A DNA stretch of 64,000 bases. Origin: a virus (taxonomy: Duplodnaviria > Caudoviricetes). Below the pieces are notes generated by a model. It searched no databases and was not told the DNA's origin. It saw only the letters and a list, made by a program, of their open reading frames with translations. This document shows, piece after piece, positions 1 through 64,000 of the stretch. Every line of letters starts with the position of its first letter. Position 1 is the stretch's first letter. Both the position numbers and the translations under genes were made by a program. The stretch is taken from the IMG/VR virus record IMGVR_UViG_2643221568_000002, positions 1-64,000 of that record; one strand, written 5' to 3'.

Positions 1-218
1 TCTGTATCCCCTTTTTTTGCTTTAGTAGTTCGACCGGCCATCTCGTCGAGCCGATCGAGCTTGCCGCGCATTTCGTCCGTGAACCGCGCGACGTTCGCTG
101 GATCGGCTGCGCGTCCATGACGTTCCGGAAGGGTCAGGATGTCTCCGGCCCACGCTGCCGCGTTCTTCGCGATGTAGGAGCAGAGCATGGAGAAGTGTGC
201 TTCTGTCAGCTTAGACAT
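1..218 (-). CDS. Phage hypothetical protein (runs off window)
   Basis: ATG at 218 overlaps the end of the upstream ORF; frame MSKLTEAHFSMLCSYIAKNAAAW stays open to the window edge. Confidence 0.6.
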   Translation of the reverse strand, partial: MSKLTEAHFSMLCSYIAKNAAAWAGDILTLPERHGRAADPANVARFTDEMRGKLDRLDEMAGRTTKAKKGDT

Positions 219-477
219 GGAGTGAAGTCTCCAACTGATAGAGGGCGTGGAATGGCATTTCCTGCCCAGACGTAAACTCTTCGCAGCCGCCGTCGTCGAA
301 ATAGCGTTCTGCGTCGTGGCGGCACGCTTCATGCCAAGCGAAGTTCTGGTGGTGCCCGTCGTAAATCGAGTTTTCACGGATGTACTGGGAACCTGGTAGC
401 ACCTCGTTGCAGCACCAAATGCAGGCGTGGGATTTCCGCGCCTTTACGGTTGCGCGTCTCAGGAGGGCGTAGCTCAT
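211..477 (-). CDS. Phage hypothetical protein, Cys/His-rich
   Basis: KARKSHACIWC...WHEAC; translationally coupled. Confidence 0.7.
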   Translation of the reverse strand: MSYALLRRATVKARKSHACIWCCNEVLPGSQYIRENSIYDGHHQNFAWHEACRHDAERYFDDGGCEEFTSGQEMPFHALYQLETSLHV

Positions 478-791
478 CCGGCATCTCCTTGCTGTTGATC
501 AACCGAAGCAATGAGGGCACGGACCGCATTTGCGGCACAGGCCTCGCAATCTTCCCATTCGAATTTTTTATGCGCGCACAGGTCATGTTTGCTGGCGATG
601 CCCCGGTCGAAACCTTCTTCGATTGTCCTGGCAGCTTCTTCTAGCGCATGGCGTCGTATCTCCTTCGCACGCTCCTCCGCCTCAGATATGGCAGCAGCAG
701 CACGCTTGAGCAGATCCGGCATGCCATCGAGGCCCAGAGGCCATTTCTTCTTGGCCGCGTAGAAGCCTAGTTCGTGGATCAGGCTGGTCAC
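474..791 (-). CDS. Phage hypothetical protein
   Basis: Coupled ORF in leftward operon; CEAC motif. Confidence 0.6.
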   Translation of the reverse strand: MTSLIHELGFYAAKKKWPLGLDGMPDLLKRAAAAISEAEERAKEIRRHALEEAARTIEEGFDRGIASKHDLCAHKKFEWEDCEACAANAVRALIASVDQQQGDAG

Positions 792-1378
792 TAGAAGGCC
801 TCCTCAACAATGCGCGGTTTGGCAATAATGATCGAAGCGATGAGACGCTCGGTTCGCCTCTCTCGCTCATCTGATACCCATTTACGGCGGAGCGAACGGT
901 ACTCTTTCCACGCAGCCCGTGCGGCATTTTCCCCTTGCGGTGTGAGGTAGATTTCGTCGCCAAACACAGAGCAGTACCAGGTTATCATTTGCTCACGTTT
1001 GAGCTCCCTCGCATGAGCGCCGCTGAGCAGATTAATTTGAGGGTCAACTTCCAGCCTGGAGGTGTTCCGCTCAAAACGAAAGCAGACTGGCGGATCAGAA
1101 CGATTATGAGCCGCAGCAATAAGGACGCGGTTTCGCTGCTGCTCGTTGATGAATGAATCGACTTTGCCATCCCCGTAGCAAAAAATGCAGGAACGCGCCT
1201 CGTAGTAACAAGAGGGGCACTCTGCGAAGCCGTCTTCCTGGAGATCAATCAAATCTGACTTCTTCCACCCCAAGGCATAAGCTCGCTTGGCTTTCACAGA
1301 CCTATACCCCTCGCAAAGGTAGCAGTCAGGAACACTCGAGCCGGTACCTTTACATTCGAAGCACCGGACGTCACTCAT
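791..1378 (-). CDS. DnaJ-type zinc-finger-repeat protein
   Basis: CFECKGTG, CYLCEG, CPSC, CIFCYGDG repeats. Confidence 0.65.
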   Translation of the reverse strand: MSDVRCFECKGTGSSVPDCYLCEGYRSVKAKRAYALGWKKSDLIDLQEDGFAECPSCYYEARSCIFCYGDGKVDSFINEQQRNRVLIAAAHNRSDPPVCFRFERNTSRLEVDPQINLLSGAHARELKREQMITWYCSVFGDEIYLTPQGENAARAAWKEYRSLRRKWVSDERERRTERLIASIIIAKPRIVEEAF

Positions 1379-1818
1379 TCTGCATCTCCCTGCTTGGAGA
1401 CGGGGGCCATGACGCGCAACACATCGAAGGCCTCTTCGACCATTCGCTCATGCCCGTGGCTAGAGGTTTCACCATTGCGGATAAACTCCGAGACCGCGTC
1501 CAGATCGCCTGGCCCAAGCATGCGGGAAGCTTCCCATCCGTCTGCCGTACGGGTGAAGTCGCCAGGTCGCACATCGTAAAAAAATGAGCGCGACTTAATG
1601 GCGATCGGATCGAAAAGCGCGGAGACTGTTCCAATCTTTCTCCCGCCCTGGAAAACCGGAATTCTCTCAGTTGGAACGTTCAGCCCGTGGGCCTTCATCA
1701 AGTACTCGAGGCCGTAAACCCGAACGTCGCGGACGGATAGCGACAGGTATTTTCCGCTAGCTAATTGATATGTGACCATGCCGTTCATGCTGTCTTCAAT
1801 TCTCTCGATCTTCCTCAT
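1375..1818 (-). CDS. Phage hypothetical protein
   Basis: ATGA overlap start at 1818 (MRKIERIED). Confidence 0.6.
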   Translation of the reverse strand: MRKIERIEDSMNGMVTYQLASGKYLSLSVRDVRVYGLEYLMKAHGLNVPTERIPVFQGGRKIGTVSALFDPIAIKSRSFFYDVRPGDFTRTADGWEASRMLGPGDLDAVSEFIRNGETSSHGHERMVEEAFDVLRVMAPVSKQGDAE

Positions 1819-2429
1819 TCCGCGATTCCTTGCTTGGAGGCGGGGGAGGAAGGGTACATCGCGAAAACAAGATCGATCAGTTCCCGCACATGCTTTTCGT
1901 CTGGCTTGCCGTCGAAATGCTTCATCACCTGACCGACGAACCAGCCGCGAAGAATGGGCGTCTTTTCCGCTTCCGCCCATTTCAACGGATGCTCGACTGA
2001 TAAAGATCGAATGCACCCCCCGATATCAGCGCCGTCTACCGCGGAGAGGGCGCGGGCTTTAGGTTTTAGAAAGGCACCTAATTTCTCTGGAAGAACGTAC
2101 TGGAACCGGCAAACATCGCGGCGGCAGGTATCGAATTTCGCGGTTGTTTGCCCGTGGAAAACGTCACGACCTACATACTCAACAAGGCCGAAATGAACGC
2201 TTTCGTAGTTTTTTCCTTTTTCAAGGTCAATCATCACCCACGCCGCCGCGTCATCTCCTGGCTCCGACGGCTTCGCTTCCGTCGATAGGGCGGCTATCTC
2301 GGACTCGATAGCGGAGAGCACGCGCTGCGCATCGCCGGCCTTTGTATCGTGATTGCGGCCCTCCCGGCCTTCAGCAACGCCAAGTTCGAAATACTGTTGC
2401 AGCAGTTCCGCCAGCTTCTCACTCTGCAT
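1815..2429 (-). CDS. Phage protein with C-terminal GatB/Yqey-like helical segment
   Basis: GGAGG SD before ATG 2429; C-terminal LRGWFVGQVMKHFDGKPDEKHVRELI resembles the GatB tail. Confidence 0.6.
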   Translation of the reverse strand: MQSEKLAELLQQYFELGVAEGREGRNHDTKAGDAQRVLSAIESEIAALSTEAKPSEPGDDAAAWVMIDLEKGKNYESVHFGLVEYVGRDVFHGQTTAKFDTCRRDVCRFQYVLPEKLGAFLKPKARALSAVDGADIGGCIRSLSVEHPLKWAEAEKTPILRGWFVGQVMKHFDGKPDEKHVRELIDLVFAMYPSSPASKQGIAE

Positions 2430-3018
2430 GGTGGTCGCCTCCTGTGGTCGCTGTGAGAATGGCAAGCGCTTCGAGATAGACCGGGTTGTCTTCGCCGTTG
2501 CATGCAGCGTAGGCTTTCGTCAGCATGCGCAGTGCGTACTCAAGGCGGAGAATGCGCTTGGCCTGCTCAAACTCTTCGTCTGCCTCTTCACAGAACTTCG
2601 CAAAGCTGGCGACGTCTTCGTCTGTCATATGCCACCATACCGCGCCAAGACCGCCGCACTCTGGGCAGCCTGACCCGATTGGACTTTGAAGCGCCTGGCT
2701 GAACGGATACTTCGCTGTGGGATGGCCGTCCTCTGTATCATAACAGCCCGAGCAAGGTTGCCAGTGACCACCGCTTTCCTTCATCTCCTCGGCGATGCCG
2801 AACAAGGCCGGATCTTCGACGGGCTCCACAGGAGGCTGGGCGGTCAACGCAGTTTGCCAATAGTGCCAGCCAGCGTTGATCACCTCATCCTGGTACCCGT
2901 CGTCGCAACGCCCCAGGCACTCAGTACGGATTTGGATTTTGAGAAAGCCGCTTTCTTTCAGCCGCTCGACGACGGCAGCTTCGAACAGTTCGCGTTGGGG
3001 TTTGGCGGTGGCCGTCAT
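2419..3018 (-). CDS. Phage hypothetical protein with CxxC pairs
   Basis: CSGC...CPECGGLG; coupled. Confidence 0.65.
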   Translation of the reverse strand: MTATAKPQRELFEAAVVERLKESGFLKIQIRTECLGRCDDGYQDEVINAGWHYWQTALTAQPPVEPVEDPALFGIAEEMKESGGHWQPCSGCYDTEDGHPTAKYPFSQALQSPIGSGCPECGGLGAVWWHMTDEDVASFAKFCEEADEEFEQAKRILRLEYALRMLTKAYAACNGEDNPVYLEALAILTATTGGDHHAE

Positions 3019-3308
3019 TCTGATGTCTCCTGATCCTGTTCTCTAAATTTGATCCGGTCCAGCGCGCCTTCAGCAGCGTGAAGGAACTTTGAAGGATCTG
3101 GCTGCCTACCGCTTGCCAAGGCGCCGGTGCCGGCTACGATCCATCCCACTTCCAGGAGGATGCCCGCCACCAGCGACGTCGCCTCGTCTGGTTTCTGGCC
3201 GGCGCTGATGAACTCGTCTGATTGGTCGAAGGCCCACTGCTTGACCGTGTCGCGCAGCTTAGGGAAGATGCAGCGAGACGCGTCTGTGACCGAAAATTCG
3301 TTGCTCAT
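3015..3308 (-). CDS. Phage hypothetical protein
   Basis: ATGA overlap start at 3308. Confidence 0.55.
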   Translation of the reverse strand: MSNEFSVTDASRCIFPKLRDTVKQWAFDQSDEFISAGQKPDEATSLVAGILLEVGWIVAGTGALASGRQPDPSKFLHAAEGALDRIKFREQDQETSE

Positions 3309-3943
3309 CCCCTGTCCCTCTCGCGATAGAGCTTCAGCAGTTGCTCGCCAGCCTCGGGATTGATGCGATCGAGTTGGCGCAATGCCCAATTCAGGCCGTC
3401 TGCGAATCCTCTGCGGCTGCCTTGATGAAACTCGTCGATGGTGCGCTGGGTGGCCTTGCGCTCGCGGTCGTCGATGATGGTCGTCACGGTGACGGCGAAT
3501 GCTCCGCGGGAATGCGGCTCCGCGTTATGGTAGGCGTTGTGGCCGGGTTGGCCTGAGATGGGTACCGCGCGCCACCATTCATGCCGCACCACGTCGATGT
3601 TACCGAGATTGCGAGCTTCGACGTTCACATATCGCTGGTCGTAATAGTAGTCAGCGCCCGTGTATTGGTTGACCGCCTCCGCGAAGGCGTATCGCTCGTG
3701 ATGGCCTTTCGCCCAATATCCCATCAAGCCGCCGCCGTCGCAGCCAGCCTCGCGGAGGTCGATAATTTCGATCGAAGGGCGCGGCGCGCCGACGAAAGAT
3801 TTTAGGTGCTCTGCCGCGGTGCGCACTGCGGCCTCGTCGGCGTCACTCAGATCGGCCTTGCCCGCTATGCTACCGTCAATCTCGAGCGTGAGTACTTGCT
3901 CGCCGTCAATTCGGACCTCTACTGCCCAATGTTTCTCGCTCAT
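3305..3943 (-). CDS. Phage hypothetical protein
   Basis: 212-aa coupled ORF. Confidence 0.65.
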   Translation of the reverse strand: MSEKHWAVEVRIDGEQVLTLEIDGSIAGKADLSDADEAAVRTAAEHLKSFVGAPRPSIEIIDLREAGCDGGGLMGYWAKGHHERYAFAEAVNQYTGADYYYDQRYVNVEARNLGNIDVVRHEWWRAVPISGQPGHNAYHNAEPHSRGAFAVTVTTIIDDRERKATQRTIDEFHQGSRRGFADGLNWALRQLDRINPEAGEQLLKLYRERDRG

Positions 3944-4389
3944 CGTTTGGTCTCCGGTGGGGGTAAGAGGTTTTGCGCGGTGGCGCGCTGAAGGATGGTT
4001 TCGCCGGACGGCAAAAGGATCTGGCCGAGGAACGCGCCGTCGAATGTGAGAATGCCGGTATCGACGGCGGTGAGCTGGCCTTTGATCCAGTCGCGCAGGA
4101 CAGACCAGACGGCAATCTGTCCGCGCTCGAGCGCGAACTGCTTGTGCTGCTCTGCCGTCTTTTTCATCCGATTGTTATATGGGTTCTCGCGGAGCCAAGC
4201 CGCGGCGTAGCCGTGGGCGCTCGCTTCGATCTGCACCATGCGTCCGCGATATTCGAACTGGATGATGACCTTGCCGGCGTCAAAGTCTTCCATCGGCGCG
4301 AACTTCGAGCAACCGAAGGCCAGCAGAGTTTTCCGGATATCATCAGCGGCGGAGCGGCCGGAAGTCGAGCGTGAGTAGGGCAGGGTCAA
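3940..4389 (-). CDS. Conserved phage hypothetical protein
   Basis: VWSVLRDWIKGQLTAV motif common in phage proteins; coupled. Confidence 0.75.
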   Translation of the reverse strand: MTLPYSRSTSGRSAADDIRKTLLAFGCSKFAPMEDFDAGKVIIQFEYRGRMVQIEASAHGYAAAWLRENPYNNRMKKTAEQHKQFALERGQIAVWSVLRDWIKGQLTAVDTGILTFDGAFLGQILLPSGETILQRATAQNLLPPPETKR

Positions 4390-5303
4390 GACAACGCCTC
4401 CGGAAACTGAAGGTATTCATCACCGTAGATTTTCCGGCCGGCAGCCTTCTTGCCGACCCGAACCATGGTGACGGTGCCGAGGTTGGTGACCGAAAACGGG
4501 TTGTCGTCGCTGCGCAGATCCTGAGAAGGATAAGCATCTATGGGCTTCGCAAGGGTAACCTTGCGCGCGACGTCGTGAGGGACCCATTCTCCCCATTGCT
4601 TGAACAGGAGCGGTACCGGCTTGCGCGGGTGTTGGCGCAGCGTGCATGCGTTCTTGATGTCGTCGAGCCATTGCGGGTGCATCGGTCTGGCATCGGTACC
4701 GCTCTCTCCGCCGACGATGACCCAATCGATATGATCCAGCCATTCCGCCCTCAGCCGGACTCGGCCAAGCAAAGGCTCGAGGCTCAATCCGATCCACGGC
4801 AGACCGAGACGCTTCTTCAGATCGATGAGGCGAGGTATTTCGCGATCGGCCTCACGCTGGTTGGTGATCGAGAACATCAGGCCGATATGTTTCGGCCAAG
4901 CGTCCAGCCAGTCGGGAGGCACCATCTTCGGGACGTTCGCGCCGCGCTTCGTCAGCAGGATGACCTTTACCCACCGTGCCTCCTTCGCTTCCGCGAACAG
5001 CTCGGAGCGCCAATCGTCGGAGACCTCGTTATCGAAGGTGTCCGACATCGATTGCATGAACACGCGGATGGAGCGGCCATGCTCGCTGAAGAACGATGTC
5101 GCAGATTTACGGTTCAACATGCGCAGCAGCGAGACTGCGCCCTTGATCTTCCGGCGAGGGGCGTTTGGTCCCCATTCGCCGGTGCCGCGGAAAGCGTTCA
5201 AGGTCTCGGCATAACAATGGTCGCAGCCGGGGGAGACCTTCGTGCAGCCCCACCAGAAGTTCACCGTGGCGTCGCACCACTCAATCGCGGAGGTTTCAGC
5301 CAT
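4386..5303 (-). CDS. DUF5131 / Gp37Gp68 family protein
   Basis: IEWCDATVNFWWGCTKVSPGCDHCYA; SMSD; SLEPLL; WVIVGGESG; FKQWG. Confidence 0.92.
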   Translation of the reverse strand: MAETSAIEWCDATVNFWWGCTKVSPGCDHCYAETLNAFRGTGEWGPNAPRRKIKGAVSLLRMLNRKSATSFFSEHGRSIRVFMQSMSDTFDNEVSDDWRSELFAEAKEARWVKVILLTKRGANVPKMVPPDWLDAWPKHIGLMFSITNQREADREIPRLIDLKKRLGLPWIGLSLEPLLGRVRLRAEWLDHIDWVIVGGESGTDARPMHPQWLDDIKNACTLRQHPRKPVPLLFKQWGEWVPHDVARKVTLAKPIDAYPSQDLRSDDNPFSVTNLGTVTMVRVGKKAAGRKIYGDEYLQFPEALS

Positions 5304-5901
5304 GGGACTGCCCCAAGATCTCTTCGTAACGATTGATGAACGCTATCGCTGCGCTCTCGGGCGACCATGGGATGATTTCGAAGCAGTATGGATCGACGCC
5401 TTTGCCAATGCTCCAGTCTGCGCCGTTCCAGGGCAGCAGATCGCGGCGCTCAGTCGCGAGCATGCGAACGTCCGCTTTCTTGATCTCCAGTGGGTCGGTG
5501 ATCGTGACGCCGAAACGCTTCAAGATGGCGGCTTCGCAGCGTTTCTCGATCGCCTTGTAATCTGGGATGAGCGATTTCAGCGGCGCGGTCATGTCGCCGC
5601 ACACGGCTTCGCCCGCCTCGTGCATCAACGCTTCAAGAGCGAGGGGCGGCGGCACGACGTGGCTCATCCGAACACAGTGTTCTGCTACGGAATAGAACAC
5701 CCTCCGCTTGAGCCGCTTGCTATAGCACTGGCCGGCGCAACGTCCTTCGAAGGCCAAGCCGTAAGCGATGTCTTCGATCGTGATGGAGCTGCTCTCCGGA
5801 TCTTGGAAATCGAAGTATGTGCCGGATCCGAGAAGGATGGTCGGGCCGATAGCTTTGCGAATGGTGCTTTCGCGGAGCTTCTGGATTTCCTTCTCAGACA
5901 T
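5296..5901 (-). CDS. HD-domain phosphohydrolase (YfdR/YfbR-like)
   Basis: IEDIA...YSVAEHC...LMHEAGEA.CGD..PLK...AD..MLATERRDL; HD reads HE. Confidence 0.85.
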   Translation of the reverse strand: MSEKEIQKLRESTIRKAIGPTILLGSGTYFDFQDPESSSITIEDIAYGLAFEGRCAGQCYSKRLKRRVFYSVAEHCVRMSHVVPPPLALEALMHEAGEAVCGDMTAPLKSLIPDYKAIEKRCEAAILKRFGVTITDPLEIKKADVRMLATERRDLLPWNGADWSIGKGVDPYCFEIIPWSPESAAIAFINRYEEILGQSHG

Positions 5902-6829
5902 TTTCGGGCTCCATAGCCTTCACCGGCATCTGCCCGAGTTTGCGGATGAGAGCAGTCGCGGTTTTCAGATCAAGCGCTGCCACCGCCTCTGCTGCGTCCC
6001 TTTGCAGTTTTTTTACGGCGGTATCGAACCTCGATGAACCTCGTTGATGCACCTTTCGGCCTACCGCTCTGGGCGAGGTCGAACGAAAAAGCTCGGAGAA
6101 TGATACGTGGGTAAAGTCGCGTTGACCCGAACCGTAGACAAACGTCCACATGCCGTTGATGCCACCCCAGACGCGCCCGCGTCTGAGGTAACCCTTGCTG
6201 TCTCTCGTCAGCAGCACGTCCCCGTGCTGAATAGGTAGCTTATCGGCGTCGAAGGTCTGATAATGGTTGAGTTCGGAGAGCGCCGGCCAACCGGTCTCAT
6301 CGCGCTTGAAGCGATGTTCCCCTCTTTTGCGATAGTACTGATCATCCCACCTGTCGTTGAAGTAAGCGAGAGGGTCGGGGTTGGCGCTCTTGATCTCTGT
6401 GTCTTCGGAAAAACCGCGATCAGCCAGGTGCGTCCGGATATCTCGAAGCGTGTACTCAAAGCGCTTTCCGATGAGATAAGGCATTTTCTCCCGACGAGAA
6501 AAGTCGTAGGCACCACCATTGGGGTTTTCAAAAACGACGTTCTGGAAAAACTCGATCTTGCATCCGGTGGGGTAGGTTTCAGCTTTAAATTCAAGCTCGC
6601 GCCACTTCCCGTATCGGTGGCTTGGCCCGAGAATTGAAAAACGCCGCTCTATTTCAGGGTCTCTCCCGACCTCGAAACCGATTCCTTTAAGGACGCCCAT
6701 TACTCGGTTAAAGGTTTCCCAATCGGGAGCGTCGGAGACGCTGTAGCTGCGCTTCCTCGGCCTGCCGCTACGGCAAAACAGTATCAATGATGTGTCGTGG
6801 ATTTTGAAACTACGTTCTGTGTCAGACAC
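5894..6829 (-). CDS. Phage hypothetical protein
   Basis: 311-aa ORF in operon. Confidence 0.7.
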   Translation of the reverse strand: MSDTERSFKIHDTSLILFCRSGRPRKRSYSVSDAPDWETFNRVMGVLKGIGFEVGRDPEIERRFSILGPSHRYGKWRELEFKAETYPTGCKIEFFQNVVFENPNGGAYDFSRREKMPYLIGKRFEYTLRDIRTHLADRGFSEDTEIKSANPDPLAYFNDRWDDQYYRKRGEHRFKRDETGWPALSELNHYQTFDADKLPIQHGDVLLTRDSKGYLRRGRVWGGINGMWTFVYGSGQRDFTHVSFSELFRSTSPRAVGRKVHQRGSSRFDTAVKKLQRDAAEAVAALDLKTATALIRKLGQMPVKAMEPENV

Positions 6830-6835
6830 GATCGC

Positions 6836-7252
6836 TCATCCTCGGAAAAGAGAAAAGGGAAGGGGCGCTGGCAGCACCCACAGGTGATACATGTCAGCCG
6901 CGTCGATGATTTCTGCCTGTGGTGGGTAGACCTCGACCGCCGTAGCATCGGGCCCTGCCAGCTCGTCCTTTATGCGCTGCATCTCGGTCCACGTCGGGCG
7001 GACGCCGGAGAGCGCCGTGATGCCGAAGTGCCGGGTGCCGTCGGGCAAAGTCCGATCGAGGACGCTGAAAACACCGTTGCGGTGCGCCGTGGTGAACTCT
7101 GCAGTCCAGCCGTGCGGTGAGACGCTGCCGCGTGGGAACGTGATCGTTTCCCATGCCTTCCACTTGCCGGATCTGCGCGCGATCGCTTCATCGCGCAGGA
7201 TCAGGCGACGGTTGCGGCGGGGCAGGGTGTCGAAGTGAGCTTGTGCCTTCAT
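6836..7252 (-). CDS. Conserved phage protein (PTWxEMQRIK family)
   Basis: RPTWTEMQRIKDELAG..ATAVEVYPP...NMYHLW-like motif. Confidence 0.8.
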   Translation of the reverse strand: MKAQAHFDTLPRRNRRLILRDEAIARRSGKWKAWETITFPRGSVSPHGWTAEFTTAHRNGVFSVLDRTLPDGTRHFGITALSGVRPTWTEMQRIKDELAGPDATAVEVYPPQAEIIDAADMYHLWVLPAPLPFSLFRG

Positions 7253-7947
7253 GCCGCCACCTGGTCGATGTTGGCGTTGATGGTGACGAAGGTGTAGGCG
7301 ATGACCCACGGGTTCGTTTTCCATGGATGCTTGACGTTGATGACATCCCACAACCATTCGAAAACGTCACGGGGGGCATGCGAGGCAAGACCGAAATACT
7401 GATCGCCCTGATCCACGACGTAGCGCCCGGAGGCGCGGAGCTTCTGCAAACCTTCCGATATGGCGTCGTCGGCGCTGATGTCTTGAAGCCGTTCGATGCG
7501 AACGTCTTTCACTTCCAACGTCATGCGTGAGTGCTTCCGGAACATAAAACGTCCCATGCGGCGGTGCCACGCCGGCGTATGCGGGTCAGCGTTGTGCATG
7601 CCCTTGCGGAAGACCAAGGGTGTCTCGAAAACGACCTCCGCCGAGTCCTCGACGAAGTGCCATTTCTGCTTTCCAAGAGGCGTCTTGGCGTCGCCCTTCG
7701 GTTCCCAATGGCCGTAGCGATAGTGCGTCTCGCAGACGTAGAAGCGGTCGCCCTTGGTGATGCGGGGCGGCGCTGCGATCGGGCCGTCAGGCTTGTGGTC
7801 GAAGGTAAACTCCCACGTCGAGTGATCCAGACGCCGGACCTTCGTCAGGTTCTCACTGTGAGGCAGCAAGCGCCGTGTCTGGGTCTTGCGGCCAGCCAGG
7901 AGGGCAGCGACCATCGAGCGGCTGAAAAGAATAGGGCGGTTATTCAT
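7249..7947 (-). CDS. ASCH-like phage protein
   Basis: RPILFS..MV.ALLAGRKTQTRR; VRIERLQDIS..DA..EG; NPWV. Confidence 0.85.
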   Translation of the reverse strand: MNNRPILFSRSMVAALLAGRKTQTRRLLPHSENLTKVRRLDHSTWEFTFDHKPDGPIAAPPRITKGDRFYVCETHYRYGHWEPKGDAKTPLGKQKWHFVEDSAEVVFETPLVFRKGMHNADPHTPAWHRRMGRFMFRKHSRMTLEVKDVRIERLQDISADDAISEGLQKLRASGRYVVDQGDQYFGLASHAPRDVFEWLWDVINVKHPWKTNPWVIAYTFVTINANIDQVAA

Positions 7948-8365
7948 AGATCCGCACCAACTTATCTTCGGGCTTCCCGCCGCTGGCGATATGCTCGTCG
8001 AACCACGCTTTCAGCGTTTCGGGCTGTAACGGCTGTTCATCGTCCGGGTCGAGAAAGACGTCCGGGGTATCGATGAAGTCCTGATAGGTGGGAGCACACT
8101 GAATGCAGAGGGGAGTGATAGACGCGTGATACTGATCGCCCGGGAAGATAGGCGCAGCGCACTGCTCGCAAAGTATCGCATCCTCTTTCTGGCACTCTTC
8201 CACCACGTTCTGGAACGCGGTCTGCGCTTCGAGCCATTCCTGCTGTGTTGGCTCGAGCAGTTTGTAGCGCTGCTGGTCGAGCAGCTCGACGCGCTCATTG
8301 GCAGCTGCCCAGCGCTGTTTGAGGTCAGCCACGGTGGGCTCCGTATCGGTCATATCAATCTCCAT
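7940..8365 (-). CDS. Phage zinc-finger protein
   Basis: CEQC...CIQC. Confidence 0.65.
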   Translation of the reverse strand: MEIDMTDTEPTVADLKQRWAAANERVELLDQQRYKLLEPTQQEWLEAQTAFQNVVEECQKEDAILCEQCAAPIFPGDQYHASITPLCIQCAPTYQDFIDTPDVFLDPDDEQPLQPETLKAWFDEHIASGGKPEDKLVRIYE

Positions 8366-8415
8366 TGGACCTGTTCGGGAAGCCCCGCCCCGAAAGGCGG
8401 AGAAACCAGAGCGGG

Positions 8416-8586
8416 TCAGCGCTTGCCGAGCCAGAGTGAAAGTTTGAGAAGCCCCAGCAGGCAGATGCAGATCAGGAAGTCGATGATCGGTCCCGTCAGC
8501 ATCATGAGCAGGACGAGCGCGATCGCCGCGGCGACCACGATTGCTTCCGCCCGCTGCCGCACCCAGGCTTTCGCCTGGGCGATCAA
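8416..8586 (-). CDS. Small membrane protein (56 aa)
   Basis: TTGA overlap with TAXI stop; MIAQAKAWVRQRAEAIVVAAAIALVLLMMLTGPIIDFLICICLLGLLKLSLWLGKR. Confidence 0.6.
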   Translation of the reverse strand: MIAQAKAWVRQRAEAIVVAAAIALVLLMMLTGPIIDFLICICLLGLLKLSLWLGKR

Positions 8587-9464
8587 TTGCCGTACTCCGC
8601 CTTGATGCCTTGCGCAGCGCGCGCCGCTGCCTGCACGAAGCCGGGCAAAGCCTTGGCGTCGATGCGGTCAGTGTTCACGAAGACAGCGGCGGGCCATGAA
8701 ATCGTCTTGCGAGACGCAAACCAGCCGGACTGCAGCGACTTAGGGTAGGTGCCCTTCGGGATGTCGCGATACTCATAGAGCGGGTCGCCCTTGATATCGG
8801 TCGCGTCGTCGAAGTCGCGATCGTTTGCGCCAGCGAGAACTACGGTATCCCCATAGGTCTGGTCAGCTTCGGTGACGGTGCCGTTTCGCAGGCCAGCCGG
8901 GACGAGCATGCAAGTCGCTTCGCCGCTCGACACCGCCGACAGGGCGAGAACGCCACCCTCATTGCGGACCGGCACCTTCCCGTAGGAATCGTCCTCGGCA
9001 ATGATGTTCTGCCAGATCAGCCAGGCGCCACTGCCGGGTTCACCAATCGCGATCGAGTATTTGGCCGGATCGTCGGGCAGGTCGGACAGATCATCGACGC
9101 CGGACTTCTTGCCGCACAGCACGTGCAGATACTCTCGGTGAAGCGTCGCGACCTGCCGCAGCTTCTTGACCTTGGCCGGGGATGAGCGCCCGACATAGAC
9201 CGGTCCGTCCGGCTGGCCGATCATGGCGTCGCAGGCCTCCGGGTTGGCCGGGTCGAGGTCGAGGACGCGCTCGAGGTTGTCGATCGTGCCTTCGGTCGGC
9301 ACGTTGACCACGCTCACGCTTTTCCCGGCCATCTTCGCGATGGCATCGCCAGCGGCGAAGTAAACACCGCTCTCTGATCCGGTGCAAAGGCGGATCGGTG
9401 CCGCCTTGGCCTCGGAGCTGATCGCGATAACGGCTATTGCCGCCATTAAAAACAATGGCTTCAT
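8583..9464 (-). CDS. TAXI-family TRAP solute-binding protein homolog
   Basis: Signal peptide; TGSESGVYFAAG; TEGTIDNL; LHREYLHV; IGEPGSGA. Confidence 0.8.
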   Translation of the reverse strand: MKPLFLMAAIAVIAISSEAKAAPIRLCTGSESGVYFAAGDAIAKMAGKSVSVVNVPTEGTIDNLERVLDLDPANPEACDAMIGQPDGPVYVGRSSPAKVKKLRQVATLHREYLHVLCGKKSGVDDLSDLPDDPAKYSIAIGEPGSGAWLIWQNIIAEDDSYGKVPVRNEGGVLALSAVSSGEATCMLVPAGLRNGTVTEADQTYGDTVVLAGANDRDFDDATDIKGDPLYEYRDIPKGTYPKSLQSGWFASRKTISWPAAVFVNTDRIDAKALPGFVQAAARAAQGIKAEYGN

Positions 9465-9485
9465 AAGAAGTCCTCAAGTTGAAGG

Positions 9486-9908
9486 TTAAAGTTCGTCGCT
9501 TGTGGTTCTGTTGGCGACGAGTTCGATCACGGTAAGAAGCTTCCGACGGGCGTCGCTGTCGCCGATCCTCAGCCACGCCTTGGCCAACTTCTGGCCATCC
9601 GCTCGCTGCATGAACTCGGTCAGCGTATCTTCGCCCTCGCTGCTGAAAGCAGCGACGCCATGGCTCGGGGCGTTGTGGAAGAAGAAGCTTGGAGAGACCG
9701 ACAGGACCTCTGCGATACGATGAAGACGGCTCGCGCCGACACGGTTTGTACCCTTCTCGTATTTCTGGATTTGCTGGAACGTGATGCCGAGGGCATCGCC
9801 CAGCTTCTCCTGGCTCATGCCGATCGCGTTGCGGCGGGTGCGGATGCGACCGCCGACATAGATATCGACAGGGTTCGGGATCTTCGCGTGCTGGGGTCTA
9901 TCAAGCAT
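9486..9908 (-). CDS. XRE-family HTH transcriptional regulator
   Basis: VGGRIRTRR..GMSQEKLGDALGITFQQIQKYEKGTNRVGASRL. Confidence 0.92.
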   Translation of the reverse strand: MLDRPQHAKIPNPVDIYVGGRIRTRRNAIGMSQEKLGDALGITFQQIQKYEKGTNRVGASRLHRIAEVLSVSPSFFFHNAPSHGVAAFSSEGEDTLTEFMQRADGQKLAKAWLRIGDSDARRKLLTVIELVANRTTSDEL

Positions 9909-10149
9909 TGCAGTCTCCTTCGCGGGTTAAGCCCATGCGGGCGCGGTAATCACGTTCCGCCTCGGCCATCATGGCGTCGTGGCGGGCGATGCTTTTGTGG
10001 ATCTCGTAAATCTGACGCTCAGTGCGCCGGCGCTCTGCCTCACGTGACAGACGGCCAAGAGCGACACCGATGGCGTAGACGGTGCCGGTGATGACGACGC
10101 CGCAGAGCAATGCCAGCGGCAAGGGGAGGTTCGTCGGATCATGCGGCAC
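9901..10149 (-). CDS. Small membrane-anchored protein
   Basis: N-terminal hydrophobic helix. Confidence 0.6.
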   Translation of the reverse strand: MPHDPTNLPLPLALLCGVVITGTVYAIGVALGRLSREAERRRTERQIYEIHKSIARHDAMMAEAERDYRARMGLTREGDCNA

Positions 10150-10720
10150 GCTCGATCTCCGGATATTCGATTTCAGGGCGGGACAGCTTGCGGATGCGGC
10201 GCTTGTCGATGGTCTGCATCACGTGCATCACCGGGCCGCGCCGGTGCTGCTGGTGGAAACGGTACCAGGCGAAATTATCCTTGCTGTCGTGCTCGGTTTC
10301 GCTGAACCAGCGAACGCGCCCGATCGGGACAATGTCGGAGCACATCGACATGAAGTGCGCGCTCTGTAGATTGAAGGCGAAGTCGCTTTCGAGCAGCATC
10401 CATGTCGGCGCGATCGAGATAAACCGGCGAAGCATTGCCTCGAGGATCTTCCACGTGTAGGGCGGGTTGGTGATGATCGCATCGACGCGGTTGCGAAGCA
10501 GCCACGGGTCCACCAGCGCATCAATGCCGAGCTGGATGTCGCCGCTATGGACGCACGTCGGGCCAAAGCTCTCAATCCAGCGGATCAGCCGACCGTTCGC
10601 GCAGCACGGCTCCGAGAAGGTGCCAACGCCTTGCAGGAAAGGCCGCAACGGTAACGCGGCCTCATAGGGCGACAGATAGAGATCGTGCTTGTTACGGGCG
10701 AAGGAAGAGTGCTTGCTCAA
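10139..10720 (-). CDS. Putative amino-DNA methyltransferase
   Basis: EPCCANG (motif I-like), IITNPPY (motif IV); likely TTG start at 10720. Confidence 0.8.
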   Translation of the reverse strand: MSKHSSFARNKHDLYLSPYEAALPLRPFLQGVGTFSEPCCANGRLIRWIESFGPTCVHSGDIQLGIDALVDPWLLRNRVDAIITNPPYTWKILEAMLRRFISIAPTWMLLESDFAFNLQSAHFMSMCSDIVPIGRVRWFSETEHDSKDNFAWYRFHQQHRRGPVMHVMQTIDKRRIRKLSRPEIEYPEIERAA

Positions 10721-10721
10721 G

Positions 10722-11003
10722 TCAGAGCGCCCTCTCGCCATAGGCAGGCGCAACCAGCGCCCCGATGACGTGATCTACTTCCACATCACCAAAGATGCCG
10801 ACGCCCTGGAACAGCGCTGACATGCCTTCCGCAAGATTGGGTGCTGGGTAGGCCAGCACGTAGCCCAGCAGCGCGCCGCTTTCATCCGGGTATAGCGCCC
10901 GCATGGCGCGGAACGCGATGTGCTTGACCGTATCCGGTGCCGGGGCAATGTCGGCCGCCGCGGCGAGAGCTGCTAGCCCGATGTCTTTGAGCGTCTTCTT
11001 CAT
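10722..11003 (-). CDS. Phage hypothetical protein
   Basis: Coupled ORF. Confidence 0.55.
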   Translation of the reverse strand: MKKTLKDIGLAALAAAADIAPAPDTVKHIAFRAMRALYPDESGALLGYVLAYPAPNLAEGMSALFQGVGIFGDVEVDHVIGALVAPAYGERAL

Positions 11004-11242
11004 GCCGCTGCCCTCTTGGGCAGGACTTCCACATACTCGATGTCGCCGGGATGGACGCGCACTGTTTCAGCGCTCCATCCGGTTTCGCGCACCCAGAGGT
11101 CGCAGGGCAGGTCCGCTGCATCGGCAGGCACGTGTTCCTGCGCCCGAAGCTTGCGGCTGTGCCGATCAATGATGACCGTCCCCGGCTCAATTGCCGTGCG
11201 GCGGGCGTGCAAGACCAGCACAGGGAGATTGTTGTTTCTCAT
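11000..11242 (-). CDS. Phage hypothetical protein
   Basis: Coupled ORF (ATGA overlaps). Confidence 0.6.
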   Translation of the reverse strand: MRNNNLPVLVLHARRTAIEPGTVIIDRHSRKLRAQEHVPADAADLPCDLWVRETGWSAETVRVHPGDIEYVEVLPKRAAA

Positions 11243-11544
11243 GCCGCGGCTCCGTAGATCGCCTGCATCATCGCGATGCGGTTCTGCAGGAGCAGATCGG
11301 CGATCATGTCGGCGTTATAGACCGCCTTCGGTGCGCGCTCCTGCCAGAGGATCAGGTTGGCCTCGGGGTCGCCTTCCGCCGCCGCGTACAAGAGTTCGTT
11401 GGATTCGGTGATGTGGGTGTCGTTCGCGCAATTCGTGGTGCGTCCGTCATCGCAGATCATGGCGCCGCCGCAGGAAGAGCATGCGTCAGGATAAATGTTG
11501 AGTTGTTCCACGCTGCCGCAGTTTGTGCAGGTCCATCTTCTCAT
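11239..11544 (-). CDS. Zinc-ribbon protein
   Basis: CTNCG...CSSCGG. Confidence 0.7.
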   Translation of the reverse strand: MRRWTCTNCGSVEQLNIYPDACSSCGGAMICDDGRTTNCANDTHITESNELLYAAAEGDPEANLILWQERAPKAVYNADMIADLLLQNRIAMMQAIYGAAA

Positions 11545-11553
11545 CGCAGCACC

Positions 11554-11682
11554 TCAACGGTTCAGGGTGCTATGGCACGTCGCGAGCGACGCAGCCTTGG
11601 TGCAACGGGCGTACCCGTCGTCAGTGATGCTGAAAAACAGGACGAGCGAAATCGTCCCCGCTACGGCAAGCAGGCTCCGCAT
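11554..11682 (-). CDS. Small membrane peptide (42 aa), first gene of leftward operon
   Basis: GGAG SD; MRSLLAVAGTISLVLFFSITDDGYARCTKAASLATCHSTLNR. Confidence 0.55.
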   Translation of the reverse strand: MRSLLAVAGTISLVLFFSITDDGYARCTKAASLATCHSTLNR

Positions 11683-11737
11683 ATGTCTTCTCCATCGGTG
11701 AAATCAGGTTGCGGCAAAGCAACCGTCGATGGAGTTC

Positions 11738-11788
11738 ACAATATCCTCTATTGAGGACAAGTCAACAGGAGTATTCTCTATAGAGGAT
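11738..11788 (-). promoter_or_regulatory. pL-like promoter with two operators (OL)
   Basis: Near-palindromes ATCCTCTATTGAGGAC (11743-11758) and ATTCTCTATAGAGGAT (11773-11788) flank a minus-strand TTGACT; TATTGT -10. Confidence 0.8.
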
Positions 11789-11793
11789 AAAAA

Positions 11794-12636
11794 TCACTGA
11801 GCAGATAACGCCATGACGCGTCTATGCGCCCTGACAAGGATGTCCGGGTCGAAGGGATTCGAGGCGTCGGCCTGTATCGTTCTCACTTCACGGTCCAGCG
11901 CGGTGTGGGCCGAGCTGCCGGTCGCATATTCAGGGTGCGCCTCGAGGAAGTCGGGCACGGTGATGTTGCGCCAGTAAGCCTCGTCCGTGCATTCCCGTTC
12001 CGGGTTCGCGCCGGCAACCTCTCCCGTGCATCGGTCCACCACGACCTTCTTTTCGGTCGCGGGTGAGGGTGTGGTGAGCTTGAACTTTTCCATCGCAAAA
12101 TCGGTGAACACGAACATGTCGTTCGGTGGGGTTTCCAGCACATAGGTGAGCGCGTCAGGGTCAACGCCCATTGCAATGAAGTGCCGCAACACCTTCGCTG
12201 ATAGCGCCTGCGCGATCTGCGCGTCCTTCGGTGAGTGCCCGTCGTCCGACCATCTGAACTGATGTGAGCCGAGCTGCGACGAGGTGGGTACGTGGCGCTT
12301 CGTTCCGCCGATGAAAGCGAAGAGGCAGGCCGATAGGCACTGTCCTTTTGGGGCCACCATTGTCTCGATGTGAGCGTTGCGCACCGTCTCGCCCATGCCG
12401 ATCGCTGCCGAGACGCTTCCGCCCGGCGAGGAGAGCACCACCATCGAGATTTCAGGAAGTGAAGCGATCATGCCTGCCAGGACCAATTCATCCTGTGGAC
12501 GAATGTCGCCGGTGCCAAGGATATACTGCTTCTCGTCGCCGATCTTGCCGACGGAAAAATCCATGGAAAATCCGGGCTGTGCTGTCACTAAAAAGGAGAA
12601 AAGAGCGCATGTAGTAAGGTATGGTGCATTAATCAT
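11794..12636 (-). CDS. Exported ClpP/crotonase-like (COG3904-like) protein with C-terminal scaffold-like segment
   Basis: Signal-like N-terminus; LSSPGGSV, CLSAC..AFIGG..R, LGSHQF; C-terminal 50 aa 50% identical to scaffold. Confidence 0.75.
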   Translation of the reverse strand: MINAPYLTTCALFSFLVTAQPGFSMDFSVGKIGDEKQYILGTGDIRPQDELVLAGMIASLPEISMVVLSSPGGSVSAAIGMGETVRNAHIETMVAPKGQCLSACLFAFIGGTKRHVPTSSQLGSHQFRWSDDGHSPKDAQIAQALSAKVLRHFIAMGVDPDALTYVLETPPNDMFVFTDFAMEKFKLTTPSPATEKKVVVDRCTGEVAGANPERECTDEAYWRNITVPDFLEAHPEYATGSSAHTALDREVRTIQADASNPFDPDILVRAHRRVMALSAQ

Positions 12637-12669
12637 CTCTTAATTATCACCTCTTCGCTACTTGTCTTT

Positions 12670-12684
12670 GTTCCCTCTCTGTTC
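12670..12684 (+). promoter_or_regulatory. Alphaproteobacterial LexA (SOS) box
   Basis: Exact GTTC-N7-GTTC in intergenic DNA, within the 17-bp spacer of TTGTCT...CATTGT. Confidence 0.7.
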
Positions 12685-12787
12685 CATTGTGTACTTAGGT
12701 TGAGGGATAGATCTGTGCGCATATCCATGCTGGTTGAGACGTTAAATTCGCTTTCTGTTGAAGAGAAGCAGGCATGCATTTCGAAGT

Positions 12788-13090
12788 TCAAGAACGCGAA
12801 TTCCGAAGGATCTTTAAAAGCCCCTCGCGCGTCTCAGGAGAGCCTTCCAGAAGGGAAAGTATCTCCGCAGTCTCAGGCGACATCTCGATCCCATAAATGA
12901 TCTGGGACAGAGTGACGTCTAGCACCTTGCAGACCGCGACCAGGTTGTCGACGGTGGGGTCTTTCCCCTCTTTTAGGATCGAGTGAACATACCCCTGGCC
13001 TTTGCCGGCAGCTAATGACACCTCGCGCGCAGACATGCCGCGCCGATCCATAGCGTCGCGAAGACGCGCTCTCCAGTCCGCATTATCCAT
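12788..13090 (-). CDS. Prophage repressor (short cI-like XRE HTH, no S24 peptidase domain)
   Basis: MDNADWRARLRDAMDRRGMSAREVSLAAGKGQGYVHSILKEGKDPTVDNL; divergent from cro-like gene. Confidence 0.85.
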   Translation of the reverse strand: MDNADWRARLRDAMDRRGMSAREVSLAAGKGQGYVHSILKEGKDPTVDNLVAVCKVLDVTLSQIIYGIEMSPETAEILSLLEGSPETREGLLKILRNSRS

Positions 13091-13099
13091 GCGGGGAAT

Positions 13100-13171
13100 A
13101 TCCTCTATTTCGGATATTTTCGCACGTCCTTCATAGCGAGCGGTTGACGTGTCCTCTATCGAGGATATATT
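13100..13171 (+). promoter_or_regulatory. pR-like promoter with operators (OR)
   Basis: ATCCTCTATTTCGGAT (13100-13115), GTCCTCTATCGAGGAT (13151-13166); TTGACG 13144 and TATATT 13166. Confidence 0.8.
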
Positions 13172-13180
13172 GCTCTCATC

Positions 13181-13417
13181 ATGACTGAACAAAGCGCAGA
13201 TCTCCTCTCGAAAATTGATAAGTTCCTGTCCGATACCGGTATGGGGGCGTCCTACTTCGGCAAACGCGCTGTGGGTAACTCTGAGCTGGTCGGGCGCTTG
13301 CGCAGCGGCGGGCAGGTCTATCTCGATACCGGCGCGAAGGTCGACGAGTTCATTGAGAGAGAACGGAAGCGCCGCAATGTCCCAGAACGGACCTCTGAAA
13401 AGGAGGCAGCGCTGTGA
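13181..13417 (+). CDS. Cro-like protein
   Basis: LLSKIDKFLSDTGMGASYFGKRAVGNSELVGRLRSG; position opposite repressor. Confidence 0.8.
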   Translation: MTEQSADLLSKIDKFLSDTGMGASYFGKRAVGNSELVGRLRSGGQVYLDTGAKVDEFIERERKRRNVPERTSEKEAAL

Positions 13418-13662
13418 CAGGTGTAACCGGCGACGACCTCCCAGAGCTGTTGCAGCAGAAGCACGATGATCTTGTGCGCGAGCTGAGCGCCCGCGCCATT
13501 GCTGACTGCATCGTGCCGGTGCCGCTGGAATACGCGAACCGCTTTTGGCCTGCGTCCGACATGGACGCCTTGGCTCAGCACGAACTGGAAGGCCGCTGCC
13601 GCCATCATCCACACCGCGTGTTCGACCGGAACCGCTATGCAAAGTCGGAGACGCGCCCATGA
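13414..13662 (+). CDS. Phage hypothetical protein
   Basis: GTGA-coupled, AGGAGG SD. Confidence 0.55.
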   Translation: MTGVTGDDLPELLQQKHDDLVRELSARAIADCIVPVPLEYANRFWPASDMDALAQHELEGRCRHHPHRVFDRNRYAKSETRP

Positions 13663-14294
13663 CCGTCATCCCGTTCCCATCCTCGCCAGCACTCCCGCCG
13701 AGTGTTGGCCGTGGTCCCGAGGCATCAGGTAGTGCGTCCGCCTCGGGCAATTCCCTCCTTTCAAAGTTCCTGCGGAACATACGACAGGCCATGATCGCGG
13801 TTTCTGTCCGCAACAACCCTTGCCGCCTGATTGCCCTGTCGTCGCTCCGCACCGCCTCTACCCCTCTCGATCGGGTTGTCTTCGGTTTTGCCGAAGAAGA
13901 ACCCCTACGTTTCGACATTGCACCGAAACGTAGCGGCGGTTCCGCAGGAAAAATCCCGCAGATATGCGGGTATGGCCCCGCAACGCAGTTCGACGTTGAA
14001 GGCCTTATAGCCTGGCTCAGACGCACGTTCCCTCGAGCCACGACGCATCACGTCGAGGCAAAGACGGGAATTCCCGCAGCCAGCGTTGAGAATTGGCTGC
14101 ACCGGCGCTCTCAGCCGTCGGTGCATCATTTTTCCCTTCTGATTTCTGTCTTCGGCCCATCACTCCTGGAATCGTGTTTCGAAACGCCTCCGGTCTGGGT
14201 GAGTGACGCCGTGACGTTGGAACGTCGCCGAGAAATCGACGACCAGATAATGCGCCTTCAGCGTGAGCGCGCCAAATTTGGCGAGGTCGCGTGA
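13659..14294 (+). CDS. HTH protein (CII-like position)
   Basis: C-terminal VEAKTGIPAASVENWLHRRSQPS. Confidence 0.65.
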   Translation: MTVIPFPSSPALPPSVGRGPEASGSASASGNSLLSKFLRNIRQAMIAVSVRNNPCRLIALSSLRTASTPLDRVVFGFAEEEPLRFDIAPKRSGGSAGKIPQICGYGPATQFDVEGLIAWLRRTFPRATTHHVEAKTGIPAASVENWLHRRSQPSVHHFSLLISVFGPSLLESCFETPPVWVSDAVTLERRREIDDQIMRLQRERAKFGEVA

Positions 14295-14581
14295 TGGCAG
14301 GGCAATCGACTTCAGTCAGTTCATTGATCCGCGAAGCGGAAGAACGTCAGCTGCAGGAGGTGGTGGCAGGGGCTCGCACACCATCCCTCAGTGTAGAGCA
14401 GATCCGGCAACGGCTGGACGAAATGATCCGAAGCAAGAGCGGCTGGATACAGCGCTTTTCTGAGGGTCGCAGCAAACGTCCCGATCATGAGATCGTCAAG
14501 GCACGCGCTCAACTCGCCGCACTGGTGCAGGCCAAAGACCTTCTCAAGGGGGACCGAAATGCACCAGACCGCGGAGGATGA
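14291..14581 (+). CDS. Phage hypothetical protein
   Basis: Coupled ORF. Confidence 0.6.
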   Translation: MMAGQSTSVSSLIREAEERQLQEVVAGARTPSLSVEQIRQRLDEMIRSKSGWIQRFSEGRSKRPDHEIVKARAQLAALVQAKDLLKGDRNAPDRGG

Positions 14582-14975
14582 CCGGCAAAAGGTCAGCTAC
14601 CACGCCGTTGCGCGTTACGTGCAACACATACTGCTCATTGATCTACCGCAGGAGTTTTTGACCGAGAAAGCGAAGGCGCAAGCCTTGGCGGATGCGGCTG
14701 GCTTCACTGTTGCAGAGATCAGGGGCCTAATTTGGACGAAGGGCATGGCTGCCGCGTCTGCCCTTGGACTTGAGACTTTCGGGAACCGTGAGTTCTCGGC
14801 CCGGATCGCTCAGCCCGAAGGTGTCGTCGTGACGGTCTATCTGCCAAGGCCAAGGCCGTTTGGCAAGCTCAGGATCCTTTCAGAAACAGAGCTGAAGCAC
14901 AGGACGAGCCGCATCGCTCGCCGTGAAAAAGCACGTCTCGCAACAAGGCAAAGTCTCGAAGAGGTCGAACAGTGA
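14559..14975 (+). CDS. Phage hypothetical protein
   Basis: VSYHAVARY...VVTV motif. Confidence 0.65.
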
Positions 14976-15367
14976 CGAACACCGTAACATTCACGCTTGA
15001 GAATGGGCACGCCCCAATATTGAGGGACGCGGCGCGGCGATTGACCGCCGACGCGATGGGTAAGGCCCACAAGCCCCGTGATCCTCTTCAGGCAGAGGCG
15101 TTCGACCGTGACGAGACCGGAGAGACGAAGGTCGAAACGGTAGCCGCTGCCGAGCTGCGCCAGATCATTGAGCGCGTCGAGCGCCTGGAAGAAGAAAAGG
15201 CCGCTATCAGCAGCGACATCAAGGACGAGCTTGGTAATGCGAAAGGCCGAGGCTACGACACGAAGGCCATCCGCACCATCATCCGACTTCGCAAGAAGGA
15301 TGCCAACGAGCGCCTCGAGGAGGAGAGCATTCTCCAAACCTACATGGCCGCGCTAGGGATGGAGTGA
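14972..15367 (+). CDS. gapR: GapR (DUF2312)-family nucleoid-associated protein
   Basis: [28 protein letters not shown]...[19 protein letters not shown]...YMAALGM. Confidence 0.9.
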
Positions 15368-15981
15368 GGGACATGTCAGCCCACTGGACCGATATGACCT
15401 CCGCCGAGCGGTGCGTCGCCATCGCCGAGGTTTACCCTTCCACCAAAGGGACCGGCAGAACGATCGCTGAAGCGCTCTCATCCCGATTCAAGGTGCAGAT
15501 CACGCGCAGCTCTGTCATCTCAATGTACGCCCGCCACGCCGATAAGCTCACGGCGGTTCCCCTAAGCGGGAAACCAAGGCCCACCTCTGGCGGGGTGTCC
15601 GCACCGGCCAAGCCAGCAGCGAAGAAGATTAGGAGGCCATCGGCCCTGATGGTCGCCAGCGGTATGCAGTTTGTGTCGCCAAAGCCTAAGCCTGTGCCGG
15701 CGCCTAAGCGCGTTGACCAGTCCGTACCCGTGCGCCGTGCGGCTCAACCAGCGCTTCCTGAAGTCGCTTCGTTGTCGGTGCCGGTGCCGAAAAACATTCT
15801 GCTCTATCAGCTCAATCACTGCGATTGCCGCTGGCCCGTCAGTGGGGACAGGGAGAAGACACTCTTCTGTGCCCATCCCACGCGGCTCGAGTCTCCATAT
15901 TGCGATTTCCACGCGACACTCTCCGTCGGGGAAGGCTCCAGGGCTGAGAGATCAGCAGTGCCAGCGAGGTTGATGCGATGA
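15364..15981 (+). CDS. GcrA-family regulator homolog
   Basis: IAEALS...ITRSSVI N-terminal HTH; [15 protein letters not shown]...FCAHP...PYCDFH. Confidence 0.8.
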
Positions 15982-16853
15982 ATGCACCGACGCGTCCAGT
16001 GCTGCGATGGCATGGAGGGAAGTGGTTGCTTGCACCATGGATCATTTCGCATTTCCCCAAGCATCGCATCTATGTTGAGCCGTACGGTGGGGCTGCTTCA
16101 GTTTTGTTGCGTAAGCAGACTGTTTTCTCCGAGATCTACAACGACCTCGATGGAGAGGTAGTCTCTCTTTTCAGAGTGCTGCGAGACAAAGGGCAGGCGG
16201 CTGAGCTTGTCCGAATGCTCGAGCTGACCCCTTTCGCGCGGGAGGAATTTGACGGGTCATACGAACAGTCAGATTGTGTTGTCGAAAGAGCGAGAAGGCT
16301 TGTCGTCAGATCCTACATGGGATTTGGCTCTGATTCCGCGCACACCAGCGGAACTACCGGGTTTCGTGCTCAGAGCCCTCAGTCATGCAGGTCGCCCGAG
16401 AAGGATTGGCGCAATTATCCACCGAAGCTGGCGGCAACCATCGAGCGCCTGCGCGATGTTGTAATCGAGAACCGCCCAGCTACGGAAATCATGGCGCGGC
16501 ATGACAGCTTGGACACGCTGCACTATGTCGATCCGCCTTACATGCCTGAGACACGATCAAACAAATCTCGAAAAGGTGGCGCGTCTTATCACTCATACCG
16601 GTTCGAGCTGAGCACAAGTGACCACGTCGATCTCCTCGCCTTCCTCAGAGGGTTGAAGGGGATGGTGGTTTTGTCGGGGTATCCGACAGCTCTCTATGAC
16701 GAAAGCCTTCCAGGTTGGCACAGATTAGAAAAGAACGCTTTCGCAGACGGCGCCGCGAAGCGCACGGAGGTGCTTTGGCTCAATAGGTCGTGTTTGGATC
16801 GTCTTCAACAGCGCTCGCTTCCTCTCCTCCATGACTTGGAGGCTGCCGAGTGA
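15978..16853 (+). CDS. DNA adenine methyltransferase (Dam/D12 class)
   Basis: LRWHGGKW, YVEPYGGAASV, YNDLD, YVDPPY. Confidence 0.93.
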   Translation: MNAPTRPVLRWHGGKWLLAPWIISHFPKHRIYVEPYGGAASVLLRKQTVFSEIYNDLDGEVVSLFRVLRDKGQAAELVRMLELTPFAREEFDGSYEQSDCVVERARRLVVRSYMGFGSDSAHTSGTTGFRAQSPQSCRSPEKDWRNYPPKLAATIERLRDVVIENRPATEIMARHDSLDTLHYVDPPYMPETRSNKSRKGGASYHSYRFELSTSDHVDLLAFLRGLKGMVVLSGYPTALYDESLPGWHRLEKNAFADGAAKRTEVLWLNRSCLDRLQQRSLPLLHDLEAAE

Positions 16854-17629
16854 CCGCAGAGCCTCGCATCGTCTGCCGGTTCTCTTGTGGCGCAGCCTCG
16901 GCTGTGGCCACGAAACTTACGTTGGCACAAGTCGACCGCGACCGCGTCGTTATCACCTACAGCGACCCTGGGAGCGAGCACCCCGACAACAAGCGGTTCC
17001 TGGCTGATTGCCAGCGCTGGTTCAATCACCCAATCGAGACACTGCGGTCGACGGAGTATCGCGACACTTGGGATGTGTTCGAAAAAGAGAGGTTTCTTGT
17101 CGGCCATCAAGGCGCAAAATGCACTGGTGTTCTCAAGCGTGCCCCCACCTACGAGTTTCAGCAGCCAGGTGACATCCTTGTTTTCGGATACACGATCGAG
17201 GAAACGGCCCGTGCGCAATCATTTCGAGACCAAAACTTCGAGCAACCTCTCATCACCCCGTTGATCGACGCAAATCTAACGAAAGCGGACTGCTTAGCGA
17301 TAATTGAGAGAGCAGGTATCGATCTCCCTGCGATGTATCGGCTTGGCTACCACAACAACAATTGCATAGGCTGCGTGAAAGGCGGAATGGGCTACTGGAA
17401 TAAGATCCGGCGCGATTTTCCTGAAGTTTATGAGCGTATGGCTGCCCTCCAACGTGAACTTGGTCCAGGCTCATTCTTCTGGCGTGAACGCGATACGAAG
17501 GAAAGGATCAGCCTCGATGCGCTAGCACCGGATCGCGGCAACCACAGAGAAGAGCCGAGCATTGAGTGCTCACTCTTATGCCACCAGGCCGAGGCGATAA
17601 TTGCCGACGATGATTGCGAGGCTGCATGA
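16850..17629 (+). CDS. PAPS-reductase-family protein
   Basis: FSCGAASAV (PP-loop variant), EHPDN.RF, CT..LK, NNNCIGCVKGG, C..LC. Confidence 0.8.
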   Translation: MTAEPRIVCRFSCGAASAVATKLTLAQVDRDRVVITYSDPGSEHPDNKRFLADCQRWFNHPIETLRSTEYRDTWDVFEKERFLVGHQGAKCTGVLKRAPTYEFQQPGDILVFGYTIEETARAQSFRDQNFEQPLITPLIDANLTKADCLAIIERAGIDLPAMYRLGYHNNNCIGCVKGGMGYWNKIRRDFPEVYERMAALQRELGPGSFFWRERDTKERISLDALAPDRGNHREEPSIECSLLCHQAEAIIADDDCEAA

Positions 17630-17976
17630 CGCGCATCCCATCATCGGAATACAAGAAAGACATTAAGGCCAAGAAGCGCACCACGATGGCGCGCCGCAAC
17701 GCCAAGCGCGACGCAGCAGAGCCCGAGATTGTGAGGGCGCTTGAAGCTCTCGGCATGTCCGTCTTCCTCCTGCATGAGCCAACCGATGCCCTCGTGGGCT
17801 TTCGGGGCATCACGCATGTCGTCGAGTTCAAGTCCGGCCACACGGGTTACGGGAAAGCGCTCAACGACAACCAGCAGGCCTTCGCCAACGAATGGCGAGG
17901 CTCTGCCGTGGTCACTCTCCACAGCCGCGACGAGGCCATCGCCTGGGCGCAGCAGATCAGCAGGGGGCAGCCATGA
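17626..17976 (+). CDS. VRR-NUC-like nuclease
   Basis: KRDAAEPEIV.AL...PTDALVGFRG...VEFKS...LNDNQ. Confidence 0.75.
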   Translation: MTRIPSSEYKKDIKAKKRTTMARRNAKRDAAEPEIVRALEALGMSVFLLHEPTDALVGFRGITHVVEFKSGHTGYGKALNDNQQAFANEWRGSAVVTLHSRDEAIAWAQQISRGQP

Positions 17977-18191
17977 GCAACAGCAGGCTGGAACAAGCCG
18001 TTGCCGAGCTGGTGAAGCACGAGATTGAGCAATTCGCGGAGTGGTGCGCCAAGGAGTGGACCATCACGCCGGAAGTTTTCTCCCGCGAGAACGTCGTTGA
18101 CACAAAACCGGAGGGCTACCGCGAGGGCTACAACACTGCCCTTGAAGGCCTGCCGCTGGCGCTCGAGCACTACTTGGAGGGCAAGCATTGA
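17973..18191 (+). CDS. Phage hypothetical protein
   Basis: Coupled ORF. Confidence 0.55.
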   Translation: MSNSRLEQAVAELVKHEIEQFAEWCAKEWTITPEVFSRENVVDTKPEGYREGYNTALEGLPLALEHYLEGKH

Positions 18192-18934
18192 CGCGCTCCC
18201 TTGATGAACAGGAAATCCGGAACGCCGTCGTGGCTCGCCTGCGAGAACTGGTGCCTGGCTATCGCATTGTCCACGAGCTGAATGTCGCGGGGCAGGGGTC
18301 TAACCGCATCGACGTCGCCGCGATCGGTACCGAGCATATCGTCGGCGTGGAAATCAAATCGCGCAAGGACGTGCTGAAGCGGCTGGACGAGCAGTGGAAG
18401 GCGTTCAACAGAGTTTGCCATCTCGTAATCGTCGCCGCCCATGAGAAGCACTTCGCTGATTACAGACAAGATGGATGGCGCGCTGATGTGCCGTCGGAGC
18501 GCCACCTCAACCATCCTCTATTCTTCGGGCATCCAAGAGGTCGCAAGAAGGTATGGCATTTTCCACGCCCAGATTACGAGGCAATGGACTACTACCGGCG
18601 TCGCGATGCCGATGATTGGCGCTTTGATCGCTTTAGAGATCTGATGCGCATTCCCCACGCCACAGAGATGCTCGACATGCTTTGGGCCGCGGAGCTTCAG
18701 GCTGAATGCTGGCGGCACCGCGTCTCATGCACGTCACGCTCTACTCGGCCCGACATGATCCGCGCCTTGGCTTGGAACCTTACCGGCAAGGAGGTCACCC
18801 ACGCGGTCTGCCGCCAGCTGCGCCAGCGATCGTTCGCTGAAGCCGATGCCCCAATTTACCCTGACCAGCCTGCGCCGGCACCACAGCCGGCGCAGGAGCC
18901 GCTTTCTCTGCCATTTGAAGGGACGCCAGCATGA
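18188..18934 (+). CDS. PD-(D/E)xK nuclease-like protein (MmcB/sce7726-like)
   Basis: HEL...RIDVAAI...GVEIKSRKD.LKRL..Q. Confidence 0.75.
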   Translation: MTRSLDEQEIRNAVVARLRELVPGYRIVHELNVAGQGSNRIDVAAIGTEHIVGVEIKSRKDVLKRLDEQWKAFNRVCHLVIVAAHEKHFADYRQDGWRADVPSERHLNHPLFFGHPRGRKKVWHFPRPDYEAMDYYRRRDADDWRFDRFRDLMRIPHATEMLDMLWAAELQAECWRHRVSCTSRSTRPDMIRALAWNLTGKEVTHAVCRQLRQRSFAEADAPIYPDQPAPAPQPAQEPLSLPFEGTPA

Positions 18935-19554
18935 GCCGCCGTACCATGCCCTATCACCGCCGATACCACGGCGACGCGCTGCAAGGATATCGCAAGCTCA
19001 CACTGGAGCAGCGTGGCGCGTACACGACGATCCTCGACCTGATCTACGATGAAGGTGGCCCAATCGATCGCAATGAGCGCTGGCTCGCCGGTGAGCTGAA
19101 TTGCTCTCTCCGGAAGGCTAAGGTTCTCCTCGACGAGTTGATCCAGTTGCGCAAAATCTGCGTCACCGTTGGTGGAAAACTGAGCAATCATCGTGCCGAA
19201 AGTGAGATAGAAAATTCGCTGAAAATCTCGCGAAAACGCGCTGAAAACGGATCGAAACGGAAAGATAATTCAAACGATAAACCGAAATCGTCCAATAAAT
19301 TCAATGATCCAGTCAAGCAATTGCTGAACAATTGCGCTGTAATACCAGTACCAGAGCCATATAAGAATAATAATAGCTCTTCGGAGTATGAGGATAGGAG
19401 GGCAAGGAGGGAACAGGTTCTAGCCGTTCCCGATGAGCCTCCACCAATCACAGCATCGCATCGATTGATCAGCAGCCTGGACGGAAGAACCGGATCGGGT
19501 GCAGCCGCAGCTCAAGCCGCTCGTCGAGCGAGGTCGGGAGGGCGTTTGTGGTGA
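18931..19554 (+). CDS. YdaU/DUF1376-family putative replication protein
   Basis: YHRRYHGDAL...LTLEQRGAY..ILDLIY. Confidence 0.8.
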   Translation: MSRRTMPYHRRYHGDALQGYRKLTLEQRGAYTTILDLIYDEGGPIDRNERWLAGELNCSLRKAKVLLDELIQLRKICVTVGGKLSNHRAESEIENSLKISRKRAENGSKRKDNSNDKPKSSNKFNDPVKQLLNNCAVIPVPEPYKNNNSSSEYEDRRARREQVLAVPDEPPPITASHRLISSLDGRTGSGAAAAQAARRARSGGRLW

Positions 19555-20369
19555 GCAAGAAGCCATCGAAGTCGGATGAGGTTTTGTCACCCCTAAAGCG
19601 GAAATCCGGCAATCGTGGAGTGTCGGCAAAGGCTGGTGGCAAGGTTGCAAATCCGAAGGTGCGGAAAGCAGGGGTTGAGAAGGATGCCGAGCCCAAGCCG
19701 GTGAAGTACGACAAGCGGTTCATCGGTCTGGCCAGGACGATGTTCCTCGCCAAGGTCTCCGACGAGGAGATCGCCGGCATCATCGGCATCGACGTCGAGG
19801 AGCTGGAGTGGTGGAAGGAAGAGCACCCCGAGTTCGGCAACGCGTTCCGGCCAGATCCGCGCAATTACGGCGGCAGGCCCACGGTCTGGGAAGATCGCAA
19901 CATCACGATCGCTCAGTCGCTCGCCAGCCTCGGCGCCACGGACCTCGAGATCGCGCAGGCCTTCGAGGTCAGCATCCGCACGATCCACCGTTGGAAGCTG
20001 GACTATCCGGAGTTCCGCGAAGCGCTCGAGCTGGGCAAGGATGCAGCCGACAAGCGTGTCGAGACAAGCCTCTTCCAGCGTGCCACCGGCTATTCGTTCG
20101 ACAGCGAGAAGATCGTCGTCATCGAGGGCGAGGCACAGCGCGTCGAGATCATCGAGCATGTCCCGCCCGACACCAAGGCGGCTATGTGGTGGCTGCAGAA
20201 CCGGAAGCCCGACGCGTGGCGCGCCGTCCAGCACATCAAGCACGATGTCGAGAAGGATAGTCCGCTTGGATCGTTCCTGAAGAAGATAGGCGGCAGCACA
20301 TTCATGCCCGTGGAGGAGGATGCCACCACGCCCAACGCGTTCTCGCCCGTCGAAGAAGATGAGGCGTAA
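19548..20369 (+). CDS. terS: Terminase small subunit
   Basis: GGRPT, tandem HTH, KRVETSLFQRATGY, PPDTKAAMWWLQNR; upstream of TerL. Confidence 0.85.
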   Translation: MVSKKPSKSDEVLSPLKRKSGNRGVSAKAGGKVANPKVRKAGVEKDAEPKPVKYDKRFIGLARTMFLAKVSDEEIAGIIGIDVEELEWWKEEHPEFGNAFRPDPRNYGGRPTVWEDRNITIAQSLASLGATDLEIAQAFEVSIRTIHRWKLDYPEFREALELGKDAADKRVETSLFQRATGYSFDSEKIVVIEGEAQRVEIIEHVPPDTKAAMWWLQNRKPDAWRAVQHIKHDVEKDSPLGSFLKKIGGSTFMPVEEDATTPNAFSPVEEDEA

Positions 20370-21916
20370 TGTACGAGCATCTTGCCGGTCTTACTGAAGA
20401 GCAGTTCCTCGAGAACCTGAAAGACCCGAACTGGCGCATCCGCAACCTCTATTACATCCTCGACAAGTTTCACCAGACCGTCGTGTTCAAGCCGAATGAG
20501 GCTCAGGACAAGTTCTTGAAGCGCATCTGGCACAGGAACATCGTGCCGAAGGCCCGCCAGCGCGGCTTCTCAACCGTCATCCAGCTCCTGATCCTCGACG
20601 CTTGCCTGTTCAATCCAAACCAGCGTGCGGCAATTATTGCCCAGGATCAGTTCACCGCTGGCAAGATCATGCGCAACAAGATCGAGTTTGCGTATGAGCG
20701 GCTGCCAGACTTCATCCGCCGTGACGTGAGCATCGTGACTGACAACGTCGCTGAGAAGATCTTCAGCAACGGTTCGTCAATACAGGTGTCCACGTCTGCG
20801 CGTGGTGACACGCTCAATTGGCTCCACGTCTCAGAGTTCGGCATCATCTGCTTCGAGTCGCCGCAGAAGGCCGAGAAGATCGTAACCGGCGCGCTCGCGG
20901 CAGCCGGGCAGGGCATCACCTTCATCGAAAGCACGGCGAAAGGCAGGGACGGCGCATACTACAAGATGGTCATGGAGGCGAAAGCCAATGCCGATTCCGG
21001 CAAACGCCTGTCTCGCCTCCAATACAGGCTGCACTTCGCGTCGTGGTGGGATGCTGACGAGTATGAGGTTGATCCGACCGGCATCACGATCTCTGCGAAG
21101 GATGAAAAGTATTTCGACGAGCTGGAGCGCGAGATTGGCCGCGAGATATCGCCGCGCAAGCGCGCTTGGTATGTCGCGACCAGGCTGAACGACTATTCCG
21201 ACGAAGACGAAATGATGTGGCAGGAGTACCCATCAACCGTCGAAGAGGCATTCAAGGTTTCCACCGCCGGCGTGATCCTCGCCAAGCAGCTCACCAGAGC
21301 CCGAAGCGACGGGCGCATCACTCGCGTTCCGTGGCGGCCAAACCTCCCGGTCAACACGTTCTGGGACTTGGGCGTGGATGACGATATCGCCATCTGGTTC
21401 CACCAGTCCGTCGGCATGATGGACCACTGGATCAATTACTTCGAATGCAGCAGCGAGCCCTACAGCTACGTCATCGCCGAGATGCAGAAGCACGGTTACG
21501 TGTGGGGGCATCACTTCCTGCCGCACGACGGAGACCAGCGTCGGCCAGGCGCTATCATCATCGAGACGCCGCGGCAGATGCTCGAGGGCCTCGGCCTCAA
21601 GAACGTCCACATCGTTCCCCGAACCACTGACCTGATGGCGATCGGCATGCCCGCGCTGAAGGATGACATGGTCAACTATGTCTTCGACGAGCAGAACTGC
21701 GCCAAGGGCATCCTTCATCTCGATAACTACCGGAAGTCTTGGAACACCAACATGGGCGTGTGGTCCGAGACGCCGGCAAAGAACGGCCACCAGCACGCCG
21801 CCGATGCGCTGCGCCAGAAGGCACAATACCGCGACGAGGTCGCGCGCCTGTGCGGCACTGTTACCGCTTCCTCCTCCTCATCGCGCCGTCGGGCGCGTGA
21901 CCCCATGACCCTCTGA
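20369..21916 (+). CDS. terL: Terminase large subunit
   Basis: KARQRGFST, LHVSEFG, IESTA, WDLG, HAADALR. Confidence 0.95.
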   Translation: MYEHLAGLTEEQFLENLKDPNWRIRNLYYILDKFHQTVVFKPNEAQDKFLKRIWHRNIVPKARQRGFSTVIQLLILDACLFNPNQRAAIIAQDQFTAGKIMRNKIEFAYERLPDFIRRDVSIVTDNVAEKIFSNGSSIQVSTSARGDTLNWLHVSEFGIICFESPQKAEKIVTGALAAAGQGITFIESTAKGRDGAYYKMVMEAKANADSGKRLSRLQYRLHFASWWDADEYEVDPTGITISAKDEKYFDELEREIGREISPRKRAWYVATRLNDYSDEDEMMWQEYPSTVEEAFKVSTAGVILAKQLTRARSDGRITRVPWRPNLPVNTFWDLGVDDDIAIWFHQSVGMMDHWINYFECSSEPYSYVIAEMQKHGYVWGHHFLPHDGDQRRPGAIIIETPRQMLEGLGLKNVHIVPRTTDLMAIGMPALKDDMVNYVFDEQNCAKGILHLDNYRKSWNTNMGVWSETPAKNGHQHAADALRQKAQYRDEVARLCGTVTASSSSSRRRARDPMTL

Positions 21917-21927
21917 AAGGCATCGAC

Positions 21928-22350
21928 ATGGCAGTAGATTTGGACCTCAATAAGCGTCTCTGGACTTTCCGGAAAGACGGCCTTATGGCTATCGGTACTT
22001 GGATACGGATGGATGATCGATTCCGCCCGTGTATGGTTCTTATTCCAGCGGACAGGGAATATGACGACAGGCTGACGCCGTGCGTGGTCACTATGGACCG
22101 AGCATGGATCTGGTCAGAGGAAGTCGGCGACCCTGCCCAAGCCGCACACGCGGCATTCCAGTTCGCAAACACCCTTGGCCTCTCCACAGACCGTCGCACC
22201 GTGATCCGGCTGGCAATGTTCATTGCCGACCACTTGGGCGACCTCCTGTCTATCCCCCCTTACACGCCAGATGATCAGCAGACCGTGGCCGAAGTCACCA
22301 TGCGTGACCCCACCTCCGGGCGCACGATCGAAGCCGAAATAAGGGAATAG
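21928..22350 (+). CDS. Conserved protein between TerL and portal
   Basis: 140-aa ORF at a conserved position. Confidence 0.7.
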   Translation: MAVDLDLNKRLWTFRKDGLMAIGTWIRMDDRFRPCMVLIPADREYDDRLTPCVVTMDRAWIWSEEVGDPAQAAHAAFQFANTLGLSTDRRTVIRLAMFIADHLGDLLSIPPYTPDDQQTVAEVTMRDPTSGRTIEAEIRE

Positions 22351-22351
22351 A

Positions 22352-24571
22352 ATGTTTTCACTCGACGCTGACGATGGATCGGTGCGGAAGAAGCGGTACG
22401 AATCGCCAATCCCGGCAGACACGCCAGCGTCGAAAAGGCCACAGACGGGCAACGCGCTCGACAATGGCAAGAATACCCAGCTGCACAAGCGGCTTCTCGG
22501 CTTCTATACCCGAGAGCTGGACCGCCAGGCTGAAAACCGCCGCGACATGGCGATCGATGCGGACTTCTACGATAACATCCAGTGGACAGAGGAGCAGGCA
22601 GCGGTTCTTCAAGAGCGCGGCCAGTCGCCTCTCGTATTCAACGTCACCGCCACCACCGTCGATTGGGTGATCGGTACCGAAAAGCGCGCGCGCACCGACT
22701 TCAAGGTGCTGCCTCGCCGTAAAGAAGACGGCAAGCCTGCGCAGCGCAAATCCGAGCTGCTGAAGTATTTGGGCGACGTGAACCGCAGTGGGTTCCACGT
22801 CAGCCGTGGATTCGAGGACGCTGCCAAGGTCGGCGTTGGCTGGATGGAGGACGGGTACCAAGGCGATGACGAGGGTGAGCCACTGTTCTCTCGCTACGAA
22901 TCGTGGCGCAACATGCTCTGGGACAGCGCGGCAACTGAGTACGACCTGTCAGACGGTCGTTACGTCATGCGCTCCAAGTGGCTCGATCTCGACGTCGCCC
23001 AAGCAATGTTCCCTAAGCGCAAGTCGCTTTTGACGCGCAGCGTAGACGACGCTGACAATTTCGCGATGATCGACGGCTATGGCGATGAAGCCATGGACGG
23101 CCCAGAATTGGAAAATCAGGGCAGGGGCGATGGCACCTTTATTTCCGACCGAGTGACAGGGTATCAGAGACACCGCGTCAGAGTGATCGAGTGCTGGTTC
23201 AAAATGCCCGTGCAAACCGAAAAGATTTCGGGTGGCACGTTCGCCGGCGACATCTACGACGATATGTCGCCCGGACATCTCTCTGCAATCGAGGAAGGCG
23301 ACGGCGAAATCGTCAAGAAGGCCACGATGCGCATGTATGTTGCGCTGTTCACCACAGCGGGCATGCTCTGGCTTTCGCCGTCTATATACCGCCATAACCG
23401 CTACCCCTTCACGCCGATCTGGAACAAGCGCCGCGATCGCGATGGCATGCCTTACGGCCTGGTGCGCAACATCCGCGACATCCAGAGCGACATCAACAAG
23501 CGCGCATCGAAGGCCCTGCATATCCTCTCGACGAACAAGGTCGTGATGGACAAGGGCGCAGTCGATGACATCGACGAACTTCGGGAAGAGATCGCCCAGC
23601 CCGATGCGATTATCGAGGTGAACGTTGGCAAAAGCTTCAAGTTCGACGTCGATCGAGAACTGAGCCAGTGGCACCTCGAGATGATGTCTCGCGACATCCA
23701 GATGGTGCAGCAGGTCGGCGGTGTGACCGACGAGAACCTTGGGCGCAGCACCAACGCCGTGTCGGGTATCGCCATTCAGGCCCGTCAGGAGCAGGGCGCG
23801 CTTGCAACGGCCAAACTGTTCGATAACCACCGGTTTGCCCAACAGGTGCGCGGCGAGAAGATCCTCGCCAACATCGAGCAGTTCATGTCGGAAGAGAAAC
23901 AGTTCCGCATCACCAACATGCGCGGCAATCCGGAATACGTGACCGTCAACGATGGTCTCCCCGAGAACAACATCGTCCGCACCAAGGCAGACTACATCAT
24001 CGACGAACAGGACTGGCGCGCAACGGTCCGTCAGGCCCAGGTCGCCGAGCTGCTCGACCTCCTCGGCAAGCTTGCGCCGGTCAACCCCCAAATCGCGATC
24101 GTGCTCCTCGATCTGGTCGTCGAGGCGATGGACATCCCGCAGCGCGAGGAAATCGTGAAGCGCATCCGTCAGGTCACGAACATGAAGGACCCTGATGCCG
24201 AAGATCAGCCGCCGACACCGGAAGAGGAGGCACAGGCGCAGGCTACAGCACAGCAACAGAAGCTCGCGCTTGAAACAGCAATGGCGCAGCTGCGCAAGAT
24301 CCAGTCTGAGGCTTCACGCAACGAAGCTCACGCCTCCGACATCAAGGCGAAGACGGTTGCGGCCAACGTTGGCGCGCAGAAGTCGGCGCTCGAGGCAGCC
24401 AGCGCTGTGATCGTTGCGCCAGGCATTGCCGATATCGGCGACGTCATCTTGCACGAATCCGGTTTCGTCTCTCGCTCTGAGGGCGAGAAGGACATGCAGC
24501 AGCAGCAAGCAGCTCAACAACCACCACAACAGCAACAGCAGGACGCCATGGCTATCGGCCTCGGCGCATAA
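22352..24571 (+). CDS. Portal protein (P22-like)
   Basis: DFYDNIQW, PYGLVRNIRDIQSDINKRAS, NAVSGIAIQARQEQG; 739 aa. Confidence 0.92.
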   Translation: MFSLDADDGSVRKKRYESPIPADTPASKRPQTGNALDNGKNTQLHKRLLGFYTRELDRQAENRRDMAIDADFYDNIQWTEEQAAVLQERGQSPLVFNVTATTVDWVIGTEKRARTDFKVLPRRKEDGKPAQRKSELLKYLGDVNRSGFHVSRGFEDAAKVGVGWMEDGYQGDDEGEPLFSRYESWRNMLWDSAATEYDLSDGRYVMRSKWLDLDVAQAMFPKRKSLLTRSVDDADNFAMIDGYGDEAMDGPELENQGRGDGTFISDRVTGYQRHRVRVIECWFKMPVQTEKISGGTFAGDIYDDMSPGHLSAIEEGDGEIVKKATMRMYVALFTTAGMLWLSPSIYRHNRYPFTPIWNKRRDRDGMPYGLVRNIRDIQSDINKRASKALHILSTNKVVMDKGAVDDIDELREEIAQPDAIIEVNVGKSFKFDVDRELSQWHLEMMSRDIQMVQQVGGVTDENLGRSTNAVSGIAIQARQEQGALATAKLFDNHRFAQQVRGEKILANIEQFMSEEKQFRITNMRGNPEYVTVNDGLPENNIVRTKADYIIDEQDWRATVRQAQVAELLDLLGKLAPVNPQIAIVLLDLVVEAMDIPQREEIVKRIRQVTNMKDPDAEDQPPTPEEEAQAQATAQQQKLALETAMAQLRKIQSEASRNEAHASDIKAKTVAANVGAQKSALEAASAVIVAPGIADIGDVILHESGFVSRSEGEKDMQQQQAAQQPPQQQQQDAMAIGLGA

Positions 24572-24582
24572 GGAGCTTTCCC

Positions 24583-25551
24583 ATGGTTGGCAAACCAAAT
24601 GCCGCAGAACTGGACATGCTTACCGACGAAGAGCGCGAAGGCTTGCTCGACGAAGACACCATCGACGAGGGCCTTGAAGAAGAGGGCGACGGAGACGGAG
24701 ACGGCGAAGGTGATGCCAACACGGATGCTGGGAACGGTACCGACAAGGAGCAGGACAAAGCCGGCGACGGTGATGGTGAAGGCGAAGGCGATGGCGATGG
24801 TGACGATAACACCGACGCCGCCAAGGCCGCAGCAGATGCCGCAGCGGCGGCTGAAGCGGCAGCGGCAGCCGCCGCAGCTGCATCGCAGGATGCCGAGCAG
24901 AAGAACGTAGCACAGGAACCGCAGGAGCGTGCACCCTCTTGGCGCATCGATCCAGCGGTACCGGACAAGATTACAGAGCTGGACAAGCAGCGTGACGAGA
25001 TTGTCGCGAAGTTCGACGACGGCGAAATGACTGGCGCCGAGATGCGGGCCCAGCTGAAGCCAATCGAAACGGAGATCCGGCAGCTCGAGACGAAAGTCAT
25101 GGCGGCCGACATCGCCAAGGCGAACGCGATCGACCAATACCGCGACGTCACCATCCCGAATTTCATGTCTGCGCATACCGAGTATCAGCCTGGGACGATC
25201 TTGCACACGATGCTCGACGCAGAGGTTCGCCGCCTGCAGCAGACCGCCACAAACCCGCTGAGCCCGAAGATCCTCGAGCAGGCGCACACGAATCTCTCGT
25301 CGCAGGTCGAGAAAGCCTACGGCGTGAAGAAGGCGGCTCCTAAACAGGACACGCCGAAACCAAACGCAAGCGGAACAGGTCGTCAGGTGCCGCCGACGCT
25401 GGGCACCGTGCCGGCAGCGGATGCCAATGACGCAGACGACGGCGGCGAGTTCGCCTGGCTGGACCGTCTCGCAAACTCTGATGTCGAGAAATACGAAACC
25501 GAACTCGCGAAACTCTCAGATGAGAAACGCGAGCGATACATGGCTGAATAG
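24583..25551 (+). CDS. Putative scaffolding protein
   Basis: Acidic low-complexity N-terminus, coiled coil, VPPTLG.VPAA; follows portal. Confidence 0.8.
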   Translation: MVGKPNAAELDMLTDEEREGLLDEDTIDEGLEEEGDGDGDGEGDANTDAGNGTDKEQDKAGDGDGEGEGDGDGDDNTDAAKAAADAAAAAEAAAAAAAAASQDAEQKNVAQEPQERAPSWRIDPAVPDKITELDKQRDEIVAKFDDGEMTGAEMRAQLKPIETEIRQLETKVMAADIAKANAIDQYRDVTIPNFMSAHTEYQPGTILHTMLDAEVRRLQQTATNPLSPKILEQAHTNLSSQVEKAYGVKKAAPKQDTPKPNASGTGRQVPPTLGTVPAADANDADDGGEFAWLDRLANSDVEKYETELAKLSDEKRERYMAE

Positions 25552-25559
25552 GAGCCTGA

Positions 25560-25748
25560 ATGTTGCGACTTGCCGTGAAGCTGGGGGACGCGGTGCGGAT
25601 CGAAGGTTTTGGCCTGATCCACGTCGAAGAGAAGTCGGGGCGCAGCGTGCGCCTCGGCTTCGAAACGGATCAAGGTCCGATCACGATTATCAAGCGGGAA
25701 GACACTGAGGCCGCACTCACGCGGCGTCAGCAGCACATGGTTTACTAG
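25560..25748 (+). CDS. CsrA/RsmA-fold RNA-binding protein homolog
   Basis: AGGAG SD; MLRL..KLGDAVRI...GRSVRLG...IKRED aligns with CsrA MLILTRRVGETLMI...GNQVRIG...HREE. Confidence 0.75.
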   Translation: MLRLAVKLGDAVRIEGFGLIHVEEKSGRSVRLGFETDQGPITIIKREDTEAALTRRQQHMVY

Positions 25749-26041
25749 GGCGCGCCGCTAAGGTGCGCTTTGCACTTTTCCCAAAATTCTTCGCATTTCT
25801 GGGTGGCGATGCGGGCGTTCGCTACCCATCCTGTGTTAGGGAGCGGCGGCGAACCACGGAACGGTTTTGGGTACCATCCAGACCACTGCCATTTGCCTTT
25901 TGTCAGGCCGTGCATTTCCTTCCTGATGCGGCCCAGCGCGGATTCGCCGTCGTAGCCAGTCCAATCATAATCGGTCGGCGGGTCGCTTGCGTCTATCTGC
26001 GTTCGGCGCCACTGGTATTTGGGCTGATACTTGGTCGTCAT
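25745..26041 (-). CDS. Hypothetical Trp-rich protein, convergent
   Basis: 98 aa; stop overlaps csrA-like stop. Confidence 0.65.
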   Translation of the reverse strand: MTTKYQPKYQWRRTQIDASDPPTDYDWTGYDGESALGRIRKEMHGLTKGKWQWSGWYPKPFRGSPPLPNTGWVANARIATQKCEEFWEKCKAHLSGAP

Positions 26042-26121
26042 GTGAAACCCTTGATATATTCCAAGAACACCGCCGTTGATCGCCTTCGTCTAAGCTGGTA
26101 TCAAATCGAGATGTAAACTCG

Positions 26122-26154
26122 GCGCATGAGTGCCCTCGCAAGGATAACGCGATG
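26122..26154 (+). promoter_or_regulatory. Late-leader switch 1 (tailspike-like operon)
   Basis: GCGCATGAGTGC 26122-26133 before SD AGGA and ATG 26152. Confidence 0.75.
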
Positions 26155-26466
26155 GCTCTCCCCTCTGTTCACATCATTTGCGGCTTTGCAGGCGGCGACG
26201 GCAACCAGCCGACGTCGAAGCAGGCGCTTCTGCGGCTCCCTCAGTGGTCGGAGGAGCCCGCCACCGGCGTGCCGACGACGAACGGCGCAGCTGATAACGG
26301 CGCGATGAAGCCGATCCTCCGCATCACCAACACCGTGGACATCTACCTGAGTGTCGGAAAAGCGCCGAATCCGGCGATAAGCCCGCGTTTCGCACTTCGT
26401 GCGGTCGATGCCCCGCATGACATTTACGTCGAGCCCGGCGACAAGGCGGCTTGGGTGGCCGCGTAA
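26152..26466 (+). CDS. Small putative virion/tail-associated protein
   Basis: 104 aa; coupled (TAATG) to next gene. Confidence 0.7.
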   Translation: MALPSVHIICGFAGGDGNQPTSKQALLRLPQWSEEPATGVPTTNGAADNGAMKPILRITNTVDIYLSVGKAPNPAISPRFALRAVDAPHDIYVEPGDKAAWVAA

Positions 26467-28730
26467 TGGTCGGGCTGCGCCGGGCTCTTGGTCCACTTAC
26501 TCTTCCCAGATCGTTGAGGAACCTTGCAAAGGGTAGGAGCAGGGCCAAACAAGTCGATTTGCCAGTCATCACCGCTGATCTCGTTGTTTACGGCGCGAAC
26601 ATCGGCGGCGAGTTTGGGAGCATCAAATTCGATCGGCTTGCTCAAGCCGCGGCTATGGGCGTCAAGGTCGTAATCATCAACGACATGCCGGTCGATCGTG
26701 CCCATGGCATGATGATGGCGATCCTCAACTTCGATACTGACATAGCGCGCGGCAAAGGTGTCCAGCGCGGCATAGGCAATGAACTTTTTCGGCGACTTGC
26801 AAACCTGTATTTGAGCGGCGGCCTGGCACAAGAAACATTCCTCGCATCATCGAATTATGGTTCTCGGCCCGACTTCATCAAGCCGACGCTTGATGCAATG
26901 ATGGCAGAACACCCGAACATCACCTTCTATCATGATGAGCCACTCGTATCCGTTCAGAAGAGTGGCACACGCATTACCAGCCTCAGAACCGCTAAGCGAG
27001 AATACCGGGCGACCACCTACATCGACAATCACTACTGCCTTGATCTTGCACCAGCAGCTGGGTGCGACACCTTTATTGGCCGCGAGTCGTCGGCTGAGTT
27101 TGGTGAAAGCAACGCGGGCATACGGCCCCCAACCAACGCATTCTCCGTCAACATCAGCCCCTACAACATCCCCGGCAACCCGGCCAGCGGGCTCCTTTAC
27201 GGCATTCGTGACGAGGCATATGGCAATGTCGGCGACGCCTCTCTCGATGTCCAGGCTATGGCCTATAGGCAATGGGATTATGCTGCTGCGAATACCCAAA
27301 GCCCAATGCCAGTCGGTTACGATGCTTCGCGATACACTCTCGCCAAACGCAACATTCTAGCACGTGGGCTCACCTCTTTTGCCCAAGTCGTCACGCTCTA
27401 TGTCGTTCGTCATGGCAACGACGTAAACTCGAATGGCGGCAGTTCTGGCGTTGGACAGGCATTCAATTTCACCGGCCCAGAAATCCGCGAGTACATCACC
27501 GCCACACCAGCACGCCGTAAGGAAATCGAAAAGCTCGTAATGGAGTGGTGGCTTGGCTACCTCTATTTCCTGCGCACGGATACCGACCTGCCATCCGCCA
27601 TTCGCACGGGTGCCGCGGCGGTAAGGGTCATGAACACCTCGATTTGGCCTAACACGCCAGACTATCCAGGGTTCAACCCTAATTTCTATGTGAGGCAGGG
27701 ACGGTTGCTGCGCGGCGACAAAGTTTTAACGCAGCAAGACGTTGTGAACGCTCGACCGGCATGGCCGACACCTGATCCATACGAAGCAATTCAAATTGGA
27801 CGCATTACCTATGCCGGAGACCGCCACTGGTCTCGCACGCTGGTGGTGGACGATGCAACCGCAGTCGACGGCAAGCGTGTGGTAAACGAGGGCGGCATGG
27901 CCATCGCCACTCGGGTGGGAGAACCGATCCCAGCATGGGTCTTGTGGCCCAAGAAGAGCCAGTGTTCCAACCTCCTGAGCACGTTCGGAATCAGCGCGTC
28001 GGCCATAGCGCATGGATCCACCCGCATGGAAGGCCTCTCCATGCACTTCGGTGAAGCTTGTGCGGTCCTGGCTTTTATGCAGATCAAAAACCCGAGCCTG
28101 GACATTCAAGATATTCTCGGCAGTTTCGATGCCAACGGAAACTACATCATCAACGAGGCTCGTGTTGCAGAGTTTCGGAAGCTGCTGGACTTCTGGAACG
28201 TCTACGACACCAATGGGGGCGCTGTCGTTCCTGTCCCGTCAACCTATCCTTCGCCAAATGTGCCGCCGAACGTCAACGGTGGCACAGTCACAAGCACCGG
28301 GACGTGGACGACGCCGTCTGGCGCGCCGCAGTTCACTATCCCGTTCGGCTCTGCCGTTGGGCAGGCGGGGGCAACAAAGCGCTTCCAGCCGAAGCTAGAA
28401 CAGACCGGTGTTTACGAGGTCCGTCTAAGTTGGGCGGTATTCACGGGCAATGCCAGAAACACAGCGACGATAGTCCGCGTGGTTCACGCCGGAGGCACAT
28501 TCTCAACAACAAAGAACCAGAACGCTGGGAGCATCGATACGGGTGATTGGGGCTATGTCGGCCCGCGCCCGACGACAGGAACGGCTGCTGAACGTGACGC
28601 TGGCGAGATTGCCGCGTCTCGCTTCACCTTCAATGCCGGCGATCCGAGCGAACACTACGTCGAGATCGAAGTGCCATCGTCAGGGGGGACAGGAACTATC
28701 GCAGCGGTCAAGTTCATCAAAGTCGCATGA
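26466..28730 (+). CDS. Putative tailspike-like protein: FAD-dependent oxidoreductase-like domain plus golvesin/xanthan-lyase-type C-terminal domain
   Basis: DLVVYGANIGG, GRESSAEFGES.AG, YVRQGRLLRG, ISASAIAHGSTRME, GVYEVRLSW...RN....V.HAGG...NQ. Confidence 0.7.
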   Translation: MVGLRRALGPLTLPRSLRNLAKGRSRAKQVDLPVITADLVVYGANIGGEFGSIKFDRLAQAAAMGVKVVIINDMPVDRAHGMMMAILNFDTDIARGKGVQRGIGNELFRRLANLYLSGGLAQETFLASSNYGSRPDFIKPTLDAMMAEHPNITFYHDEPLVSVQKSGTRITSLRTAKREYRATTYIDNHYCLDLAPAAGCDTFIGRESSAEFGESNAGIRPPTNAFSVNISPYNIPGNPASGLLYGIRDEAYGNVGDASLDVQAMAYRQWDYAAANTQSPMPVGYDASRYTLAKRNILARGLTSFAQVVTLYVVRHGNDVNSNGGSSGVGQAFNFTGPEIREYITATPARRKEIEKLVMEWWLGYLYFLRTDTDLPSAIRTGAAAVRVMNTSIWPNTPDYPGFNPNFYVRQGRLLRGDKVLTQQDVVNARPAWPTPDPYEAIQIGRITYAGDRHWSRTLVVDDATAVDGKRVVNEGGMAIATRVGEPIPAWVLWPKKSQCSNLLSTFGISASAIAHGSTRMEGLSMHFGEACAVLAFMQIKNPSLDIQDILGSFDANGNYIINEARVAEFRKLLDFWNVYDTNGGAVVPVPSTYPSPNVPPNVNGGTVTSTGTWTTPSGAPQFTIPFGSAVGQAGATKRFQPKLEQTGVYEVRLSWAVFTGNARNTATIVRVVHAGGTFSTTKNQNAGSIDTGDWGYVGPRPTTGTAAERDAGEIAASRFTFNAGDPSEHYVEIEVPSSGGTGTIAAVKFIKVA

Positions 28731-28898
28731 ACCTCACTAATCTCACCTAGTTTGCCTCGCTCACCTTGAGACTTGCGGGGTTTACTTTTGCTAACCAGTA
28801 TCGAAATCAGGACGCATAAAGTATTATTTCCGGCCCAATAGACTAGACAGGAACTGACCAATCTAGCAGTGTAGCTCCCGATTATATAGCTGGGGACT

Positions 28899-29942
28899 TT
28901 GTCGGTGGGGGAAACTCAAAAGAAGAGGTTGGATTGGGTGGATGCTGCTAAGGGCATATCCATCCTCCTTGTAGCGCTCTACCACATAGGTCTCTATTTA
29001 GAACATGCGGCGTTCAGCGCACGCACCATCGTGGCCATTAATACGCTTCTTCTTCCAATACGCATGCCGGTATTTTTTGTTGCATCGGGGTTTTTCGCAC
29101 GATCAGCAATCGATAAGGACTGGAGCTTCGTGGTGAAGCATAGGATAGCCTTCTACTTCTATCTTTTCCTTATCTGGTCTGTAATACGATTTGCTTTCTT
29201 TGGAGTTGTCCCTAACCCGCGGAACCTCAGTGAAGGAACCGACATCTTATGGTTGGTCCAATCGTTCTTCAGCCCAAGCACAGGAGCATGGTTTCTATGG
29301 GCATTAGGGTTCTTTTTTCTGATTGCAAAACTGCTGCGCACGATAGACCATCGATATGTTCTTGTCGCGGCCGCTCTTGTGTCCGTTTTGGGTTACTCCG
29401 GGACATTGCATATCCCTTTCACTCATGAGAATTTGTTCAAGTACTTCTTCTTCTTTTATGGCGCATGCTTTTACCGAGAAACGTTTGAACGCATGCAGAA
29501 AAATCCTTCTTTGTTAATAATTTTGGGCGGCTGCTTGTTTGTCGTTCTCAGTCTTTTGGCTTATAAATCGCAGTTGTCTTGGATAGATGGTCCTTCCCTC
29601 TTTCTAGCTGCCGTCGCAGCCGTCTTTGCGGTCTCATCCATTTGCGTCCTCGCACAAGGTACCTCTATAAGCCGAGCTTTCGCTTTCCTTGGCACCCACA
29701 CGCTGCCAATCTATGTCATCCACGTGATGGTCGTGGTGGCGTGCATTAGCATAGCTGTAGCTGTTGAGTGGCCACGTTCAGAGATAGCGACGATAACCCT
29801 CTGCTGTTTAACTCTGTTGATCGCAATAGGCACCCCTCTCATGCTCGAGCGACTGATGAACTTCATCGGAATATCGAGCGTGCTGTTTAGGCTTCCTTCA
29901 AGCCGAAAAATGGCGGCGTCCAGCCAGATGCGCCAAGCGTGA
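28899..29942 (+). CDS. Acyltransferase-3 family (polysaccharide O-acyltransferase) moron
   Basis: RLDWVDAAKGISILLVALYH, RMPVFFVASG, WFL, LGTHTLPIYVIH; multi-TM; AT-rich. Confidence 0.9.
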   Translation: MSVGETQKKRLDWVDAAKGISILLVALYHIGLYLEHAAFSARTIVAINTLLLPIRMPVFFVASGFFARSAIDKDWSFVVKHRIAFYFYLFLIWSVIRFAFFGVVPNPRNLSEGTDILWLVQSFFSPSTGAWFLWALGFFFLIAKLLRTIDHRYVLVAAALVSVLGYSGTLHIPFTHENLFKYFFFFYGACFYRETFERMQKNPSLLIILGGCLFVVLSLLAYKSQLSWIDGPSLFLAAVAAVFAVSSICVLAQGTSISRAFAFLGTHTLPIYVIHVMVVVACISIAVAVEWPRSEIATITLCCLTLLIAIGTPLMLERLMNFIGISSVLFRLPSSRKMAASSQMRQA

Positions 29943-30116
29943 GGTAACTGCTTTTCCTACGTCAAGGCTCGATTCGGTGGCCTTTTTTTATACCCGCCCC
30001 ATGGATCGCTGGTTGGCAACAGATCGGGGGCGCTCGAGCGACCACAAGCGGGCAGAACGGAATGTCACGTCCTTCCATTTCAACGTAACGCAATCTATAA
30101 CCGGAGCATCACGCCC

Positions 30117-30154
30117 GCGCATGAGTGCGGCTTCTCGATAGGAGCCCACGCATG
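30117..30154 (+). promoter_or_regulatory. Late-leader switch 2 (darB)
   Basis: GCGCATGAGTGC 30117-30128; alternative stem covers AGGAG and ATG 30152. Confidence 0.85.
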
Positions 30155-33100
30155 CCAATCGTTATCGGACTCGGCGATGATGCCGAGTGGAAAGACCCGC
30201 TCAACCTTTTCGGCGGCGAAGCACCGGGTCTAGCGCCTTTAACCGGTAATGTAGATCAACAAAAAACAGACCAGAATATGCGCGTTTCTATGCCTGAAGG
30301 CATGTCAGAGCGCGATTGGAACGACACCGTCAACACGGTGATTGCCGAGGCCGCGGGCGAGGGCGATGAGGGAATGGCGGGGGTCGCCCACGTCATTCAG
30401 AACCGTTCGAAGATTCGCGGTCAGTCGATCGGCGATGTCGTCAGAGATCCAGACCAGTTCACAGGCTATTCCAAGCCGGGCCCCAAAGCGCAGGAAGCAA
30501 TGCGCGACCCGCAAATGCGGGCGAGGGCGGAGAACATCGTCCGATCGGTGATGGCGGGAAAAGGAGAGGACCCGACTGGCGGCGCAGATCACTACCACGC
30601 CGACTATGTCAGCCCTTATTGGGCGAGGTCCATGGCCGAGACGAAGCGCATCGGCAATCACCTCTACTACAATTCCAAGGCAGGCAATAAGCCGCTCAGC
30701 TCCGAGACCGCGTTCGTTTCAGAGAATGATGGTTTGGGCCTATTGGGGCCGAAAGGCCAGTTTGGAGACCTGCTGAAAGGTGAACCTTCCGGCCAGACGA
30801 AGCCAAAAGGAAGAGGGCTGGCTGACCTGCTCCCCAAGGATCAGTTCGATGCCGATCCCGACAGCGAGAAGAGTTTTGACACGCTGATTTCGAAGCTTCA
30901 GCCTGGGAAGCCCAAGAGCTACATCACCGATATGCAGCCGCAGCTGCGGAATGGCCTGACAGCCATGTTCGAGAACGCGCCGGATTACGTCAGAGAAGGC
31001 CTTGATCTGCTATCTGGCGCGCGCTCGCCAGAACGGCAGGCACAGATCATCGCCGACCATGCCAACAAGTACGGTTTCGATCGTGAAGCTTGGGTTGCCG
31101 ACGTCGAGAAGCTCGGACCGGTAGAGGCAGGAAAGAAATGGCGCCCGCAGTTCAGAGCGATCGGGCTGACGAGAAACATCGGGATGCCGGGGACGTCCAA
31201 ACACCAGACCGGTGAAGCCGGCGATCTGGGCTGGAAGGGCAAAGCCTTCTCCAGCGCGCCGAGGGAAGTCCGCGAGTGGGTCCACGCGAATGCAGGAAAC
31301 TTCGACCTGCGTTTCCCTATGGCGCACGAGCCTTGGCACATCGAGCACATCAATGCTCGCAGCGGAAAGACCGATGGTTCCGCTGTTCTCGCTACCGCTT
31401 TTGTTGACCAAAAAGGCGACGATGCCGACCGCTCACTCAACTCTACGAATAGCGACCAGAACATGAACCGTACTGCTATCGTCATGGACGAAAATTATAA
31501 AGCTGGCGACGCTTTCGGCCTCTTTTCCGGCGCCACGAACCCGCTTGAGGCAGAGGCGAAGGCGACAGCCCAGGCCCGCACCGATGCTGCAGCAGCCGAG
31601 GCGCAGCGGGTCGAGCAAGAGCGCGTCGCGGCAGAAACAGCAGCCAACAATCAGTCCGTTGATGCCCGCATAGCGGACGGCAAGGGTCGCTATGTGGCGG
31701 TCAATGAGAGCGAGCTACCGGACTGGCAGAAGCAGTGGGACGAAAAGAACCGCTCGTCCGGCATCGTTGGCGATATCGTCCGGCGCTTCGGTATGGGCGC
31801 TGGTAGCACCAGCCAGTCCATCAACAACCTCAATCGGCTTATCGTCTCCAAATTGCCTGGTGGCGACGGGATCAACGAGGCGCTCGATGGGATTGACCGC
31901 TGGTGGGCTGGAAAGACCCAGAACGAGCAGACCCAAGAGAGTATCGATCGGATGTCTGGCAGTCTTTCGCCAGAAGGCGAGGCGGCTCGAGAGAAGAAGT
32001 GGTGGGACGAAGAAAACAAGACGCTCGGACCGGCGTGGAAAGATCCGCGAAGCTATATCGGCACCATTGCTGAAAGCGCCCCTGCGACGATTGCCACTAT
32101 GGCACCTTCGGGCCTGCTCGCTCGAGGCTCCTTTATGGCCGCACGGGCAGCTGGCGCAACGGCAGAGGCCGCAGCAGCGACCGCCGCAAAGACAGCAACG
32201 ATCGCCGGGGGCATCTCAGAAGGTCTTTTGGGCGGTGCAGATGCTGCTCTGTCAGTCAAACAGCGCATTGCTGAAATCCCGCGTGAGCAGCTTGTCGCCT
32301 CAGAGGCAGTAAAGCAGCTCGTCCAGGGCGGATTGTCGGAAGACGACGCCATCAAAGCGCTCAGTGAAGATGCTCAGGTGCAGGCCATGCTCACGGCTGG
32401 TGTCATCACCGGAGCCTTTGGCGGTATGGGTGACCGCGCGCTCGCGAAGATCATCGCAGAAGGCGTAGAAGGGGGTATTGCCCGACGGATTGGCGTCGGT
32501 GCGGCGAAGGGAATGGTTGGCGAAGGCATCTTCGAAGAAGCGCCGCAAAGCGCAGGCCAGACCATCGCCGAAAACGCTGCGGTAGCGCGCGTGAAGCCTG
32601 ATCAGGATCTGACGGAAGGTCTGGGCGAATCCGTGGCGAGCGGCGTTGCAGCTGGTGGCGCGATGGGCGGCGGGATGGGTGCCGTCGGGGGCGTCGCTCG
32701 TCCGGCCGCAAGCAACACAGGCGCATCCCCAGAGGCTGGGCAGGCAGCCCCGGAACCAACAGCGCCAGTCGAGCCAGATGACCGCGGACCTCTTCGTCGA
32801 GCAGCTGATCACGGCCAGCAGCGCCAGGCAGACCGCGGGGCAGCCGCGAATGCTGGTGTCCCGATCGATGGCCGTCCCGGCGTCAAATCCACCGTGCGCG
32901 TCGAAGCTGAAGGCGTTGAGCCTTTCATGGGCACGGTTGAAGGTTACGAGGGCGACGAGGCCGTCGTGGTCGATAGCGGAAGCGGGGAAGTCTATCAGGT
33001 GCCGTTGGCGAATCTGACCGAGATTGCCCCTCCGGTCGCTGACTACCAGTATCCGGAAAAATCCCAAGACGGGATGCCTGAGCACTCGGCAGACCCAGCG

Positions 33101-36100
33101 CTGGAGCCATTGCCGCCCATGTCGGCGGAGGTGACGTCAGAAATGCCGCCACGGTCCGAAGATATCCCCGCGACAGAGAAGCGCCCAACAAGGCCGCAGG
33201 CAGGCCAGCGCGTCATTGTTGATGATCCAGCAGCGGGCCGCTTCTCCGCCCGGATTGAGCGATATGAGAACGGTGGTACCGAGGCCGTCGTCGTCGATGA
33301 CGAAGGCAAGCCTTATCAGGTGCCCCTCGAGTCGATGAAGGTCAACGGCCTGACGCCGGCGCAAGTCGAACAACAGGACCTCGAGCGTGATCCGCCTATC
33401 GAGCGAGAGATCGGCGATGCAGGGCCGAACAGCCGAAAGATCGGCGACAAGACTGTCGTTCTGCCGGATGAGAAGCACGCCGCGCTCTACGACCTTGCCC
33501 GCGAGCAGAACGTAGCCAAGCGCTTCTTTGGCACTTCTCAGCTTGAGATGGATAAGGTTTTTCCAGTAGAGCGTAAGCGGCTTGCGAACGAATTTCGCAT
33601 CAAGGTGTCGGATCTGGCGACATTGGCCGATGACTACCGGTACCGGGCAGAGCGAGCCGCTAAACAGGCGAAATCCAAGCTTCCGGTCAACATGCATGCG
33701 GTGAACGATCGCTTGCTGAAACAGCGCCAATCAGCACTGGCGAAAGAGGCCGGTGAAGCACCGGCACCGACCGCCGATGATGGCGCGGCCTGGTGGGACG
33801 TCGATCTAACCGCACAGGATCGCAAGGGCATTCTTGAGCAAGCGGGCGTCAAGCGCTCTGAGCGACTGACATGGGCGGGCATGACGCCGGGCATCCGGAA
33901 GAAGCTCACCGATGTGCGGGACGCGCAGCGCGCCGCGGCGGAAGACGTTGAAACGCTCGCAGGGCAGGGCGAGAGCGCCACCGAAGCGGCAGCAAACGAA
34001 GCGGCCACTTCGCCTACCAATGACCGTCCGGAGCCCACAGAGGCCCAAAAAGAAGCCGGAAACTATAAGGTCGGGCGTCTGAAGCTGGGCGGCCTCGATG
34101 TCTCGATCGAGAACCCCGCTGGATCTACGCGCAAAGGCATATCCTCGTCTGGCAAGGCGTGGTCCGTCGATATGAAGAGCCACTACGGCTACATCCGCGG
34201 AACTGTTGGTCGCGACAAAGACCACATCGACGTCTTCGTCCGTCCTGGTACCGAAACGCTCGACGATTCCTCGCCGATCTTTGTCGTCGATCAGAAAGAC
34301 CCGGCACGTGGTCGCTTTGACGAACACAAGGTCATGGCCGGTTTCGATAACGAAGCGCAGGCACGCGCCGCATATCTCGAAAACTACACCCCTGACTGGA
34401 AGGGGCTGGCAGACATCACCCAGACCACGCTTGGCGACTTCAAGACGTGGTTGAAGTCTGGCAAAACGTCAGACCCCTTCGCACCGAAATGGTTTGCGTC
34501 GCAGGAGAAGGCGGAGGGCTACGTTGCTAAGAACAAGATGGGCGAGACCCACGAGGTTGTTCAGAGAGGCAAGCGCTTCGAAGTTCTGGAGCGCGCGCGC
34601 ACCACGCCAGCGGTCCGCAGCGGGAAAGGCACGGAGCTTGATCCAAACGCTCATCCTTGGTCCGATGTTTGGGGGAACGATGCCGATGCGGTCTCTGACG
34701 CGCTCAGCAGGATCGCCAGCACCAACGGCGGCGACACGCCAATCTCGGATGCTGTAAAGGCCAACGTCGGCAACAAGGAGCTGCTACAGCTTATCGAGCA
34801 GCGTTGGGGCGAAGGCGGCGCAGGTGGCAATCGCTACATGATCGAGACCCGGAAGGGACCGATCGTCACCATCACCCTCGAGAAGGACGGAGGCAACCAA
34901 CGCATCGTTCTTCGTGGGAAGGAACTGGCAGACGCTATTCGAAAGGAGTTTGCAGTTTCGCTCGAGGATATGCAGAGAGCTGCAAAAGAGCGGGAAAAGC
35001 AGGCAGAGACGCCGCAGGAAAAGGCGCAGGAATCATCCGGGGTCGCGGACGATTTGGGCAAGGTGCGCGGCCTTGATGGTCAGACGTATCAGGCTGCTGG
35101 GCAGTCTCTCCCCAAAAAGGGGTTGGCTCCTGCAAACATCGGCGCCGATGGTGTAGTGTATGTCGGTGCCGTAGGCAGCCAGCATTTCGTAATCGCAGAC
35201 AAGCATCACGAGGCCGCGCCTTTTGACAGGGTAGGATTTGTCACGCCGGAGGGTTTGTTTCTTGATCGGAAGCAGGCCTTCGATTGGGTGAATGAGAACG
35301 AAGCTCCCATTCGCTCTCGCGAAAGCATGCCTGGAGAACTGGACGCGCTCGATTACAGGGACAAATCGCGGCAGAAGACTAGACCAGCGGAAGAAAAGCT
35401 GGAAGAGGCCTCCCCGCCTGCCAGTGGGAACAAGATTTTCACCGAGGACGCCGCGGCCAAGGCTCGCGAGCTTCTACGCAAGAAGCTTGGCGTTCGCGAT
35501 TTCTCTGTTGAGCAACAGAACACCGATACTCCTTTTCACACACCTACCAGCCTTATTTCGGAGATCGAGAGCGACCTGCCGAAAGAGCTTATCCAACGTC
35601 TCACTAATGCTGGTGTCCTTCATGTCGGGGTCGCACGGGACATGGGCCCTGGTATAGGCGAAACTGCATGGGCCACATTAGGAGGCACGATCCACCTCGT
35701 AGCCGACCGGATCAGGCAAGGGGCTGGAACAGCAATCCTCTTGCATGAAGCCTTCCATATCGGCCGGAATGAACTCCACAAAGACCCTTCTTGGAAAACT
35801 CTCTATCCTCGTCTTGAAGCACTCTACGAGAGTGATACCAAGGACAGCTTCTTTAACGATGCGCGCGCACACGTCGAGGGTGTTGAGGCCGCCCGTGGCC
35901 CGTATCCGCCGAAGCGAGGCCAACGGCTCGATGTCGAGGAATTTGGCGCTTATGCCGTTCAATATTATGAGCAGGCACCATCGAGCGTGCGGCGGTGGGT
36001 CGATAACCTCATTGGCGCAATCAAATCGTGGCTACTGAGGAGGTTCGGTCGCCAGATCGGCGATGTCACCCCATCTGAACTGCGAGCCTTCGCAATCGCC

Positions 36101-39100
36101 GCTCTTCGCGACTCTGCGGTTAAAGGCGAAGCGAAAGCTACGGCAGATAAGAAGTTTTCCGTCGGGCTTGACGCAGAAGTTATGCAGGCAGGCATCACTC
36201 TGGCTGGCTATCACATCGAAGGCGGATCACGTTCTTTCGAGCGGTACGCGTCAGCGATGCTTGGAGACCTTGGTGAGGGCGTACGTCCTTACCTCAAATC
36301 ATGGTACATGGGGGTTAAGTATGACCCTCGGGCTGCAGCCTTCGACGGAATGTCCAGCGCCACCGAAGTCGAGTCCGCCGACGTTAACACCTTCACTGGA
36401 GCCACCAATGAACCTGAACAATTGGATCGAGCTGGGGCGCCAGCATTGGAAGGAGTTTCTACCGAACCGGTACCGGGAGCTGAAAGCGGCCGGGACGCTG
36501 GACCAAGCGCTGAAGGAGGCCGCAGAACAGACCTATCTGGAAGCCGACCAGCTCGAGAAGAACGGGTACCAGCCGGACGAAGCATGGCAGATGGTGAGGG
36601 AGAATTACCTGTTGCTGCCACCGGAAGGAAGCCAGCAGACCGAGCCGCAAAGCCAGACGTCGCAGGATCTGATGAGCGCGGCTCGCAGCGGACAGAGAAC
36701 CGTCGAGATAAAGTAGAACGCACGGCGGCGGTACCGGCGCAGCAGCGCCCGTCGGACTATGTCATCACAGATAGCGATGCATTGGGCGAGGGCGGTCAGA
36801 AGTCGAAGTTCCGATCGAACGTCGCCGCGATCGAGCTGGTCAAGCAGCTCGACGAGGAGAAGAGGCCAGCCACCCGCGACGAGCAGGCGGTTCTCGCTAA
36901 ATGGGTAGGCTGGGGCGGCTTGCGAGCTGCTTTCCCGCGTGAAGATGGCAGTGTTGCCAAGGGCTGGGAAAAGGAAGCGGCGGAGCTGAAATCGCTGCTG
37001 ACGAAGGAAGAGTATAGCGCCGCCGAGTCATCAACGAGGAACGCGCATTACACGTCGCCTGAAATCGTCGATGCAGCGTGGTCGATTGCGCAGCGCCTTG
37101 GCTTTAAGGGAGGCCAAGTGCTCGAGCCATCCGTTGGAGCTGGAAACTTCCTCGGCTTGATGCCAGGCGAAGTGCGCGGCACCTCTCACGTCACCGGCGT
37201 CGAGCTGGACCGGATCACGGGCAGTATTGCCAAAAACCTCTATCCATCGGCGAACATTCAGGCCCCGATTGGCTTCGAGAAGCTGACCGTCCCCGATTCC
37301 TACTTCGATCTGGCGATCGGCAATCCGCCCTTCGGTTCCGAAAAGCTCTATGACAAAGAGCGGACGCATCTCAACAAGCTGTCGATCCATAATTTCTTCT
37401 TTGCCAAGGCGATCGAGACTTTGCGACCAGGTGGCATCCTTGCGATGGTCGTTACCAACCGGTTCTTGGACGGCCAGTCAGCAGCAGCGCGCAACCTCAT
37501 CCAATCCAAGGCGGATTTCATCGGCGCTATCCGTCTGCCGAATGACGCGTTCTTGAAGAACGCCGGTACCGAAGTCACGACGGACATCGTCATTCTACAA
37601 CGCCGAGAAGCCGGCGCAGCCCCGAAGGGCAGCGATTGGCTCGAAGTCGTCGACTATCGCGGCAGGGACGGCAACGTCGTACCTCTCAACAAGTATTTCG
37701 TCGAAAATCCCGACATGATGCTGGGCGAGTTCGGCGGCTACGGCTCTATGTACGGTCCTAACGAGCCCGCCTTGATCGCTCGAGGCGGTCAGAACACCGC
37801 GGCGGAGCTGGCGAAGGCTGTTGAGAAGCTTCCCCAAGACATCATGGGCGATACTGTGCCCATGAGGGTGACAGAAACAGTCACCGTGCCGGAAACTGTC
37901 AACGACGTCCAGGTGGGCACGATGTTCTCCGCCCCGGACGGATCAATTCATCTTCGCACCCCTGATCACATCGGCCAGCCCACATCCAAGGCAGTCGATT
38001 TCGCCAACGAGACGGCGAAAGAGCGCGTCGCTGGAATGGTCAGAGTGAGGGATGCTTTTGCCAAGCTGAGACGCGCTCAGATTAGTGATACCGCATCGGA
38101 TCAGCAGATTGATAACCTGCGAAAAAGGTTGAATACCTTCTACGATGCCTTTGTAAACAAACACGGACCTATCAACAGCGACGCAAACAAGCGACTATTC
38201 CGAGACGATCCGACGTGGCCGCAAATCAGCGCTCTTGAGCAATCCTTCGACAAGGGTTTGAGCGCGGCACTTGCCAAAAAAACAGGAGAAAAGCCCCGCG
38301 CACCTACTGCGACGAAGGCGGCGATCTTCACGCGGCGGACGCAGCAGCCCTATAAGCGGCCAACCAGCGCAAGCAGCGCGAAAGATGCGCTTGCGACGGT
38401 TCTCAATGACTATGGTCGGGTCAACCTCGCGGCCATGTCAGACCTATATGGCAAGTCGCAAGAAGCCACCGTTGAAGAGTTGGGGGCTCTCATCTTTAAG
38501 ACGCCTTCGGGCGCCTATGAGACAGCAGATCAATATCTTTCTGGCAATGTGAAGCAAAAGCTTGCAGAGGCCGAACGCGCCGCCGAGCAGGATCCGGAAT
38601 ACCGCCGCAATGTGAATGCGCTGCGCGACGTGATCCCAGCCGACATCGAGGCGATCGATATCGATGTGAAGCCAGGCGCTCCATGGTTGCCAGCGAACCA
38701 TGTCGAAGACTTCATTGCTCACATCGCTCAGGGAGCGGTAAAGCCGCGCGCCTATTATTCCGTTGCGAATGCGAAGTGGGACCTCACGGTCTCGCAAGTC
38801 ACGCCGGCGGCGCAGACACTTTGGGGGACTGACAGAGCTGGCGTAGGGACCGTCCTGAGTGCTGTGATGAACGGTCAGACCATCACGATCTCCGACAGAA
38901 CGTCAGACGGCAAGACCATCATTGATCAGCCTGCAACCGACGCAGCAAATGAGAAGGTGGAGCGCGTAAAGGCCGAATGGCGTAAGTGGCTCTGGCAGGA
39001 TGACAAACGCCGCGATGATTTGGCGCGGCTCTATAACGACACGTTCAATACCGATGTCATCCAGCAATTCGATGGGGCACACCTTACGTTGCCGGGCAAG

Positions 39101-42100
39101 GTTGGCGACGACATCATCGAGCTTCGCCCAAGCCAGAAGAATTTCATCTGGCGCACTTTGCAGAGCGGTACCGCGCTTGCCGATCACACCGTGGGAGCGG
39201 GGAAGACATTCGCGGCGATCGCCTCGGTCATGGAGAAGCGCCGAACCGGCCAGGCCCGCAAACCGATGATGGTGGTACCGAACCATCTCGTCGGGCAGTG
39301 GGCAGCCGACTTCGTGCGCCTTTATCCAGGCGCGAAGGTGCTGGCAGCCACAAAGCAGGATTTTGAGAAGGAACGGCGGAAACGTCTTTTCGCTCGCATA
39401 GCCACCGGCGATTGGGACGCGGTCATTGTCGCTCACTCCTCATTCGGCAGAATCGGCGTTGATCCGAATTATGAGGCGAAGTTCATCCAGCAGCAGATGG
39501 ATGATCTGGAAGCCTCGCTGGCAGAGGTACGGCGCGAAACCGGGCAGAAGAGCCGAAACGTGGCGCAGCTGACCAAGTGGCGCGACAACCTGAAAGCCAA
39601 GATGGAGCGGCTGCTCGATTCCGGCCGCAAGGATGACGGCCTTACCTTCGACGAGCTGGGCGTCGATGCGCTCTATGTCGACGAGGCGCACGAGTTCAAG
39701 AACCTCGCTTACTCGACATCGATGCAACGTGTGGCTGGTCTCGGCAACATGGCCGGATCCTCAAAGGCCGCCGACCTCTACATGAAGTCGCGGTTCATCC
39801 TTGAAAAGACCGGTGGCAACAACCTTGTGTTCCTCACTGGCACTCCGCTGTCGAACACGATGGCCGAAATGTACACCGTTCAGCGCTATCTCGACGAGAA
39901 GGCACTGCGGGCGATGGGCGTGGCGCATTTCGATGCGTGGGCGCGTGTCTTTGGCGAAGTCGTCACCGATTGGGAACTGTCACCGTCCGGTCAGTATAAG
40001 CTCAACAGCCGCTTCTCCAAGTTCGTGAACGTTCCGGAGCTGATGCAGCGGTACCGCAGCTTCGCCGACGTCATCACCAACGACGACATCAAGGCGCAGC
40101 TTGCCGCACAGGGTAAGAAGTTCCCTCTGCCAAAGGTCAAGGGCGGCAAGCCTACCAACATCGTAGTGGAGCGCTCCCCAGATCAGGCAGCTTACATTGG
40201 CGTGGGGCAGGCCGATGATGCCGGCAACCTGGTGTTCCCGAATGGGTCTCTTGTCTGGCGGGCCGAGAACCTGCCGAAGAAGGCCGAGAAGGGCAAAGAC
40301 AACATGCTGAAAGTCATGTCGGACGCCCGCAAGGCGGCGCTCGATATGCGTCTGATCGACCCACGCTATCCGGACCACCCAAAATCGAAGACCCATCGTG
40401 CCGCAAACGAGATGACGCGGATCTACAAGTCGTCAAAAGAAGATCGCGGTACCCAGCTCGTCTTTATCGACCTCTCGACGCCGAAGAATGCACAGGCCGC
40501 AGAAGCTGCACGTCTTCGTGACCTCATGGAGAAGGCAGACAATGGCGACGAGGCGGCCATCGAGGCGCTCGACAAGATTTCTCCCGACGAGCTGCTCGCG
40601 CTCGAGAGCACGTTCTCCGTCTACGATGACCTGAAGCAGAAGCTTATCGATCGCGGTATACCGGAAAGCGAAATCGCCTTTATCCACGATGCCAACACAG
40701 AAGCGCAGAAGGAGGAATTGTTCGGAAAGGTCCGTTCAGGCCGCGTCCGCTTCCTCTTCGGCTCTACCGCGAAGATGGGCGCCGGTACCAACGTTCAGAA
40801 CCGCCTCGTCGCACTGCATCACCTTGATGCACCGTGGCGTCCTTCCGACCTTGAACAGCGTGACGGGCGAGGGATACGCCAGGGCAATGAGCTGTATGCT
40901 GCCGATCCGGAAGGTTTCGAGATCGAAATCCTCCGCTATGCCACGAAGAACACGCTTGATGCTCGCCAGTGGCAGACCATCGAGGCCAAGGCGCGGTTTA
41001 TCCAGCAGGTGCGCAAGGGCGACATGAAAACCCGCGAGATCGAGGACATAGCGGGCGAAGCCGCGAACGCCGCTGAAATGAAAGCAGCCGCTTCCGGCAA
41101 TCCTCTCATCCTCGAGGAGATGGACACGCGCCGCAAGCTGAGACAGCTTGAGGGCCAGTCTATCGAGCACGATCGTGAGCAGCATCGCGTGAAGGGCAAG
41201 ATCAAGTCGCTCGAAGATGAAGCGGACCGGTTGCAGCGTGGTCTTTCAAAGGTCGAAGCCGATGCCGATTTGGCGCGGAAGGTTCCCGAGGAGTTCGCCG
41301 GTACCGTCGGTGGTGAAACGTTTGAAAAGCGCAAAGACTTTGGCGCGGCCGTCGTCGCGGCGATGCGAAAAGAGCTGATCGACAAGGAAGGCGTTCGCGA
41401 GATCGGCGAGTATGCCGGTTTCAAGATCGGCATTGACCCTTTGGGATTTGGCAGAGCGTTTAACGTGACGCTTGAGGGCGCGCGGGAATACACTGTTCCA
41501 GTCGACGACGCTTCCGACGTCGATGCTGCTGGTCTCGCGCAGCGCATCATTAATACCGTGAAGCGCCTCGCAAACCAGCCAGCGATCGACAAAGAGCGCA
41601 TCAGCGAGGCAAAAGCGCAGGTCCCCGCCCTGCAAAAGCAGATCGGCGCGTGGGAAGGCGCTCAGGAGCTTGCCGATATAGCCGCTCGTCATCGCCGGAT
41701 TTTGGACGCGCTGAAGCCTCAGCCCAAGAGTGCCAAGACGTCAGTCAAGGTCGAAGCTGGTGAGGTGGACGCCCCGATCGCGAACAAGCGTCCTGATCCT
41801 GTCGTCATAGCTATAGCCAATGATCTGCAAACCGTCGGCATACCGGCTGCGCCCAATAGCACGGCCATCTTCCAGTGGGCGAAGGACACTATCGCTCGCT
41901 TCGGAAAGTCTGGGCACGAATACCTTATGGCAGTCGATGACGATGGAAGCGTGGTCGAGTTTGGTACCGCCAAGAAGAAGGCAGCGACCGGTATCAACAA
42001 CAAGCTCTATGGCGCGCTCCTAAATCCTGATCGCCGTCTGGTCGTGTTCCACAATCACCCGAGCAACGGCCCGCTGAGTGTCGCGGATATCTCAATGATG

Positions 42101-45100
42101 GGCTTGCCCGGGTTGCACTCGGTTTGGGCCTTCGGTGCCAATGGCATGCAGATGCGCGCCGTTCTCACCCCGGAGGCGGAAGCCGTCATGCGTGCCGCAG
42201 CGGACCCCAATCAGACCGTGAAAGCGTGGCGCGACATCTTATCTTCAGCGCTTGAGCAGGTCGATGCGTTCTTACGCCCTCTCGTCACTGGCGGTTCGAT
42301 CGATGTTGATGCTGGTAATACGGCCTACACCAATACGGCGACAATTCTGGCCCAAAAGGCCGGTCTTATCGACATTTCCTCAAATACGAACTATGATACC
42401 TCCGCCATCGAGGGCTTGAATGCCAAGCTCGATAAATTGGCGGTCGCTCTGAAGGAACAGATCAGCGATGGCACAGCAGGCAGCACCGATAAGGGGATTT
42501 CACGACGACCCGCCCGCGACGTTCGACACGTTGCAGAGGTGGAGGGATTGGCACGCATCGGTGAGCCAGTGGTCGGCACGCGACCCGGACCGGCAGGCCT
42601 ATCTGAAACAGGCGCGCCAGATTATCAGAGAAAAGAGCGCCGAGCAGAACGACAGCCAGGCCGTGTCGAACGCGTAACCCAATCGCGCATCGTCGAGGAG
42701 CTGCGCGGTAAGCTGACCGATTTGCAGCCTGCGCTCCTGAAAACCATCCCTCTCAACTATTTCTCAGAACTTGCTCGATCGAACATGACGGCGGTTGGCG
42801 ACTATCTGCGCGTCAAGCGCTTGATGGATGCCTTCAGGGGGACGAAGCATGCCGAGGCCGATTCCGTGGCACAGGAGTGGTTGAAATACACCCGCCTGGG
42901 CTACGCTGGTAAGGACAAAGCCAAGGCGCAGGAACTTGCTGACCTGATGCATGACGCTACCCTCGCTGGCGTCGATCCAGCGGCCACCGACAAAGAGACC
43001 AAGGCTCTCGCCGGCTATGACCATTTGCGCAAGCGTTTCATGGCGCTGCCGCCAAAGGGGCGCGATCTCTACGTGAAGGTCAGGGACGCATATTGGGAGC
43101 AGTCGATGGAGCTTGACGAGATCTTGCTCGACAATGTGCGCAAGGCGCAACAGATCGCCGAGAAAAACGCCGAGGATCGTTACAAGCTCACGATGCAGAA
43201 GATCAAGGACGCTGGACTGAGCGGCATTGATCGCAAGAACGCCGAGGAAGACGCCACCAGCGCCTACAAGGCGGAGACGACAAAATCCCGCTGGGCCGCG
43301 AAAGCCCGCCTGACCAGAATGCGCATTGCGTTCGAATCCAGCCGGGTGCAGCCTCCATATTTTCCTCTTGGCCGTTTCGGTCGGTATTTTGCGACCGTGC
43401 GGGACATCGATGGAAGGGTGCTGAGCTTCTCAAAGCACGAGACCGTCGCTGAACGCGATCGGATGGCGCGTGAGCTGCGAGCTGAATATCCGGCCGGAAA
43501 AGTCGAAGTCGGCGTGATGGAAGCCGGCGGTGACATGCGCAAGGCTATGGACCCGCGCATCGTCGCAGAAATCGAGGAGATTTTGGGCGGCGCGAACATT
43601 GGCGGCGACGTCATGGATCAGATATGGCAGCGATACCTCGAGTCGATGCCAGACTTGTCTACCCGCAAGCGCTTCATCCACCGTAAGGGCACTGCGGGTT
43701 ACAGCAAGGATGCGCTGCGCGTCTTCTCCTCACACATGTTCCACGCCGCCCACCAGATGGCACGCCTGAAATACGGCCTCGAGCTTCAGGAGCTGGTCAA
43801 CAACACGGTTGACCAGGCGAAGGAGAGCGACGATCAGACCCGCGCCATGACGTTGGCGAATGAGCTTTCCAGCCGCCACAAGTGGGTGATGAACCCGACT
43901 GGCAGCAAGGTCGCTCAGACGATGACGAGCACCGCCTTCGTGTGGTACCTCGCTGCATCCCCCGGTGCCGCTCTGATCAACATGACGCAAACTGTCATGC
44001 TTGGCCTGCCTATTCTGGCTGCCAAATTCGGAGGCTTTAAGCAGGCAGCAGTAGCGCTCAGTAAAGCTTCCGCCGATTCTGTAGCTGGCAAGGGCAGTGT
44101 GGTTAGCGATCGCCTCGCACCGGACGAGCGGCGAGCGATGGACGCGTTCTACGAATCCGGGTTGATCGACAGAACACAAAGCCACGACCTCGCCGGCGTC
44201 GGCGAAACTGGCGTAGAGTACACCCCGCTGCGAGCGAAGGTGATGGAGAAGATTTCGTGGGCGTTCCACCGCGCCGAGGTCTGGAACCGTGAGGTGACTG
44301 CACTCGCTGCCTACCGCATGGCCCGCGCTGCAGGTCAAAACATGTCCGATGCGATCGACACCGCCCACGATCTGACGTGGAAGACGCACTTCGACTATTC
44401 CAACAGCTCGAGGCCCGCCGTCCTGCAGAACGACTTCGCAAAGGTCGCTCTCGTTTTCCGCCAGCACAACATCAACATGCTTTATCGCGTGGCGCGTGAC
44501 ATCCACCAGTCGGTAAAGGGCGAAACTGCGCAAGCTCGCCGTGAGGCCCGGTACCAGCTCGCCGGCGTGATCGGGATGATGGCGGCTATGGCTGGTGTGA
44601 CAGGGACGATGGGCTTCAGCGTTGCCATGATGATCGCTGGGGCGATGTTTGGCGACGACGATGACCCAATGGCGTTCGAAGATCAGTTCAAGGCCGACGT
44701 CGTCGATATCCTTGGGCCGCAGCTGGGTGGCGTTCTCCTGAACGGCGTGCCAGGCCATTATCTCGGAATCGACCTCTCCTCACGCATCGGCATGCCGGAT
44801 CTGTGGTTCCGCTCGCCGACAAGGGAGCTCCAGGGGAAAGACGAGTACCAATACTGGCTATCGCAGAGCCTCGGCGCAACGGTCAGCTTGGGTGAACAGC
44901 TCTACACCGGCTTCAAGGTTATGACGGATGATGGCGACGTGGCCCGCGGCATTGAGATGATGGCGCCGAAGGCGGTTCGCGACCTGATGAAAGCCTATCG
45001 ATATTCGCAGGACGGCGTTGCGACGATCGGCAAGGATCAGATACTCAGTGCCGACCAGATCGACGCGACAGATATTGTCGCGCAGGCCATGGGCTTCACC

Positions 45101-45430
45101 CCCGCCAAGATTGCAGAGACGTGGGAGCGAAACAGCGCACTGAAGAACGCAGAGACCCGCGTCAAGCGAACCCGGCAGTCGTTGATCAACAGATGGGCGA
45201 TGGCGACGATGGCGGGGGACAAGGATGCCGCGGCAGAGGTGCTGGAAAGCATCAAGCGGTTCAACTCTCTCCCTGTCCACGCTGGTTTCCCGATCAAGGG
45301 AGAAACCCTCAAACGCTCGATTCAGACACGCGCCACCAACGCGGCAAAAAGGGAAGACGGCGTTCTGATCGGCAACAAGGCGTTGGGGGCGTCGCTGAGA
45401 GAGAGATTGGCTGATCCAGTCTACCGATAA
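30152..45430 (+). CDS. darB: Giant DarB-like polyvalent protein (cell-wall hydrolase, M15 peptidase, InPase-like, zincin, N6-MTase, SNF2 helicase, JAB-like, PLxRFG)
   Basis: VAHVIQNR..DPTGGADHYH; SKHQTG..D..EPWH; HYGYIRGT.GRDKDHID; HEAFH; LEPSVGAG..NPPF; HTVGAGKT..DEAH; HNHPS; YFPLGRFG; AGGAG before ATG 30152. Confidence 0.92.
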   Translation: MPIVIGLGDDAEWKDPLNLFGGEAPGLAPLTGNVDQQKTDQNMRVSMPEGMSERDWNDTVNTVIAEAAGEGDEGMAGVAHVIQNRSKIRGQSIGDVVRDPDQFTGYSKPGPKAQEAMRDPQMRARAENIVRSVMAGKGEDPTGGADHYHADYVSPYWARSMAETKRIGNHLYYNSKAGNKPLSSETAFVSENDGLGLLGPKGQFGDLLKGEPSGQTKPKGRGLADLLPKDQFDADPDSEKSFDTLISKLQPGKPKSYITDMQPQLRNGLTAMFENAPDYVREGLDLLSGARSPERQAQIIADHANKYGFDREAWVADVEKLGPVEAGKKWRPQFRAIGLTRNIGMPGTSKHQTGEAGDLGWKGKAFSSAPREVREWVHANAGNFDLRFPMAHEPWHIEHINARSGKTDGSAVLATAFVDQKGDDADRSLNSTNSDQNMNRTAIVMDENYKAGDAFGLFSGATNPLEAEAKATAQARTDAAAAEAQRVEQERVAAETAANNQSVDARIADGKGRYVAVNESELPDWQKQWDEKNRSSGIVGDIVRRFGMGAGSTSQSINNLNRLIVSKLPGGDGINEALDGIDRWWAGKTQNEQTQESIDRMSGSLSPEGEAAREKKWWDEENKTLGPAWKDPRSYIGTIAESAPATIATMAPSGLLARGSFMAARAAGATAEAAAATAAKTATIAGGISEGLLGGADAALSVKQRIAEIPREQLVASEAVKQLVQGGLSEDDAIKALSEDAQVQAMLTAGVITGAFGGMGDRALAKIIAEGVEGGIARRIGVGAAKGMVGEGIFEEAPQSAGQTIAENAAVARVKPDQDLTEGLGESVASGVAAGGAMGGGMGAVGGVARPAASNTGASPEAGQAAPEPTAPVEPDDRGPLRRAADHGQQRQADRGAAANAGVPIDGRPGVKSTVRVEAEGVEPFMGTVEGYEGDEAVVVDSGSGEVYQVPLANLTEIAPPVADYQYPEKSQDGMPEHSADPALEPLPPMSAEVTSEMPPRSEDIPATEKRPTRPQAGQRVIVDDPAAGRFSARIERYENGGTEAVVVDDEGKPYQVPLESMKVNGLTPAQVEQQDLERDPPIEREIGDAGPNSRKIGDKTVVLPDEKHAALYDLAREQNVAKRFFGTSQLEMDKVFPVERKRLANEFRIKVSDLATLADDYRYRAERAAKQAKSKLPVNMHAVNDRLLKQRQSALAKEAGEAPAPTADDGAAWWDVDLTAQDRKGILEQAGVKRSERLTWAGMTPGIRKKLTDVRDAQRAAAEDVETLAGQGESATEAAANEAATSPTNDRPEPTEAQKEAGNYKVGRLKLGGLDVSIENPAGSTRKGISSSGKAWSVDMKSHYGYIRGTVGRDKDHIDVFVRPGTETLDDSSPIFVVDQKDPARGRFDEHKVMAGFDNEAQARAAYLENYTPDWKGLADITQTTLGDFKTWLKSGKTSDPFAPKWFASQEKAEGYVAKNKMGETHEVVQRGKRFEVLERARTTPAVRSGKGTELDPNAHPWSDVWGNDADAVSDALSRIASTNGGDTPISDAVKANVGNKELLQLIEQRWGEGGAGGNRYMIETRKGPIVTITLEKDGGNQRIVLRGKELADAIRKEFAVSLEDMQRAAKEREKQAETPQEKAQESSGVADDLGKVRGLDGQTYQAAGQSLPKKGLAPANIGADGVVYVGAVGSQHFVIADKHHEAAPFDRVGFVTPEGLFLDRKQAFDWVNENEAPIRSRESMPGELDALDYRDKSRQKTRPAEEKLEEASPPASGNKIFTEDAAAKARELLRKKLGVRDFSVEQQNTDTPFHTPTSLISEIESDLPKELIQRLTNAGVLHVGVARDMGPGIGETAWATLGGTIHLVADRIRQGAGTAILLHEAFHIGRNELHKDPSWKTLYPRLEALYESDTKDSFFNDARAHVEGVEAARGPYPPKRGQRLDVEEFGAYAVQYYEQAPSSVRRWVDNLIGAIKSWLLRRFGRQIGDVTPSELRAFAIAALRDSAVKGEAKATADKKFSVGLDAEVMQAGITLAGYHIEGGSRSFERYASAMLGDLGEGVRPYLKSWYMGVKYDPRAAAFDGMSSATEVESADVNTFTGATNEPEQLDRAGAPALEGVSTEPVPGAESGRDAGPSAEGGRRTDLSGSRPAREERVPAGRSMADGEGELPVAATGRKPADRAAKPDVAGSDERGSQRTENRRDKVERTAAVPAQQRPSDYVITDSDALGEGGQKSKFRSNVAAIELVKQLDEEKRPATRDEQAVLAKWVGWGGLRAAFPREDGSVAKGWEKEAAELKSLLTKEEYSAAESSTRNAHYTSPEIVDAAWSIAQRLGFKGGQVLEPSVGAGNFLGLMPGEVRGTSHVTGVELDRITGSIAKNLYPSANIQAPIGFEKLTVPDSYFDLAIGNPPFGSEKLYDKERTHLNKLSIHNFFFAKAIETLRPGGILAMVVTNRFLDGQSAAARNLIQSKADFIGAIRLPNDAFLKNAGTEVTTDIVILQRREAGAAPKGSDWLEVVDYRGRDGNVVPLNKYFVENPDMMLGEFGGYGSMYGPNEPALIARGGQNTAAELAKAVEKLPQDIMGDTVPMRVTETVTVPETVNDVQVGTMFSAPDGSIHLRTPDHIGQPTSKAVDFANETAKERVAGMVRVRDAFAKLRRAQISDTASDQQIDNLRKRLNTFYDAFVNKHGPINSDANKRLFRDDPTWPQISALEQSFDKGLSAALAKKTGEKPRAPTATKAAIFTRRTQQPYKRPTSASSAKDALATVLNDYGRVNLAAMSDLYGKSQEATVEELGALIFKTPSGAYETADQYLSGNVKQKLAEAERAAEQDPEYRRNVNALRDVIPADIEAIDIDVKPGAPWLPANHVEDFIAHIAQGAVKPRAYYSVANAKWDLTVSQVTPAAQTLWGTDRAGVGTVLSAVMNGQTITISDRTSDGKTIIDQPATDAANEKVERVKAEWRKWLWQDDKRRDDLARLYNDTFNTDVIQQFDGAHLTLPGKVGDDIIELRPSQKNFIWRTLQSGTALADHTVGAGKTFAAIASVMEKRRTGQARKPMMVVPNHLVGQWAADFVRLYPGAKVLAATKQDFEKERRKRLFARIATGDWDAVIVAHSSFGRIGVDPNYEAKFIQQQMDDLEASLAEVRRETGQKSRNVAQLTKWRDNLKAKMERLLDSGRKDDGLTFDELGVDALYVDEAHEFKNLAYSTSMQRVAGLGNMAGSSKAADLYMKSRFILEKTGGNNLVFLTGTPLSNTMAEMYTVQRYLDEKALRAMGVAHFDAWARVFGEVVTDWELSPSGQYKLNSRFSKFVNVPELMQRYRSFADVITNDDIKAQLAAQGKKFPLPKVKGGKPTNIVVERSPDQAAYIGVGQADDAGNLVFPNGSLVWRAENLPKKAEKGKDNMLKVMSDARKAALDMRLIDPRYPDHPKSKTHRAANEMTRIYKSSKEDRGTQLVFIDLSTPKNAQAAEAARLRDLMEKADNGDEAAIEALDKISPDELLALESTFSVYDDLKQKLIDRGIPESEIAFIHDANTEAQKEELFGKVRSGRVRFLFGSTAKMGAGTNVQNRLVALHHLDAPWRPSDLEQRDGRGIRQGNELYAADPEGFEIEILRYATKNTLDARQWQTIEAKARFIQQVRKGDMKTREIEDIAGEAANAAEMKAAASGNPLILEEMDTRRKLRQLEGQSIEHDREQHRVKGKIKSLEDEADRLQRGLSKVEADADLARKVPEEFAGTVGGETFEKRKDFGAAVVAAMRKELIDKEGVREIGEYAGFKIGIDPLGFGRAFNVTLEGAREYTVPVDDASDVDAAGLAQRIINTVKRLANQPAIDKERISEAKAQVPALQKQIGAWEGAQELADIAARHRRILDALKPQPKSAKTSVKVEAGEVDAPIANKRPDPVVIAIANDLQTVGIPAAPNSTAIFQWAKDTIARFGKSGHEYLMAVDDDGSVVEFGTAKKKAATGINNKLYGALLNPDRRLVVFHNHPSNGPLSVADISMMGLPGLHSVWAFGANGMQMRAVLTPEAEAVMRAAADPNQTVKAWRDILSSALEQVDAFLRPLVTGGSIDVDAGNTAYTNTATILAQKAGLIDISSNTNYDTSAIEGLNAKLDKLAVALKEQISDGTAGSTDKGISRRPARDVRHVAEVEGLARIGEPVVGTRPGPAGLSETGAPDYQRKERRAERQPGRVERVTQSRIVEELRGKLTDLQPALLKTIPLNYFSELARSNMTAVGDYLRVKRLMDAFRGTKHAEADSVAQEWLKYTRLGYAGKDKAKAQELADLMHDATLAGVDPAATDKETKALAGYDHLRKRFMALPPKGRDLYVKVRDAYWEQSMELDEILLDNVRKAQQIAEKNAEDRYKLTMQKIKDAGLSGIDRKNAEEDATSAYKAETTKSRWAAKARLTRMRIAFESSRVQPPYFPLGRFGRYFATVRDIDGRVLSFSKHETVAERDRMARELRAEYPAGKVEVGVMEAGGDMRKAMDPRIVAEIEEILGGANIGGDVMDQIWQRYLESMPDLSTRKRFIHRKGTAGYSKDALRVFSSHMFHAAHQMARLKYGLELQELVNNTVDQAKESDDQTRAMTLANELSSRHKWVMNPTGSKVAQTMTSTAFVWYLAASPGAALINMTQTVMLGLPILAAKFGGFKQAAVALSKASADSVAGKGSVVSDRLAPDERRAMDAFYESGLIDRTQSHDLAGVGETGVEYTPLRAKVMEKISWAFHRAEVWNREVTALAAYRMARAAGQNMSDAIDTAHDLTWKTHFDYSNSSRPAVLQNDFAKVALVFRQHNINMLYRVARDIHQSVKGETAQARREARYQLAGVIGMMAAMAGVTGTMGFSVAMMIAGAMFGDDDDPMAFEDQFKADVVDILGPQLGGVLLNGVPGHYLGIDLSSRIGMPDLWFRSPTRELQGKDEYQYWLSQSLGATVSLGEQLYTGFKVMTDDGDVARGIEMMAPKAVRDLMKAYRYSQDGVATIGKDQILSADQIDATDIVAQAMGFTPAKIAETWERNSALKNAETRVKRTRQSLINRWAMATMAGDKDAAAEVLESIKRFNSLPVHAGFPIKGETLKRSIQTRATNAAKREDGVLIGNKALGASLRERLADPVYR
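36408..36716 (+). CDS. Probable overprinted gene nested in darB (102 aa)
   Basis: GGAG SD; MNLNNWIELGRQHWKEFLPNRYRELKAAGTL...EAWQMVRENYLLLPPE; DarB frame is linker-like here. Confidence 0.65.
   Translation: MNLNNWIELGRQHWKEFLPNRYRELKAAGTLDQALKEAAEQTYLEADQLEKNGYQPDEAWQMVRENYLLLPPEGSQQTEPQSQTSQDLMSAARSGQRTVEIK
42468..42677 (+). CDS. Possible second overprinted gene nested in darB (69 aa)
   Basis: DPPATFDTLQRWRDWHASV...AYLKQARQIIREK; DarB frame is Arg/Pro/Gly-rich linker here. Confidence 0.5.
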   Translation: MAQQAAPIRGFHDDPPATFDTLQRWRDWHASVSQWSARDPDRQAYLKQARQIIREKSAEQNDSQAVSNA

Positions 45431-45432
45431 CG

Positions 45433-45460
45433 AAAAGCGCCGCAGATGCGGCGCTTTTTT
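45433..45460. terminator. Bidirectional intrinsic terminator
   Basis: AAAAGCGCCGCAGATGCGGCGCTTTTTT between convergent genes. Confidence 0.9.
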
Positions 45461-45485
45461 GATTTATGCTGGACTTTCTAGTGGG

Positions 45486-46820
45486 CTAAGGATTTAGCCC
45501 GATGCCGACTTGCCGGGATCGCAGCTGCTCTTGAACCGCTTTCGGCCACTGCCATTCGGGAATGCCCGCCTCGCTAAGCGCCGCGCCTATCCTTTCAGCA
45601 GGCACACCTTGTTCAAGTGCAGCGTTGGCCTGCGCCAGCGCTTGTTCGGGGCTCGGCGCGTTCGCCGCCTGGGTGCCACCGCTCGCGGCAGCCTTTGCTT
45701 TCATGTCTTCAAAGCGTCGGGTCACGCCTTCTTGAGCGCGTGGAGAAACCCCTCCAATGGTCCGCGTTTTTGGCTGAGAAGTTGCTTCGTCGTCTTTCAC
45801 CCGACGATCATTTGTTTTTGCGGGGGCCGCTTTCCCTTGAGCCTGCTGAACAGGTTTCCCGGTGGCCGTATCGACAAGCACCTTCCGCTCTGTGGGAGGT
45901 TTAGCACCAACGCCAGCTAGGCCGACCTGACCGTCCCCACGTTGCAGTGAGACCTCTTGGTCGATCAGCTTTTCCTTCTCCTCTGCCGACATGTCGTCGA
46001 ACTTCTTGTCGGTACCGCCCAGGCCACCGTCGAACCTTTTGCGCAATGATGTGATGGCGTCGCCGCGATGCTTGTTATCGCCAACGCCGTATTGCTTATC
46101 GATTTTCTTCTTCTCTTCGTACTGGCGCAGCTCGCCGGCATCTTTATCAGCCGCTGCGCGAGCTGCTCTCTGGCTTTCCCACGCTGCCTCGGGGTTTGCG
46201 AACCGCGCAATGACGTCAGGAATCCTGTCGTTTGGAACGTCAGAATAGCTTTCCTTTCCATCAGGGCCAGTGGCGTAGATCCGCATCCCGACCGCGGGGC
46301 CTCCTGCCTCTCTCACGATGGGCTCGTATCGCAGGCCTTTGAGTGGGTTGTTGCCATACCCTTTCAGACCAGCGATTGTGACGGTGTCATTAAGGGCTCC
46401 GGCATAGTCGCCGGTCTGTGCCTTCGTGATAGCGCCGGCAAACAGGCGCGCGCCAGTCTTCGCATCCTCAGTTTCTCCCCATTTCTGAACCCGGTCTGCG
46501 TTCTCAATGTCACCATTGGCGAGATAGGTGTTTCTCATCTTCGGGAGAGCGAACTTGTTCCAGAACTGGTCGAAGTCGCCCGGCTGCTGAGTGCCGGCGT
46601 TGACCTGCGCGTCGAACGTGGTCTTGGCGTCGGCGTTGATCTTGTCGATCTCAGTGCGCTGCGCGATCGCACGGTTATATTCGACGTCCTGTCGATCTGC
46701 CAAAACCTTGGCACGCTCATCAGCGACCTTCTTCCGCTCTTCGTTCTCCCAGCCTTGCCGGATCTGTTGACCCTTGGCAAACCCGTCCATGAAACCGCCC
46801 AAACCGATTGCGAAGCTCAT
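45486..46820 (-). CDS. Putative internal virion/ejection protein
   Basis: MSFAIGLGGFMDGFAKG N-terminus; helical; position before darB terminator. Confidence 0.7.
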   Translation of the reverse strand: MSFAIGLGGFMDGFAKGQQIRQGWENEERKKVADERAKVLADRQDVEYNRAIAQRTEIDKINADAKTTFDAQVNAGTQQPGDFDQFWNKFALPKMRNTYLANGDIENADRVQKWGETEDAKTGARLFAGAITKAQTGDYAGALNDTVTIAGLKGYGNNPLKGLRYEPIVREAGGPAVGMRIYATGPDGKESYSDVPNDRIPDVIARFANPEAAWESQRAARAAADKDAGELRQYEEKKKIDKQYGVGDNKHRGDAITSLRKRFDGGLGGTDKKFDDMSAEEKEKLIDQEVSLQRGDGQVGLAGVGAKPPTERKVLVDTATGKPVQQAQGKAAPAKTNDRRVKDDEATSQPKTRTIGGVSPRAQEGVTRRFEDMKAKAAASGGTQAANAPSPEQALAQANAALEQGVPAERIGAALSEAGIPEWQWPKAVQEQLRSRQVGIGLNP

Positions 46821-47980
46821 GCTGCTTTGTCCTTCTGAGTTTTAACCTTTGGTACAGAACCCTTGCGGGTGGCGGCTTCGGAGCCGCCGAGGCCGATTGC
46901 TTCGATGACAGCGTCCAGCTTGTTGTCGACGTCCTGGACGGCCTTCATTGTGATACCGATCGCATCCTGCGCAGCGATGTTCTGCCCGTCGCCCAAGCCA
47001 GTCTGCTTGGTGAAGTCTTGGGCATAGGTGCCGATGTGGCGCCCTTCGTCGGCCACGCCTTCCTTATAGTCCCAAGCCTCAACAGGCATTGCCTTCAGCG
47101 CCTCGAGCGCTTCGCCGTCTTCGATGGTCTCTTTGTTCTCTTTCGCGTTCTCGTCTGACTTGAATAGCAGCCCGCCGATTCCGCCCAAAAAGCTGCCGAT
47201 GCCTTGCGCCCCAGCCGCATTCATTTGCTGCTTCGTCTTCCAAGCGTCCAGCTGCAGGCCATACTGCTGGTTCAGCGTGCTCGCCTGGCCAGCATATCCC
47301 TGCATAGCACCGCTAAATCCAGAGTTCATGATGGTGGAAGCAGCAAGCGCCTGGCCGTTCGTCGCTTGGTTGCCCGATAGAGCGGTACCGCTCGCCGCGA
47401 CGCTGCCGCCAGCACCCGCAGCGGCCTGCGCTGGCAAGCCTTTCCCGAGGTTAACGACGTCGGCCTTCAGAGCGAGCGCCTTATCCCTTACGCCCTGCCT
47501 TGCCGTATTGGCCGCGCCAGCTTCAGCAAGTGAAGCGCCGAGGTCAGAGGCTGCCTGGACACCGGCAAATCGACCGCTGCCGGGTGTGACACCCATAGAA
47601 GCATTGGCGCGCTCTGTGGCCGCGCGATTGGTTGCTGCTGCGGTCTGGACGTCGGCGCGGGCCTCTGCAGCTGCTTCTGCCTGCTTGGCCTCGGTACCGT
47701 AATTTTTGGCCTCATTGATGAACTCGTCTTCAATGGGCTTGTAGACGCTCTCATAGCGGGCACGGTCCTCTTTCGACCATTTAGCCTGGTCAGTCGCGAG
47801 GCCGAGCTGCTGTTCGGTGACTTTGTTGGTGAGGGCGTCCAGCTCTTTCTGGCGAACTTCGGATACCGCGAAAGCATCCTTGGCGAACGCAAGCCAGTTT
47901 TCACCGGTCTGCGCCTGCATGAGAGCGGCTTTGCCAATCTGAGGATCTGGTGCTGGTGCTGAATTGCTGCTTTTGCCCAT
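46817..47980 (-). CDS. Putative ejection protein with C-terminal S74 chaperone-like domain
   Basis: MGKSS.SAPAPDP; Ala/Gly-rich; KSDENAKENK...WDYK...HIGTYAQDF. Confidence 0.75.
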   Translation of the reverse strand: MGKSSNSAPAPDPQIGKAALMQAQTGENWLAFAKDAFAVSEVRQKELDALTNKVTEQQLGLATDQAKWSKEDRARYESVYKPIEDEFINEAKNYGTEAKQAEAAAEARADVQTAAATNRAATERANASMGVTPGSGRFAGVQAASDLGASLAEAGAANTARQGVRDKALALKADVVNLGKGLPAQAAAGAGGSVAASGTALSGNQATNGQALAASTIMNSGFSGAMQGYAGQASTLNQQYGLQLDAWKTKQQMNAAGAQGIGSFLGGIGGLLFKSDENAKENKETIEDGEALEALKAMPVEAWDYKEGVADEGRHIGTYAQDFTKQTGLGDGQNIAAQDAIGITMKAVQDVDNKLDAVIEAIGLGGSEAATRKGSVPKVKTQKDKAA

Positions 47981-48016
47981 AGTGCTGCCTTCTGGTGAGG
48001 GTCAGCGCTCATGCGC
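47978..48016 (-). promoter_or_regulatory. Late-leader switch 3 (ejection proteins)
   Basis: Minus-strand GCGCATGAGCGC 48016-48005 before ATG 47980. Confidence 0.8.
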
Positions 48017-48026
48017 AATTTGCTAT

Positions 48027-48479
48027 CTATATATCGCGATGCCCGGTTTTTCCAGCGAAGCGTTCTGGTAGCCAGCGGCATTCCTCTCGCAACATACCGT
48101 AGACAATCAGATCTTCGCCGGCGTCGCCGGCCTTACGCATGAGACCTTCGCGCTTGAAGCCGAAATGCTCGTTAAATCTGATAGCATCGGCATTGTTGAC
48201 CGAGACAAAGCTGTTGAGGCGAGGGTAGGCAAGTTGGATAAAGGGGTAGGCAAAAACCTTGATGATCAACTCGCGCGTGATCCAGCGCCGGCCGCCATCG
48301 GAAACGACAGATACCCAACAGCCGCGGGTGGTGAAGGAATCGAAGACAACAATCCCGTGGACGTCGTCGCCCGTGCATATTGCAATGGCCTTTGCGTCGT
48401 CGCGAAAGCTCAGCTTGCCGCGCTTAGCTGCTAGCGCCACCAGCTCGTCACTCGGCGAGTAGATAACCTGCTTCTTCAC
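48027..48479 (-). CDS. GNAT-family virion-assembly protein (P22 gp14-like position)
   Basis: FAYPFIQL..PRL...N..AIRFNEHFGFKREG.MR. Confidence 0.8.
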   Translation of the reverse strand: MKKQVIYSPSDELVALAAKRGKLSFRDDAKAIAICTGDDVHGIVVFDSFTTRGCWVSVVSDGGRRWITRELIIKVFAYPFIQLAYPRLNSFVSVNNADAIRFNEHFGFKREGLMRKAGDAGEDLIVYGMLREECRWLPERFAGKTGHRDI

Positions 48480-48718
48480 CGTAGAAGCTTCCCCTGCAAG
48501 GCTTGAGCGACGGCGTTAAGCCGGTTCGATATCTCCTTGATGTCCTTGAGCAAGGAGTTGAAGTCGTCTGGGGTCGGTGCCGCCGTCACCTCTTTCGTCT
48601 TCACCTGGGCGAGCTGGAGCAGCTCACGCACGTCCTCGAGCCGAACAGCGGCTCGCTCTCGCGACCCGGAGCGTGAACCGTCAAGCACTTCGAGCTTTTC
48701 GATGTGATTTGGCTGCAT
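48476..48718 (-). CDS. Small virion protein
   Basis: EKLEVLDGSR...AAVR; APT.DDFN.L. Confidence 0.7.
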   Translation of the reverse strand: MQPNHIEKLEVLDGSRSGSRERAAVRLEDVRELLQLAQVKTKEVTAAPTPDDFNSLLKDIKEISNRLNAVAQALQGKLLR

Positions 48719-48720
48719 CG

Positions 48721-50454
48721 TTAGACTCGCAGTTCATCGACGGAGGTCGCCAAGGATATGGATCCGATCGGGATGTTCGACTGAACTGCTATCTCCCAGC
48801 AGCGCGCGTTTTTCGCCGCCAACCGGCATACGGAACCGATTTTGGTTGCGGTACCGACGAGCACGCCGTCAGCAAACACACTGATGCTCGCCGACATGGG
48901 GGCAGGTAGCGGTAGGAGGGCGTCGTCGGCCAGTACCATCTCTCCGAGAGCGCTGTCATTGACAGCCGACATGAGGTGCCCAGACGCAAATATCACAGCG
49001 TTCTCTGCGGTTATTCTCGCTCGCTCGGCTTCGATCCTGGCACCATTGCTCGCGTCGCCGATCGAGCCCTGATCCACCAGAATTGCGCCAAACGTGCCAG
49101 GCCGCGGCATCCAGAACTCTTTCGAGCGCCAAGAGTAGCGCTCCGGAAAACCTGCCGGATCATCAAAACGATAGACGTTTGTGTCTCCGGGCCGCTTAAA
49201 GAAAAGCGCCGAGGTCTCGATGTCGAAAAACACTGCATCGGCGGTCTCGCCGGATCGGGTAAGGAATGGCGCGGCGTTGATGTTGATGAATAGCGCGCCG
49301 GCAGATCTGTTCCCAGCGACGTCTGTCTTGTCATAGAACATCAGATAAATGTTGCCATGCTGAGCGCCAAGGGCGGTCTGCGGGGAAAGCGCCTGCCACT
49401 CATCGCGGCGGAATAGCTGTTCCGTGACGAAATCGACCTCTCCCGATGCTCTGACGGAGACCAGCCCGTCATTGCTGGGGTAGCAAATAGCGAAGCCCAG
49501 ATCGACGATGCCGCGGGCATTTATGCAGGGGAAATTCGCCTCTAGCTTTACAGCCTGCATGGAATCGGGGTGAGAGCCGGTCATCATGTAGGGGTTCGCT
49601 TTGGTCAGCACCACGAGAACCGCACCGATGGAGGCAAGACCGACAACATCGCTGTCGCATGCCATGACATACTTTTCAGGCCAGGCATGGGGGCGCCATG
49701 GTTCGCAGAAGTAGACATCGCGCCCGACAAACGCTGCCATCATACCGTTGGGCATCGACGTGATGCCAGACAGGCCGTCTTTGGGCTCATCCCAGCCAGC
49801 TGACGGTAAAGCTTCCTGAAACGCGTCTACAGCAATATTGTCGACGAAGTCGCTGGCCGATGCTGCCCGTTCTTTGATCAGGTAAAGATATGTGCCGCTT
49901 GATCCGGTCTGCGACCGGTAGATGCGTTGAAGAGTGATAGATCTGCCCGCAGGCGCAGCAGCGAAACCGCTCAACGTGACGGTTTGACCCGGCTTCCAGT
50001 CCACGCGCGGAGACGCGGGGGATGGCGCGGTCTCCTCGCCGAAGCTCGTCACGAAGGTGTAGACGTAGGTGCGCGTCTGGGTATCGCCTGTGCCCGCTCC
50101 TCCAACGGCTGCTGCCAGTGCCGAAGTGGGGCGAGGGACGCGTAGCGGGTAAACGGCGTTCGCAATGCGGACCTTGGGGGCGCCGTCGCCGGTGTAATAG
50201 AGGCGGTCCTGCGCTACAGGGCCGGGGACTGCATCAACGTCGGTAGGCCACGACAGCCATTCGCCCTGGTGACGATAAATCGTCTTTGCGCCAGTGGTGA
50301 CGCTTTCGCCGGTTTGCAATGAACCGTTGATAGGCGTCAAACCGCCGTCGTCGAGACGCACGCCGATCGCTTCTGTTGCGGCCGTTTCGGGCAAAAGACG
50401 CGGGATGATCAGCGGCTTTTCGCCGGCAAAGGCGGACAGGGTAATACGAGCCAA
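48721..50454 (-). CDS. Tail nozzle/stabilization-type protein
   Basis: 577 aa; FAGEKP..PRLLP; FCEPWRPHAWP; CINARGIV. Confidence 0.75.
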   Translation of the reverse strand: MARITLSAFAGEKPLIIPRLLPETAATEAIGVRLDDGGLTPINGSLQTGESVTTGAKTIYRHQGEWLSWPTDVDAVPGPVAQDRLYYTGDGAPKVRIANAVYPLRVPRPTSALAAAVGGAGTGDTQTRTYVYTFVTSFGEETAPSPASPRVDWKPGQTVTLSGFAAAPAGRSITLQRIYRSQTGSSGTYLYLIKERAASASDFVDNIAVDAFQEALPSAGWDEPKDGLSGITSMPNGMMAAFVGRDVYFCEPWRPHAWPEKYVMACDSDVVGLASIGAVLVVLTKANPYMMTGSHPDSMQAVKLEANFPCINARGIVDLGFAICYPSNDGLVSVRASGEVDFVTEQLFRRDEWQALSPQTALGAQHGNIYLMFYDKTDVAGNRSAGALFININAAPFLTRSGETADAVFFDIETSALFFKRPGDTNVYRFDDPAGFPERYSWRSKEFWMPRPGTFGAILVDQGSIGDASNGARIEAERARITAENAVIFASGHLMSAVNDSALGEMVLADDALLPLPAPMSASISVFADGVLVGTATKIGSVCRLAAKNARCWEIAVQSNIPIGSISLATSVDELRV

Positions 50455-50485
50455 AACTAGCCTCCTTGCTCACGCGTGCGAAGCG

Positions 50486-50902
50486 TTAGGCCACCATGGC
50501 CTTCACCCACATCTCGTCCACTTTGGCAGGAGATAAAGCTAGCGCCTGTGCGATCAGCAGAAGCGTGGGGTGATTCCTGTTGAAGCTTTGAGCATCGGCC
50601 CATTCGATCTTGGCCTCTTCCTTCTGCAATCCCTCGGGCATCGCCTCTATGAGCGCCTCCACACCTGCGAGGGCAATGCCTTCGCGAACGAGCGTTAGGC
50701 GGAGTTGACGCCGAGTGACAGGAGAGAGAACGACCTCGGGCGTAAAGGGGAGCCACGCGCCGTCCTTCCAGACTTGCCGGGCATCCTGCGGAGAGGTCGG
50801 CACCTCAACACCCGCCGACAACTCGGGGGGCAGGTTCTCAGTGGGGCCATCGTAGCTGCCGATATACGCGCCTTCTTTATCGACAAAAAACCGCTGTTTC
50901 AT
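50486..50902 (-). CDS. Tail fibre assembly/chaperone protein
   Basis: Follows fibre; VTRRQLRLTL...IEW..A..F.R.HP. Confidence 0.75.
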   Translation of the reverse strand: MKQRFFVDKEGAYIGSYDGPTENLPPELSAGVEVPTSPQDARQVWKDGAWLPFTPEVVLSPVTRRQLRLTLVREGIALAGVEALIEAMPEGLQKEEAKIEWADAQSFNRNHPTLLLIAQALALSPAKVDEMWVKAMVA

Positions 50903-52353
50903 AGCCACGCCCTCACTTTCAGTTTCCAGCTCGCTACTGTGAGACCGAATAAGACCCCGGTAGACCAGTTACCGACTACGCCAATGCCTCCGGTGCCTAC
51001 CTTGCCGTAAACGTTGGATGCGTCTGCTTTAAGAGCCACGCCGTAGCTGCCGTTTCCGCCGTTGACAGCCCATTGATGGTCAACTCGAATTTCGTCACCT
51101 ACCGAGTACCCCTGATCCGCTGTGGCGCACACGAGATAGCACTCAAGTCTTTTAGGTTTCGCGCCAAGAGGATGGGCGAGCGTCAGGTTTCCGCCCGCCG
51201 CAATGGTCTGCTCACTACTTGCCCAGCCCGCCTGCTTGTCTGTCAGACTGGAGAGATTTGCTGTCAGTGTCTGCACGCTATTGGTCAAGGCCGCGAGGTC
51301 CAAGCTCCCCGGCACTTGATCCGCCGCATATGCCTTGATCCAGTAGGTAAAGGTCTTGTTGACCGGACGCGTTTCGGCAGCAACGCGTGGGGTGCCATTG
51401 TTGCCGTCCGGTAGGGTTGGACCGTGTCCGTTAGCCTGCGGCTGAGCGACGTTCGTCACGTCGTCATATAGTTGGTAGACGGTGTTGTATTGATTGTTGT
51501 TGACGACAGCAGAACGGTAGCCCCCCGCCGCTAGGTTGACGGGATGCCTGTGGCCCTGAAGCGCGTCCTGCTGCGCTGAACCGAATACACGCCCACTGTC
51601 TACAACCTGACCAGAACGCCAGCCGCGCGGAAAATAACCGCCCATGTCTTCAATGATCGGGTTGCCGCTGCCATCGACGCTCGCCCCATTCGCCAACAAC
51701 CAAGCTCTGAGCTGGGGGTAGGCGGTAGTGCAAGGGGCGCCATTATGGAGAAGAAAGCCAGGCGGTGGGGTGCTCCCGTTGCTTTGCATCATGATCGTAG
51801 TGCCGATAGGCAGCTCGATCTGTTGGACTTTGGTCGTGAGGTTCGTTATCGCGGTGTTCACGTTGGCTAAGGCGGTTGCCATAGTCGTCGCGAACTGGGG
51901 ATCATTTCCTAATGCGTCAGCCAGCTCCTTGAGTGTGTCCAGCGTAGAAGGCGAGCTGGCGACTAAGTCAGCGATCTTTTGTTGAATGAGCGCAGTCATC
52001 GTTGCGGTGTCGGCTTTGTCATCCAAGGCGGTGTCAACGCTAGCGATCGAAGTCACCAGGTCGGCGATCACTGCATTGGTCACCCTGATGTCGATTCGAG
52101 AGCCAGCAGGAAACTCCTTCGCCGTTGTCCCCTCCTGCGCGCGCAGCAGGGTAAGGGTCGGCCCAGTGCGTGCAGTAACTCGCACGATTTCGCGATTGCC
52201 CGCTGCGTCGACGATAGTGGCGGGGTGCCAGTCACCGACGGTAAGCACCGGGAATTTACCCGCGTCACCGTTCTGGATCGACAGCGTCGTCGCGTCCAGC
52301 GTGATCGACGATGCCAGGGTTGAAATAGCAAGGTTGGCGAGCTTGAGTGCCAT
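50899..52353 (-). CDS. Tail fibre protein with collar domain
   Basis: SPSTLDTLKELADALGNDPQFATT; FPRGW..DSGRVFGSAQQDALQGHRH...ETRPVN. Confidence 0.88.
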   Translation of the reverse strand: MALKLANLAISTLASSITLDATTLSIQNGDAGKFPVLTVGDWHPATIVDAAGNREIVRVTARTGPTLTLLRAQEGTTAKEFPAGSRIDIRVTNAVIADLVTSIASVDTALDDKADTATMTALIQQKIADLVASSPSTLDTLKELADALGNDPQFATTMATALANVNTAITNLTTKVQQIELPIGTTIMMQSNGSTPPPGFLLHNGAPCTTAYPQLRAWLLANGASVDGSGNPIIEDMGGYFPRGWRSGQVVDSGRVFGSAQQDALQGHRHPVNLAAGGYRSAVVNNNQYNTVYQLYDDVTNVAQPQANGHGPTLPDGNNGTPRVAAETRPVNKTFTYWIKAYAADQVPGSLDLAALTNSVQTLTANLSSLTDKQAGWASSEQTIAAGGNLTLAHPLGAKPKRLECYLVCATADQGYSVGDEIRVDHQWAVNGGNGSYGVALKADASNVYGKVGTGGIGVVGNWSTGVLFGLTVASWKLKVRAWL

Positions 52354-52979
52354 CAGTAATAGCTCCCCTTGGTTCGTGGGCGGGCGCCCTGTTGGCCTTT
52401 GGCGACTTTCATGGGGAGACTGTCGAGAAATGCGGCGAATTCGCTCTGCAACAGCGTTCCCATCTGCGGATTGGGCCCTGTGTCATCTGTCGGCAGCATC
52501 AGGACACGCGCCGCCGCGCCTTTTCCGATCTCGGTGCCATAATTGTCGACGAGGAAATCTGGAAGCGTGAGGGCAGATCTCGAGGGTTTCAGGATAAGCC
52601 GAACATTCAACGTCCCTGCATTGAACGGGACGACTTGGATCACACCAGGCTTGATCTGAGTGATGAACCGGGATGTGGCACCGGTTGGTTCTTCCTCGTC
52701 CCAGCCTGGAGAATTCTCGTCGAGCCATTCCGGTGTCTGCGGGGTGAGCGGGACACCATTGATGGTTGCTTTCTCGATACGAACGATCTCCGCGTCCGTT
52801 ACCGACGTCAGTTCGCTTCCTTCGTCATCGTCGATCGTGATCGAGGTGCGCTCGCGCCAGAGATCGACCTTCTCGCAGATGGCGCGTGCCGCCTCACGAA
52901 GGTAACGCACAGCGGCAGGATCAGAACAGTTTGGCGCGTGGATCAGGACTTCAGGAAGCAGCTCGTCGATGTCGCGCAT
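52353..52979 (-). CDS. Putative head-tail adaptor/tail protein
   Basis: LLPEV..HAPNCSDP...LREAA..ICEK..LW. Confidence 0.7.
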   Translation of the reverse strand: MRDIDELLPEVLIHAPNCSDPAAVRYLREAARAICEKVDLWRERTSITIDDDEGSELTSVTDAEIVRIEKATINGVPLTPQTPEWLDENSPGWDEEEPTGATSRFITQIKPGVIQVVPFNAGTLNVRLILKPSRSALTLPDFLVDNYGTEIGKGAAARVLMLPTDDTGPNPQMGTLLQSEFAAFLDSLPMKVAKGQQGARPRTKGSYY

Positions 52980-53683
52980 CAGCGCCTCCTATTCGGATTT
53001 GCTGCGGTTTCGACCTGTACCTTGATGCCGATCGCTGCGGCGAACATCTGGTAATGGGAGAGTGCCTTGTTCGGGTCGCCGGCAATGTCATCTTTGGAGA
53101 AAGCACGGAACAGCACATAGTCAAGCAGTGGAACGGAGTAGGGCTCTGGTAGACCTGTCTCAACATTCCATGCGTCGAGCGTCGCCTCGTCCGTGTTTGC
53201 GATGGGTGAGACCGGGGCAGGGAGGTAGGATATCGCCGCTTCGACTATCCCGGTGCCGTCATTGCCTGGGTAGGAGTAGAACTCGAGCGGCAAGTTCTCG
53301 TCGAACACGACCTGGCGCACTTCCTTCCGGAATGGTTGAGCGGTGGGGCTGTGCCAGTTCGGCTCCTGTGCATCCAGCAGCGCTCGAGCCGCCGTCCGGA
53401 TTGCCCTGCCACCAATGCGGTTTGGGCCAGCATCGACGAGGTTGCGATTGACCCCAAGAAGCTGCAAGGGCGTCACACCATCGATAGTATCCGGCAGAAC
53501 GTGATGCGTTCCAGCGCCCAGCGCGATCGGTGCGGTCTTTGAGGATGATGATGGCTTTGCGAGAATGACGGCCTTGACGGCTTCATTCAGCCAAGCGGCC
53601 AGCTCTGGGAGAGGCCAGCGCACATACTCCTGATCAAGGAGCTGGACGCCGGCGTTCTTTAGGATGTCTTTTGCCTTCGGCAT
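52979..53683 (-). CDS. Putative adaptor protein (DUF6682-like)
   Basis: VRWPLPELAAWLNEA; LLDYVLFRAFSKD. Confidence 0.75.
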   Translation of the reverse strand: MPKAKDILKNAGVQLLDQEYVRWPLPELAAWLNEAVKAVILAKPSSSSKTAPIALGAGTHHVLPDTIDGVTPLQLLGVNRNLVDAGPNRIGGRAIRTAARALLDAQEPNWHSPTAQPFRKEVRQVVFDENLPLEFYSYPGNDGTGIVEAAISYLPAPVSPIANTDEATLDAWNVETGLPEPYSVPLLDYVLFRAFSKDDIAGDPNKALSHYQMFAAAIGIKVQVETAANPNRRR

Positions 53684-53686
53684 AGA

Positions 53687-54098
53687 TCACGCTTTGCTGG
53701 TTGCGCGGGCCTTTTTCGGCTTGACTTCAGGGGCAGGGGCAACACCTTCTTCGGTGCCTTCGGTGCCTTCGGTGCCTTCGGTGCCTTCGGTGCCTTCGGT
53801 GCCTTCGGTGCCTTCGGTGCCTTCGGTGCCTTCGGTGCCTTCCTTCGGTGCCTTCGGTGCCTTCGGTGCCTTCGCCTGGCGTTCCGCCGCTCAGAAACGC
53901 GGGGAGTTCAGTTTCTTCCGGCTGCTCTGGCACCAGCGGAACTTCACGGTAGTGCTGTACATTCAGGAAGATCGAACGATGAAGCATGCTGCCAACGTCG
54001 TTGACGAAGCGGCCATATTCATCGCGTTCGAAATAGTATGACGTTCCGCCGATGGTCTGTTCGGTATAGCCGGTGGTGCACTCGATGACTGTCTTCAT
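53687..54098 (-). pseudogene. Virion-associated gene frameshifted within a 9-bp tandem repeat (real or assembly error)
   Basis: Removing the TTCC at 53840-53843 gives (EGT)n...EVKPKKARATSKA* ending at 53687, next to the downstream ATG. Confidence 0.6.
53750..53870. repeat. 9-bp tandem repeat TTCGGTGCC x13 with one TTCC interruption
   Basis: 10 units + TTCC + 3 units. Confidence 0.95.
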
Positions 54099-54112
54099 GA
54101 CAAGCTCCTTTG

Positions 54113-54136
54113 AAAAAGGGGGCTCGCGGCCCCCTC
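54113..54136 (-). terminator. Intrinsic terminator
   Basis: GAGGGGGCCGCGAGCCCCCUUUUU. Confidence 0.75.
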
Positions 54137-54157
54137 ATTGATGCGCCGTGACGGCTG

Positions 54158-54619
54158 TTACTCAGAGACGAGGAAGACGGTCAGACCCATCTGTCCGGCC
54201 ACGAACGTTGCGGCTGCCGCCGTGAACTTGATGCCGATCGAGCGATCGTTGTTCGCGGAGCTGGTGCGGTAGGCGCCCTTAGTCAACGGGCGAGCCGCGA
54301 CACCGTTCTGAGAAATCGTCGAACCGGCGAAGAACTCATTGCCGCACGTGCGTGCCTGGTTCTCTTCGCCGAAAGAGCCGCTCATGATGCCGACGTCGAA
54401 GGCAATCGTCGGCGCGGCGTTCGAATCGAGATCGTCGCTGTCAGCGATGATTTCAGCGACACGGCAGTTGGAGGGGATGCAGGCAAGCTCCAGAATGTCG
54501 CCAACGGCTGGGTTGGCGGCGATCTGGTGCGAGAAGCGGATAGCGACCACTTCGCCAGCGGTGGATGGGTAGGAAATGGCTTCCGTGCCCTTGGCATATT
54601 TGCTCTGAATGAGCGTCAT
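54158..54619 (-). CDS. Putative capsid decoration/minor head protein
   Basis: Follows MCP; DSDDLDS...FDVGIMSG. Confidence 0.7.
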   Translation of the reverse strand: MTLIQSKYAKGTEAISYPSTAGEVVAIRFSHQIAANPAVGDILELACIPSNCRVAEIIADSDDLDSNAAPTIAFDVGIMSGSFGEENQARTCGNEFFAGSTISQNGVAARPLTKGAYRTSSANNDRSIGIKFTAAAATFVAGQMGLTVFLVSE

Positions 54620-54660
54620 CTCGAAAGTCCTTCAGGTGGAAGGGTCGCTAAGACCGATGG

Positions 54661-54688
54661 AAAGGTGAAAGCCCGACCGAAGCCGGGC
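54661..54688 (-). terminator. Terminator/stability hairpin after MCP
   Basis: GCCCGGC-UUCG-GUCGGGC followed by UUUCACCUUU. Confidence 0.7.
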
Positions 54689-54694
54689 CAATCG

Positions 54695-55792
54695 TTAAGC
54701 GTTGGGGTCCTTCGCGGCGGTATCGACCGAGATCACACCATAATCGCGACCGTTGAAGCGCGTCTTCTTCACACCGGCGATGACACCGGAAGCGACGACG
54801 GGCTCGTTACCGTGGTCCTTGGTTTCTTCCGTCCATGTGTAACGGAAGCCACCGGCAGAGCCGAACGCGATGACGGCGGCTTGGCGGCCGATGAAGAGTG
54901 CGCGGCCAGCTTTGACGTTCCCGCCAGCACCGTAGTCACCAAAGCGGATTGCCCACTCGTGGCTGTGAAGCACAGTGTTGTTGACCATGCCGAGGCCACC
55001 CTTGAAGATCGGATTATTCCGTCCTTCTGCCGTCGCCGCTGCCTTCTGGATTTCAAGCCAGCCACCGGCGTCGTTGGTGCGCAGGTCATGTTCCTGGAAC
55101 GGGTTCATGACCATGACGTAGTGCGCTTCGCCATTGATCATGATCGGCATCATGTTGGCGTTCTTCGGGTCTTTGGCCGACATCATGCGGGCCTTGACCT
55201 GTGCGCGCTCGATCAGCGACCGGGACATGATGTCCGACGCATCGATCGAGGCCTTAGAGGTGGCGTCGCCACCGTACAGGATGTGATCGGCGTCGGGCGC
55301 CTCGATCGGGTTTTCCGCGTGGCCGGTCCATTCAACCGACTCGATGAAGTCTTCGTTGGTGCCGCGCGAGCCGGACAGGTAGATGAAGGTCATCTGGTCG
55401 TTGAATTTCGACCAGTAGTCAGAAAGGCGGTTCTTGCCGATCTGGCGCATGTTGTGGGCGGTGCGCTTGCGGGACATTTTGCCGCCAGCAGAAACACCGT
55501 GGCGCATCTGGTCAATCTTCAGCTGGTCGCTGAAGAAGCGCAGGCTCTCTTCCTTGCCTTCCAGGCGGTTGTCGCCGTAGGTAGGCTTGTTGCGGAGCTG
55601 GACGGACAGGTCGAAGGTGATGGTATCGCCGGCTTCCGATTCGAGATCGGTAAGACGCTGGATCGCGAATTCGTCAGACGTGCCGACGAACTTACGGTCG
55701 AAGTAGCTCTTCTTGGTGATGTCAATGAAAAGCCCACCAGACCACTTTTTCTGGGCTTTCGGATCGCCAAAGGCAACCACGGTCTTGGTCAT
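54695..55792 (-). CDS. Major capsid protein (N4-gp56/DUF4043 family)
   Basis: GDPKAQKKWS; DLESEAGDTITFDL; LEGKEESL; IDQMRHGV; GGAG SD before ATG 55792. Confidence 0.92.
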   Translation of the reverse strand: MTKTVVAFGDPKAQKKWSGGLFIDITKKSYFDRKFVGTSDEFAIQRLTDLESEAGDTITFDLSVQLRNKPTYGDNRLEGKEESLRFFSDQLKIDQMRHGVSAGGKMSRKRTAHNMRQIGKNRLSDYWSKFNDQMTFIYLSGSRGTNEDFIESVEWTGHAENPIEAPDADHILYGGDATSKASIDASDIMSRSLIERAQVKARMMSAKDPKNANMMPIMINGEAHYVMVMNPFQEHDLRTNDAGGWLEIQKAAATAEGRNNPIFKGGLGMVNNTVLHSHEWAIRFGDYGAGGNVKAGRALFIGRQAAVIAFGSAGGFRYTWTEETKDHGNEPVVASGVIAGVKKTRFNGRDYGVISVDTAAKDPNA

Positions 55793-55833
55793 GAGTGATG
55801 TCTCCGGTTCAGGAACAAACAGCACTCATGCGC
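55790..55833 (-). promoter_or_regulatory. Late-leader switch 4 (major capsid)
   Basis: GCGCATGAGTGC 55833-55822; CAUGAGUG pairs perfectly with CACUCAUG containing the start codon. Confidence 0.85.
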
Positions 55834-55904
55834 ATTGATACTCTGATTACTGGAAATGCTGGATTGTTGCAACACGTAACGCGTGATACTGGAGGAGATC
55901 GCTA

Positions 55905-55942
55905 GCGCATGAGTGCGGCCTCTTCTTCGGAGCGCACACATG
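55905..55942 (+). promoter_or_regulatory. Late-leader switch 5 (lysis)
   Basis: GCGCATGAGTGC 55905-55916; CAUGAGUGCG pairs with CGCACACAUG (start 55940). Confidence 0.85.
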
Positions 55943-56875
55943 ACAGCAGCAATCACCAGCACATCCCCCAAAGGCCGGACCTTCATTCGAGGTCACGAAG
56001 GCAATCCTCTCACCTGCTACCTTGACCCCGTTGGTATTCCGACGATCGGTACCGGCTACACCATGCGCAGTGCAGCGGTGCGACGCGCGCTGGCGAAAAT
56101 CGGCATAACCAAGCTGGTTCCCGGAAAGACGAAGATCACAGCGGTGCAGTCCGATGCCATCTTCATCGAGGTGCTGGCAGAGGAATTCGAGCCAGCCGTC
56201 GTCAAGAAATCTCCGAACGATCGTCTACAGCACGAGCTGGACGCGGGGGTCTCAGCTGTTTTCAATCTGGGCGTAGGCGCCATGGATTGGCAGTGGGCCA
56301 AGCTCTGGCGGAAGGGCGATAAAGGCCCGGCTGCTGACTATCTCGGCACCCATTACAACACTGCTGGCGGCAAGAAGCTGCCGGGGCTGGTTAGGCGTCG
56401 CAAGGAAGAAGCGGTCCTTTTCAATCTCGGCATCTACACCGGTGCGGGTGAGGGCGTTCCACGTACCGCTACCGAGACAGCACCAGCTCTTCCGGATCCA
56501 GTCGTGAAAGAGGCGCAGACGATCCTTTCGGCAAAGGGCTTCAACCCGGGCGCTATCGATGGGTGGATGGGAGAGAAAACCGCTGCCGCGGTAAAGGCCT
56601 ATCAGAGTTTTCACCCGCACCTGGTCGCGGACGGTGTTATCGGCTCTGCAACGCTGGCCCAGCTGCGTCGTGACGCCGTTGCCACCAAAGAGGTGGTGCA
56701 GGAAGGCGCGGGTTCGCTCATTGGCTCTGGCACCGCTGCATGGGCAATGGGCCTTCCGTGGGGATGGGCCGCTGCCGTCGTGACGATCATCGTGCTGGGG
56801 ATATTCGTCTATCGGAAGCGCGACGTGATTGCTCGCCGCATCAATACGTTGCTGGGCCGTGAGGTGCCGGTTTGA
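55940..56875 (+). CDS. Endolysin: GH24 lysozyme + PG-binding domain + C-terminal TM
   Basis: HEG...YLDPVGIPTIGTG; GLVRRRKEEA; IDGWMG..T..AV..YQ...DGVIG. Confidence 0.92.
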   Translation: MTAAITSTSPKGRTFIRGHEGNPLTCYLDPVGIPTIGTGYTMRSAAVRRALAKIGITKLVPGKTKITAVQSDAIFIEVLAEEFEPAVVKKSPNDRLQHELDAGVSAVFNLGVGAMDWQWAKLWRKGDKGPAADYLGTHYNTAGGKKLPGLVRRRKEEAVLFNLGIYTGAGEGVPRTATETAPALPDPVVKEAQTILSAKGFNPGAIDGWMGEKTAAAVKAYQSFHPHLVADGVIGSATLAQLRRDAVATKEVVQEGAGSLIGSGTAAWAMGLPWGWAAAVVTIIVLGIFVYRKRDVIARRINTLLGREVPV

Positions 56876-57114
56876 TCTCTCGGCTAACGCTCTATCTCTT
56901 GGCTGCGGCAGCCGCAGCATCCTTCGTCGCCACCGGCGTCATCGTCATCAGCCGCAACGCCAAAGAGCGCACGGTCATCAAAATAGAAAGACAGAACAAT
57001 GCTGCAGGTGACGAAGCGGATGGCGCTCGTGGTAGTTTTGACGATTGCGCTGGCGGGGTGTGGGATTTCGGGTCCGGCGAGTGTCGCCGGGCTGCGCCGA
57101 GTGGTCGGAACTGA
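56872..57114 (+). CDS. Putative i-spanin
   Basis: N-terminal TM; overlapped by a lipoprotein ORF. Confidence 0.65.
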   Translation: MISRLTLYLLAAAAAASFVATGVIVISRNAKERTVIKIERQNNAAGDEADGARGSFDDCAGGVWDFGSGECRRAAPSGRN

Positions 57115-57265
57115 TCTGATCGGCGCGCGCGGAGCCACGCCAGCAGATCAGCGGCGTATTGATAGAACCGTCGTCGGAATTTGCGCCGGCAAGGTCTGGA
57201 CGCAGCGTGAATGTGCGAGACATGGGGAAGTCTCTCGTGCCGCCTCGATCGCGGGGGCTGAATGA
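57020..57265 (+). CDS. Putative o-spanin lipoprotein
   Basis: MALVVVLTIALAGC lipobox. Confidence 0.7.
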   Translation: MALVVVLTIALAGCGISGPASVAGLRRVVGTDLIGARGATPADQRRIDRTVVGICAGKVWTQRECARHGEVSRAASIAGAE

Positions 57266-57597
57266 TGTCATTCTGGGACTGGCTTAGCACAAGTGAAGGC
57301 AAGGTTGCCTTGGCTGGCATTGCAGGATCTGCGGTATCGGTTGCTATGGAGTGGACCGGCGCGCTCTCGAGCCTGCGCAAGTTGTTCGTCGGCGCAGTGA
57401 CGGCCTACTACCTGAGCCCGATCGGAACCACGCTCTTCCAGTGGGCGTTCGGAGCATTGAGCGTACCGGAAGAGCAATCTGCCAGCGTGGGTGGTTTCAT
57501 CGTAGGAATCGGCGGTATCATCATCGTCGAGATCATTTTGAAGGCATTTCGCCTCCGCCACGCGGAGATCGGGAGAAGCCGACATGACCAGGCCTAG
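57262..57597 (+). CDS. Putative holin
   Basis: Three hydrophobic segments; in lysis cluster. Confidence 0.7.
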   Translation: MMSFWDWLSTSEGKVALAGIAGSAVSVAMEWTGALSSLRKLFVGAVTAYYLSPIGTTLFQWAFGALSVPEEQSASVGGFIVGIGGIIIVEIILKAFRLRHAEIGRSRHDQA

Positions 57598-57694
57598 AGC
57601 GAGACACATCAAAGAAGCAGCCAAGCCGCAAGGCCGAGTCGTCGCCGTTGCGGCCATACTCGTCGTGGTCTGGCTGTTCTGCATGCACGTTTAG
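57584..57694 (+). CDS. Small membrane peptide (36 aa)
   Basis: GGAG SD; MTRPRARHIKEAAKPQGRVVAVAAILVVVWLFCMHV; stop overlaps integrase stop. Confidence 0.5.
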   Translation: MTRPRARHIKEAAKPQGRVVAVAAILVVVWLFCMHV

Positions 57695-59013
57695 GCGGCG
57701 GACCGCCCGCGCGCCATCTTCGGCACTCCCTGACCGGTCTCGAGCTTCCCCTTCAGAACCTTGATCGGCCCCATCAGAAGTTGGCTCGCCGTAGGCGCGC
57801 CCTTCAAGATCCAGTCGGCGTAGATCTGATATAGCTCGCGACGTCGGCGCATATGCTCTGCGCGATCGTAGGCGGCCTTCACAGCGTCTTTTGGCTTATG
57901 GGCGAGCATCAGCTCAATGATCTTTTCCTCGTGGGGGAAAGCTTCGTTCATGATCGACGAGAAAGACGATCGGAAGCCGTGAGGAACATGCCTCGAGTGA
58001 TAGCCAGCTCTGTTCAGCAAATATCCCATCGTATTTTCTGACATCGGCTTTTGCGGCTTTCTGAGATTGGGGAACGCAAATTCAAACCGCCCCGTCACCT
58101 TCCTGAGCGCGGTGATCAGCTCCACCGCCTGATCTGACAGCGGAACGTGATGATCGTACGCTTCTTCCGTTTTCAGATGCAGCTTCAGCTTCATGCGATG
58201 GGCTGGGATGACCCATATCGGATTTGACGGGTCGATCGCATCCAGCTCGGCCCACGGTGTTTCTGCGAGGACACCTGGTCGAACCGCAGTCAGCGCCAGA
58301 AGGCGTATCGCAAGCTTCGTATAGCCGCGGCTGGGCGTGGATGCGACGTCGGCGAGAATCTGCCTGACGCCGTCCAGGGTGATGATCGCCGGCTGGCGAC
58401 CCTTCTTCAATGGCGCGAGCGCACCTTTGACAATCGATGCGGGGTCCGCGTCGGCGCGGCCGGAAGAAATGGCGTAGACGAAGACGCTCGAAATCCGCTG
58501 CCGCAAGCGCTTCGCGGTTTCGATCGCACCACGCTTCTCAACAATCTTCAGCACCCCGAGGACGGTCGGCGCGTCAATGCTCCGGATCGGCATGTCGCCG
58601 ACGAGGGGAAACACGTCTCGCCTCAAGGTGTCGAGTACGTCACTCGCATGCCTGTCGGTCCAAGTAGGCTTGGTCAGCTCGTGCCACTCTTCCGCAATGA
58701 CCTGAAACGTCTCCTCGGCTTGCTTCCTGCCGATGACCTTTTCGAGCTTCTTCATCGCCGACGGGTCCTTACCGCCTTTGACGAGCGTCCTGGCATCGTC
58801 ACGAAGTCGCCGCGCTTCGAAGAGTGTCACCTCTGGATATTGCCCGAGGCCAAGCAGCTTCTCTTTGCCGCCGAAATAGTAGCGGTACCGCCAGATCTTC
58901 ACGCCTGTCGTGGCGACGAATAAGTGTAGACCGTTGCTGTCGGTGAGCTTGTAGGATTTCTCCTGAGCTTTGGCTTTTCTGATCGCTGTGTCTGTCAGCA
59001 CGCTTGTTCTCAC
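57691..59013 (-). CDS. int: P4-family tyrosine integrase
   Basis: LTDTAIRKAK...DSNGLHL..WRYRY; R..E; HGFRSSFS; LAH; AY. Confidence 0.95.
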   Translation of the reverse strand: MRTSVLTDTAIRKAKAQEKSYKLTDSNGLHLFVATTGVKIWRYRYYFGGKEKLLGLGQYPEVTLFEARRLRDDARTLVKGGKDPSAMKKLEKVIGRKQAEETFQVIAEEWHELTKPTWTDRHASDVLDTLRRDVFPLVGDMPIRSIDAPTVLGVLKIVEKRGAIETAKRLRQRISSVFVYAISSGRADADPASIVKGALAPLKKGRQPAIITLDGVRQILADVASTPSRGYTKLAIRLLALTAVRPGVLAETPWAELDAIDPSNPIWVIPAHRMKLKLHLKTEEAYDHHVPLSDQAVELITALRKVTGRFEFAFPNLRKPQKPMSENTMGYLLNRAGYHSRHVPHGFRSSFSSIMNEAFPHEEKIIELMLAHKPKDAVKAAYDRAEHMRRRRELYQIYADWILKGAPTASQLLMGPIKVLKGKLETGQGVPKMARGRSAA

Positions 59014-59015
59014 GA

Positions 59016-59164
59016 TACCCGCTTTTGAAAATCAAAGTACCCGCATTTGTACCCGCTTTTTCACGAGATTGTATCGGAACGCATGGGAACGGGCGGGAAC
59101 AAAGAAACCCAAAACGATCCGCTGCGCAAGACAAAAACGGAACATATGGGAACGTATGAGAAAC
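59016..59164. repeat. att-arm region of the prophage
   Basis: TACCCGC(T/A)TTT x3 (59016, 59038, 59050) and 10-bp-periodic GGAAC repeats between int and tRNA 3' end. Confidence 0.75.
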
Positions 59165-59169
59165 ATTCG

Positions 59170-59259
59170 TGGCGGATGGGGTGGGATTCGAACCCACGGT
59201 ACGGTCTCCCGCACGCCGGTTTTCAAGACCGGTTCCTTAAACCACTCGGACACCCATCC
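59170..59259 (-). tRNA. tRNA-Ser(UGA)
   Basis: GGATGGGTGTCCGAGTGG...CCGGTCTTGAAAACCGG...GTTCGAATCCCACCCCATCCGCCA; long variable arm. Confidence 0.97.
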
Positions 59260-59336
59260 ATGTGATTGATATAGTTGAGAAATCTACTTTTTGTTGATTT
59301 CTGAAAAACGGCAGTTGCTACCGCTTTGCTACCCAA

Positions 59337-60491
59337 TCATTTGGTCGATGGCTTTCTAGCAGATTGGATTGCGGCGTCAACCTGCTCCGCGGCGTTTGCT
59401 TGCATCCCCGGCATTACGTGGGAATAGAGGTCGAGCGTGATCCCGATCGTCGAGTGGCCAAGGCGTTCACTGGCAATCTTTGGGTGGACTCCGGCGGCAA
59501 GCAATTGGGTGGCGTGCGAGTGACGCAGATCGTGAAACCTGATCTTGGGCAAAGAAGTCTTTGCCAGCAAGCGCGTCCACTCGTGGGTGAGCGATACAGG
59601 TTTGAGCGCGCTACCGTCCACCTGCGCAACCACGAATGAGTCATCATCCGGCCGGATCCCGATTTTCAGTTGTTCCTCTGCCTGGGCGACCCGATGGCGC
59701 CTCAGCTCCTCGATCACAGATGAAGACAGAGCAACGACGCGAGACTTACCGGATTTGGTCTCTTTGTATCGAACGACTGTTCCAACCTGTTCGGCGCTTT
59801 GCCTTACTGCGATGGTGGCACCTGTCAGGTCGATATCCTTCCAGCGCAAAGCTAGAATTTCCCCTCTGCGAAGCCCGCACAATGAGGCAAGCAGGGCAGG
59901 GATGAATACACGGTTCTCGCGGAAGTCATCGAGCATGATCGCCGTCTGTGGCGCGTCGAACGCTTCCATCTGTTGCTTCTCGACTTTCGGCGGTCGCGTG
60001 AGCGCCACAGGATTTCGCTTGAGCAAATCCCACTTCACGGCCTGATCCATCGCTGTCAGCATCACGCGGCGGCAGTGATGGACCGTACGTGGCGATAGAC
60101 CGCCTTTGCCGTCTCTGCGACCATTCTCCAACAGATGGCCCCATGCGCCGTCGATACGGGCTGCAGTGAGCTTGTTGAGGGTAATAGAGCCTATAACCGG
60201 CGCGATGTTCTTGAGCAGCAGCTCTTCATAGCGCTGGTGAGTCTTGGGTGAGACGTTGGCTTTCTCATGCTTCAGCCAGCGAATGAAGTAATCGCGCACC
60301 GTGGCCTTCGCCGGCTCGACATAGTTGCCGCCGTTGACCTCGGCCACCAGTCTTGCGCACTCGGTCTCAGCTTGGCGTTTGGTGCCGTGGAATGTGTGCC
60401 ACTTGCGACGACGCTTGCCTGTCTCGGGATCTGGAACGTCAAGGACGATTGCCCATTTCCCGGGAGAACGTTCTGTGATGTGGCCTTTCAC
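59337..60491 (-). CDS. int: Tyrosine integrase (ICEBs1-like type)
   Basis: GLRRGEILALRWKDID; FHDLRHSHAT; LGHS; LYSH. Confidence 0.95.
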   Translation of the reverse strand: MKGHITERSPGKWAIVLDVPDPETGKRRRKWHTFHGTKRQAETECARLVAEVNGGNYVEPAKATVRDYFIRWLKHEKANVSPKTHQRYEELLLKNIAPVIGSITLNKLTAARIDGAWGHLLENGRRDGKGGLSPRTVHHCRRVMLTAMDQAVKWDLLKRNPVALTRPPKVEKQQMEAFDAPQTAIMLDDFRENRVFIPALLASLCGLRRGEILALRWKDIDLTGATIAVRQSAEQVGTVVRYKETKSGKSRVVALSSSVIEELRRHRVAQAEEQLKIGIRPDDDSFVVAQVDGSALKPVSLTHEWTRLLAKTSLPKIRFHDLRHSHATQLLAAGVHPKIASERLGHSTIGITLDLYSHVMPGMQANAAEQVDAAIQSARKPSTK

Positions 60492-60934
60492 TTCTTGTCA
60501 TCCTCTTCGCTTTTAAGCCGCTCTTCGAATATGAGAATTCTTTCTTCGATGCCCCACTGTAAAACACGCTCTGCCGCTGCGATTGCTTCTTTTGTGTCTC
60601 CGTGTGTTCGCAGCTCGTGTGCAGCGTGGGTGACCTTCATCACTTCAATCCAAGCAAGATTAATCGCCTGAGCGATCGCTTCGATATCCTTCTTCTTCTC
60701 TGGATGAAGGTCTGCGAACTGAGCGACCTTGTCGAGAAATGTGTCGAGCGCCACGTCGATCGTTCGCCCTGCATCAATAATCCACTCATCGGTTATCATC
60801 CCAATTTTCGCGAGCTTTCTGACCGCGTCTGAGCGGGTGGATATCCTATTGTTGAATCTCCAATCGTCTATCGCCTGCAGTTCGTCATCCGACATCATAA
60901 TCGGAACTCTGTTCTCTCGCGGCTTAACCATCAT
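60488..60934 (-). CDS. Ribbon-helix-helix regulator
   Basis: RVPIMMSDDELQAIDDWRFNNRISTRSDAVRKL. Confidence 0.8.
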   Translation of the reverse strand: MMVKPRENRVPIMMSDDELQAIDDWRFNNRISTRSDAVRKLAKIGMITDEWIIDAGRTIDVALDTFLDKVAQFADLHPEKKKDIEAIAQAINLAWIEVMKVTHAAHELRTHGDTKEAIAAAERVLQWGIEERILIFEERLKSEEDDKK

Positions 60935-61077
60935 GCACCCCTAAAGCAGTTTCGGGACAAACCATAAAAAATCGGCACAAAAAGCACAAGTGACGCTTGA
61001 CGGATTCTTTTACGTGGTTAATGATTAAAAAACGGCACAACTAATGCCGTTAACGCTGATTTTTCGGAGCATGTAAA

Positions 61078-61284
61078 ATGACACTCGATGAAGCACTAAC
61101 AAAACCGACTATTTCGGTACCTGAGGCAGGAAGACTTTTCTTCGGTCTCGCCCGCAACGCTGCATATGAAGCAGCCAGGAAAGGCGACATCAGCACGATC
61201 AAGGTGGGTGGTCGCATTGTGGTGCCTGTCGCACCTCTTGCGGCGAAGCTTGGCCTGCATGCCCGCATCGGAGCGGCAGCATGA
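61078..61284 (+). CDS. Excisionase-like HTH protein
   Basis: TISVPEAG...LARNAAYEAARKGDISTIKVGGRIVVP. Confidence 0.85.
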   Translation: MTLDEALTKPTISVPEAGRLFFGLARNAAYEAARKGDISTIKVGGRIVVPVAPLAAKLGLHARIGAAA

Positions 61285-61721
61285 TCGAACGCCCAGCACT
61301 CCCCGATTGGATGCTCGGTCGATCCGACTACGGCCAGAACGCAAAAGGCCCGGCAGAGGCGGCAACCTCTCCGAGCCATGGTCAAATCCACTCCCCATCA
61401 CAGGACATAGAAATGAACAAGGCAAGCGATACCACGGACGTTTTGAAAAAGAAAGTAAGCGACGAGGCTGTGGCAGATGCCATGCGCACATTGGACGGCG
61501 ATATCCATGCGTTGCACCACATGTCGGACATCACCGCCGAAAGCTTCGATGCCATTTTCGGCCCAGGCAGCCGCATCGAGAAGAGCAAGGAAGGCGTGGC
61601 TTTCCGGATCACGCAGCACGAGTTCAATCAGATGGCCTTTCTCGTGAACAACGTGGCTGAGCGCTGCCATGACCTCCACAAGCGCTTTCAGTCGGCATGG
61701 AGCGGGGAGAAGCTGGCATGA
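61281..61721 (+). CDS. Hypothetical protein
   Basis: Coupled ORF; alternative internal start at MNKASD. Confidence 0.6.
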   Translation: MIERPALPDWMLGRSDYGQNAKGPAEAATSPSHGQIHSPSQDIEMNKASDTTDVLKKKVSDEAVADAMRTLDGDIHALHHMSDITAESFDAIFGPGSRIEKSKEGVAFRITQHEFNQMAFLVNNVAERCHDLHKRFQSAWSGEKLA

Positions 61722-61960
61722 GACAGGCACCCATCGAAATCACCCGCGCCCGCATCGAAGCAAAGATCGAGGAGTTGATCGCTCTCCTCGACCTTCTCGA
61801 CGGGGACGAAAACTTGGAGCCGTATCTTGCTGGTACCGATCCGGCCCACGTGGACCGAGAGTTGGACGACGAGCGAGAGCCTGAGGAAACCGATCAAAAC
61901 GGTGACGAGCAGGATACCAGCTTCACCGAGGACGAATTTCACACGAGGTTTTTTCAATGA
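61718..61960 (+). CDS. Acidic hypothetical protein
   Basis: IEELIALLDLLDGDENLEP. Confidence 0.7.
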   Translation: MRQAPIEITRARIEAKIEELIALLDLLDGDENLEPYLAGTDPAHVDRELDDEREPEETDQNGDEQDTSFTEDEFHTRFFQ

Positions 61961-62253
61961 CAGATACTCTCACCAACGAAGAGATGGTCGCTCATTGCAA
62001 CGAGATGTTCGACCGGATTGGTAAAGCCTTCGGAAGAATTATTTTCGGTAGAGCTGTGATGCTTCAAATCCCGCCTGATGAGGTTGAAGAAGGTATCAAC
62101 GCTGCGGTGGAAGATAGCCGGGATTACTTCAAGGAAGGAGGTCTCTGCGACCACGACGCGGATTTAGCCTGCCGCCAGATCAAGTTGGCGATCGTGCTTG
62201 AAGGGCAGCGGATCATCAGTGCCCTTCCTGACGAGATTGGGGGGATACATTGA
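61957..62253 (+). CDS. Hypothetical protein
   Basis: Coupled ORF. Confidence 0.6.
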   Translation: MTDTLTNEEMVAHCNEMFDRIGKAFGRIIFGRAVMLQIPPDEVEEGINAAVEDSRDYFKEGGLCDHDADLACRQIKLAIVLEGQRIISALPDEIGGIH

Positions 62254-62420
62254 CCAACACCCGCATCGAGGAGGCAGCCAAGTGGCTGTCTCTTCAACAA
62301 CAACCGCCACAACCGATCATGCAATTTCTTCGGGATAAGTATTCTCTATCCACCTCAGAAGCAGCAAAAACGTGTACACTAGCAAACTCGTTTCGGGCCG
62401 AGCGGAGGACGCGGGATTGA
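62250..62420 (+). CDS. Small helical protein (56 aa)
   Basis: TTGA overlap; MTNTRIEEAAKWLSLQQQPPQPIMQFLRDKYSLSTSEAAKTC. Confidence 0.55.
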   Translation: MTNTRIEEAAKWLSLQQQPPQPIMQFLRDKYSLSTSEAAKTCTLANSFRAERRTRD

Positions 62421-62527
62421 AGGCAGCAAGCATTAGTGGGAAACAAGGATCCGAGCGAAATATACTCGGGGCTGCTTCCGCATCTGCACCTGATGATAGC
62501 GTCGCGAGAGATGCTGATCTTGGCATC

Positions 62528-63667
62528 ATGCACCATCCCAAGCTTTCGCATGTGCTTACGGGAGAACTGTTCCGCCTCCACAATGCCGGATTTTCACTGC
62601 TGCCACTCGGATTAAAACGTGAGCCACTGGTGAAGTTCAGTACCGCAGTTGGTAAGCCTACAAAGCGACTTCCTTTGTCGCTTGTAATAGAAAAAATGGC
62701 TGGGGCGGGAAGTGCCAATTACGCCATTCGGCTTGATGGGCTGTTGGTTGTCGACGTGGATACTGACACTCCAGAGGCCCGCTCCTACGTCGAGCGCCGC
62801 TTTGGAAACTCCGCTGTTCAAGTCAAGAGCCCGCGCGGTATCCATCATTACTTCCAACACGATGGCAAAACGCCGAAAGCGATCCGCCTTCCTGGCATCT
62901 CTATCGACTTCAAGGCGGGATGCCAGTCCCTTATTGCCGGGCCTTACGCTGAGCGTGCCGATGGGCAGCAGTATCTGCCTTTAAAGGGCAAACTCTTGAG
63001 CGTCAGTGCTCTACCACTTTTCACCGATAACGATCTGGCGGAGGAAGAGGATTTCGAAGAACCTATGCCACGCTCCGCAACCGGAAAGGTTGCCAGAGGT
63101 GATCGCCACCAAAGCCTCAAAAAGCGCGGCATGCAGTTGGTTCACACTGCCGAAGACGAGGCGGATCTATTCGACAATTTGCGGCTCTTTCGCGACTGGG
63201 AGTGCGATTTCCCGGAAGAGGTCCCGGATAGCGAAATTGTCTCTCTAGCGCGATGGTTCTGGTTCAAGCGCTGCAATAACGAAATTTGGGGTGGAAGGAA
63301 TTCTCCCATGGGCATGACGCGAGCTTCGTTCGATCAACTAATCAATGTCAGATACGGCGATCAAGCCTGGCTGCTTTATTCGTTCGTGCATTCCAATCAC
63401 GAACATGTGGGTCGAGAGTTTTCCATTGTCCCAGAGGCCATTCTCGCCGCGGGGAAGCTGCAAGCTCTCTCCAAAAAGGACATTTACAGAGCCGCCAAGA
63501 TACTGGTCGATCAAAAGCTTTTGTCCCGAAGGACAGTCAGAGATGGCAAGAAGTGCAAGTACCTGTACCGGATAGCTGGGGGGAGACAGAGAGAGAGGTC
63601 TGTTGATTACATCCATGCCCATAATGGGAACCCCAAATTATCGGTTATTGATGGAGGCCAACAATGA
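62528..63667 (+). CDS. Bifunctional primase-polymerase (AEP) family protein
   Basis: KREPL, NYAI, LLVVDVD, SPRGIHHYF, IDFK, RGDRH; exact start uncertain. Confidence 0.85.
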   Translation: MHHPKLSHVLTGELFRLHNAGFSLLPLGLKREPLVKFSTAVGKPTKRLPLSLVIEKMAGAGSANYAIRLDGLLVVDVDTDTPEARSYVERRFGNSAVQVKSPRGIHHYFQHDGKTPKAIRLPGISIDFKAGCQSLIAGPYAERADGQQYLPLKGKLLSVSALPLFTDNDLAEEEDFEEPMPRSATGKVARGDRHQSLKKRGMQLVHTAEDEADLFDNLRLFRDWECDFPEEVPDSEIVSLARWFWFKRCNNEIWGGRNSPMGMTRASFDQLINVRYGDQAWLLYSFVHSNHEHVGREFSIVPEAILAAGKLQALSKKDIYRAAKILVDQKLLSRRTVRDGKKCKYLYRIAGGRQRERSVDYIHAHNGNPKLSVIDGGQQ

Positions 63668-63846
63668 AGCAGCTTGATTTATTGGAGTGGGCCGAAGCTC
63701 GCCCGACTGCAGAAATCCTCGACTGGCACGCACCATTCGCTAAGCGGGCGATGTCTCGCATCCATGAATACGATGACGATTGGCCGAAGTCGTTTTACCC
63801 GGAGAGCGTCATATCGTTTCCGTCGAGGAAGAAAGGCGCTGCATGA
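63664..63846 (+). CDS. Hypothetical protein
   Basis: GGAGG SD, coupled. Confidence 0.55.
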   Translation: MKQLDLLEWAEARPTAEILDWHAPFAKRAMSRIHEYDDDWPKSFYPESVISFPSRKKGAA

Positions 63847-64000
63847 CACTACCGAAGCTGACGCCCGAACGCCTGGACACGATGTTTCCCTCAAGTTCGA
63901 GGGAAAGCCGCTCGTCTCTCGCCACGGAATCGCTCTGGGGTGCGAAGGCGATCAGTCGTTTCATGGGACTGTCAGAAGACACGATATTGCGCCTCGAAAA

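Follow-up and report, generated by a model that had tools for sequence, protein, structure and literature searches.

A putative exported protein encoded in the immunity region of a Bcep22-like Agrobacterium prophage shares a three-helix module with the phage scaffold-like protein

Why should a temperate phage have, in its immunity region, a gene whose product begins with a signal-like leader and ends in a relative of part of the phage's own scaffold-like protein? The question is raised by a 64 kb stretch of viral DNA (64,000 nt, referred to as the window), which is a Bcep22/Roslyckyvirus-like Agrobacterium prophage. Gene X, as it is termed here, is a moron within the immunity region of this phage; the features relevant to it are collected in Table 1.

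Table 1. Features of gene X, its immunity region and the virion proteins with which it is compared.
Feature	Position in window	Strand	Basis
OL-like operator pair (11740-11757, 11770-11787) and PL-like promoter	11738..11787	-	18 nt repeats, promoter-like site
Gene X, 280 aa putatively exported ClpP-fold (COG3904-type) protein with scaffold-like C-terminal module	11794..12636	-	ORF, homologues, AF2 model
Scaffold-like three-helix module, X residues 218-279	11800..11985	-	BLASTP, hhalign, AF2, dN/dS
Gapless scaffold-matching segment within the module, X residues 222-271	11824-11973	-	BLASTP
Linker with two-cysteine beta-hairpin, X residues 196-217 (KKVVVDRCTGEVA...C; Cys203, Cys216)	11986..12051	-	sequence, AF2
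ClpP-fold domain, X residues 26-185	12082..12561	-	Foldseek, family profile, invariant residues
His125	12262-12264	-	invariant in family
Ser102	12331-12333	-	invariant in family
Signal-like leader, X residues 1-24	12565..12636	-	hydrophobic core, leader dN/dS
100 aa cI-like repressor, immediately upstream of gene X	12788..13090	-	PHROG families, E 1e-7
OR-like operator pair (13097-13114, 13148-13165) and PR-like promoter	13097..13171	+	18 nt repeats, promoter-like site
P22-type portal, directly before the scaffold-like gene	22352-24571	+	Pfam portal, E 2e-191
322 aa scaffold-like protein of phrog_8246, the family that donated the module	24583..25551	+	phrog_8246 at E 3.5e-79
Module in scaffold-like protein, residues 186-235	25138..25287	+	BLASTP, hhalign
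Virion structural protein, 444 aa, phrog_9667	45486..46820	-	phrog_9667 at E 3e-77
Conserved RKVLVDxxTGKxV island in the 444 aa virion protein	about 45849-45887	-	orthologue comparison

The repressor matches both transcriptional repressor and regulator families of PHROGs and lies on the same strand as gene X. The pair is flanked by four copies of an 18 nt repeat, two at the OL-like and two at the OR-like position, together with PL- and PR-like promoters. The former is the site TTGACT-16-TATTGT on the minus strand; the latter points at a 78 aa open reading frame (13181-13417), which can be labelled 'cro' by position only, because a family search against PHROGs returned no match for it. Gene X thereby occupies, as a first-pass annotation of the window had stated, the slot between repressor and OL that in lambda holds rexAB, cargo genes that are transcribed with the repressor. 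Neither a terminator-like nor a promoter-like site was detected between the repressor and gene X. In Atu_ph08 and a further genome, G005, the same repressor-adjacent slot encodes a ClpP-like domain that is followed by another, short tail.

The product of gene X begins with a signal-like leader, continues with a ClpP-fold domain and a beta-hairpin with two cysteines, and ends in a three-helix module, four parts in all (mean pLDDT of the AF2 model 89.1). The leader has the hydrophobic core YLTTCALFSFLVTA, followed by QPGFS, bearing out the earlier description of the N terminus as signal-like. The version in this window has no positive n-region, with Tyr6 in place of the arginine present in the orthologues P0001 and L009. 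The leader codons are constrained (dN/dS 0.18-0.39), and the low pLDDT of this part of the model (<50) is in line with its being a leader. Hydrophobic signal-like leaders are found at the start of all nine exported representatives of the fusion described below, and the Atu_ph08 orthologue, gp71, gains a canonical signal peptide if an upstream start is taken; the annotated start of that gene probably needs such a shift. Pairs of cysteines are conserved in the exported proteins, a pattern that appears to fit an oxidising compartment.

The ClpP/crotonase-like domain named in the first-pass annotation was recovered by comparisons of both structure and profile. ClpP was the top match when the model of X was searched against the PDB with Foldseek (E 2.5e-7, TM by target 0.62-0.67, 13-19% identity), and the profile of the COG3904-type family (A4) matched ClpP 3q7h_A at E 1e-8. 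The family serine and histidine align in this comparison with the AAS and IHQ motifs, the stretches in which the ClpP catalytic residues are seated. Pfam CLP_protease falls below its gathering score on X (17.4 bits against a cutoff of 20.2, E 0.0042), hence the protein is filed as ClpP-fold and COG3904-type rather than under that Pfam family; the same Pfam model reaches E<=1e-3 in 21 of 87 family members. Residues G43, G72, G73, C100, S102, C104, G111 and H125 are invariant in these 87 sequences, Cys100 and Cys104 flanking Ser102, and Asp173 (in PPNDMFVF), placed by eye against ClpP, is a candidate for the third member of the triad, being Asp or Glu in most relatives and Lys in Atu_ph08. The N-domain is thus predicted to have a ClpP/crotonase-type fold, with positions for a nucleophile serine and a general-base histidine. 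COG3904 homologues are widespread as chromosomal periplasmic proteins, distant matches being named 'COG3904 family protein' in UniRef, and most family members span only 45-60% of X. No member with a studied function came to light in a literature search on COG3904. Neither NCBIfam nor PADLOC gave any match for X. The phage relative gp71 of Atu_ph08, which is 41.8% identical to X over residues 8-200 and has the leader, the ClpP-fold domain and the repressor-adjacent slot in common with it, is named 'putative periplasmic protein' in its record and 'Clp protease' in PMC6630229. However, where X has the scaffold-like module, both this protein and that of G005 have a short tail with two cysteines.

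The observation that first drew attention to gene X, a gapless match between its tail and the scaffold-like protein with half of 50 residues identical, proved exact in its coordinates. BLASTP aligns X residues 222-271 with residues 186-235 of the scaffold-like protein as one gapless segment scoring 60.1 bits, with 25/50 identities and 35/50 positives (E 6e-15, calculated for a single comparison). The tail (217-276) itself falls in phrog_8246, the family of the 322 aa protein, at E 5.1e-8, and alignment of the exported modules with 64 scaffold-type proteins using hhalign gave a probability of 99.8% and E 1e-28 over 60 columns. The homology is confirmed as real and far beyond chance. The three helices of the module (218-233, 242-257 and 265-279) are predicted at pLDDT 96-98, and the module is an autonomous unit under selection. 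Exported and scaffold sets have the same residue at 12 of 58 columns, including the polar positions H234, Y237, D248 and Q255. The hairpin in front of the module, which has a V200-V207 beta-bridge in the AF2 model, is found in seven of the nine exported representatives.

The X module is 50% identical to that of the resident scaffold, against 54-59% for foreign ones. In a tree of the module (85 rows, 58 columns), which has one starred branch out of 80, it is not the sister of the resident copy, and one origin of the exported modules cannot be separated from several. Since the X module is no closer to the resident scaffold and the tree is poorly resolved, co-evolution of the module with a target is not demonstrable.

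From its position, composition and predicted architecture, the 322 aa product is called a scaffold. It has an acidic, disordered N-terminus (residues 30-110 having low pLDDT), a helical domain at 125-246 with helices at pLDDT 97-98, and a helix-turn-helix-like C-terminal end (291-321, pLDDT 93-96), an architecture that we take to resemble that of P22 gp8. The order portal, phrog_8246 family, CsrA-like, MCP is found in Bcep22 and in G003. The MCP block of the window, like that of Atu_ph08, is on the opposite strand from the portal and scaffold-like genes; an assembly artefact or recent inversion was considered as the origin of this split head module and dropped, as the layout is the same in both. 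The 322 aa protein had no relevant sequence match in the PDB, Foldseek of its model returned nothing at E<=1e-3, and VIA-align found only generic helical hairpins (Z<=8.9). The module is one of four conserved blocks in the phrog_8246 family, members of which, such as Bcep22 gp52 and Atu_ph08 ASV44776, share this 55-60 residue unit with X. These proteins, however, are cytoplasmic and acidic, carry the module mid-protein and are encoded after the portal, whereas X has only the module from the scaffold, which in X is C-terminal to the leader and the ClpP-like domain.

A ClpP/S49-like domain followed by a scaffold segment is also the arrangement of lambda gpC/Nu3-type systems, in which a head protease is fused to, or nested with, the scaffold. 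Those genes belong to the head module, and their products work within procapsids; gene X, with its immunity-region location and signal-like leader, does not fit a head-maturation protease of this type. The NCBIfam model for ClpP-related head maturation proteases (Clp_rel_HeadMat) did not match X, and gave only 19.1 bits with the protein P0081 against a cutoff of 120 bits.

The fusion of an exported protein to the module is not unique to this phage. An exhaustive phmmer search of 1.84 billion representatives with the 85 aa X tail (E<=1e-3) gave 81 matches, around 68 of which are scaffold-type proteins; nine are exported cluster representatives, less than 50% identical, in which the module follows a periplasmic N-domain of one of three kinds. 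A word-indexed search with the tail alone had returned only four close clusters, the other fusions coming from the exhaustive search. The N-domains preceding the hairpin and module are two subtypes of COG3904 and Pfam Rap1a, the last in the relative P0082, residues 27-105 of which match the Rap1a immunity domain PF18602 (43.4 bits against a cutoff of 27.7, E 4.9e-11). The occurrence of the hairpin and module behind different N-domains suggests a 'targeting domain plus warhead' pattern. The module also exists as a standalone 88 aa copy between the portal and scaffold genes of G004, where it is approximately 64% identical to its neighbour's module. An ESM Atlas search with the X tail gave no usable match.

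Genomic context could be described for three of the nine exported representatives, the other six being on short contigs. A pattern scan for fusion contexts recovered one close relative from metagenome contigs and two from viral contigs; the viral-contig scan yielded nothing for P0149, and for P0089 it brought up just a relative that has no such tail, and a single locus from a genome contig proved spurious. The scaffold family is also encoded in all four viral records with an exported fusion (G000, G001, G002 and G003). In G003 the fusion lies in a different moron slot, hence the association must have arisen or moved independently. Among isolated phages, the module is found in scaffold genes only (six records).

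Nor is the tail evolving neutrally, so that the combination named in the first-pass annotation as refuting its proposal, a unique fusion with a neutral tail, was not observed: module dN/dS is approximately 0.10 at a dS of around 0.9-1.0 in comparisons of the window with L006 and L007. Against L009 there are four non-synonymous changes and one synonymous change in the module, too few to interpret and without a signal of constraint. The fusion architecture, then, both recurs and is under purifying selection. Literature searches on Bcep22 scaffolds, COG3904, Atu_ph08 and prophage superinfection exclusion yielded no account of a domain shared between scaffolds and exported proteins. An unnamed, well-conserved domain common to around 68 scaffold-type and nine exported protein clusters stands whatever its mechanism.

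The reading we favour, to which we assign a probability of roughly 0.4, is that X is a putative lysogen-expressed periplasmic exclusion factor, in which the scaffold-derived module targets an ejected virion protein and the N-domain acts on that target. Judging by gene order, X would be transcribed with the repressor in lysogens, in the manner of rexAB, and its product would be exported by Sec into the periplasm. Within the scaffold itself, the module would bind a virion protein that needs loading into procapsids; this would be an ejection or internal protein, for example the 444 aa gp74-like protein or a giant DarB-like protein that has cell-wall hydrolase domains at its N terminus. When a related phage ejected this protein, the exported copy of the module would meet it in the periplasm and might hold the ClpP-like domain (in one relative, a hydrolase-inhibitor domain of the Rap1a type) against it. 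Envelope penetration or DNA delivery would then be blocked, the outcome being superinfection exclusion. In P22 the scaffold is required for the loading of ejection proteins, in an account that leaves open the place at which they bind (PMC8402733).

With regard to the ligand, the 444 aa virion protein is a candidate by inference only. Its RKVLVDxxTGKxV island is kept in six of six alphaproteobacterial orthologues, is absent from the two others, and resembles the two-cysteine hairpin preceding the exported module; this motif is short, and may be a common beta-hairpin word. A more specific and rather doubtful form of the proposal is that the module is the cargo-recognition domain of Bcep22-like scaffolds, re-used as a periplasmic address label that would deliver a ClpP-like protease or Rap1a-type inhibitor onto the ejectosome of superinfecting relatives, with the island acting as the ligand and the hairpin as a built-in mimic of it; these proteins would then constitute a modular exclusion family derived from the assembly machinery that the phage itself encodes.

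Of the roles that the first-pass annotation had offered for the tail, targeting and oligomerisation are still the right pair to weigh. The module could be merely a self-association or stabilising domain taken from the oligomerisation region of the scaffold, such that the exported proteins dimerise and recognise no part of a phage. We regard this as a tentative but substantial competitor, about one chance in three by our estimate, under which X might possibly be engaged in envelope or receptor remodelling, processing of host proteins or some other lysogenic conversion. The compact, helical nature of the module, with only generic helical hairpins and coiled coils as structural neighbours, is as this would predict. 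The tail-less orthologues in the same slot of Atu_ph08 and G005 point the same way, since the ClpP-like domain must therefore be able to work without the module, as does the wide chromosomal distribution of periplasmic COG3904 proteins; that the fusion and the scaffold family occur together would be accounted for just as well by the scaffold gene having simply supplied the DNA. Nonetheless, the same module has been retained after periplasmic N-domains of three unrelated kinds, Rap1a among them, and Rap1a-type proteins dimerise by themselves. A simple oligomerisation domain also sits less easily with the polar positions conserved across the scaffold and exported sets, and with exported modules that are old, at around 50% identity to resident scaffolds, yet tightly constrained.

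It is improbable, in our view, that the portal-adjacent protein is itself present in the virion and ejected, with the X module pairing with its homologous counterpart and poisoning its assembly. In favour of this, self-association of the module is conceivable, the family resembles many ejection proteins in being all-helical with disordered stretches, and its assignment as scaffold is by position only; but gp52 of Bcep22 has no virion-associated label in its record, unlike several of its neighbours, and both the gene order around the phrog_8246 protein, between portal and MCP, and its helix-turn-helix-like end fit a scaffold.

Less probable again, to the point of being very unlikely, is a cytoplasmic form of X, made from an internal start at Met25, that would serve as a decoy disturbing the capsid assembly of superinfecting relatives. 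This was the part of the earlier proposal, a decoy against capsid or portal, that found no support. Inspection of internal starts gave a mixed answer: Met25 is conserved and was chosen as the start by gene callers in two clusters (P0003 and P0004), and the missing basic n-region in this window would suit such a form, but the sequence upstream of this ATG has no purine-rich ribosome-binding site, the first ATG being preceded by GAGG. The constraint on the leader codons, the strong signal peptides of all the distant fusions and the disulfides suggested by the conserved cysteine pairs all argue against a cytoplasmic product, and a decoy made in the lysogen would hurt the prophage's own assembly upon induction. 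Because the fusion recurs behind periplasmic N-domains and the module has a dN/dS of this order, a cytoplasmic assembly decoy is unlikely; with that option unsupported, any target of the module must be met in the periplasm. That the X tail is a functionless leftover of illegitimate recombination scarcely merits belief, for although the full-length X type is rare (four clusters of one to three sequences), constraint has been maintained over a dS of approximately one, the fusion recurs in the nine divergent representatives and the fold of the module is confidently predicted.

Exclusion by exported proteins of resident phages has precedents, in that T4 Sp and TP-J34 Ltp act on components that an incoming phage ejects. 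These proteins and those of rexAB are unrelated to X in sequence and fold, and to our knowledge none of their mechanisms uses a copy of an assembly protein. The closest parallel to the proposed working of X is P22 SieA, which excludes relatives via the ejection proteins gp16 and gp20 (PMC10883804). Both would be envelope proteins, made by the lysogen, that stop the DNA delivery of relatives through their ejection proteins; the likeness is one of function, proposed in the case of X, and not of family.

If the exclusion reading is true, prophages would have a new route to exclusion, namely the export of a binding domain copied from their assembly machinery, which would bind its usual partner on ejection of that partner by a rival. 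The module would show where in a podophage scaffold the recognition of internal or ejected proteins takes place, and X would give a first functional handle on the unstudied COG3904 family.

The C-terminal tail of X, the 280-aa protein encoded beside the repressor, is by sequence comparison a true homologue of part of the portal-adjacent, scaffold-like protein, and not a chance match. The first-pass annotation had paired 11824–11973 (minus strand) with 25138–25287; these coordinates are exact, corresponding to X residues 222–271 and residues 186–235 of the 322-aa ORF, and BLASTP reproduced the gapless alignment with 25/50 identities (E 6e-15). A PHROGs search placed the tail in the scaffold-like protein's own family, and hhalign comparison of the exported modules with 64 scaffold-type proteins gave a probability of 99.8% (E 1e-28). 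On such alignments the tail belongs to the phrog_8246 module, for which Pfam and NCBIfam contain no model. The module of X shows 50% identity to the resident scaffold and up to 59% to foreign ones, and thus no greater closeness to the former; the module tree is almost without supported branches.

The 322-aa protein is named a scaffold on account of its gene order, lack of a virion label, composition and modelled architecture. Its gene lies 3' of the portal gene and 5' of the MCP gene in collinear relatives; in the Bcep22 record several neighbours are labelled as virion-associated, but the phrog_8246 protein is not. The protein is acidic and Ala-rich. In its model the N-terminal third is disordered; residues 125–246, which include the module, form a helical domain predicted with confidence, and a flexible stretch links this domain to a helix-turn-helix-like C-terminal end. 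Four blocks are conserved in this family, the module among them, and no solved structures resembling the protein were found beyond generic helical hairpins.

The AlphaFold2 model of X (87-sequence input, mean pLDDT 89.1) consists of an unstructured leader (residues 1–24), a ClpP-fold domain (26–185), a short beta-hairpin in which V200 pairs with V207, framed by Cys203 and Cys216, and helices at 218–233, 242–257 and 265–279 (pLDDT 96–98). Foldseek matched the model to ClpP (E 2.5e-7, TM by target 0.62–0.67), as did the COG3904-type family profile (E 1e-8). Residues invariant across 87 COG3904-type sequences include C100, S102, C104 and H125; in the profile alignment the family Ser and His line up with the nucleophile and histidine motifs of ClpP, whilst the third triad position is Asp in X and Lys in Agrobacterium phage Atu_ph08. 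X is possibly an active Ser-His hydrolase, but since it scores under the Pfam CLP_protease threshold, it is filed as a ClpP-fold protein of the COG3904-type group.

Export was judged from sequence features. The leader of X has a 14-residue hydrophobic core, a small-residue cleavage context and no basic residue, its orthologues in cluster P0001 and contig L009 having Arg6. Its codons are constrained (dN/dS 0.18–0.39), and strongly hydrophobic N-terminal leaders are found in all nine exported representatives of the module. The annotated start of a putative periplasmic protein of Atu_ph08 (AUZ95488; about 7597–7626 of locus L002, about 57597–57626 of the record) is probably misplaced downstream; from an in-frame Met further upstream, the protein would gain MKCVTLALACVLG..., giving a textbook signal peptide that ends in ASA.

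These exported representatives emerged from a phmmer search of 1.84 billion cluster representatives with the 85-aa tail of X (E<=1e-3), which returned 81 matches that were sorted by reading the sequences. Approximately 68 were scaffold-type (240–360 aa, with an acidic N-terminus and the module mid-protein), one was an 88-aa standalone module, nine were exported proteins in which the module is C-terminal or nearly so, and three were set aside as spurious repeat proteins. The fusion, whose recurrence had been proposed as a check, is therefore not unique, and three kinds of N-terminal domain are involved: the ClpP-like domain of X in five (P0001, P0080, P0087, P0089 and P0090), a longer ClpP-like subtype in three (P0081, P0142 and P0149) and a Pfam Rap1a domain in P0082 (43.4 bits against a cutoff of 27.7). 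A two-cysteine hairpin precedes the module in seven of the nine. The X type is rare, with four clusters of 1–3 sequences each.

Genomic contexts are listed in the table; the other six exported representatives were on short contigs. The P0090 fusion occupies a different moron slot from X. The standalone module of fragment G004 is about 64% identical, by our count, to that of the neighbouring scaffold, and so looks like a local tandem duplication; its gene has no clear ribosome-binding site in the sequence. Each of the four viral records with an exported fusion has a gene of the scaffold family too. A search of 50,697 records of isolated phages detected the module in six, each time within a scaffold gene.

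Four DNA copies of X, from the window and loci L006, L007 and L009, were compared for selection. Between the window and L006/L007 (~81% protein identity, dS about 0.9–1.3), dN/dS was 0.10 for the module and 0.10–0.11 for both the ClpP-like domain and the whole tail. The module differs from that of the closer L009 by one synonymous and four non-synonymous changes, too few for a ratio; here (L009 8001–8255) its dS is 0.03, against 0.41 for the ClpP-like domain, a contrast that suggests recent recombinational exchange of the tail, with a breakpoint between the two domains.

The window holds a temperate podophage integrated beside tRNA-Ser, from a provirus record of 76,332 bases in IMG/VR. Its gene set and order match those of Atu_ph08 (Roslyckyvirus), the Bcep22 group being more distant; all share a P22-type portal, the portal-adjacent phrog_8246 protein, SU10-type adaptors, a CsrA-like gene (the 62-aa ORF 3' of the scaffold gene is at the place of annotated gp54 in Bcep22) and a 5101-aa DarB-like polyvalent protein, with Hydrolase_2, VanY, InPase, Eco57I-type methylase, SNF2/helicase and LPD39 domains, of a kind already known for this phage group (PMC6630229). 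The nearest named homologue of X is from an Agrobacterium cavarae MAG. A second tyrosine integrase (59340–60491, minus), just past the tRNA and outside the prophage, may represent another element integrated there. The MCP-to-tail block (45486–55825, minus) is opposite in strand to the terminase-portal-scaffold block (19548–25748, plus), as in Atu_ph08, whereas the two are collinear in Bcep22 and provirus G003; a stretch of about 30 kb is inverted between members of the group. The interval 26451–29942 (plus), which separates the scaffold/CsrA genes from the giant gene, encodes an FAD_oxidored-like protein of 759 aa, weakly matched at its C-terminus by Golvesin, and an Acyl_transf_3 acyltransferase; G003 lacks both, and they probably serve as cargo for lysogenic conversion. 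GC content drops to 0.487 at 29001–30000.

An 18-nt repeat occurs four times, as one pair at 11740–11787, from which a PL-like promoter points leftward, and another at 13097–13165, from which a PR-like promoter points rightward. The repressor and X, which begins 150 bases downstream of it on the minus strand, both lie between these pairs, so the lambda rexAB position originally claimed for X is right; a scan of the interval separating the two genes revealed neither a promoter-like nor a terminator-like site. From this layout between operator-like pairs, we infer that X is made in lysogens. Some 80 bases beyond the PL-like promoter, ahead of the first ORF of the left operon (11239–11544), is a terminator-like hairpin (11639–11662, minus), which could be the end of the repressor-X transcript or an antitermination target.

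Features of the prophage and of related loci
Record	Feature	Position	Strand	Remark
Window	X, 280 aa	11794–12636	minus	
Window	HTH repressor, 100 aa	12788–13090	minus	between operator-like pairs
Window	Scaffold-like protein, 322 aa	24583–25551	plus	phrog_8246
Window	Weakly CsrA-like ORF, 62 aa	25560–25748	plus	Pfam E 0.0078, below threshold
Window	DarB-like polyvalent protein	30125–45430	plus	single 5101-aa ORF
Window	Virion structural protein, 444 aa	45486–46820	minus	phrog_9667, Bcep22 gp74 family; motif about 45849–45887
Window	Integrase of prophage	57691–59013		
Window	tRNA-Ser	59170–59259		prophage integration site
L001	phrog_9667-type, with island	29103–30413		
L026	phrog_9667-type, with island	1486–2730		
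L027	phrog_9667-type, with island	1492–2721		
L028	phrog_9667-type, with island	1198–2427		
L029	phrog_9667-type, with island	1201–2409		
G001 (complete provirus)	X	repressor-adjacent slot		
G002 (fragment)	X	repressor-adjacent slot		
L009 (2.68-Mb metagenome contig)	X	repressor-adjacent slot		
Atu_ph08	ClpP-like domain	repressor-adjacent slot		different short two-cysteine tail
G005	ClpP-like domain	repressor-adjacent slot		different short two-cysteine tail
G003 (97% complete provirus)	Exported fusion P0090	between last tail-block gene and giant gene	opposite	collinear Bcep22-type head-tail order
G004 (fragment), L014	Standalone module, 88 aa	7475–7741		between portal (5130–7463) and scaffold (7767–8714)

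X is an exported-looking, repressor-linked ClpP-fold protein whose tail copies a scaffold domain and is under selection; in relatives this domain is joined to other periplasmic domains. The P22 scaffold is required for loading ejection proteins into procapsids (PMC8402733), and a prophage protein, SieA, acts through the ejection proteins gp16 and gp20 to exclude relatives (PMC10883804). By analogy, we propose that the module may be the scaffold's handle for a protein ejected later; its exported copy would capture this protein in the lysogen periplasm, where the ClpP-like domain could cleave or block it. The P0082 fusion fits this proposal: Rap1a-type proteins are periplasmic inhibitors of cell-wall amidase effectors, and cell-wall hydrolase domains (Hydrolase_2 and VanY) stand at the N-terminus of the phages' giant ejected-type protein. 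The 444-aa virion protein has an island, RKVLVDxxTGKxV, within a low-complexity stretch, which is kept in all six alphaproteobacterial orthologues and absent from both others (PEp14 and Itty13). Nearly the same words occur in the hairpin ahead of the exported module; when all the examined loci (676,566 residues in six frames) were scanned with a short regular expression, written post hoc from the hairpin, only X, the 444-aa protein and the giant protein matched. We hypothesise that this likeness links the exported module to the virion protein.

The leading alternative is that the module serves only for oligomerisation and was borrowed because it was at hand. The generic helical fold and the occurrence of orthologues without a tail fit this view; it is made somewhat less likely by the module's repeated pairing with unrelated periplasmic domains, and by 12 of 58 columns that are alike in the exported and scaffold sets, including polar H234, Y237, D248 and Q255. 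On a second alternative reading, the 'scaffold' would itself be an ejected protein and also the target. A cytoplasmic decoy made from an internal start, as the first-pass annotation had considered, is unlikely, as Met25 has no ribosome-binding site whilst GAGG precedes the first ATG; also unlikely is a functionless remnant, neutral evolution of the tail being contradicted by the module's dN/dS against L006/L007.

A literature search found no description of a scaffold domain shared with exported proteins, and PADLOC has no model for X. The likeness to lambda C/Nu3 is in domain order only, X lacking the defining features of that family. In its proposed working X would resemble the SieA, Sp and Ltp-type exclusion proteins, although it is a member of none of these families. 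By such comparison we rate X as a prophage moron or exclusion protein that appears to be built in an undescribed way.

Follow-up and report, generated by a model that had tools for sequence, protein, structure and literature searches.

A CsrA-like gene of Bcep22-like podophages and a conserved leader hairpin that may control translation of the capsid gene

The window analyzed here, the whole 64,000-nucleotide stretch of a prophage (Caudoviricetes) that makes up most of a 76-kb IMG/VR record, contains a rightward gene chain ending in an ORF for a protein of only 62 aa. This raises the question of what so small a protein does behind a set of head genes, and on which RNA it might act. The original prediction saw in it a CsrA homolog that reads a C-AUGA-G loop in five leaders and activates their translation, as an equivalent of lambda Q.

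The CsrA-like gene and its place in the head module

Pfam and PHROG gene calls place the ORF where it had been predicted, as the last gene of the rightward gapR-gcrA-dam-terS-terL-portal-scaffold chain, which terminates there (Table 1). The scaffold-like gene ends 8 nt ahead of the ORF, which has an AGGAG box 6 nt 5' of its start, and no terminator was found between the ORF and the convergent phrog_12188 gene. As anticipated, none of the 30 proteins of the window that were scanned is a Q-type regulator or a Q-family protein, though a GcrA-like transcription factor exists. Another conserved gene of the same module, with no assigned function, lies at 21928-22350. An Rfam scan of the window returned tRNA only, and no att repeat of the tRNA-Ser region of at least 16 nt occurs elsewhere in the window.

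Table 1. Coordinates of genes and leaders in the window
Feature	Coordinates	Strand	Details
GapR-like gene	14972-15367	rightward	Pfam/PHROG
GcrA-like gene (transcription factor)	15364-15981	rightward	Pfam/PHROG
D12 adenine methyltransferase gene	15978-16853	rightward	Pfam/PHROG
PAPS-reductase-like gene	16850-17629	rightward	Pfam/PHROG
DUF1376 gene	18931-19554	rightward	Pfam/PHROG
terS	19548-20369	rightward	Pfam/PHROG
terL	20369-21916	rightward	Pfam/PHROG
P22-type portal gene	22352-24571	rightward	Pfam/PHROG
Scaffold-position gene (phrog_8246)	24583-25551	+	PHROG E 3.5e-79; adjoins CsrA-like gene, shared operon
CsrA-like gene, 62 aa	25560-25748	+	ATG 25560, stop 25746-25748; ORF and translation
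Convergent gene (phrog_12188)	25745-26041	-	E 7e-39; overlaps stop of CsrA-like gene
Leader 1	26122-26154	+	Hairpin 26122-26133 (exact 12-mer), SD AAGGAU, ATG 26152; operon: 104-aa ORF, FAD-oxidoreductase-like, acyltransferase_3
Leader 2	30117-30154	+	Hairpin 30117-30128, SD AGGAG, ATG 30152; DarB-like giant ORF to 45430
Leader 3	47978-48016	-	Hairpin 48016-48005 (GCGCATGAGCGC), ATG 47980; virion proteins phrog_8003 and phrog_9667
Major capsid protein gene	54695-55792	-	phrog_334, E 4.9e-134
Leader 4	55790-55833	-	Hairpin 55833-55822, SD GGAG, ATG 55792; major capsid protein, head and tail operon
Leader 5	55905-55942	+	Hairpin 55905-55916, SD GGAG, ATG 55940; endolysin (phrog_7)

Taken alone, the 62-aa protein resembles CsrA only weakly. 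It matched Pfam PF02599 with an E value of 0.0078 (16.6 bits against a cut-off of 27, residues 1-38 only), PHROG 8397 ("CsrA-like regulator") with an E value of 0.0021, and NCBIfam NF001844 with 13.3 bits against a cut-off of 106, reaching none of the curated CsrA/RsmA cut-offs (PF02599 and NCBIfam TIGR00202, NF002469, and NF001844). At the level of the family profile, however, the similarity is solid: a profile of 36 relatives (A4) matched RsmE (2jpp) with an E value of 4.7e-12 and CsrA (1y00) with 2.3e-9, over profile positions 1-46/51, and 32 of the 36 members matched PF02599 at an E value of 0.01 or less. A profile of the close clade matched RsmE over residues 1-36 only (E 0.021). The ESM-Atlas neighbors are viral CsrA clusters (score 0.87, TM 0.60-0.67), which we take as a lead only; the Atlas model has a pLDDT of 0.52. 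Matches of the protein to PDR16 and HU were taken as chance local matches. Judged by its family profile, the ORF is thus a real, divergent CsrA homolog, and the predicted homology holds.

The predicted match of an arginine in IKRED to that of HREE is not secure. MAFFT and HMMER place K45/R46 differently, the column of CsrA R44 holding either K45/R46 or I43 depending on the alignment, and no basic residue is conserved at the R44-equivalent columns of the 36 family sequences. In that alignment G9 is the sole invariant residue, with M1, L2, G27, and L32 nearly so. A CsrA review names R44 and L4 as critical residues, and L4 is present in the 62-aa protein.

The gene is not peculiar to this prophage. 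Among 80 portal-related IMG/VR loci, we counted those reaching about 1.2 kb or more past the portal gene, and a CsrA-like gene follows a scaffold-like gene in all 65 of them (61 + 4); the other 15 end 0 to 1177 nt past the portal. A search for related loci used A1 as the query, A4 being too diverged for that use, and a scan of P0023 gave no viral locus. In all relatives examined, a scaffold-position gene lies between the portal and CsrA-like genes. Syntenic homologs are Bcep22 gp54 and Itty13 gp22 (both 28% identical to the 62-aa protein), Atu_ph08 gp17 (71%), and PBC5 gp26, and relatives had been annotated earlier: the label "CsrA-like regulator" is already present in Bcep22 and Itty13. Like PHROG 8397 members, the gene is small, directly follows the scaffold-position gene in a head module with a P22-type portal, and resembles the family profile. 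From this gene order, it appears to be a core head-module gene of Bcep22-like podophages (this prophage, Atu_ph08, PBC5, Lessievirus, and Ittyvirus), with Hollowayvirus carrying it in another position.

Leader hairpins in the window and in related phages

The pattern GCGCATGAG[T/C]GC occurs exactly five times in the 64 kb and nowhere else in the 76-kb record. The reversed pattern, used as a control, gave no match, and matches to the 12-mer with one or two mismatches are at background (32 found versus 30.2 expected). All five copies are intergenic, oriented with the downstream gene, and situated downstream of -10-like boxes, from which alone the putative transcript 5' ends were placed. The copies precede the start codons by 18 to 29 nt. 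The five predicted C-AUGA-G leader hairpins are therefore real and far above chance, and the gene content by Pfam and PHROG bears out that they head the accessory, DarB-like, virion, capsid-tail, and lysis (endolysin) operons. No Rfam family matched the leaders. Two simpler uses of the motif were rejected: its GTG as the true start codon, which is in frame in three window genes and out of frame in PBC5, and a leader peptide from its AUG, many loops having no AUG and the short frames being unconserved.

In 12 close relatives, all 19 copies of the 12-mer are identical despite differing flanks, and that of leader 2 is invariant in the orthologous leaders of 12 relatives. Distant relatives share the core stem and vary in the loop. 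We obtained 27 distinct hairpins from 32 distinct capsid leaders, with the loops ATGA (8), ATGAC (5), AAGAC (4), AGGAC (2), and AGGA (2) and, once each, AGGAT, AAGAT, AAGA, ACGAC, ATGAT, and ATGGAC. GGA is present in the loop of 6 of the 27, the window loop being AUGA, and the U following the closing G is retained in 26. One leader, L121, keeps the hairpin through a compensatory change (GGAGC-AUGA-GUUCC). Together with one G.U-to-G-C change, this makes for thin covariation within the small hairpin, because the 4-bp core stem hardly varies. Of the 32 leaders, one (L125) has no hairpin, and none was found in the capsid leader of L162, which has a CsrA-like gene. According to the same review, the SELEX consensus of CsrA (RUACARGGAUGU) has GGA in the loop, four or fewer contiguous pairs, and a conserved GU; similar elements are C-AGGAU-GU of Bcep22 and C-AUGGAC-GU of L075.

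The hairpin also accompanies the gene where the gene has another neighborhood. Bcep22 carries it in the capsid leader only, and Itty13 has an additional one ahead of the endolysin gene. In Hollowayvirus phiC725A, whose capsid protein is only 24.7% identical, the CsrA-like gene lies elsewhere in the structural module; GCGCAGGAGTGC precedes the following gene by 27 nt, and the Shine-Dalgarno (SD) sequence of the gene beyond it lies within a second copy. Relatives of phiC725A carry GCGCATGAGTGC. Three of the four distant capsid relatives examined (Stx2 II, Vibrio D79, and Paracoccus KLEP18-1) have neither the CsrA-like gene nor the hairpin, and in Stx2 II and Vibrio D79 the capsid gene begins 23 to 24 nt after the scaffold gene. 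Within the core group, the co-occurrence has no internal negatives because gene and hairpin are both universal there. The expected link between gene and motif across phages was thus found in three lineages, and a GCGC-ANGA(N)-GUGC hairpin, as judged by comparing these genomes, is conserved beside the CsrA-like gene in all three, which is new here. Three other approaches were less informative: 11-mer enrichment in Bcep22 and Itty13 was swamped by GC-rich coding words, a loose GCGC-N4-5-GYGC scan was too noisy, and inspection of protein and loop co-variation by eye gave no clear rule.

The strict identity of the 19 close copies, their single orientation, and their place just 3' of -10-like boxes would also suit a double-stranded DNA site (an operator, stoperator, or late-promoter element) with incidental RNA pairing. 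Such a site could be bound by a repressor or by the GcrA-like factor, whose gene is present in the window and has been noted in Atu_ph08 too. We consider this very improbable. Between fixed arms, the loop of the 27 hairpins varies from 4 to 6 nt, which a dimer site on duplex DNA would not tolerate; in 26 of the 27, the arms hold G.U and are not a perfect inverted repeat; the distance to the -10-like box varies from 8 to 19 nt; and the ribosome-binding site (RBS) region covaries with the element, as described below. Furthermore, the element is kept in Burkholderia and Pseudomonas phages, the annotations of the Bcep22 and Itty13 regions inspected list no GcrA-like gene, and the immunity region (12.6-14.5 kb) has no copy even at two or fewer mismatches. 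GcrA/GANTC control was likewise rejected, no GANTC being seen by eye in the promoter regions inspected.

A helix that buries the ribosome site

In the capsid leader of the window (leader 4), CAUGAGUG pairs with CACUCAUG, start codon included (-19.7 kcal/mol, z -1.84), and occupying the motif lowers the cost of opening the RBS from 13.4 to 6.1-6.2 kcal/mol. Similarly, in the minimum free energy helix of leader 2, SD and AUG are both paired to the motif (-22.3 kcal/mol, z -1.81), the opening cost falling from 11.8 to 6.1-7.7 kcal/mol with the motif occupied. The corresponding values are -19.7 kcal/mol, z -2.36, and 12.7 to 4.2 kcal/mol for leader 3 and -19.8 kcal/mol, z -1.96, and 13.3 to 4.5-6.2 kcal/mol for leader 5. 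The fold of leader 1 is not significant (z -0.6), and masking its motif lowers the cost from 8.2 to 5.4-6.1 kcal/mol. Across the window leaders, masking cuts the opening cost by 2.1 to 8.5 kcal/mol.

The same pairing extends to the relatives. The capsid leaders have a mean fold z of -2.74, with 23 of 29 below -1.64, and in 20 of the 29 the hairpin region is paired to 8 or more of 15 RBS nucleotides. The other nine (eight of the Pseudomonas type and L094) pair 0 to 4 of 15; in Pseudomonas-type leaders, a longer hairpin coexists with the RBS helix, and simple competition between the two therefore fails there. Duplexes of each 5' element with its cognate RBS average -16.2 kcal/mol compared to -11.8 kcal/mol for non-cognate pairs (n = 29), and none of 10,000 permutations was as low, a result that overstates the number of events because related sequences are not independent. 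RNAalifold on nine capsid leaders recovered the small hairpin only (-1.35 kcal/mol), a limited result because MAFFT misaligned loops of unequal length, and anchored per-leader comparisons were used in its place. SD and AUG are buried in a covarying helix whose 5' arm is the hairpin, a finding that is new here. Since this arm closes the ribosome site, binding of the hairpin should open it, and activation is predicted.

We infer that the CsrA-like protein binds the hairpin and that the effect is activating. The reading we put forward, tentatively and at somewhat less than an even chance, is that this CsrA-family RNA-binding protein has GCGC-ANGA(N)-GUGC as its likely target and that capture of the hairpin frees the RBS and activates translation. 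The target would be a 12- to 14-nt hairpin that all these phages have close to the presumed 5' end of the capsid mRNA and that stands, in this prophage, ahead of five late or accessory operons. While the leader is free, the hairpin loop and 3' arm would pair with the stretch from SD to AUG and shut the ribosome site. By capturing the small hairpin, the CsrA-like protein would hold the arm off this site, and translation would therefore start. The logic would be that of CsrA at ymdA, which, according to the review, is activated by the opening of an SD-sequestering hairpin; the review also has CsrA protecting the flhDC 5' end.

The same pair could work with the opposite sign: the protein would repress, or limit by feedback, translation of the capsid, tail, and lysis genes, for instance to fix scaffold:coat ratios or to hold lysis back. 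A dimer might bridge the 5' hairpin and the GGA of the SD, or it might stabilize the helix in its closed state in the manner of RsmA at psl. According to the same review, CsrA most often represses, and its classic layout is a high-affinity hairpin with an SD site 10 to 63 nt away; in the window, the SD boxes (GGAG, AGGAG, and AAGGAU) lie 6 to 16 nt 3' of the hairpin. Moreover, a hairpin loop of phiC725A holds the SD of the next gene, and Bcep22 and Pseudomonas-type leaders bear a second CAUGAGG-like box at the SD. A repressor nevertheless seems superfluous for the most abundantly needed virion protein because the free leaders already bury SD and AUG (opening cost, 8 to 13 kcal/mol; mean z -2.74), and Rfam found no sponge RNA in the window. 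We regard a repressive role as unlikely.

Protein and hairpin may also not be partners at all, which we consider possible but doubtful. The protein would then act on host mRNAs, as a moron or in host takeover, or be a minor virion or assembly component, and the leader structure would be opened or used by RNase III in processing, by a host factor, or by another conserved phage protein such as the 140-aa product of phrog_10057, or would simply stabilize the 5' end. In the literature, genes of the PHROG 8397 type are called morons with no role assigned, the JC1 study reports one peptide of the CsrA-like homolog in virions, and Campa et al. suggest that RsmA homologs of phages serve to manipulate host defense. 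The failed curated cut-offs, the insecure R44, and the second conserved gene of the module with no assigned function point the same way. A moron, however, would not occupy a fixed position in 65 of 65 loci, and the hairpin stands beside the gene at two distinct genome positions (Bcep22 type and Hollowayvirus). In addition, the hairpin bears the hallmarks of a CsrA ligand as listed in the review, and Burkholderia and S. meliloti hosts are described as having no csrA of their own.

Going further, phage CsrA-family protein and own hairpin might form a self-contained riboregulatory module that is the late switch of this phage group, a reading we hold to be rather unlikely. Transcription of the capsid, tail, DarB-like, and lysis operons would start from host sigma-70-type promoters, and in every new mRNA the leader helix would keep the ribosome site locked. 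Translation, and with it escape from polarity, would follow only upon capture of the 5' hairpin by the CsrA-like protein, produced together with portal and scaffold. Loops in different lineages would have moved away from GGA to NGA, giving an orthogonal CsrA code. To call the protein an equivalent of lambda Q was an overstatement because its gene is cotranscribed with terminase, portal, and scaffold, themselves late functions; moreover, it belongs to no Q family, and the interval between hairpin and start codon has no terminator. Of the first reading as a whole, the CsrA homology, the five leaders, and the gene-hairpin linkage stand, the arginine match is ambiguous, and the Q equivalence goes too far.

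Relation to known systems

Phage CsrA homologs have been catalogued and described as morons or possible host manipulators. The sole functional test found in our literature search concerns the unrelated phage PTXU04, where knock-down of the CsrA homolog led to small plaques. Our searches, which included a term look-up in the Atu_ph08 paper and had the supplementary tables and the Gill 2011 Bcep22 genome paper outside their scope, gave no description of the hairpin or the mechanism. The present analysis offers a concrete cis-target and mechanism for such homologs: a conserved hairpin as half of a candidate RBS-locking helix, fronting the capsid gene generally and here all late operons. If true, temperate podophages would switch on late genes at the level of translation, a CsrA-family protein would have activation as its main mode, and the natural orthogonal protein-RNA pair, suited to hosts without CsrA, would be useful in synthetic control.

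In phage Mu, Com activates translation of mom, and in lambda, N and Q control late genes; Com is a zinc-finger protein, and the target of N and Q is RNA polymerase. In the proposed control, as in these systems, late functions would depend on a small phage protein, which works through a leader hairpin (Com and N) or at the start of the late transcript (Q). However, the CsrA-like protein is homologous to none of them, and no terminator follows the hairpins. FlbT, an alpha-proteobacterial flagellin translational regulator, also acts on a 5' leader. It shows a weak likeness (NCBIfam E 0.0099 for Bcep22 gp54) and is an ESM-Atlas structural neighbor (TM 0.52), but the scores are far under the cut-offs, and the CsrA-like protein is not a member.

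With the CsrA/RsmA/RsmE family, the protein shares a length of about 60 aa, the N-terminal ML.L...G motif with L2 and L4 kept, profile-level homology across beta1-beta5, and a candidate RNA ligand, a short C-A...GA...G-U hairpin like the SELEX ligand. It differs in having V at R6 and an uncertain, nonconserved R44 equivalent, in that most candidate-ligand loops are NGA rather than GGA, in that no sponge RNA or FliW partner was seen for it, and in being phage encoded in hosts described as lacking csrA. The CsrA control of ymdA and flhDC has in common with the proposed one an SD-sequestering leader helix and sites near the presumed mRNA 5' end; those are host genes with GGA sites under a global regulator, whereas here regulator and targets are phage borne and predicted.

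Closest are the PHROG 8397 regulators (Bcep22 gp54, Itty13 gp22, and JC1 gp47), which have the same post-scaffold position in the same phage group. The gene order of Bcep22 and Itty13 suggests that the major capsid gene is the ancestral target: in these non-rearranged relatives it lies immediately 3' of the CsrA-like gene, whereas this prophage has its structural module in inverted orientation at a distance of 30 kb, with the hairpin ahead of five operons compared to one to three in Bcep22 and Itty13.

A CsrA relative closing the rightward gene chain

The window spans 64 kb from the start of a 76-kb IMG/VR provirus record. This prophage belongs to the Bcep22-like podophages, Atu_ph08/PBC5 type, and shares 74% (Atu_ph08) and 73% (PBC5) nucleotide identity from terS to scaffold. 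A rightward chain from gapR through the scaffold to a CsrA-like ORF had been proposed and was recovered, in the order GapR-like, GcrA-like, D12 methyltransferase, PAPS-reductase-like, DUF1376, terS, terL, a 140-aa phrog_10057 gene, P22-type portal, scaffold-position gene, and CsrA-like ORF (all +). The last ORF is real: it encodes 62 aa, starts 8 nt beyond the stop codon of the preceding 322-aa gene with an AGGAG box 6 nt 5' of its start, and its own stop codon is overlapped by a convergent gene. In this prophage, Atu_ph08, and PBC5, the structural module has another location and the opposite orientation; in Bcep22 and Itty13, the CsrA-like gene is immediately followed by the capsid gene.

Alone, the 62-aa protein matched Pfam PF02599 over residues 1 to 38 only (E 0.0078; 16.6 bits, gathering score 27) and PHROG 8397 "CsrA-like regulator" (E 0.0021), and it scored 13 bits against NCBIfam, below the cut-offs of 70 to 106. 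The sole phmmer PDB matches, PDR16 and HU, were judged chance and rejected. An exhaustive HMMER search with close relatives yielded no more than 36 representatives at E ≤ 1e-3; the 32 short ones among them were aligned together with four close homologs (alignment A4), from which a profile was made. This profile matched RsmE 2jpp (E 4.7e-12) and the CsrA proteins of E. coli, Yersinia, Pseudomonas, Bacillus, and Geobacillus (1e-9 to 1e-6), and 32 of the 36 aligned members matched PF02599 at E ≤ 0.01. ESM-Atlas neighbors, taken as a lead only, were viral CsrA clusters (score 0.87, TM 0.60 to 0.67). Judged from these profiles, the predicted kinship with CsrA, barely visible in the single protein, is firm at the family level. 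The proposed match of the arginine in IKRED to that of HREE is insecure: two alignments position K45/R46 differently, no basic residue is conserved there across the family, and the close-clade profile aligned with RsmE over residues 1 to 36 only (E 0.021). Separately, the flagellin translational regulator FlbT showed weak NCBIfam similarity to Bcep22 gp54 (E 0.0099) and Itty13 gp22 (0.056), and is an Atlas structural neighbor of phage CsrA-like proteins (TM 0.52).

The gene follows the scaffold-position gene in Atu_ph08 (gp17, 71% identity to the 62-aa protein), PBC5 (gp26, 57%), Bcep22 (gp54, 28%), and Itty13 (gp22, 28%), the latter two being annotated "CsrA-like regulator". Among 80 IMG/VR loci retrieved with the portal protein, an ORF search found it in 61, and stop-to-stop frames revealed it in 4 more; the other 15 end 0 to 1177 nt past the portal gene and are outside the assessable set. 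With 65/65 assessable loci carrying it, this is a core gene of the head module rather than the moron that the JC1 paper calls it.

Beside these genes (see table), tRNA-Ser(tga) is likely the attachment site, since it lies directly beside a tyrosine-type integrase, and a second integrase just past it suggests that two elements share the tRNA. Elsewhere in the window, this region had no att repeat of ≥16 nt. The ORF with tandem repeats encodes (GTE)x3 followed by a long (RHR)n stretch, an apparent 1-nt slip within the repeat that would be either an assembly error or real phase variation.

Coordinates of the features discussed (window positions unless a phage record is named)
Feature	Position	Strand	Remarks
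GapR-like, GcrA-like, D12 adenine methyltransferase genes	14972-16853		Consecutive in early operon; C5-cytosine methylase at this place in Atu_ph08 and PBC5
Scaffold-position gene	24583-25551	+	
CsrA-like ORF	25560-25748	+	
Hairpin	26122	+	Accessory operon: 104-aa ORF, FAD-oxidoreductase-like, acyltransferase_3
Accessory operon	26152-29942		Bears leader hairpin of virion operons; oxidoreductase-like protein 759 aa, FAD-dependent, Golvesin_C-like end
Low-GC stretch	29001-30000		GC down to 0.487
Hairpin	30117	+	5092-aa DarB-like ORF (by annotation of relatives)
Single ~5092-aa ORF	30152-45430	+	Counterpart of "DarB-like antirestriction" giants of Atu_ph08, PBC5, Bcep22
Hairpin	48016	-	Two virion proteins
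ORF with repeats	53727-54098	-	
9-bp tandem repeat	53749-53874		~13 copies
Hairpin	55833	-	Capsid-to-tail operon
Hairpin	55905	+	Endolysin
Integrase	57691-59013	-	
tRNA-Ser(tga)	59170-59259	-	
Integrase	59337-60491	-	
Exact 12-mer (L128)	PBC5 961-972		Contains annotated integrase start codon (CDS from 965)
One-mismatch 12-mer	Atu_ph08 47009-47020	-	Seems to contain start codon
GGTGCG word (L035-L038)	Bcep22 21000-62550		Shared by several intergenic regions, by -10-like boxes (before gp67, gp69, terL, holin gene)

A conserved hairpin in the late leaders

The five late leaders of the original prediction were confirmed: the window holds exactly five copies of GCGCATGAG[T/C]GC and the remainder of the 76-kb record none, a control with the reversed pattern had 0 matches, and copies of this 12-mer with 1 or 2 mismatches were at background (32 found, 30.2 expected). 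Every copy is intergenic, oriented like the next gene, 8 to 19 nt downstream of a -10-like box, and 18 to 29 nt upstream of an ATG with a GGAG-type box. Despite differing flanks, the 12-mer was identical in 19/19 copies from 12 relatives, with four copies in Atu_ph08 and three exact copies plus two variants in PBC5.

As RNA, the motif can fold into GCGC-AUGA-GUGC, a hairpin of 4 bp (computed, -3.2 kcal/mol). From 32 distinct capsid leaders of diverse relatives, one of which (L125) had no hairpin, we obtained 27 distinct hairpins. The core pairs C-G, G.U, C-G, and G-C were standard in 27, 27, 26, and 26 of them, and the fifth pair in 16, with five pair types; in L121, the hairpin was maintained by a compensatory change (GGAGC-AUGA-GUUCC). 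The loop varied in both sequence and length: ATGA (8 hairpins), ATGAC (5), AAGAC (4), AGGAC and AGGA (2 each), and AGGAT, AAGAT, AAGA, ACGAC, ATGAT, and ATGGAC (1 each). A DNA operator is a rival reading of the 12-mer, but the variable loop length, the conserved G.U, and the fixed orientation all favor RNA over duplex DNA.

In the PBC5 integrase copy and the Atu_ph08 one-mismatch copy, the hairpin loop would hide an AUG. The GGTGCG word may be a separate promoter signal of Bcep22.

Pairing of the hairpin region with the ribosome-binding site

In the predicted fold of the free leader, the hairpin loop and 3' arm pair with the SD-to-AUG stretch. Four of the five window leaders folded into this ribosome-binding site (RBS) helix (-19.7 to -22.3 kcal/mol, z -1.8 to -2.4); the fifth had a z of -0.6. 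Across 29 distinct capsid leaders, the mean fold z was -2.74, 23 were below -1.64, and in 20 at least 8 of 15 RBS nucleotides were paired with the hairpin region. Pairing of the 5' element and the RBS covaries, as in Bcep22 (5' arm GGAUGUGC, RBS partner GCACAUCC), L107 (GGACGUGC, GCACGUUC), L108 (AGGAGUGC, GCACUCCU), and the window (CAUGAGUG, CACUCAUG). Cognate duplexes averaged -16.2 kcal/mol versus -11.8 for non-cognate ones, and the cognate mean was reached by 0/10000 permutations, which for related sequences is not a count of independent events. For the window leaders, the computed cost of opening positions -13 to +4 fell from 8.2-13.4 to 4.2-7.7 kcal/mol when the motif was masked or the small hairpin enforced.

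The other nine leaders (eight of Pseudomonas type and L094) had 0 to 4 of 15 RBS nucleotides paired with the hairpin region. Leaders of the Pseudomonas type combine a longer hairpin (7 to 8 pairs) with a helix in which the 5' flank of that hairpin pairs with the RBS, and simple competition between hairpin and RBS helix therefore does not describe this subgroup.

The CsrA-like protein as candidate reader of the hairpin

Several lines of circumstantial evidence make the CsrA-like protein a candidate reader of the hairpin. Where the ancestral gene order is kept, no more than ~100 nt separate the gene from the hairpin downstream of it. Hollowayvirus phiC725A, whose capsid protein is 24.7% identical, carries a family member, gp43 (E 2.8e-9), elsewhere in its structural module, with GCGCAGGAGTGC within the 3' end of the gp43 gene, 27 nt before the next gene, and a second copy carrying the SD of the gene after next; in relatives with proteins 55 to 65% identical, this place is occupied by GCGCATGAGTGC or GCGCACGAGCGC. 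In L136 and L137, which form a third lineage, GGGCGC-AGGAA-GUGCCC stands between the CsrA-like and capsid genes. Conversely, three relatives that lack the gene (Stx2 II, Vibrio D79, and Paracoccus KLEP18-1) also lack the hairpin, and in the first two the capsid gene begins 23 to 24 nt past the scaffold gene. Exceptions are L162, which has the gene but a capsid leader without hairpin, and Bcep22, where the hairpin stands at the capsid leader only; in Itty13 it precedes gp67 as well as the genes for capsid and endolysin. In the Hollowayvirus-like loci L138 and L157 to L161, the 3' end of the CsrA-like coding sequence contains the hairpin, which thereby fixes a conserved ...ARMSA... segment near the end of the protein.

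A rival explanation is that protein and hairpin are not partners and that the protein has a host target or a role in the virion. The JC1 paper labels a homolog a moron and reports one peptide detected in virions. Another rival is a repressor bridging hairpin and SD. The best-supported reading, in which activation is hypothetical, is that the CsrA-like protein would capture the nascent 5' hairpin and so keep the ribosome site open, possibly with added 5'-end protection. This suits the biology of the phage, since an activator made with portal and scaffold would then license coat, tail, DarB-like, and lysis proteins. The original prediction was confirmed as an observation; its interpretation, activation of the late leaders, is partly supported and made more concrete by the comparative data, and the lambda Q analogy is a hypothesis. 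Phage CsrA homologs are cataloged by Sobrero and Valverde and by Campa et al., and knock-down of the homolog in PTXU04, an unrelated phage and genomic singleton, reportedly gave small plaques. Our literature search, with the Bcep22 genome paper and supplements outside its scope, found no account of the hairpin, of RBS-locking leaders, or of the mechanism, and the Atu_ph08 paper contains 0 occurrences of CsrA, motif, or hairpin.

The proposed leader opening follows the logic of CsrA at E. coli ymdA, where, according to a review, the ribosome site is kept open; 5'-end protection is described at flhDC. For CsrA SELEX ligands, the review gives the consensus RUACARGGAUGU, with GGA in the loop, ≤4 contiguous pairs, and a conserved GU. 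The phage hairpins parallel these ligands in their conserved C-A-N-G-A-(N)-G-U and in their short stem, with C-AGGAU-GU in Bcep22 and C-AUGGAC-GU in the related phage leader L075; GGA is present in only 6/27 phage hairpin loops.

What the first reader, a model, noticed from the sequence alone, without database searches (positions are those of the whole stretch)
26122..55942. Five late transcription units share a two-state RNA leader that can hide the SD and start codon
Seen: GCGCATGAG(T/C)GC occurs at 26122(+), 30117(+), 48016(-), 55833(-) and 55905(+). Each is in sense orientation, with its AUG 26-37 nt before the first start codon of a late unit (tailspike-like, darB, ejection, capsid, endolysin). 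State A is a small hairpin GCGC-AUGA-GYGC: the single variant (48016) turns a G-U pair into G-C, and the flanking pair is G-C at 26122 but C-G at 30117. State B uses the same bases to pair with the initiation region. darB: GCAUG-A-GUG/CAC-G-CAUGC plus GGCUUCU/AGGAGCC. Capsid: CAUGAGUG/CACUCAUG plus UGUUU/AGACA. Endolysin: CAUG-A-GUGCG/CGCAC-A-CAUG plus CUCU/GGAG. Ejection: CAU/AUG, AG/CU, GCUG/CAGC, CCU/AGG. 26122 is the weakest (CAU/AUG, CCU/AGG). The downstream sequences differ, yet each is complementary to its own leader. Inference: late mRNAs are translationally off until a factor binds state A, like Mu Com activating mom but as a whole late regulon. I know of no description of this.
Basis: partly seen in the sequence, partly recalled or inferred. 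Interest (0 to 1): 0.95.

Follow-up and report, generated by a model that had tools for sequence, protein, structure and literature searches.

The report
Phage late-mRNA leader switch, CsrA-like operator
Five late messages of this prophage begin with the same 12-base RNA box that can fold on itself or onto the gene's start site, and it is probably the docking site of a small CsrA-like RNA-binding protein that the phage encodes, which would give that long-unexplained phage gene a job.

Summary
GCGCATGAGYGC occurs five times (0.19 expected), always in sense and 26-37 nt before the first start codon of a late unit. The same sites are kept in Agrobacterium phage Atu_ph08 and Sinorhizobium phage PBC5.

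Both folds are supported in relatives. A 4-bp hairpin precedes the capsid gene in 100 of 106 related loci, with a few compensatory changes. The box also co-varies with the start-codon region: own pairs average -13.6 kcal/mol against -9.8 +/- 0.33 for shuffled pairs, 0 of 20000 shuffles.

The likely one is a 62-aa CsrA-family protein at 25560-25748. Its family profile matches RsmE/CsrA at E 8.9e-11. It sits right before the capsid leader in distant relatives, where the loop is often AGGA, the textbook CsrA site.

Not shown: the transcription start, binding, and whether control is positive or negative. I favour activation by freeing the start site (about 0.5).

The papers I could search treat phage CsrA as a host-directed "moron" with an untested role. 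This scan had already reached similar readings on other DNA. I class it as a new variant of a known kind.

The parts
26122..26154 (+). Leader of unit 1: box 26122-26133, SD AAGGA, AUG at 26152. It precedes a 104-aa ORF and a 754-aa FAD_oxidored-like ORF.
   Evidence: (R1 20.7 bits). This is the weakest state B: z -0.76, and its start-region duplex is no better than 25 of 50 other genes.
30117..30154 (+). Leader of the giant DarB-like gene (30152-45430): box, nested SD hairpin GGCUUCU/AGGAGCC, AUG at 30152.
   Evidence: 21.7 bits; -21.8 kcal/mol, z -3.51. The same leader is present in Atu_ph08 and PBC5.
47978..48016 (-). Leader of the two virion/ejection-type genes (46817-47980 and 45486-46820); box variant GCGCAUGAGCGC.
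   Evidence: 19.3 bits; -19.7, z -2.28. An orthologous leader was found in 9 of 11 close loci.
55790..55833 (-). Leader of the major capsid gene (54695-55792) and the virion genes behind it. CAUGAGUG pairs with CACUCAUG.
   Evidence: 24.2 bits; -17.9, z -2.40. Covariation across 59 unique leaders.
55905..55942 (+). Leader of the endolysin gene (55940-56875) and two small genes behind it.
   Evidence: 20.5 bits; -15.8, z -1.17.
25560..25748 (+). 62-aa CsrA-family gene, the last gene of the terminase-portal-scaffold array. It is the candidate ligand of the box.
   Evidence: Pfam CsrA E 0.0078, below the cut-off. phrog_8397 'CsrA-like regulator' E 0.0021. The family profile A1 matches RsmE 2jpp at E 8.9e-11. 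In the fold search the ten best matches are all CsrA/RsmA/RsmE chains.
55844..55872 (-). Putative capsid promoter TTGCAA-N17-TAATCA, ending 10 nt before the box (read by eye).
   Evidence: Conserved in relatives. The tool's consensus scan did not call it.
26076..26104 (+). Putative unit-1 promoter TTGATC-N17-TATCAA, ending 17 nt before the box (read by eye).
   Evidence: Not called by the scan.
30096..30101 (+). Putative -10 element TATAAC of the darB unit, 15 nt before the box (read by eye).
   Evidence: TATAAC/TATAAA/TATAAC lies at the same place in the window, Atu_ph08 and PBC5.
55885..55890 (+). Putative -10 element GATACT of the endolysin unit, 14 nt before the box (read by eye).
   Evidence: GATACT/GATATT/GTTATT in the three phages.
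45432..45459 (.). 12-bp G+C-rich hairpin with a T run between the convergent ends of the darB unit and the ejection unit; likely a shared terminator.

Best explanation
The box is an RNA element at the 5' end of five late mRNAs of a temperate Bcep22/Atu_ph08-type podophage. The leader has two exclusive folds. In fold B, the predicted ground state, the loop and 3' arm of the box pair with the region just before and including the start codon, often around a nested hairpin that holds the SD, so initiation is hindered. In fold A the box forms a 4-bp hairpin, GCGC-A(U/A/G)GA(N)-GYGC, which has the shape of a high-affinity CsrA site.

The phage's own CsrA-family protein (25560-25748) is made from the terminase-portal-scaffold operon, which carries no box. 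I propose that it binds fold A, keeps the box away from the start region, and so switches on translation of capsid, lysis, ejection and DarB-like genes. It may also protect the 5' end of the mRNA. That would make it a translational late switch.

Shown here: the motif, its conservation, both pairings by covariation, the family membership of the protein, and the linkage of gene and box. Inferred: the transcription start, binding, and the direction of control.
For: 1. The motif is real. Five copies against 0.19 expected. The covariance model R1 scores the five sites at 19.3-24.2 bits, and the next window hit at 13.6.

2. It is conserved at orthologous late genes. Atu_ph08 has it before darB, ejection, capsid and endolysin. 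PBC5 has it before the same four, with variants. In 11 close loci it precedes capsid and endolysin in 11 of 11 and ejection in 9 of 11. PEp14 has three such leaders.

3. Fold A. A 4-bp hairpin lies before the capsid gene in 100 of 106 loci. On 58 unique sequences 97.4% of cells pair. Pair 1 is GC 48, GU 7, AU 2, CG 1. Pair 2 is CG 53, UG 2, UA 1, and two GGGC/GUCC cases were misaligned there.

4. Fold B. Box and start region co-vary. Own duplexes average -13.61 against shuffled -9.79 +/- 0.33, 0 of 20000 shuffles. Over 22 box classes the figures are -13.81 against -9.54 +/- 0.48, 0 of 20000. Own pairs beat the median cross-class pair in 51 of 59 cases. A control segment inside the gene shows almost no effect.

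5. All five window leaders fold into B. Forcing fold A costs 2.8-8.5 kcal/mol and lowers the cost of opening the RBS from 8.2-14.7 to 5.3-8.1 kcal/mol. The five RBS are more closed than those of 50 other genes (Mann-Whitney p 0.006).

6. The protein is CsrA-family.

7. Linkage. One CsrA-like gene lies just upstream of the capsid leader in 5 of 5 complete relatives. It is within the upstream flank in 15 of 15 distant genome loci and in 39 of 50 IMG/VR loci L065-L114.

8. In 24 of 46 unique protein-box pairs the loop holds GGA (AGGA, AGGAC, AUGGAU), as in the SELEX consensus RUACARGGAUGU with stems of 4 bp or fewer (review passages).

9. Position. The best -35/-10 match ends 10-18 nt before the box in 58 of 73 unique upstream regions.

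10. Precedent. CsrA activates ymdA by opening an SD-sequestering hairpin, and protects the 5' end of flhDC mRNA.
Against: There are no binding or expression data. No RNA run holds the stretch, so the 5' ends are not mapped. The tool's promoter scan calls no promoter before any of the five boxes.

The window's own loops are AUGA and lack the GGA that defines CsrA sites. The window protein alone scores below Pfam's cut-off (16.6 against 27 bits).

The stem is short and mostly invariant, so covariation for fold A rests on few events. Sense folds only slightly better than antisense: -21.5 against -20.1, lower in 37 of 62.

Fold B is not universal. Unit 1 is ordinary. L013 and L021 are exceptions. 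Five of 19 endolysin and ejection leaders of relatives pair no better than background.

An SD GGA lies 14-22 nt after the loop in 4 of 5 leaders. That spacing fits the classical two-site repressive mode, which bridges 10-63 nt.

Knock-down of the csrA homologue of phage PTXU04 only made plaques smaller. That is milder than expected for an indispensable capsid activator. I did not check whether PTXU04 is related to this phage.
Confidence: 0.5

Rival explanations
1. Same operator and same CsrA-like ligand, but the control is negative. One dimer bridges the 5' hairpin and the GGA of the SD and blocks the ribosome, as CsrA does on glgC. This would limit or delay late protein synthesis, or shut it off once enough protein is made.
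For: Repression is the common CsrA mode, and dimers bridge sites 10-63 nt apart with an optimum near 18 nt (review passages). A GGA in the SD lies 14-22 nt after the loop in 4 of 5 leaders. Knock-down of a phage csrA in PTXU04 gave only smaller plaques. In PBC5 and L006 a copy of the box covers the integrase start codon, where binding could only repress.
Against: The unbound leaders are already predicted to be closed, so a repressor would add little. The binding loop is itself buried in the closed fold. The capsid needs very high expression. The ejection leader has no GGA at its SD.
Confidence: 0.2
2. The leader works as RNA alone. The 5' stem-loop sets mRNA stability or a fixed, low translation efficiency, and no phage protein reads it. 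Its linkage with the CsrA-like gene is only synteny.
For: Fold B is the predicted ground state and is kept by covariation. 5'-terminal structures are known to stabilise bacterial mRNAs (recalled). The window's loops lack GGA.
Against: This does not explain why the 5' arm, which fold B does not need, is kept and co-varies with the 3' arm. It does not explain why loops keep A-N-G-A and are AGGA in many relatives. It does not explain why the element travels with a CsrA-family gene.
Confidence: 0.15
3. The box is a DNA site: an operator or activator site of the late promoters, or part of a promoter for a phage-specific factor.
For: It lies within about 30 bp of promoter-like elements and always has the same orientation to the gene. 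The window encodes GcrA-like and GapR-like DNA-binding proteins and DNA methyltransferases.
Against: Its distance to the -10-like element varies from 8 to 17 nt in the window and more in relatives. It is not a DNA palindrome, since the third pair is G-T in 53 of 58 sequences. The two arms and the start region change together, whereas a protein site would stay fixed. G-U pairs occur in the folds of 50 of 62 leaders.
Confidence: 0.07
4. The box is a nut/put-like site on the nascent RNA that makes RNA polymerase resist terminators across the long late operons.
For: It is a small hairpin near the 5' end of long units (15 kb for darB), like boxB of lambda and P22 (recalled).
Against: No N-like or Q-like protein turned up in the PHROG scans of 30 ORFs. 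No terminator-like site lies between any box and its first gene. The conserved partner of the box is the start-codon region, which antitermination does not need.
Confidence: 0.04

Closest known systems
CsrA activation of ymdA translation in E. coli (also moaA, and RsmA on phz2), as described in the review PMC7652899 (passages read)
   Same: A CsrA-family protein binds a site that is part of, or next to, a hairpin hiding the ribosome-binding site. Binding opens that hairpin.
   Different: Here the protein is phage-encoded and very diverged, and the targets are the phage's own late genes as a set. The helix buries mainly the start codon. The window's loops are AUGA rather than GGA. Nothing has been tested at the bench.
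Classical CsrA/RsmE repression operators (glgC, hcnA; RsmE-hcnA structure 2jpp)
   Same: A short hairpin of 4 bp or fewer presents A(N)GGA in its loop, and a second GGA sits in the SD some 14-22 nt away. The protein family is the same.
   Different: The hairpin lies 20-35 nt upstream of the SD and competes with an RBS-occluding helix. The direction of control is unknown. There is no sign of a CsrB/RsmZ-type decoy RNA: Rfam found only a tRNA in the window.
'CsrA-like regulator' genes annotated in Bcep22, BcepIL02, BcepMigl, DC1, JC1, PEp14, Pavtok, Itty13, Skulduggery, Parlo and SopranoGao (PMC9144972, PMC7366521, PMC8450108)
   Same: Same gene family and same place in the genome, after portal and scaffold and before or near the capsid gene.
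   Different: Those papers treat it as a moron acting on the host (carbon metabolism, biofilm, CRISPR suppression), or leave its role open. None of the passages I read names a target in the phage's own mRNAs.
Mu Com activation of mom translation (recalled, not tested here)
   Same: A small phage protein binds a hairpin in the leader and so melts a neighbouring structure that hides the SD and start codon.
   Different: Com is a zinc-finger protein acting on one gene. Here the candidate is CsrA-family and five units share the operator. No Com-like protein was seen.

Membership tests
CsrA/RsmA protein family (Pfam PF02599) | Sequence or profile similarity to CsrA | tested here: met
   The window protein alone is below threshold: Pfam E 0.0078, 16.6 bits against a cut-off of 27; phrog_8397 E 0.0021. 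A profile of 18 family members matches RsmE 2jpp at E 8.9e-11 and nine further CsrA/Rsm sequences. Twelve of 18 members match PF02599 at E <= 0.01.
CsrA/RsmA protein family (Pfam PF02599) | CsrA fold | tested here: met
   The AlphaFold2 model has mean pLDDT 80.5. The ten best Foldseek PDB matches are all CsrA/RsmA/RsmE chains: probability 0.85-0.99, TM 0.49-0.55, but weak E-values of 0.14-0.46.
CsrA/RsmA protein family (Pfam PF02599) | Intertwined homodimer with two RNA-binding faces | not testable with these tools
CsrA-type RNA operator | GGA in the loop of a short hairpin | tested here: inconclusive
   Not met by the five window boxes, whose loops are AUGA. Met in relatives: the loop holds GGA in 24 of 46 unique protein-box pairs. 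Single phages mix AUGA, AAGAC and AGGA loops on different leaders (L009, L011, L012). The common core is therefore A-N-G-A.
CsrA-type RNA operator | Direct binding by the protein | not testable with these tools
   Needs a gel shift, footprint or CLIP.
CsrA-activated leaders (ymdA type) | The binding site lies inside or next to a helix that hides the RBS, so the two folds are exclusive | tested here: met
   for the window; for covariation of box and start region.
CsrA-activated leaders (ymdA type) | Expression rises when the protein is present | not testable with these tools
   No RNA or protein data are available.
Mu Com/mom | Com-type zinc-finger activator | tested here: not met
   No such family appeared among the PHROG and Pfam matches of the ORFs I scanned. 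The scan did not cover every small ORF.
Lambda N/nut or HK022 put antitermination | N-like protein or boxA/boxB, with terminators downstream to be read through | tested here: not met
   No N/Q-type match. No terminator-like site lies between a box and its gene. No Rfam family covers the leaders.

The most novel reading that the evidence does not exclude
The 'CsrA-like regulator' carried by a whole clade of podophages (Bcep22, JC1, PEp14, GP4, Atu_ph08, PBC5 and many proviruses) is not a host-directed moron. It is the phage's own late translational switch. It is made with portal and scaffold, docks on an A-N-G-A hairpin at the 5' end of the capsid, lysis, ejection and DarB-type mRNAs, and frees start codons that the same bases otherwise hide. 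This would be a self-contained Csr module that also works in hosts without a csrA gene of their own. Where a copy of the box covers the integrase start, as in PBC5, it might also shut integrase off.
Probability: 0.45. Interest if true: 0.8.

Novelty: new variant of a known kind. Interest (0 to 1): 0.7.

Why it matters
Phage csrA genes have been catalogued since 2005-2020. They are explained as tools to manipulate the host. In 2025 the CRISPRi-ART paper still stated that their role in the phage life cycle had not been tested.

A conserved cis target on the phage's own late mRNAs turns that open question into direct experiments. It would add a post-transcriptional late switch to the known ways phages time their late genes (recalled: Q and N antitermination, late sigma factors and activators, Com). 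It could also explain how late units with promoter-like elements that look constitutive are kept silent in a lysogen.

It further offers a compact protein-plus-12-nt-operator pair that may be portable as a translational switch. Lastly, it bears on phage-therapy papers that flag csrA as a possible lysogenic-conversion gene.

Tried and rejected
RNA evidence. The look-up of sequencing runs listed no RNA holder. Read laying on 45401-57700 gave only contigs that are probably DNA (X1, X2) and zero reads from two RNA runs (X11, X19). There is therefore no information on transcription starts or expression.

Promoter scan. The consensus scan called none of the promoters that I read by eye. My own scoring is lenient, and the best hit in a 28-nt range is partly forced.

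uORF idea. The box's AUG opens 6-codon ORFs in the darB and capsid leaders, as read from the sequences. Relatives replace AUG by AAG or AGG, so a uORF is not the conserved feature. Rejected.

Specificity switch between loop type and protein lineage. GGA-loop phages often keep an Arg near the place of CsrA Arg44 (position recalled), and UGA/AGA-loop phages often do not. But single phages mix loop types on different leaders. Rejected as a clean rule and kept only as a lead.

Antisense copy of the leader inside the 3' end of the CsrA-like gene (25705-25730, a lead from note e1-6218889). It is real in the window, with 16 of 17 bases complementary to the endolysin leader. The same criterion found nothing in Atu_ph08 or PBC5. 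Left open.

Within-window test of complementarity. Four of five start regions pair with the box better than 48 of 50 other genes. Against all 1983 ATG contexts they rank only at the 4th to 21st percentile, and unit 1 at the 70th. The window alone is therefore weak evidence; the comparison with relatives carries the case.

Rfam. No family lies on the leaders.

Literature. Searches found no paper linking a phage CsrA to the phage's own leaders. The Bcep22 genome paper (PMC3187461) is not held and I did not see it.

What I saw of each paper was passages returned by 'find': PMC8310193, PMC7366521, PMC11879866, PMC8545117 (irrelevant), PMC9144972, PMC8450108, PMC7652899.

Rows dropped. L025 has no upstream sequence. 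Six of 106 loci had no clean hairpin and were left out: L029, L091, L094, L103, L109 and L112. Of these, L094, L103 and L029 carry imperfect versions, L112 has a UGGA loop, and L091 and L109 have none that I could see. For L027 I chose the second hairpin by hand; the automatic choice gave the same result.

Full report
WHAT IS THERE

The window is a temperate podophage-type provirus. Its record is 76,332 bases. It carries terminase, portal, scaffold-like, major capsid, internal virion, tail fibre and endolysin genes, a 5,092-codon DarB-like polyvalent gene, and an integrase next to a tRNA. The closest named phages by capsid protein are Agrobacterium phage Atu_ph08 (89.9% identity) and Sinorhizobium phage PBC5 (87.1%). 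More distant relatives include PEp14, Ochrobactrum POI1126, Itty13, many Ralstonia phages and Burkholderia phages; 416 records match in all.

THE OBSERVATION

Degenerate copies are not enriched: 32 against 30.15 at up to 2 mismatches. There are no further copies in the rest of the record.

Each copy is in sense with the gene downstream. The box's AUG lies 26-37 nt before the start codon. A covariance model built from relatives (R1) scores the five sites at 19.3-24.2 bits, and the next best window hit at 13.6.

One gene label is not supported. The large ORF of unit 1 matches a FAD-oxidoreductase family, not a tailspike family.

CONSERVATION

Atu_ph08 has the box before darB, the ejection-type genes, capsid and endolysin. 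PBC5 has it before the same four genes, with GCGCATGAGTGT before ejection and GCGCATGACGTGC before endolysin.

I collected 27 loci from bacterial genomes and 80 from IMG/VR with the capsid protein as query. One locus, L025, lacks upstream sequence. Of the other 106, 100 have a 4-bp hairpin of the form N4-A..GA..-N4 in the capsid leader. The loops seen are AUGA, AUGAC, AUGAU, AAGA, AAGAC, AAGAU, AGGA, AGGAC, AGGAU, AGGAA, AGAA and AUGGAU/C. The six without a clean hairpin are listed under Tried and rejected.

In the 11 close loci L003-L013, R1 finds the capsid and endolysin leaders in 11 of 11 and the ejection leader in 9 of 11. PEp14 has three leaders, before capsid, an endolysin-like gene and one more gene. 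A Rhodobacter-type provirus has at least three. GP4 and Gerry show only the capsid leader with this model.

IS IT RNA, AND DOES IT HAVE TWO FOLDS?

Fold A, the small hairpin. On 58 unique sequences 97.4% of cells pair. Pair 1 is GC 48, GU 7, AU 2, CG 1. Pair 2 is CG 53, UG 2, UA 1. Pair 3 is GU 53, GC 5. Pair 4 is CG 53, UG 1. Two further GGGC/GUCC cases were misaligned by MAFFT. The stem is short and mostly invariant, so this is modest support. Part of it is built in, because I selected the sequences as hairpins.

Fold B, box against start region, is the stronger case. I computed the best duplex between each box (plus two bases) and positions -14 to +5 of the capsid start. I compared each phage's own pair with pairs shuffled among phages.
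- With 59 unique leaders, the own mean is -13.61 kcal/mol against -9.79 +/- 0.33 for shuffles; 0 of 20000 shuffles were as low.
- With one value per box class (22 classes), the figures are -13.81 against -9.54 +/- 0.48, again 0 of 20000.
- Own pairs beat the median cross-class pair in 51 of 59 cases.
- A control segment at +6 to +24 gave -7.34 against -6.93, with 148 of 5000 shuffles as low (a first, smaller run is).

Examples read:
- CAUGACGUGC with GCACGUCAUG (L017)
- CAUGAGUA with UACUCAUG (L027, where the 5' arm also changes to GUGC, a three-way change)
- CAUGAUGU with ACAUCAUG (L018)
- GGAUGUGC with GCACAUCC (L019)
- AGGAGUGU with ACACUCC (Ralstonia phages)

Exceptions exist, namely L013 and L021. 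In some lineages, such as the PEp14 type, the partner of the box lies just before the SD and not on the AUG.

In the window, the minimum-energy fold of every leader pairs the 3' half of the box with the start region. Energies are -14.4, -21.8, -19.7, -17.9 and -15.8 kcal/mol, with z-scores of -0.76, -3.51, -2.28, -2.40 and -1.17. Forcing fold A costs 2.8-8.5 kcal/mol. It lowers the cost of opening -13 to +5 from 8.2-14.7 to 5.3-8.1 kcal/mol.

The five RBS are on average more closed than those of 50 other genes, 12.3 against 8.8 kcal/mol (Mann-Whitney p 0.006). Unit 1 is ordinary, with 23 of 50 genes at least as closed. Sense folds only slightly better than antisense.

Evidence against a DNA site: the distance to the -10-like element varies, the G-T 'pair' makes the box a poor palindrome, and the arms change together instead of staying fixed.

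WHERE THE mRNA STARTS (INFERRED)

Conserved promoter-like elements precede the boxes. The capsid has TTGCAA-N17-TAATCA/TATTTA, and distant relatives have TTGCAA-N17-TAAAAT or GATAAT. darB has TATAAC/TATAAA, and unit 1 has TTGATC-N17-TATCAA. The best -35/-10 match ends 10-18 nt before the box in 58 of 73 unique upstream regions. That would put the box within roughly the first 5-25 nt of the RNA.

The tool's own consensus scan does not call these sites. No RNA data could be found. This step is therefore unproven.

THE CANDIDATE FACTOR

A note from the first stage (e1-6218881) pointed to a 62-aa ORF at 25560-25748 as CsrA-like. I tested this.
- Alone it is marginal: Pfam CsrA E 0.0078, below the cut-off; phrog 'CsrA-like regulator' E 0.0021.
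- In the more distant loci, the ORF that ends just before the capsid leader belongs to the same family.
- A profile of 18 members matches RsmE (2jpp) at E 8.9e-11 and nine other CsrA/Rsm entries. Twelve of 18 members match PF02599.
- The model (pLDDT 80.5) has CsrA/RsmA/RsmE chains as its ten best structural matches, with high probabilities but weak E-values.

The gene is the last of the terminase-portal-scaffold array, which carries no box.

Linkage with the box is tight. There is one copy in each of 5 of 5 complete relatives, directly upstream of the capsid leader in three and within about 1 kb in two. It lies in the upstream flank in 15 of 15 distant genome loci and in 39 of 50 IMG/VR loci L065-L114. 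Of the 11 without it, four have flanks under 450 nt, and at least two have the window's arrangement, where the gene lies far away. It is also present in Atu_ph08 and PBC5.

GenBank and RefSeq records already name this gene 'CsrA-like regulator' in Bcep22, BcepIL02, BcepMigl, PEp14, Pavtok, Itty13, Skulduggery, Parlo and SopranoGao.

The box has the shape of a CsrA site. According to the review passages, the SELEX consensus is RUACARGGAUGU, most selected hairpins have four or fewer pairs, and dimers bridge two sites 10-63 nt apart. In relatives the loop is often AGGA closed by C-G. The window's AUGA lacks the first G. Single phages mix AUGA, AAGAC and AGGA(C) on different leaders, so the common requirement looks like A-N-G-A.

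MECHANISM AND ODDS

The unbound leader is closed, and the loop and 3' arm that a CsrA-type protein would hold are the very bases that close it. The simplest reading is therefore activation by anti-sequestration, as shown for CsrA on ymdA, possibly with 5'-end protection as on flhDC. I give this reading 0.5.

Classical repression through the hairpin plus the SD GGA, 14-22 nt away in 4 of 5 leaders, is a serious rival at 0.2. The remaining rivals are RNA-only function (0.15), a DNA site (0.07) and antitermination (0.04).

COMPARISON WITH WHAT IS KNOWN

The protein is a member of the CsrA family. The operator resembles CsrA sites but fails the GGA criterion in this window. The logic is that of ymdA and of Mu Com/mom (the latter recalled).

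On the literature, from passages read:
- Sobrero and Valverde listed 30 csrA-positive phages and left the role open.
- The JC1 paper calls the gene a moron, possibly virion-associated on the strength of one peptide.
- Campa et al. proposed that it suppresses host defences.
- The CRISPRi-ART paper states that the role in the phage life cycle had not been tested, and found smaller plaques on knock-down in PTXU04.

Seven searches found no paper linking the protein to the phage's own leaders. Within this scan, however, follow-ups on other genomes had already reached much the same reading (e1-6205387, e1-5325659, e1-5867588, e1-5267430). I tested the claims on this window and its relatives independently.

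VERDICT

The feature is real, and the two-state leader is supported. A plausible ligand has been identified. Binding, the 5' ends and the direction of control remain to be shown. I class it as a new variant of a known kind, with interest 0.7.

Noticed in passing
L002 (PBC5) 961-972 (+); L006 253-264 (+): A full copy of the box covers the start of the integrase gene. The annotated start codon is the AUG inside the box (M-S-A-L-T-D...). If the CsrA-like protein binds the box, it could only block integrase translation here. The window's own integrase (57691-59013, -) has no box.
   Followed up: partly
window 25705-25730 (+), inside the 3' end of the CsrA-like gene: This hairpin, CUGA-G-GCCGC-ACUCAC-GCGGC-G-UCAG, has 16 of 17 bases complementary to the endolysin leader. 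It also lies just after the stop of the minus-strand gene 25745-26041. The same criterion found nothing in Atu_ph08 or PBC5.
   Followed up: partly
window 26466-28730 (+): The large ORF of unit 1 matches Pfam FAD_oxidored PF12831 (E 1.1e-39) and, below cut-off, Golvesin_C. It matches no tailspike family and no PHROG. This unit, with its leader, is absent from Atu_ph08 and PBC5.
   Followed up: no
window 14972-16853 (+): The early rightward array encodes a GapR-like DNA-binding protein, a GcrA-like protein and a DNA methyltransferase side by side. This is the trio of an alphaproteobacterial cell-cycle module carried by a phage.
   Followed up: no
window 59173-59259 (-) and 59337-60491 (-): A tRNA gene lies next to the prophage integrase and is probably the attachment site. 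A second integrase-like gene follows directly, so another mobile element seems to abut the prophage (note e1-6218895).
   Followed up: no
L009, L011, L012 (capsid, endolysin and ejection leaders): Within one phage the loop differs between leaders, for example AAGAC, AAGAC, AGGA in L009 and AUGA, AUGA, AGGA in L012. One protein would have to accept A-N-G-A rather than strict GGA.
   Followed up: partly
L106, L107, L104, L018, L021, L111 (upstream of the capsid leaders): Rhodobacter-type relatives share a CA(C/T)ATGTGGTA(A/T) element 13-20 nt before the box. It looks like an extended -10 promoter, different from the TTGCAA-N17 type of the other lineages.
   Followed up: no
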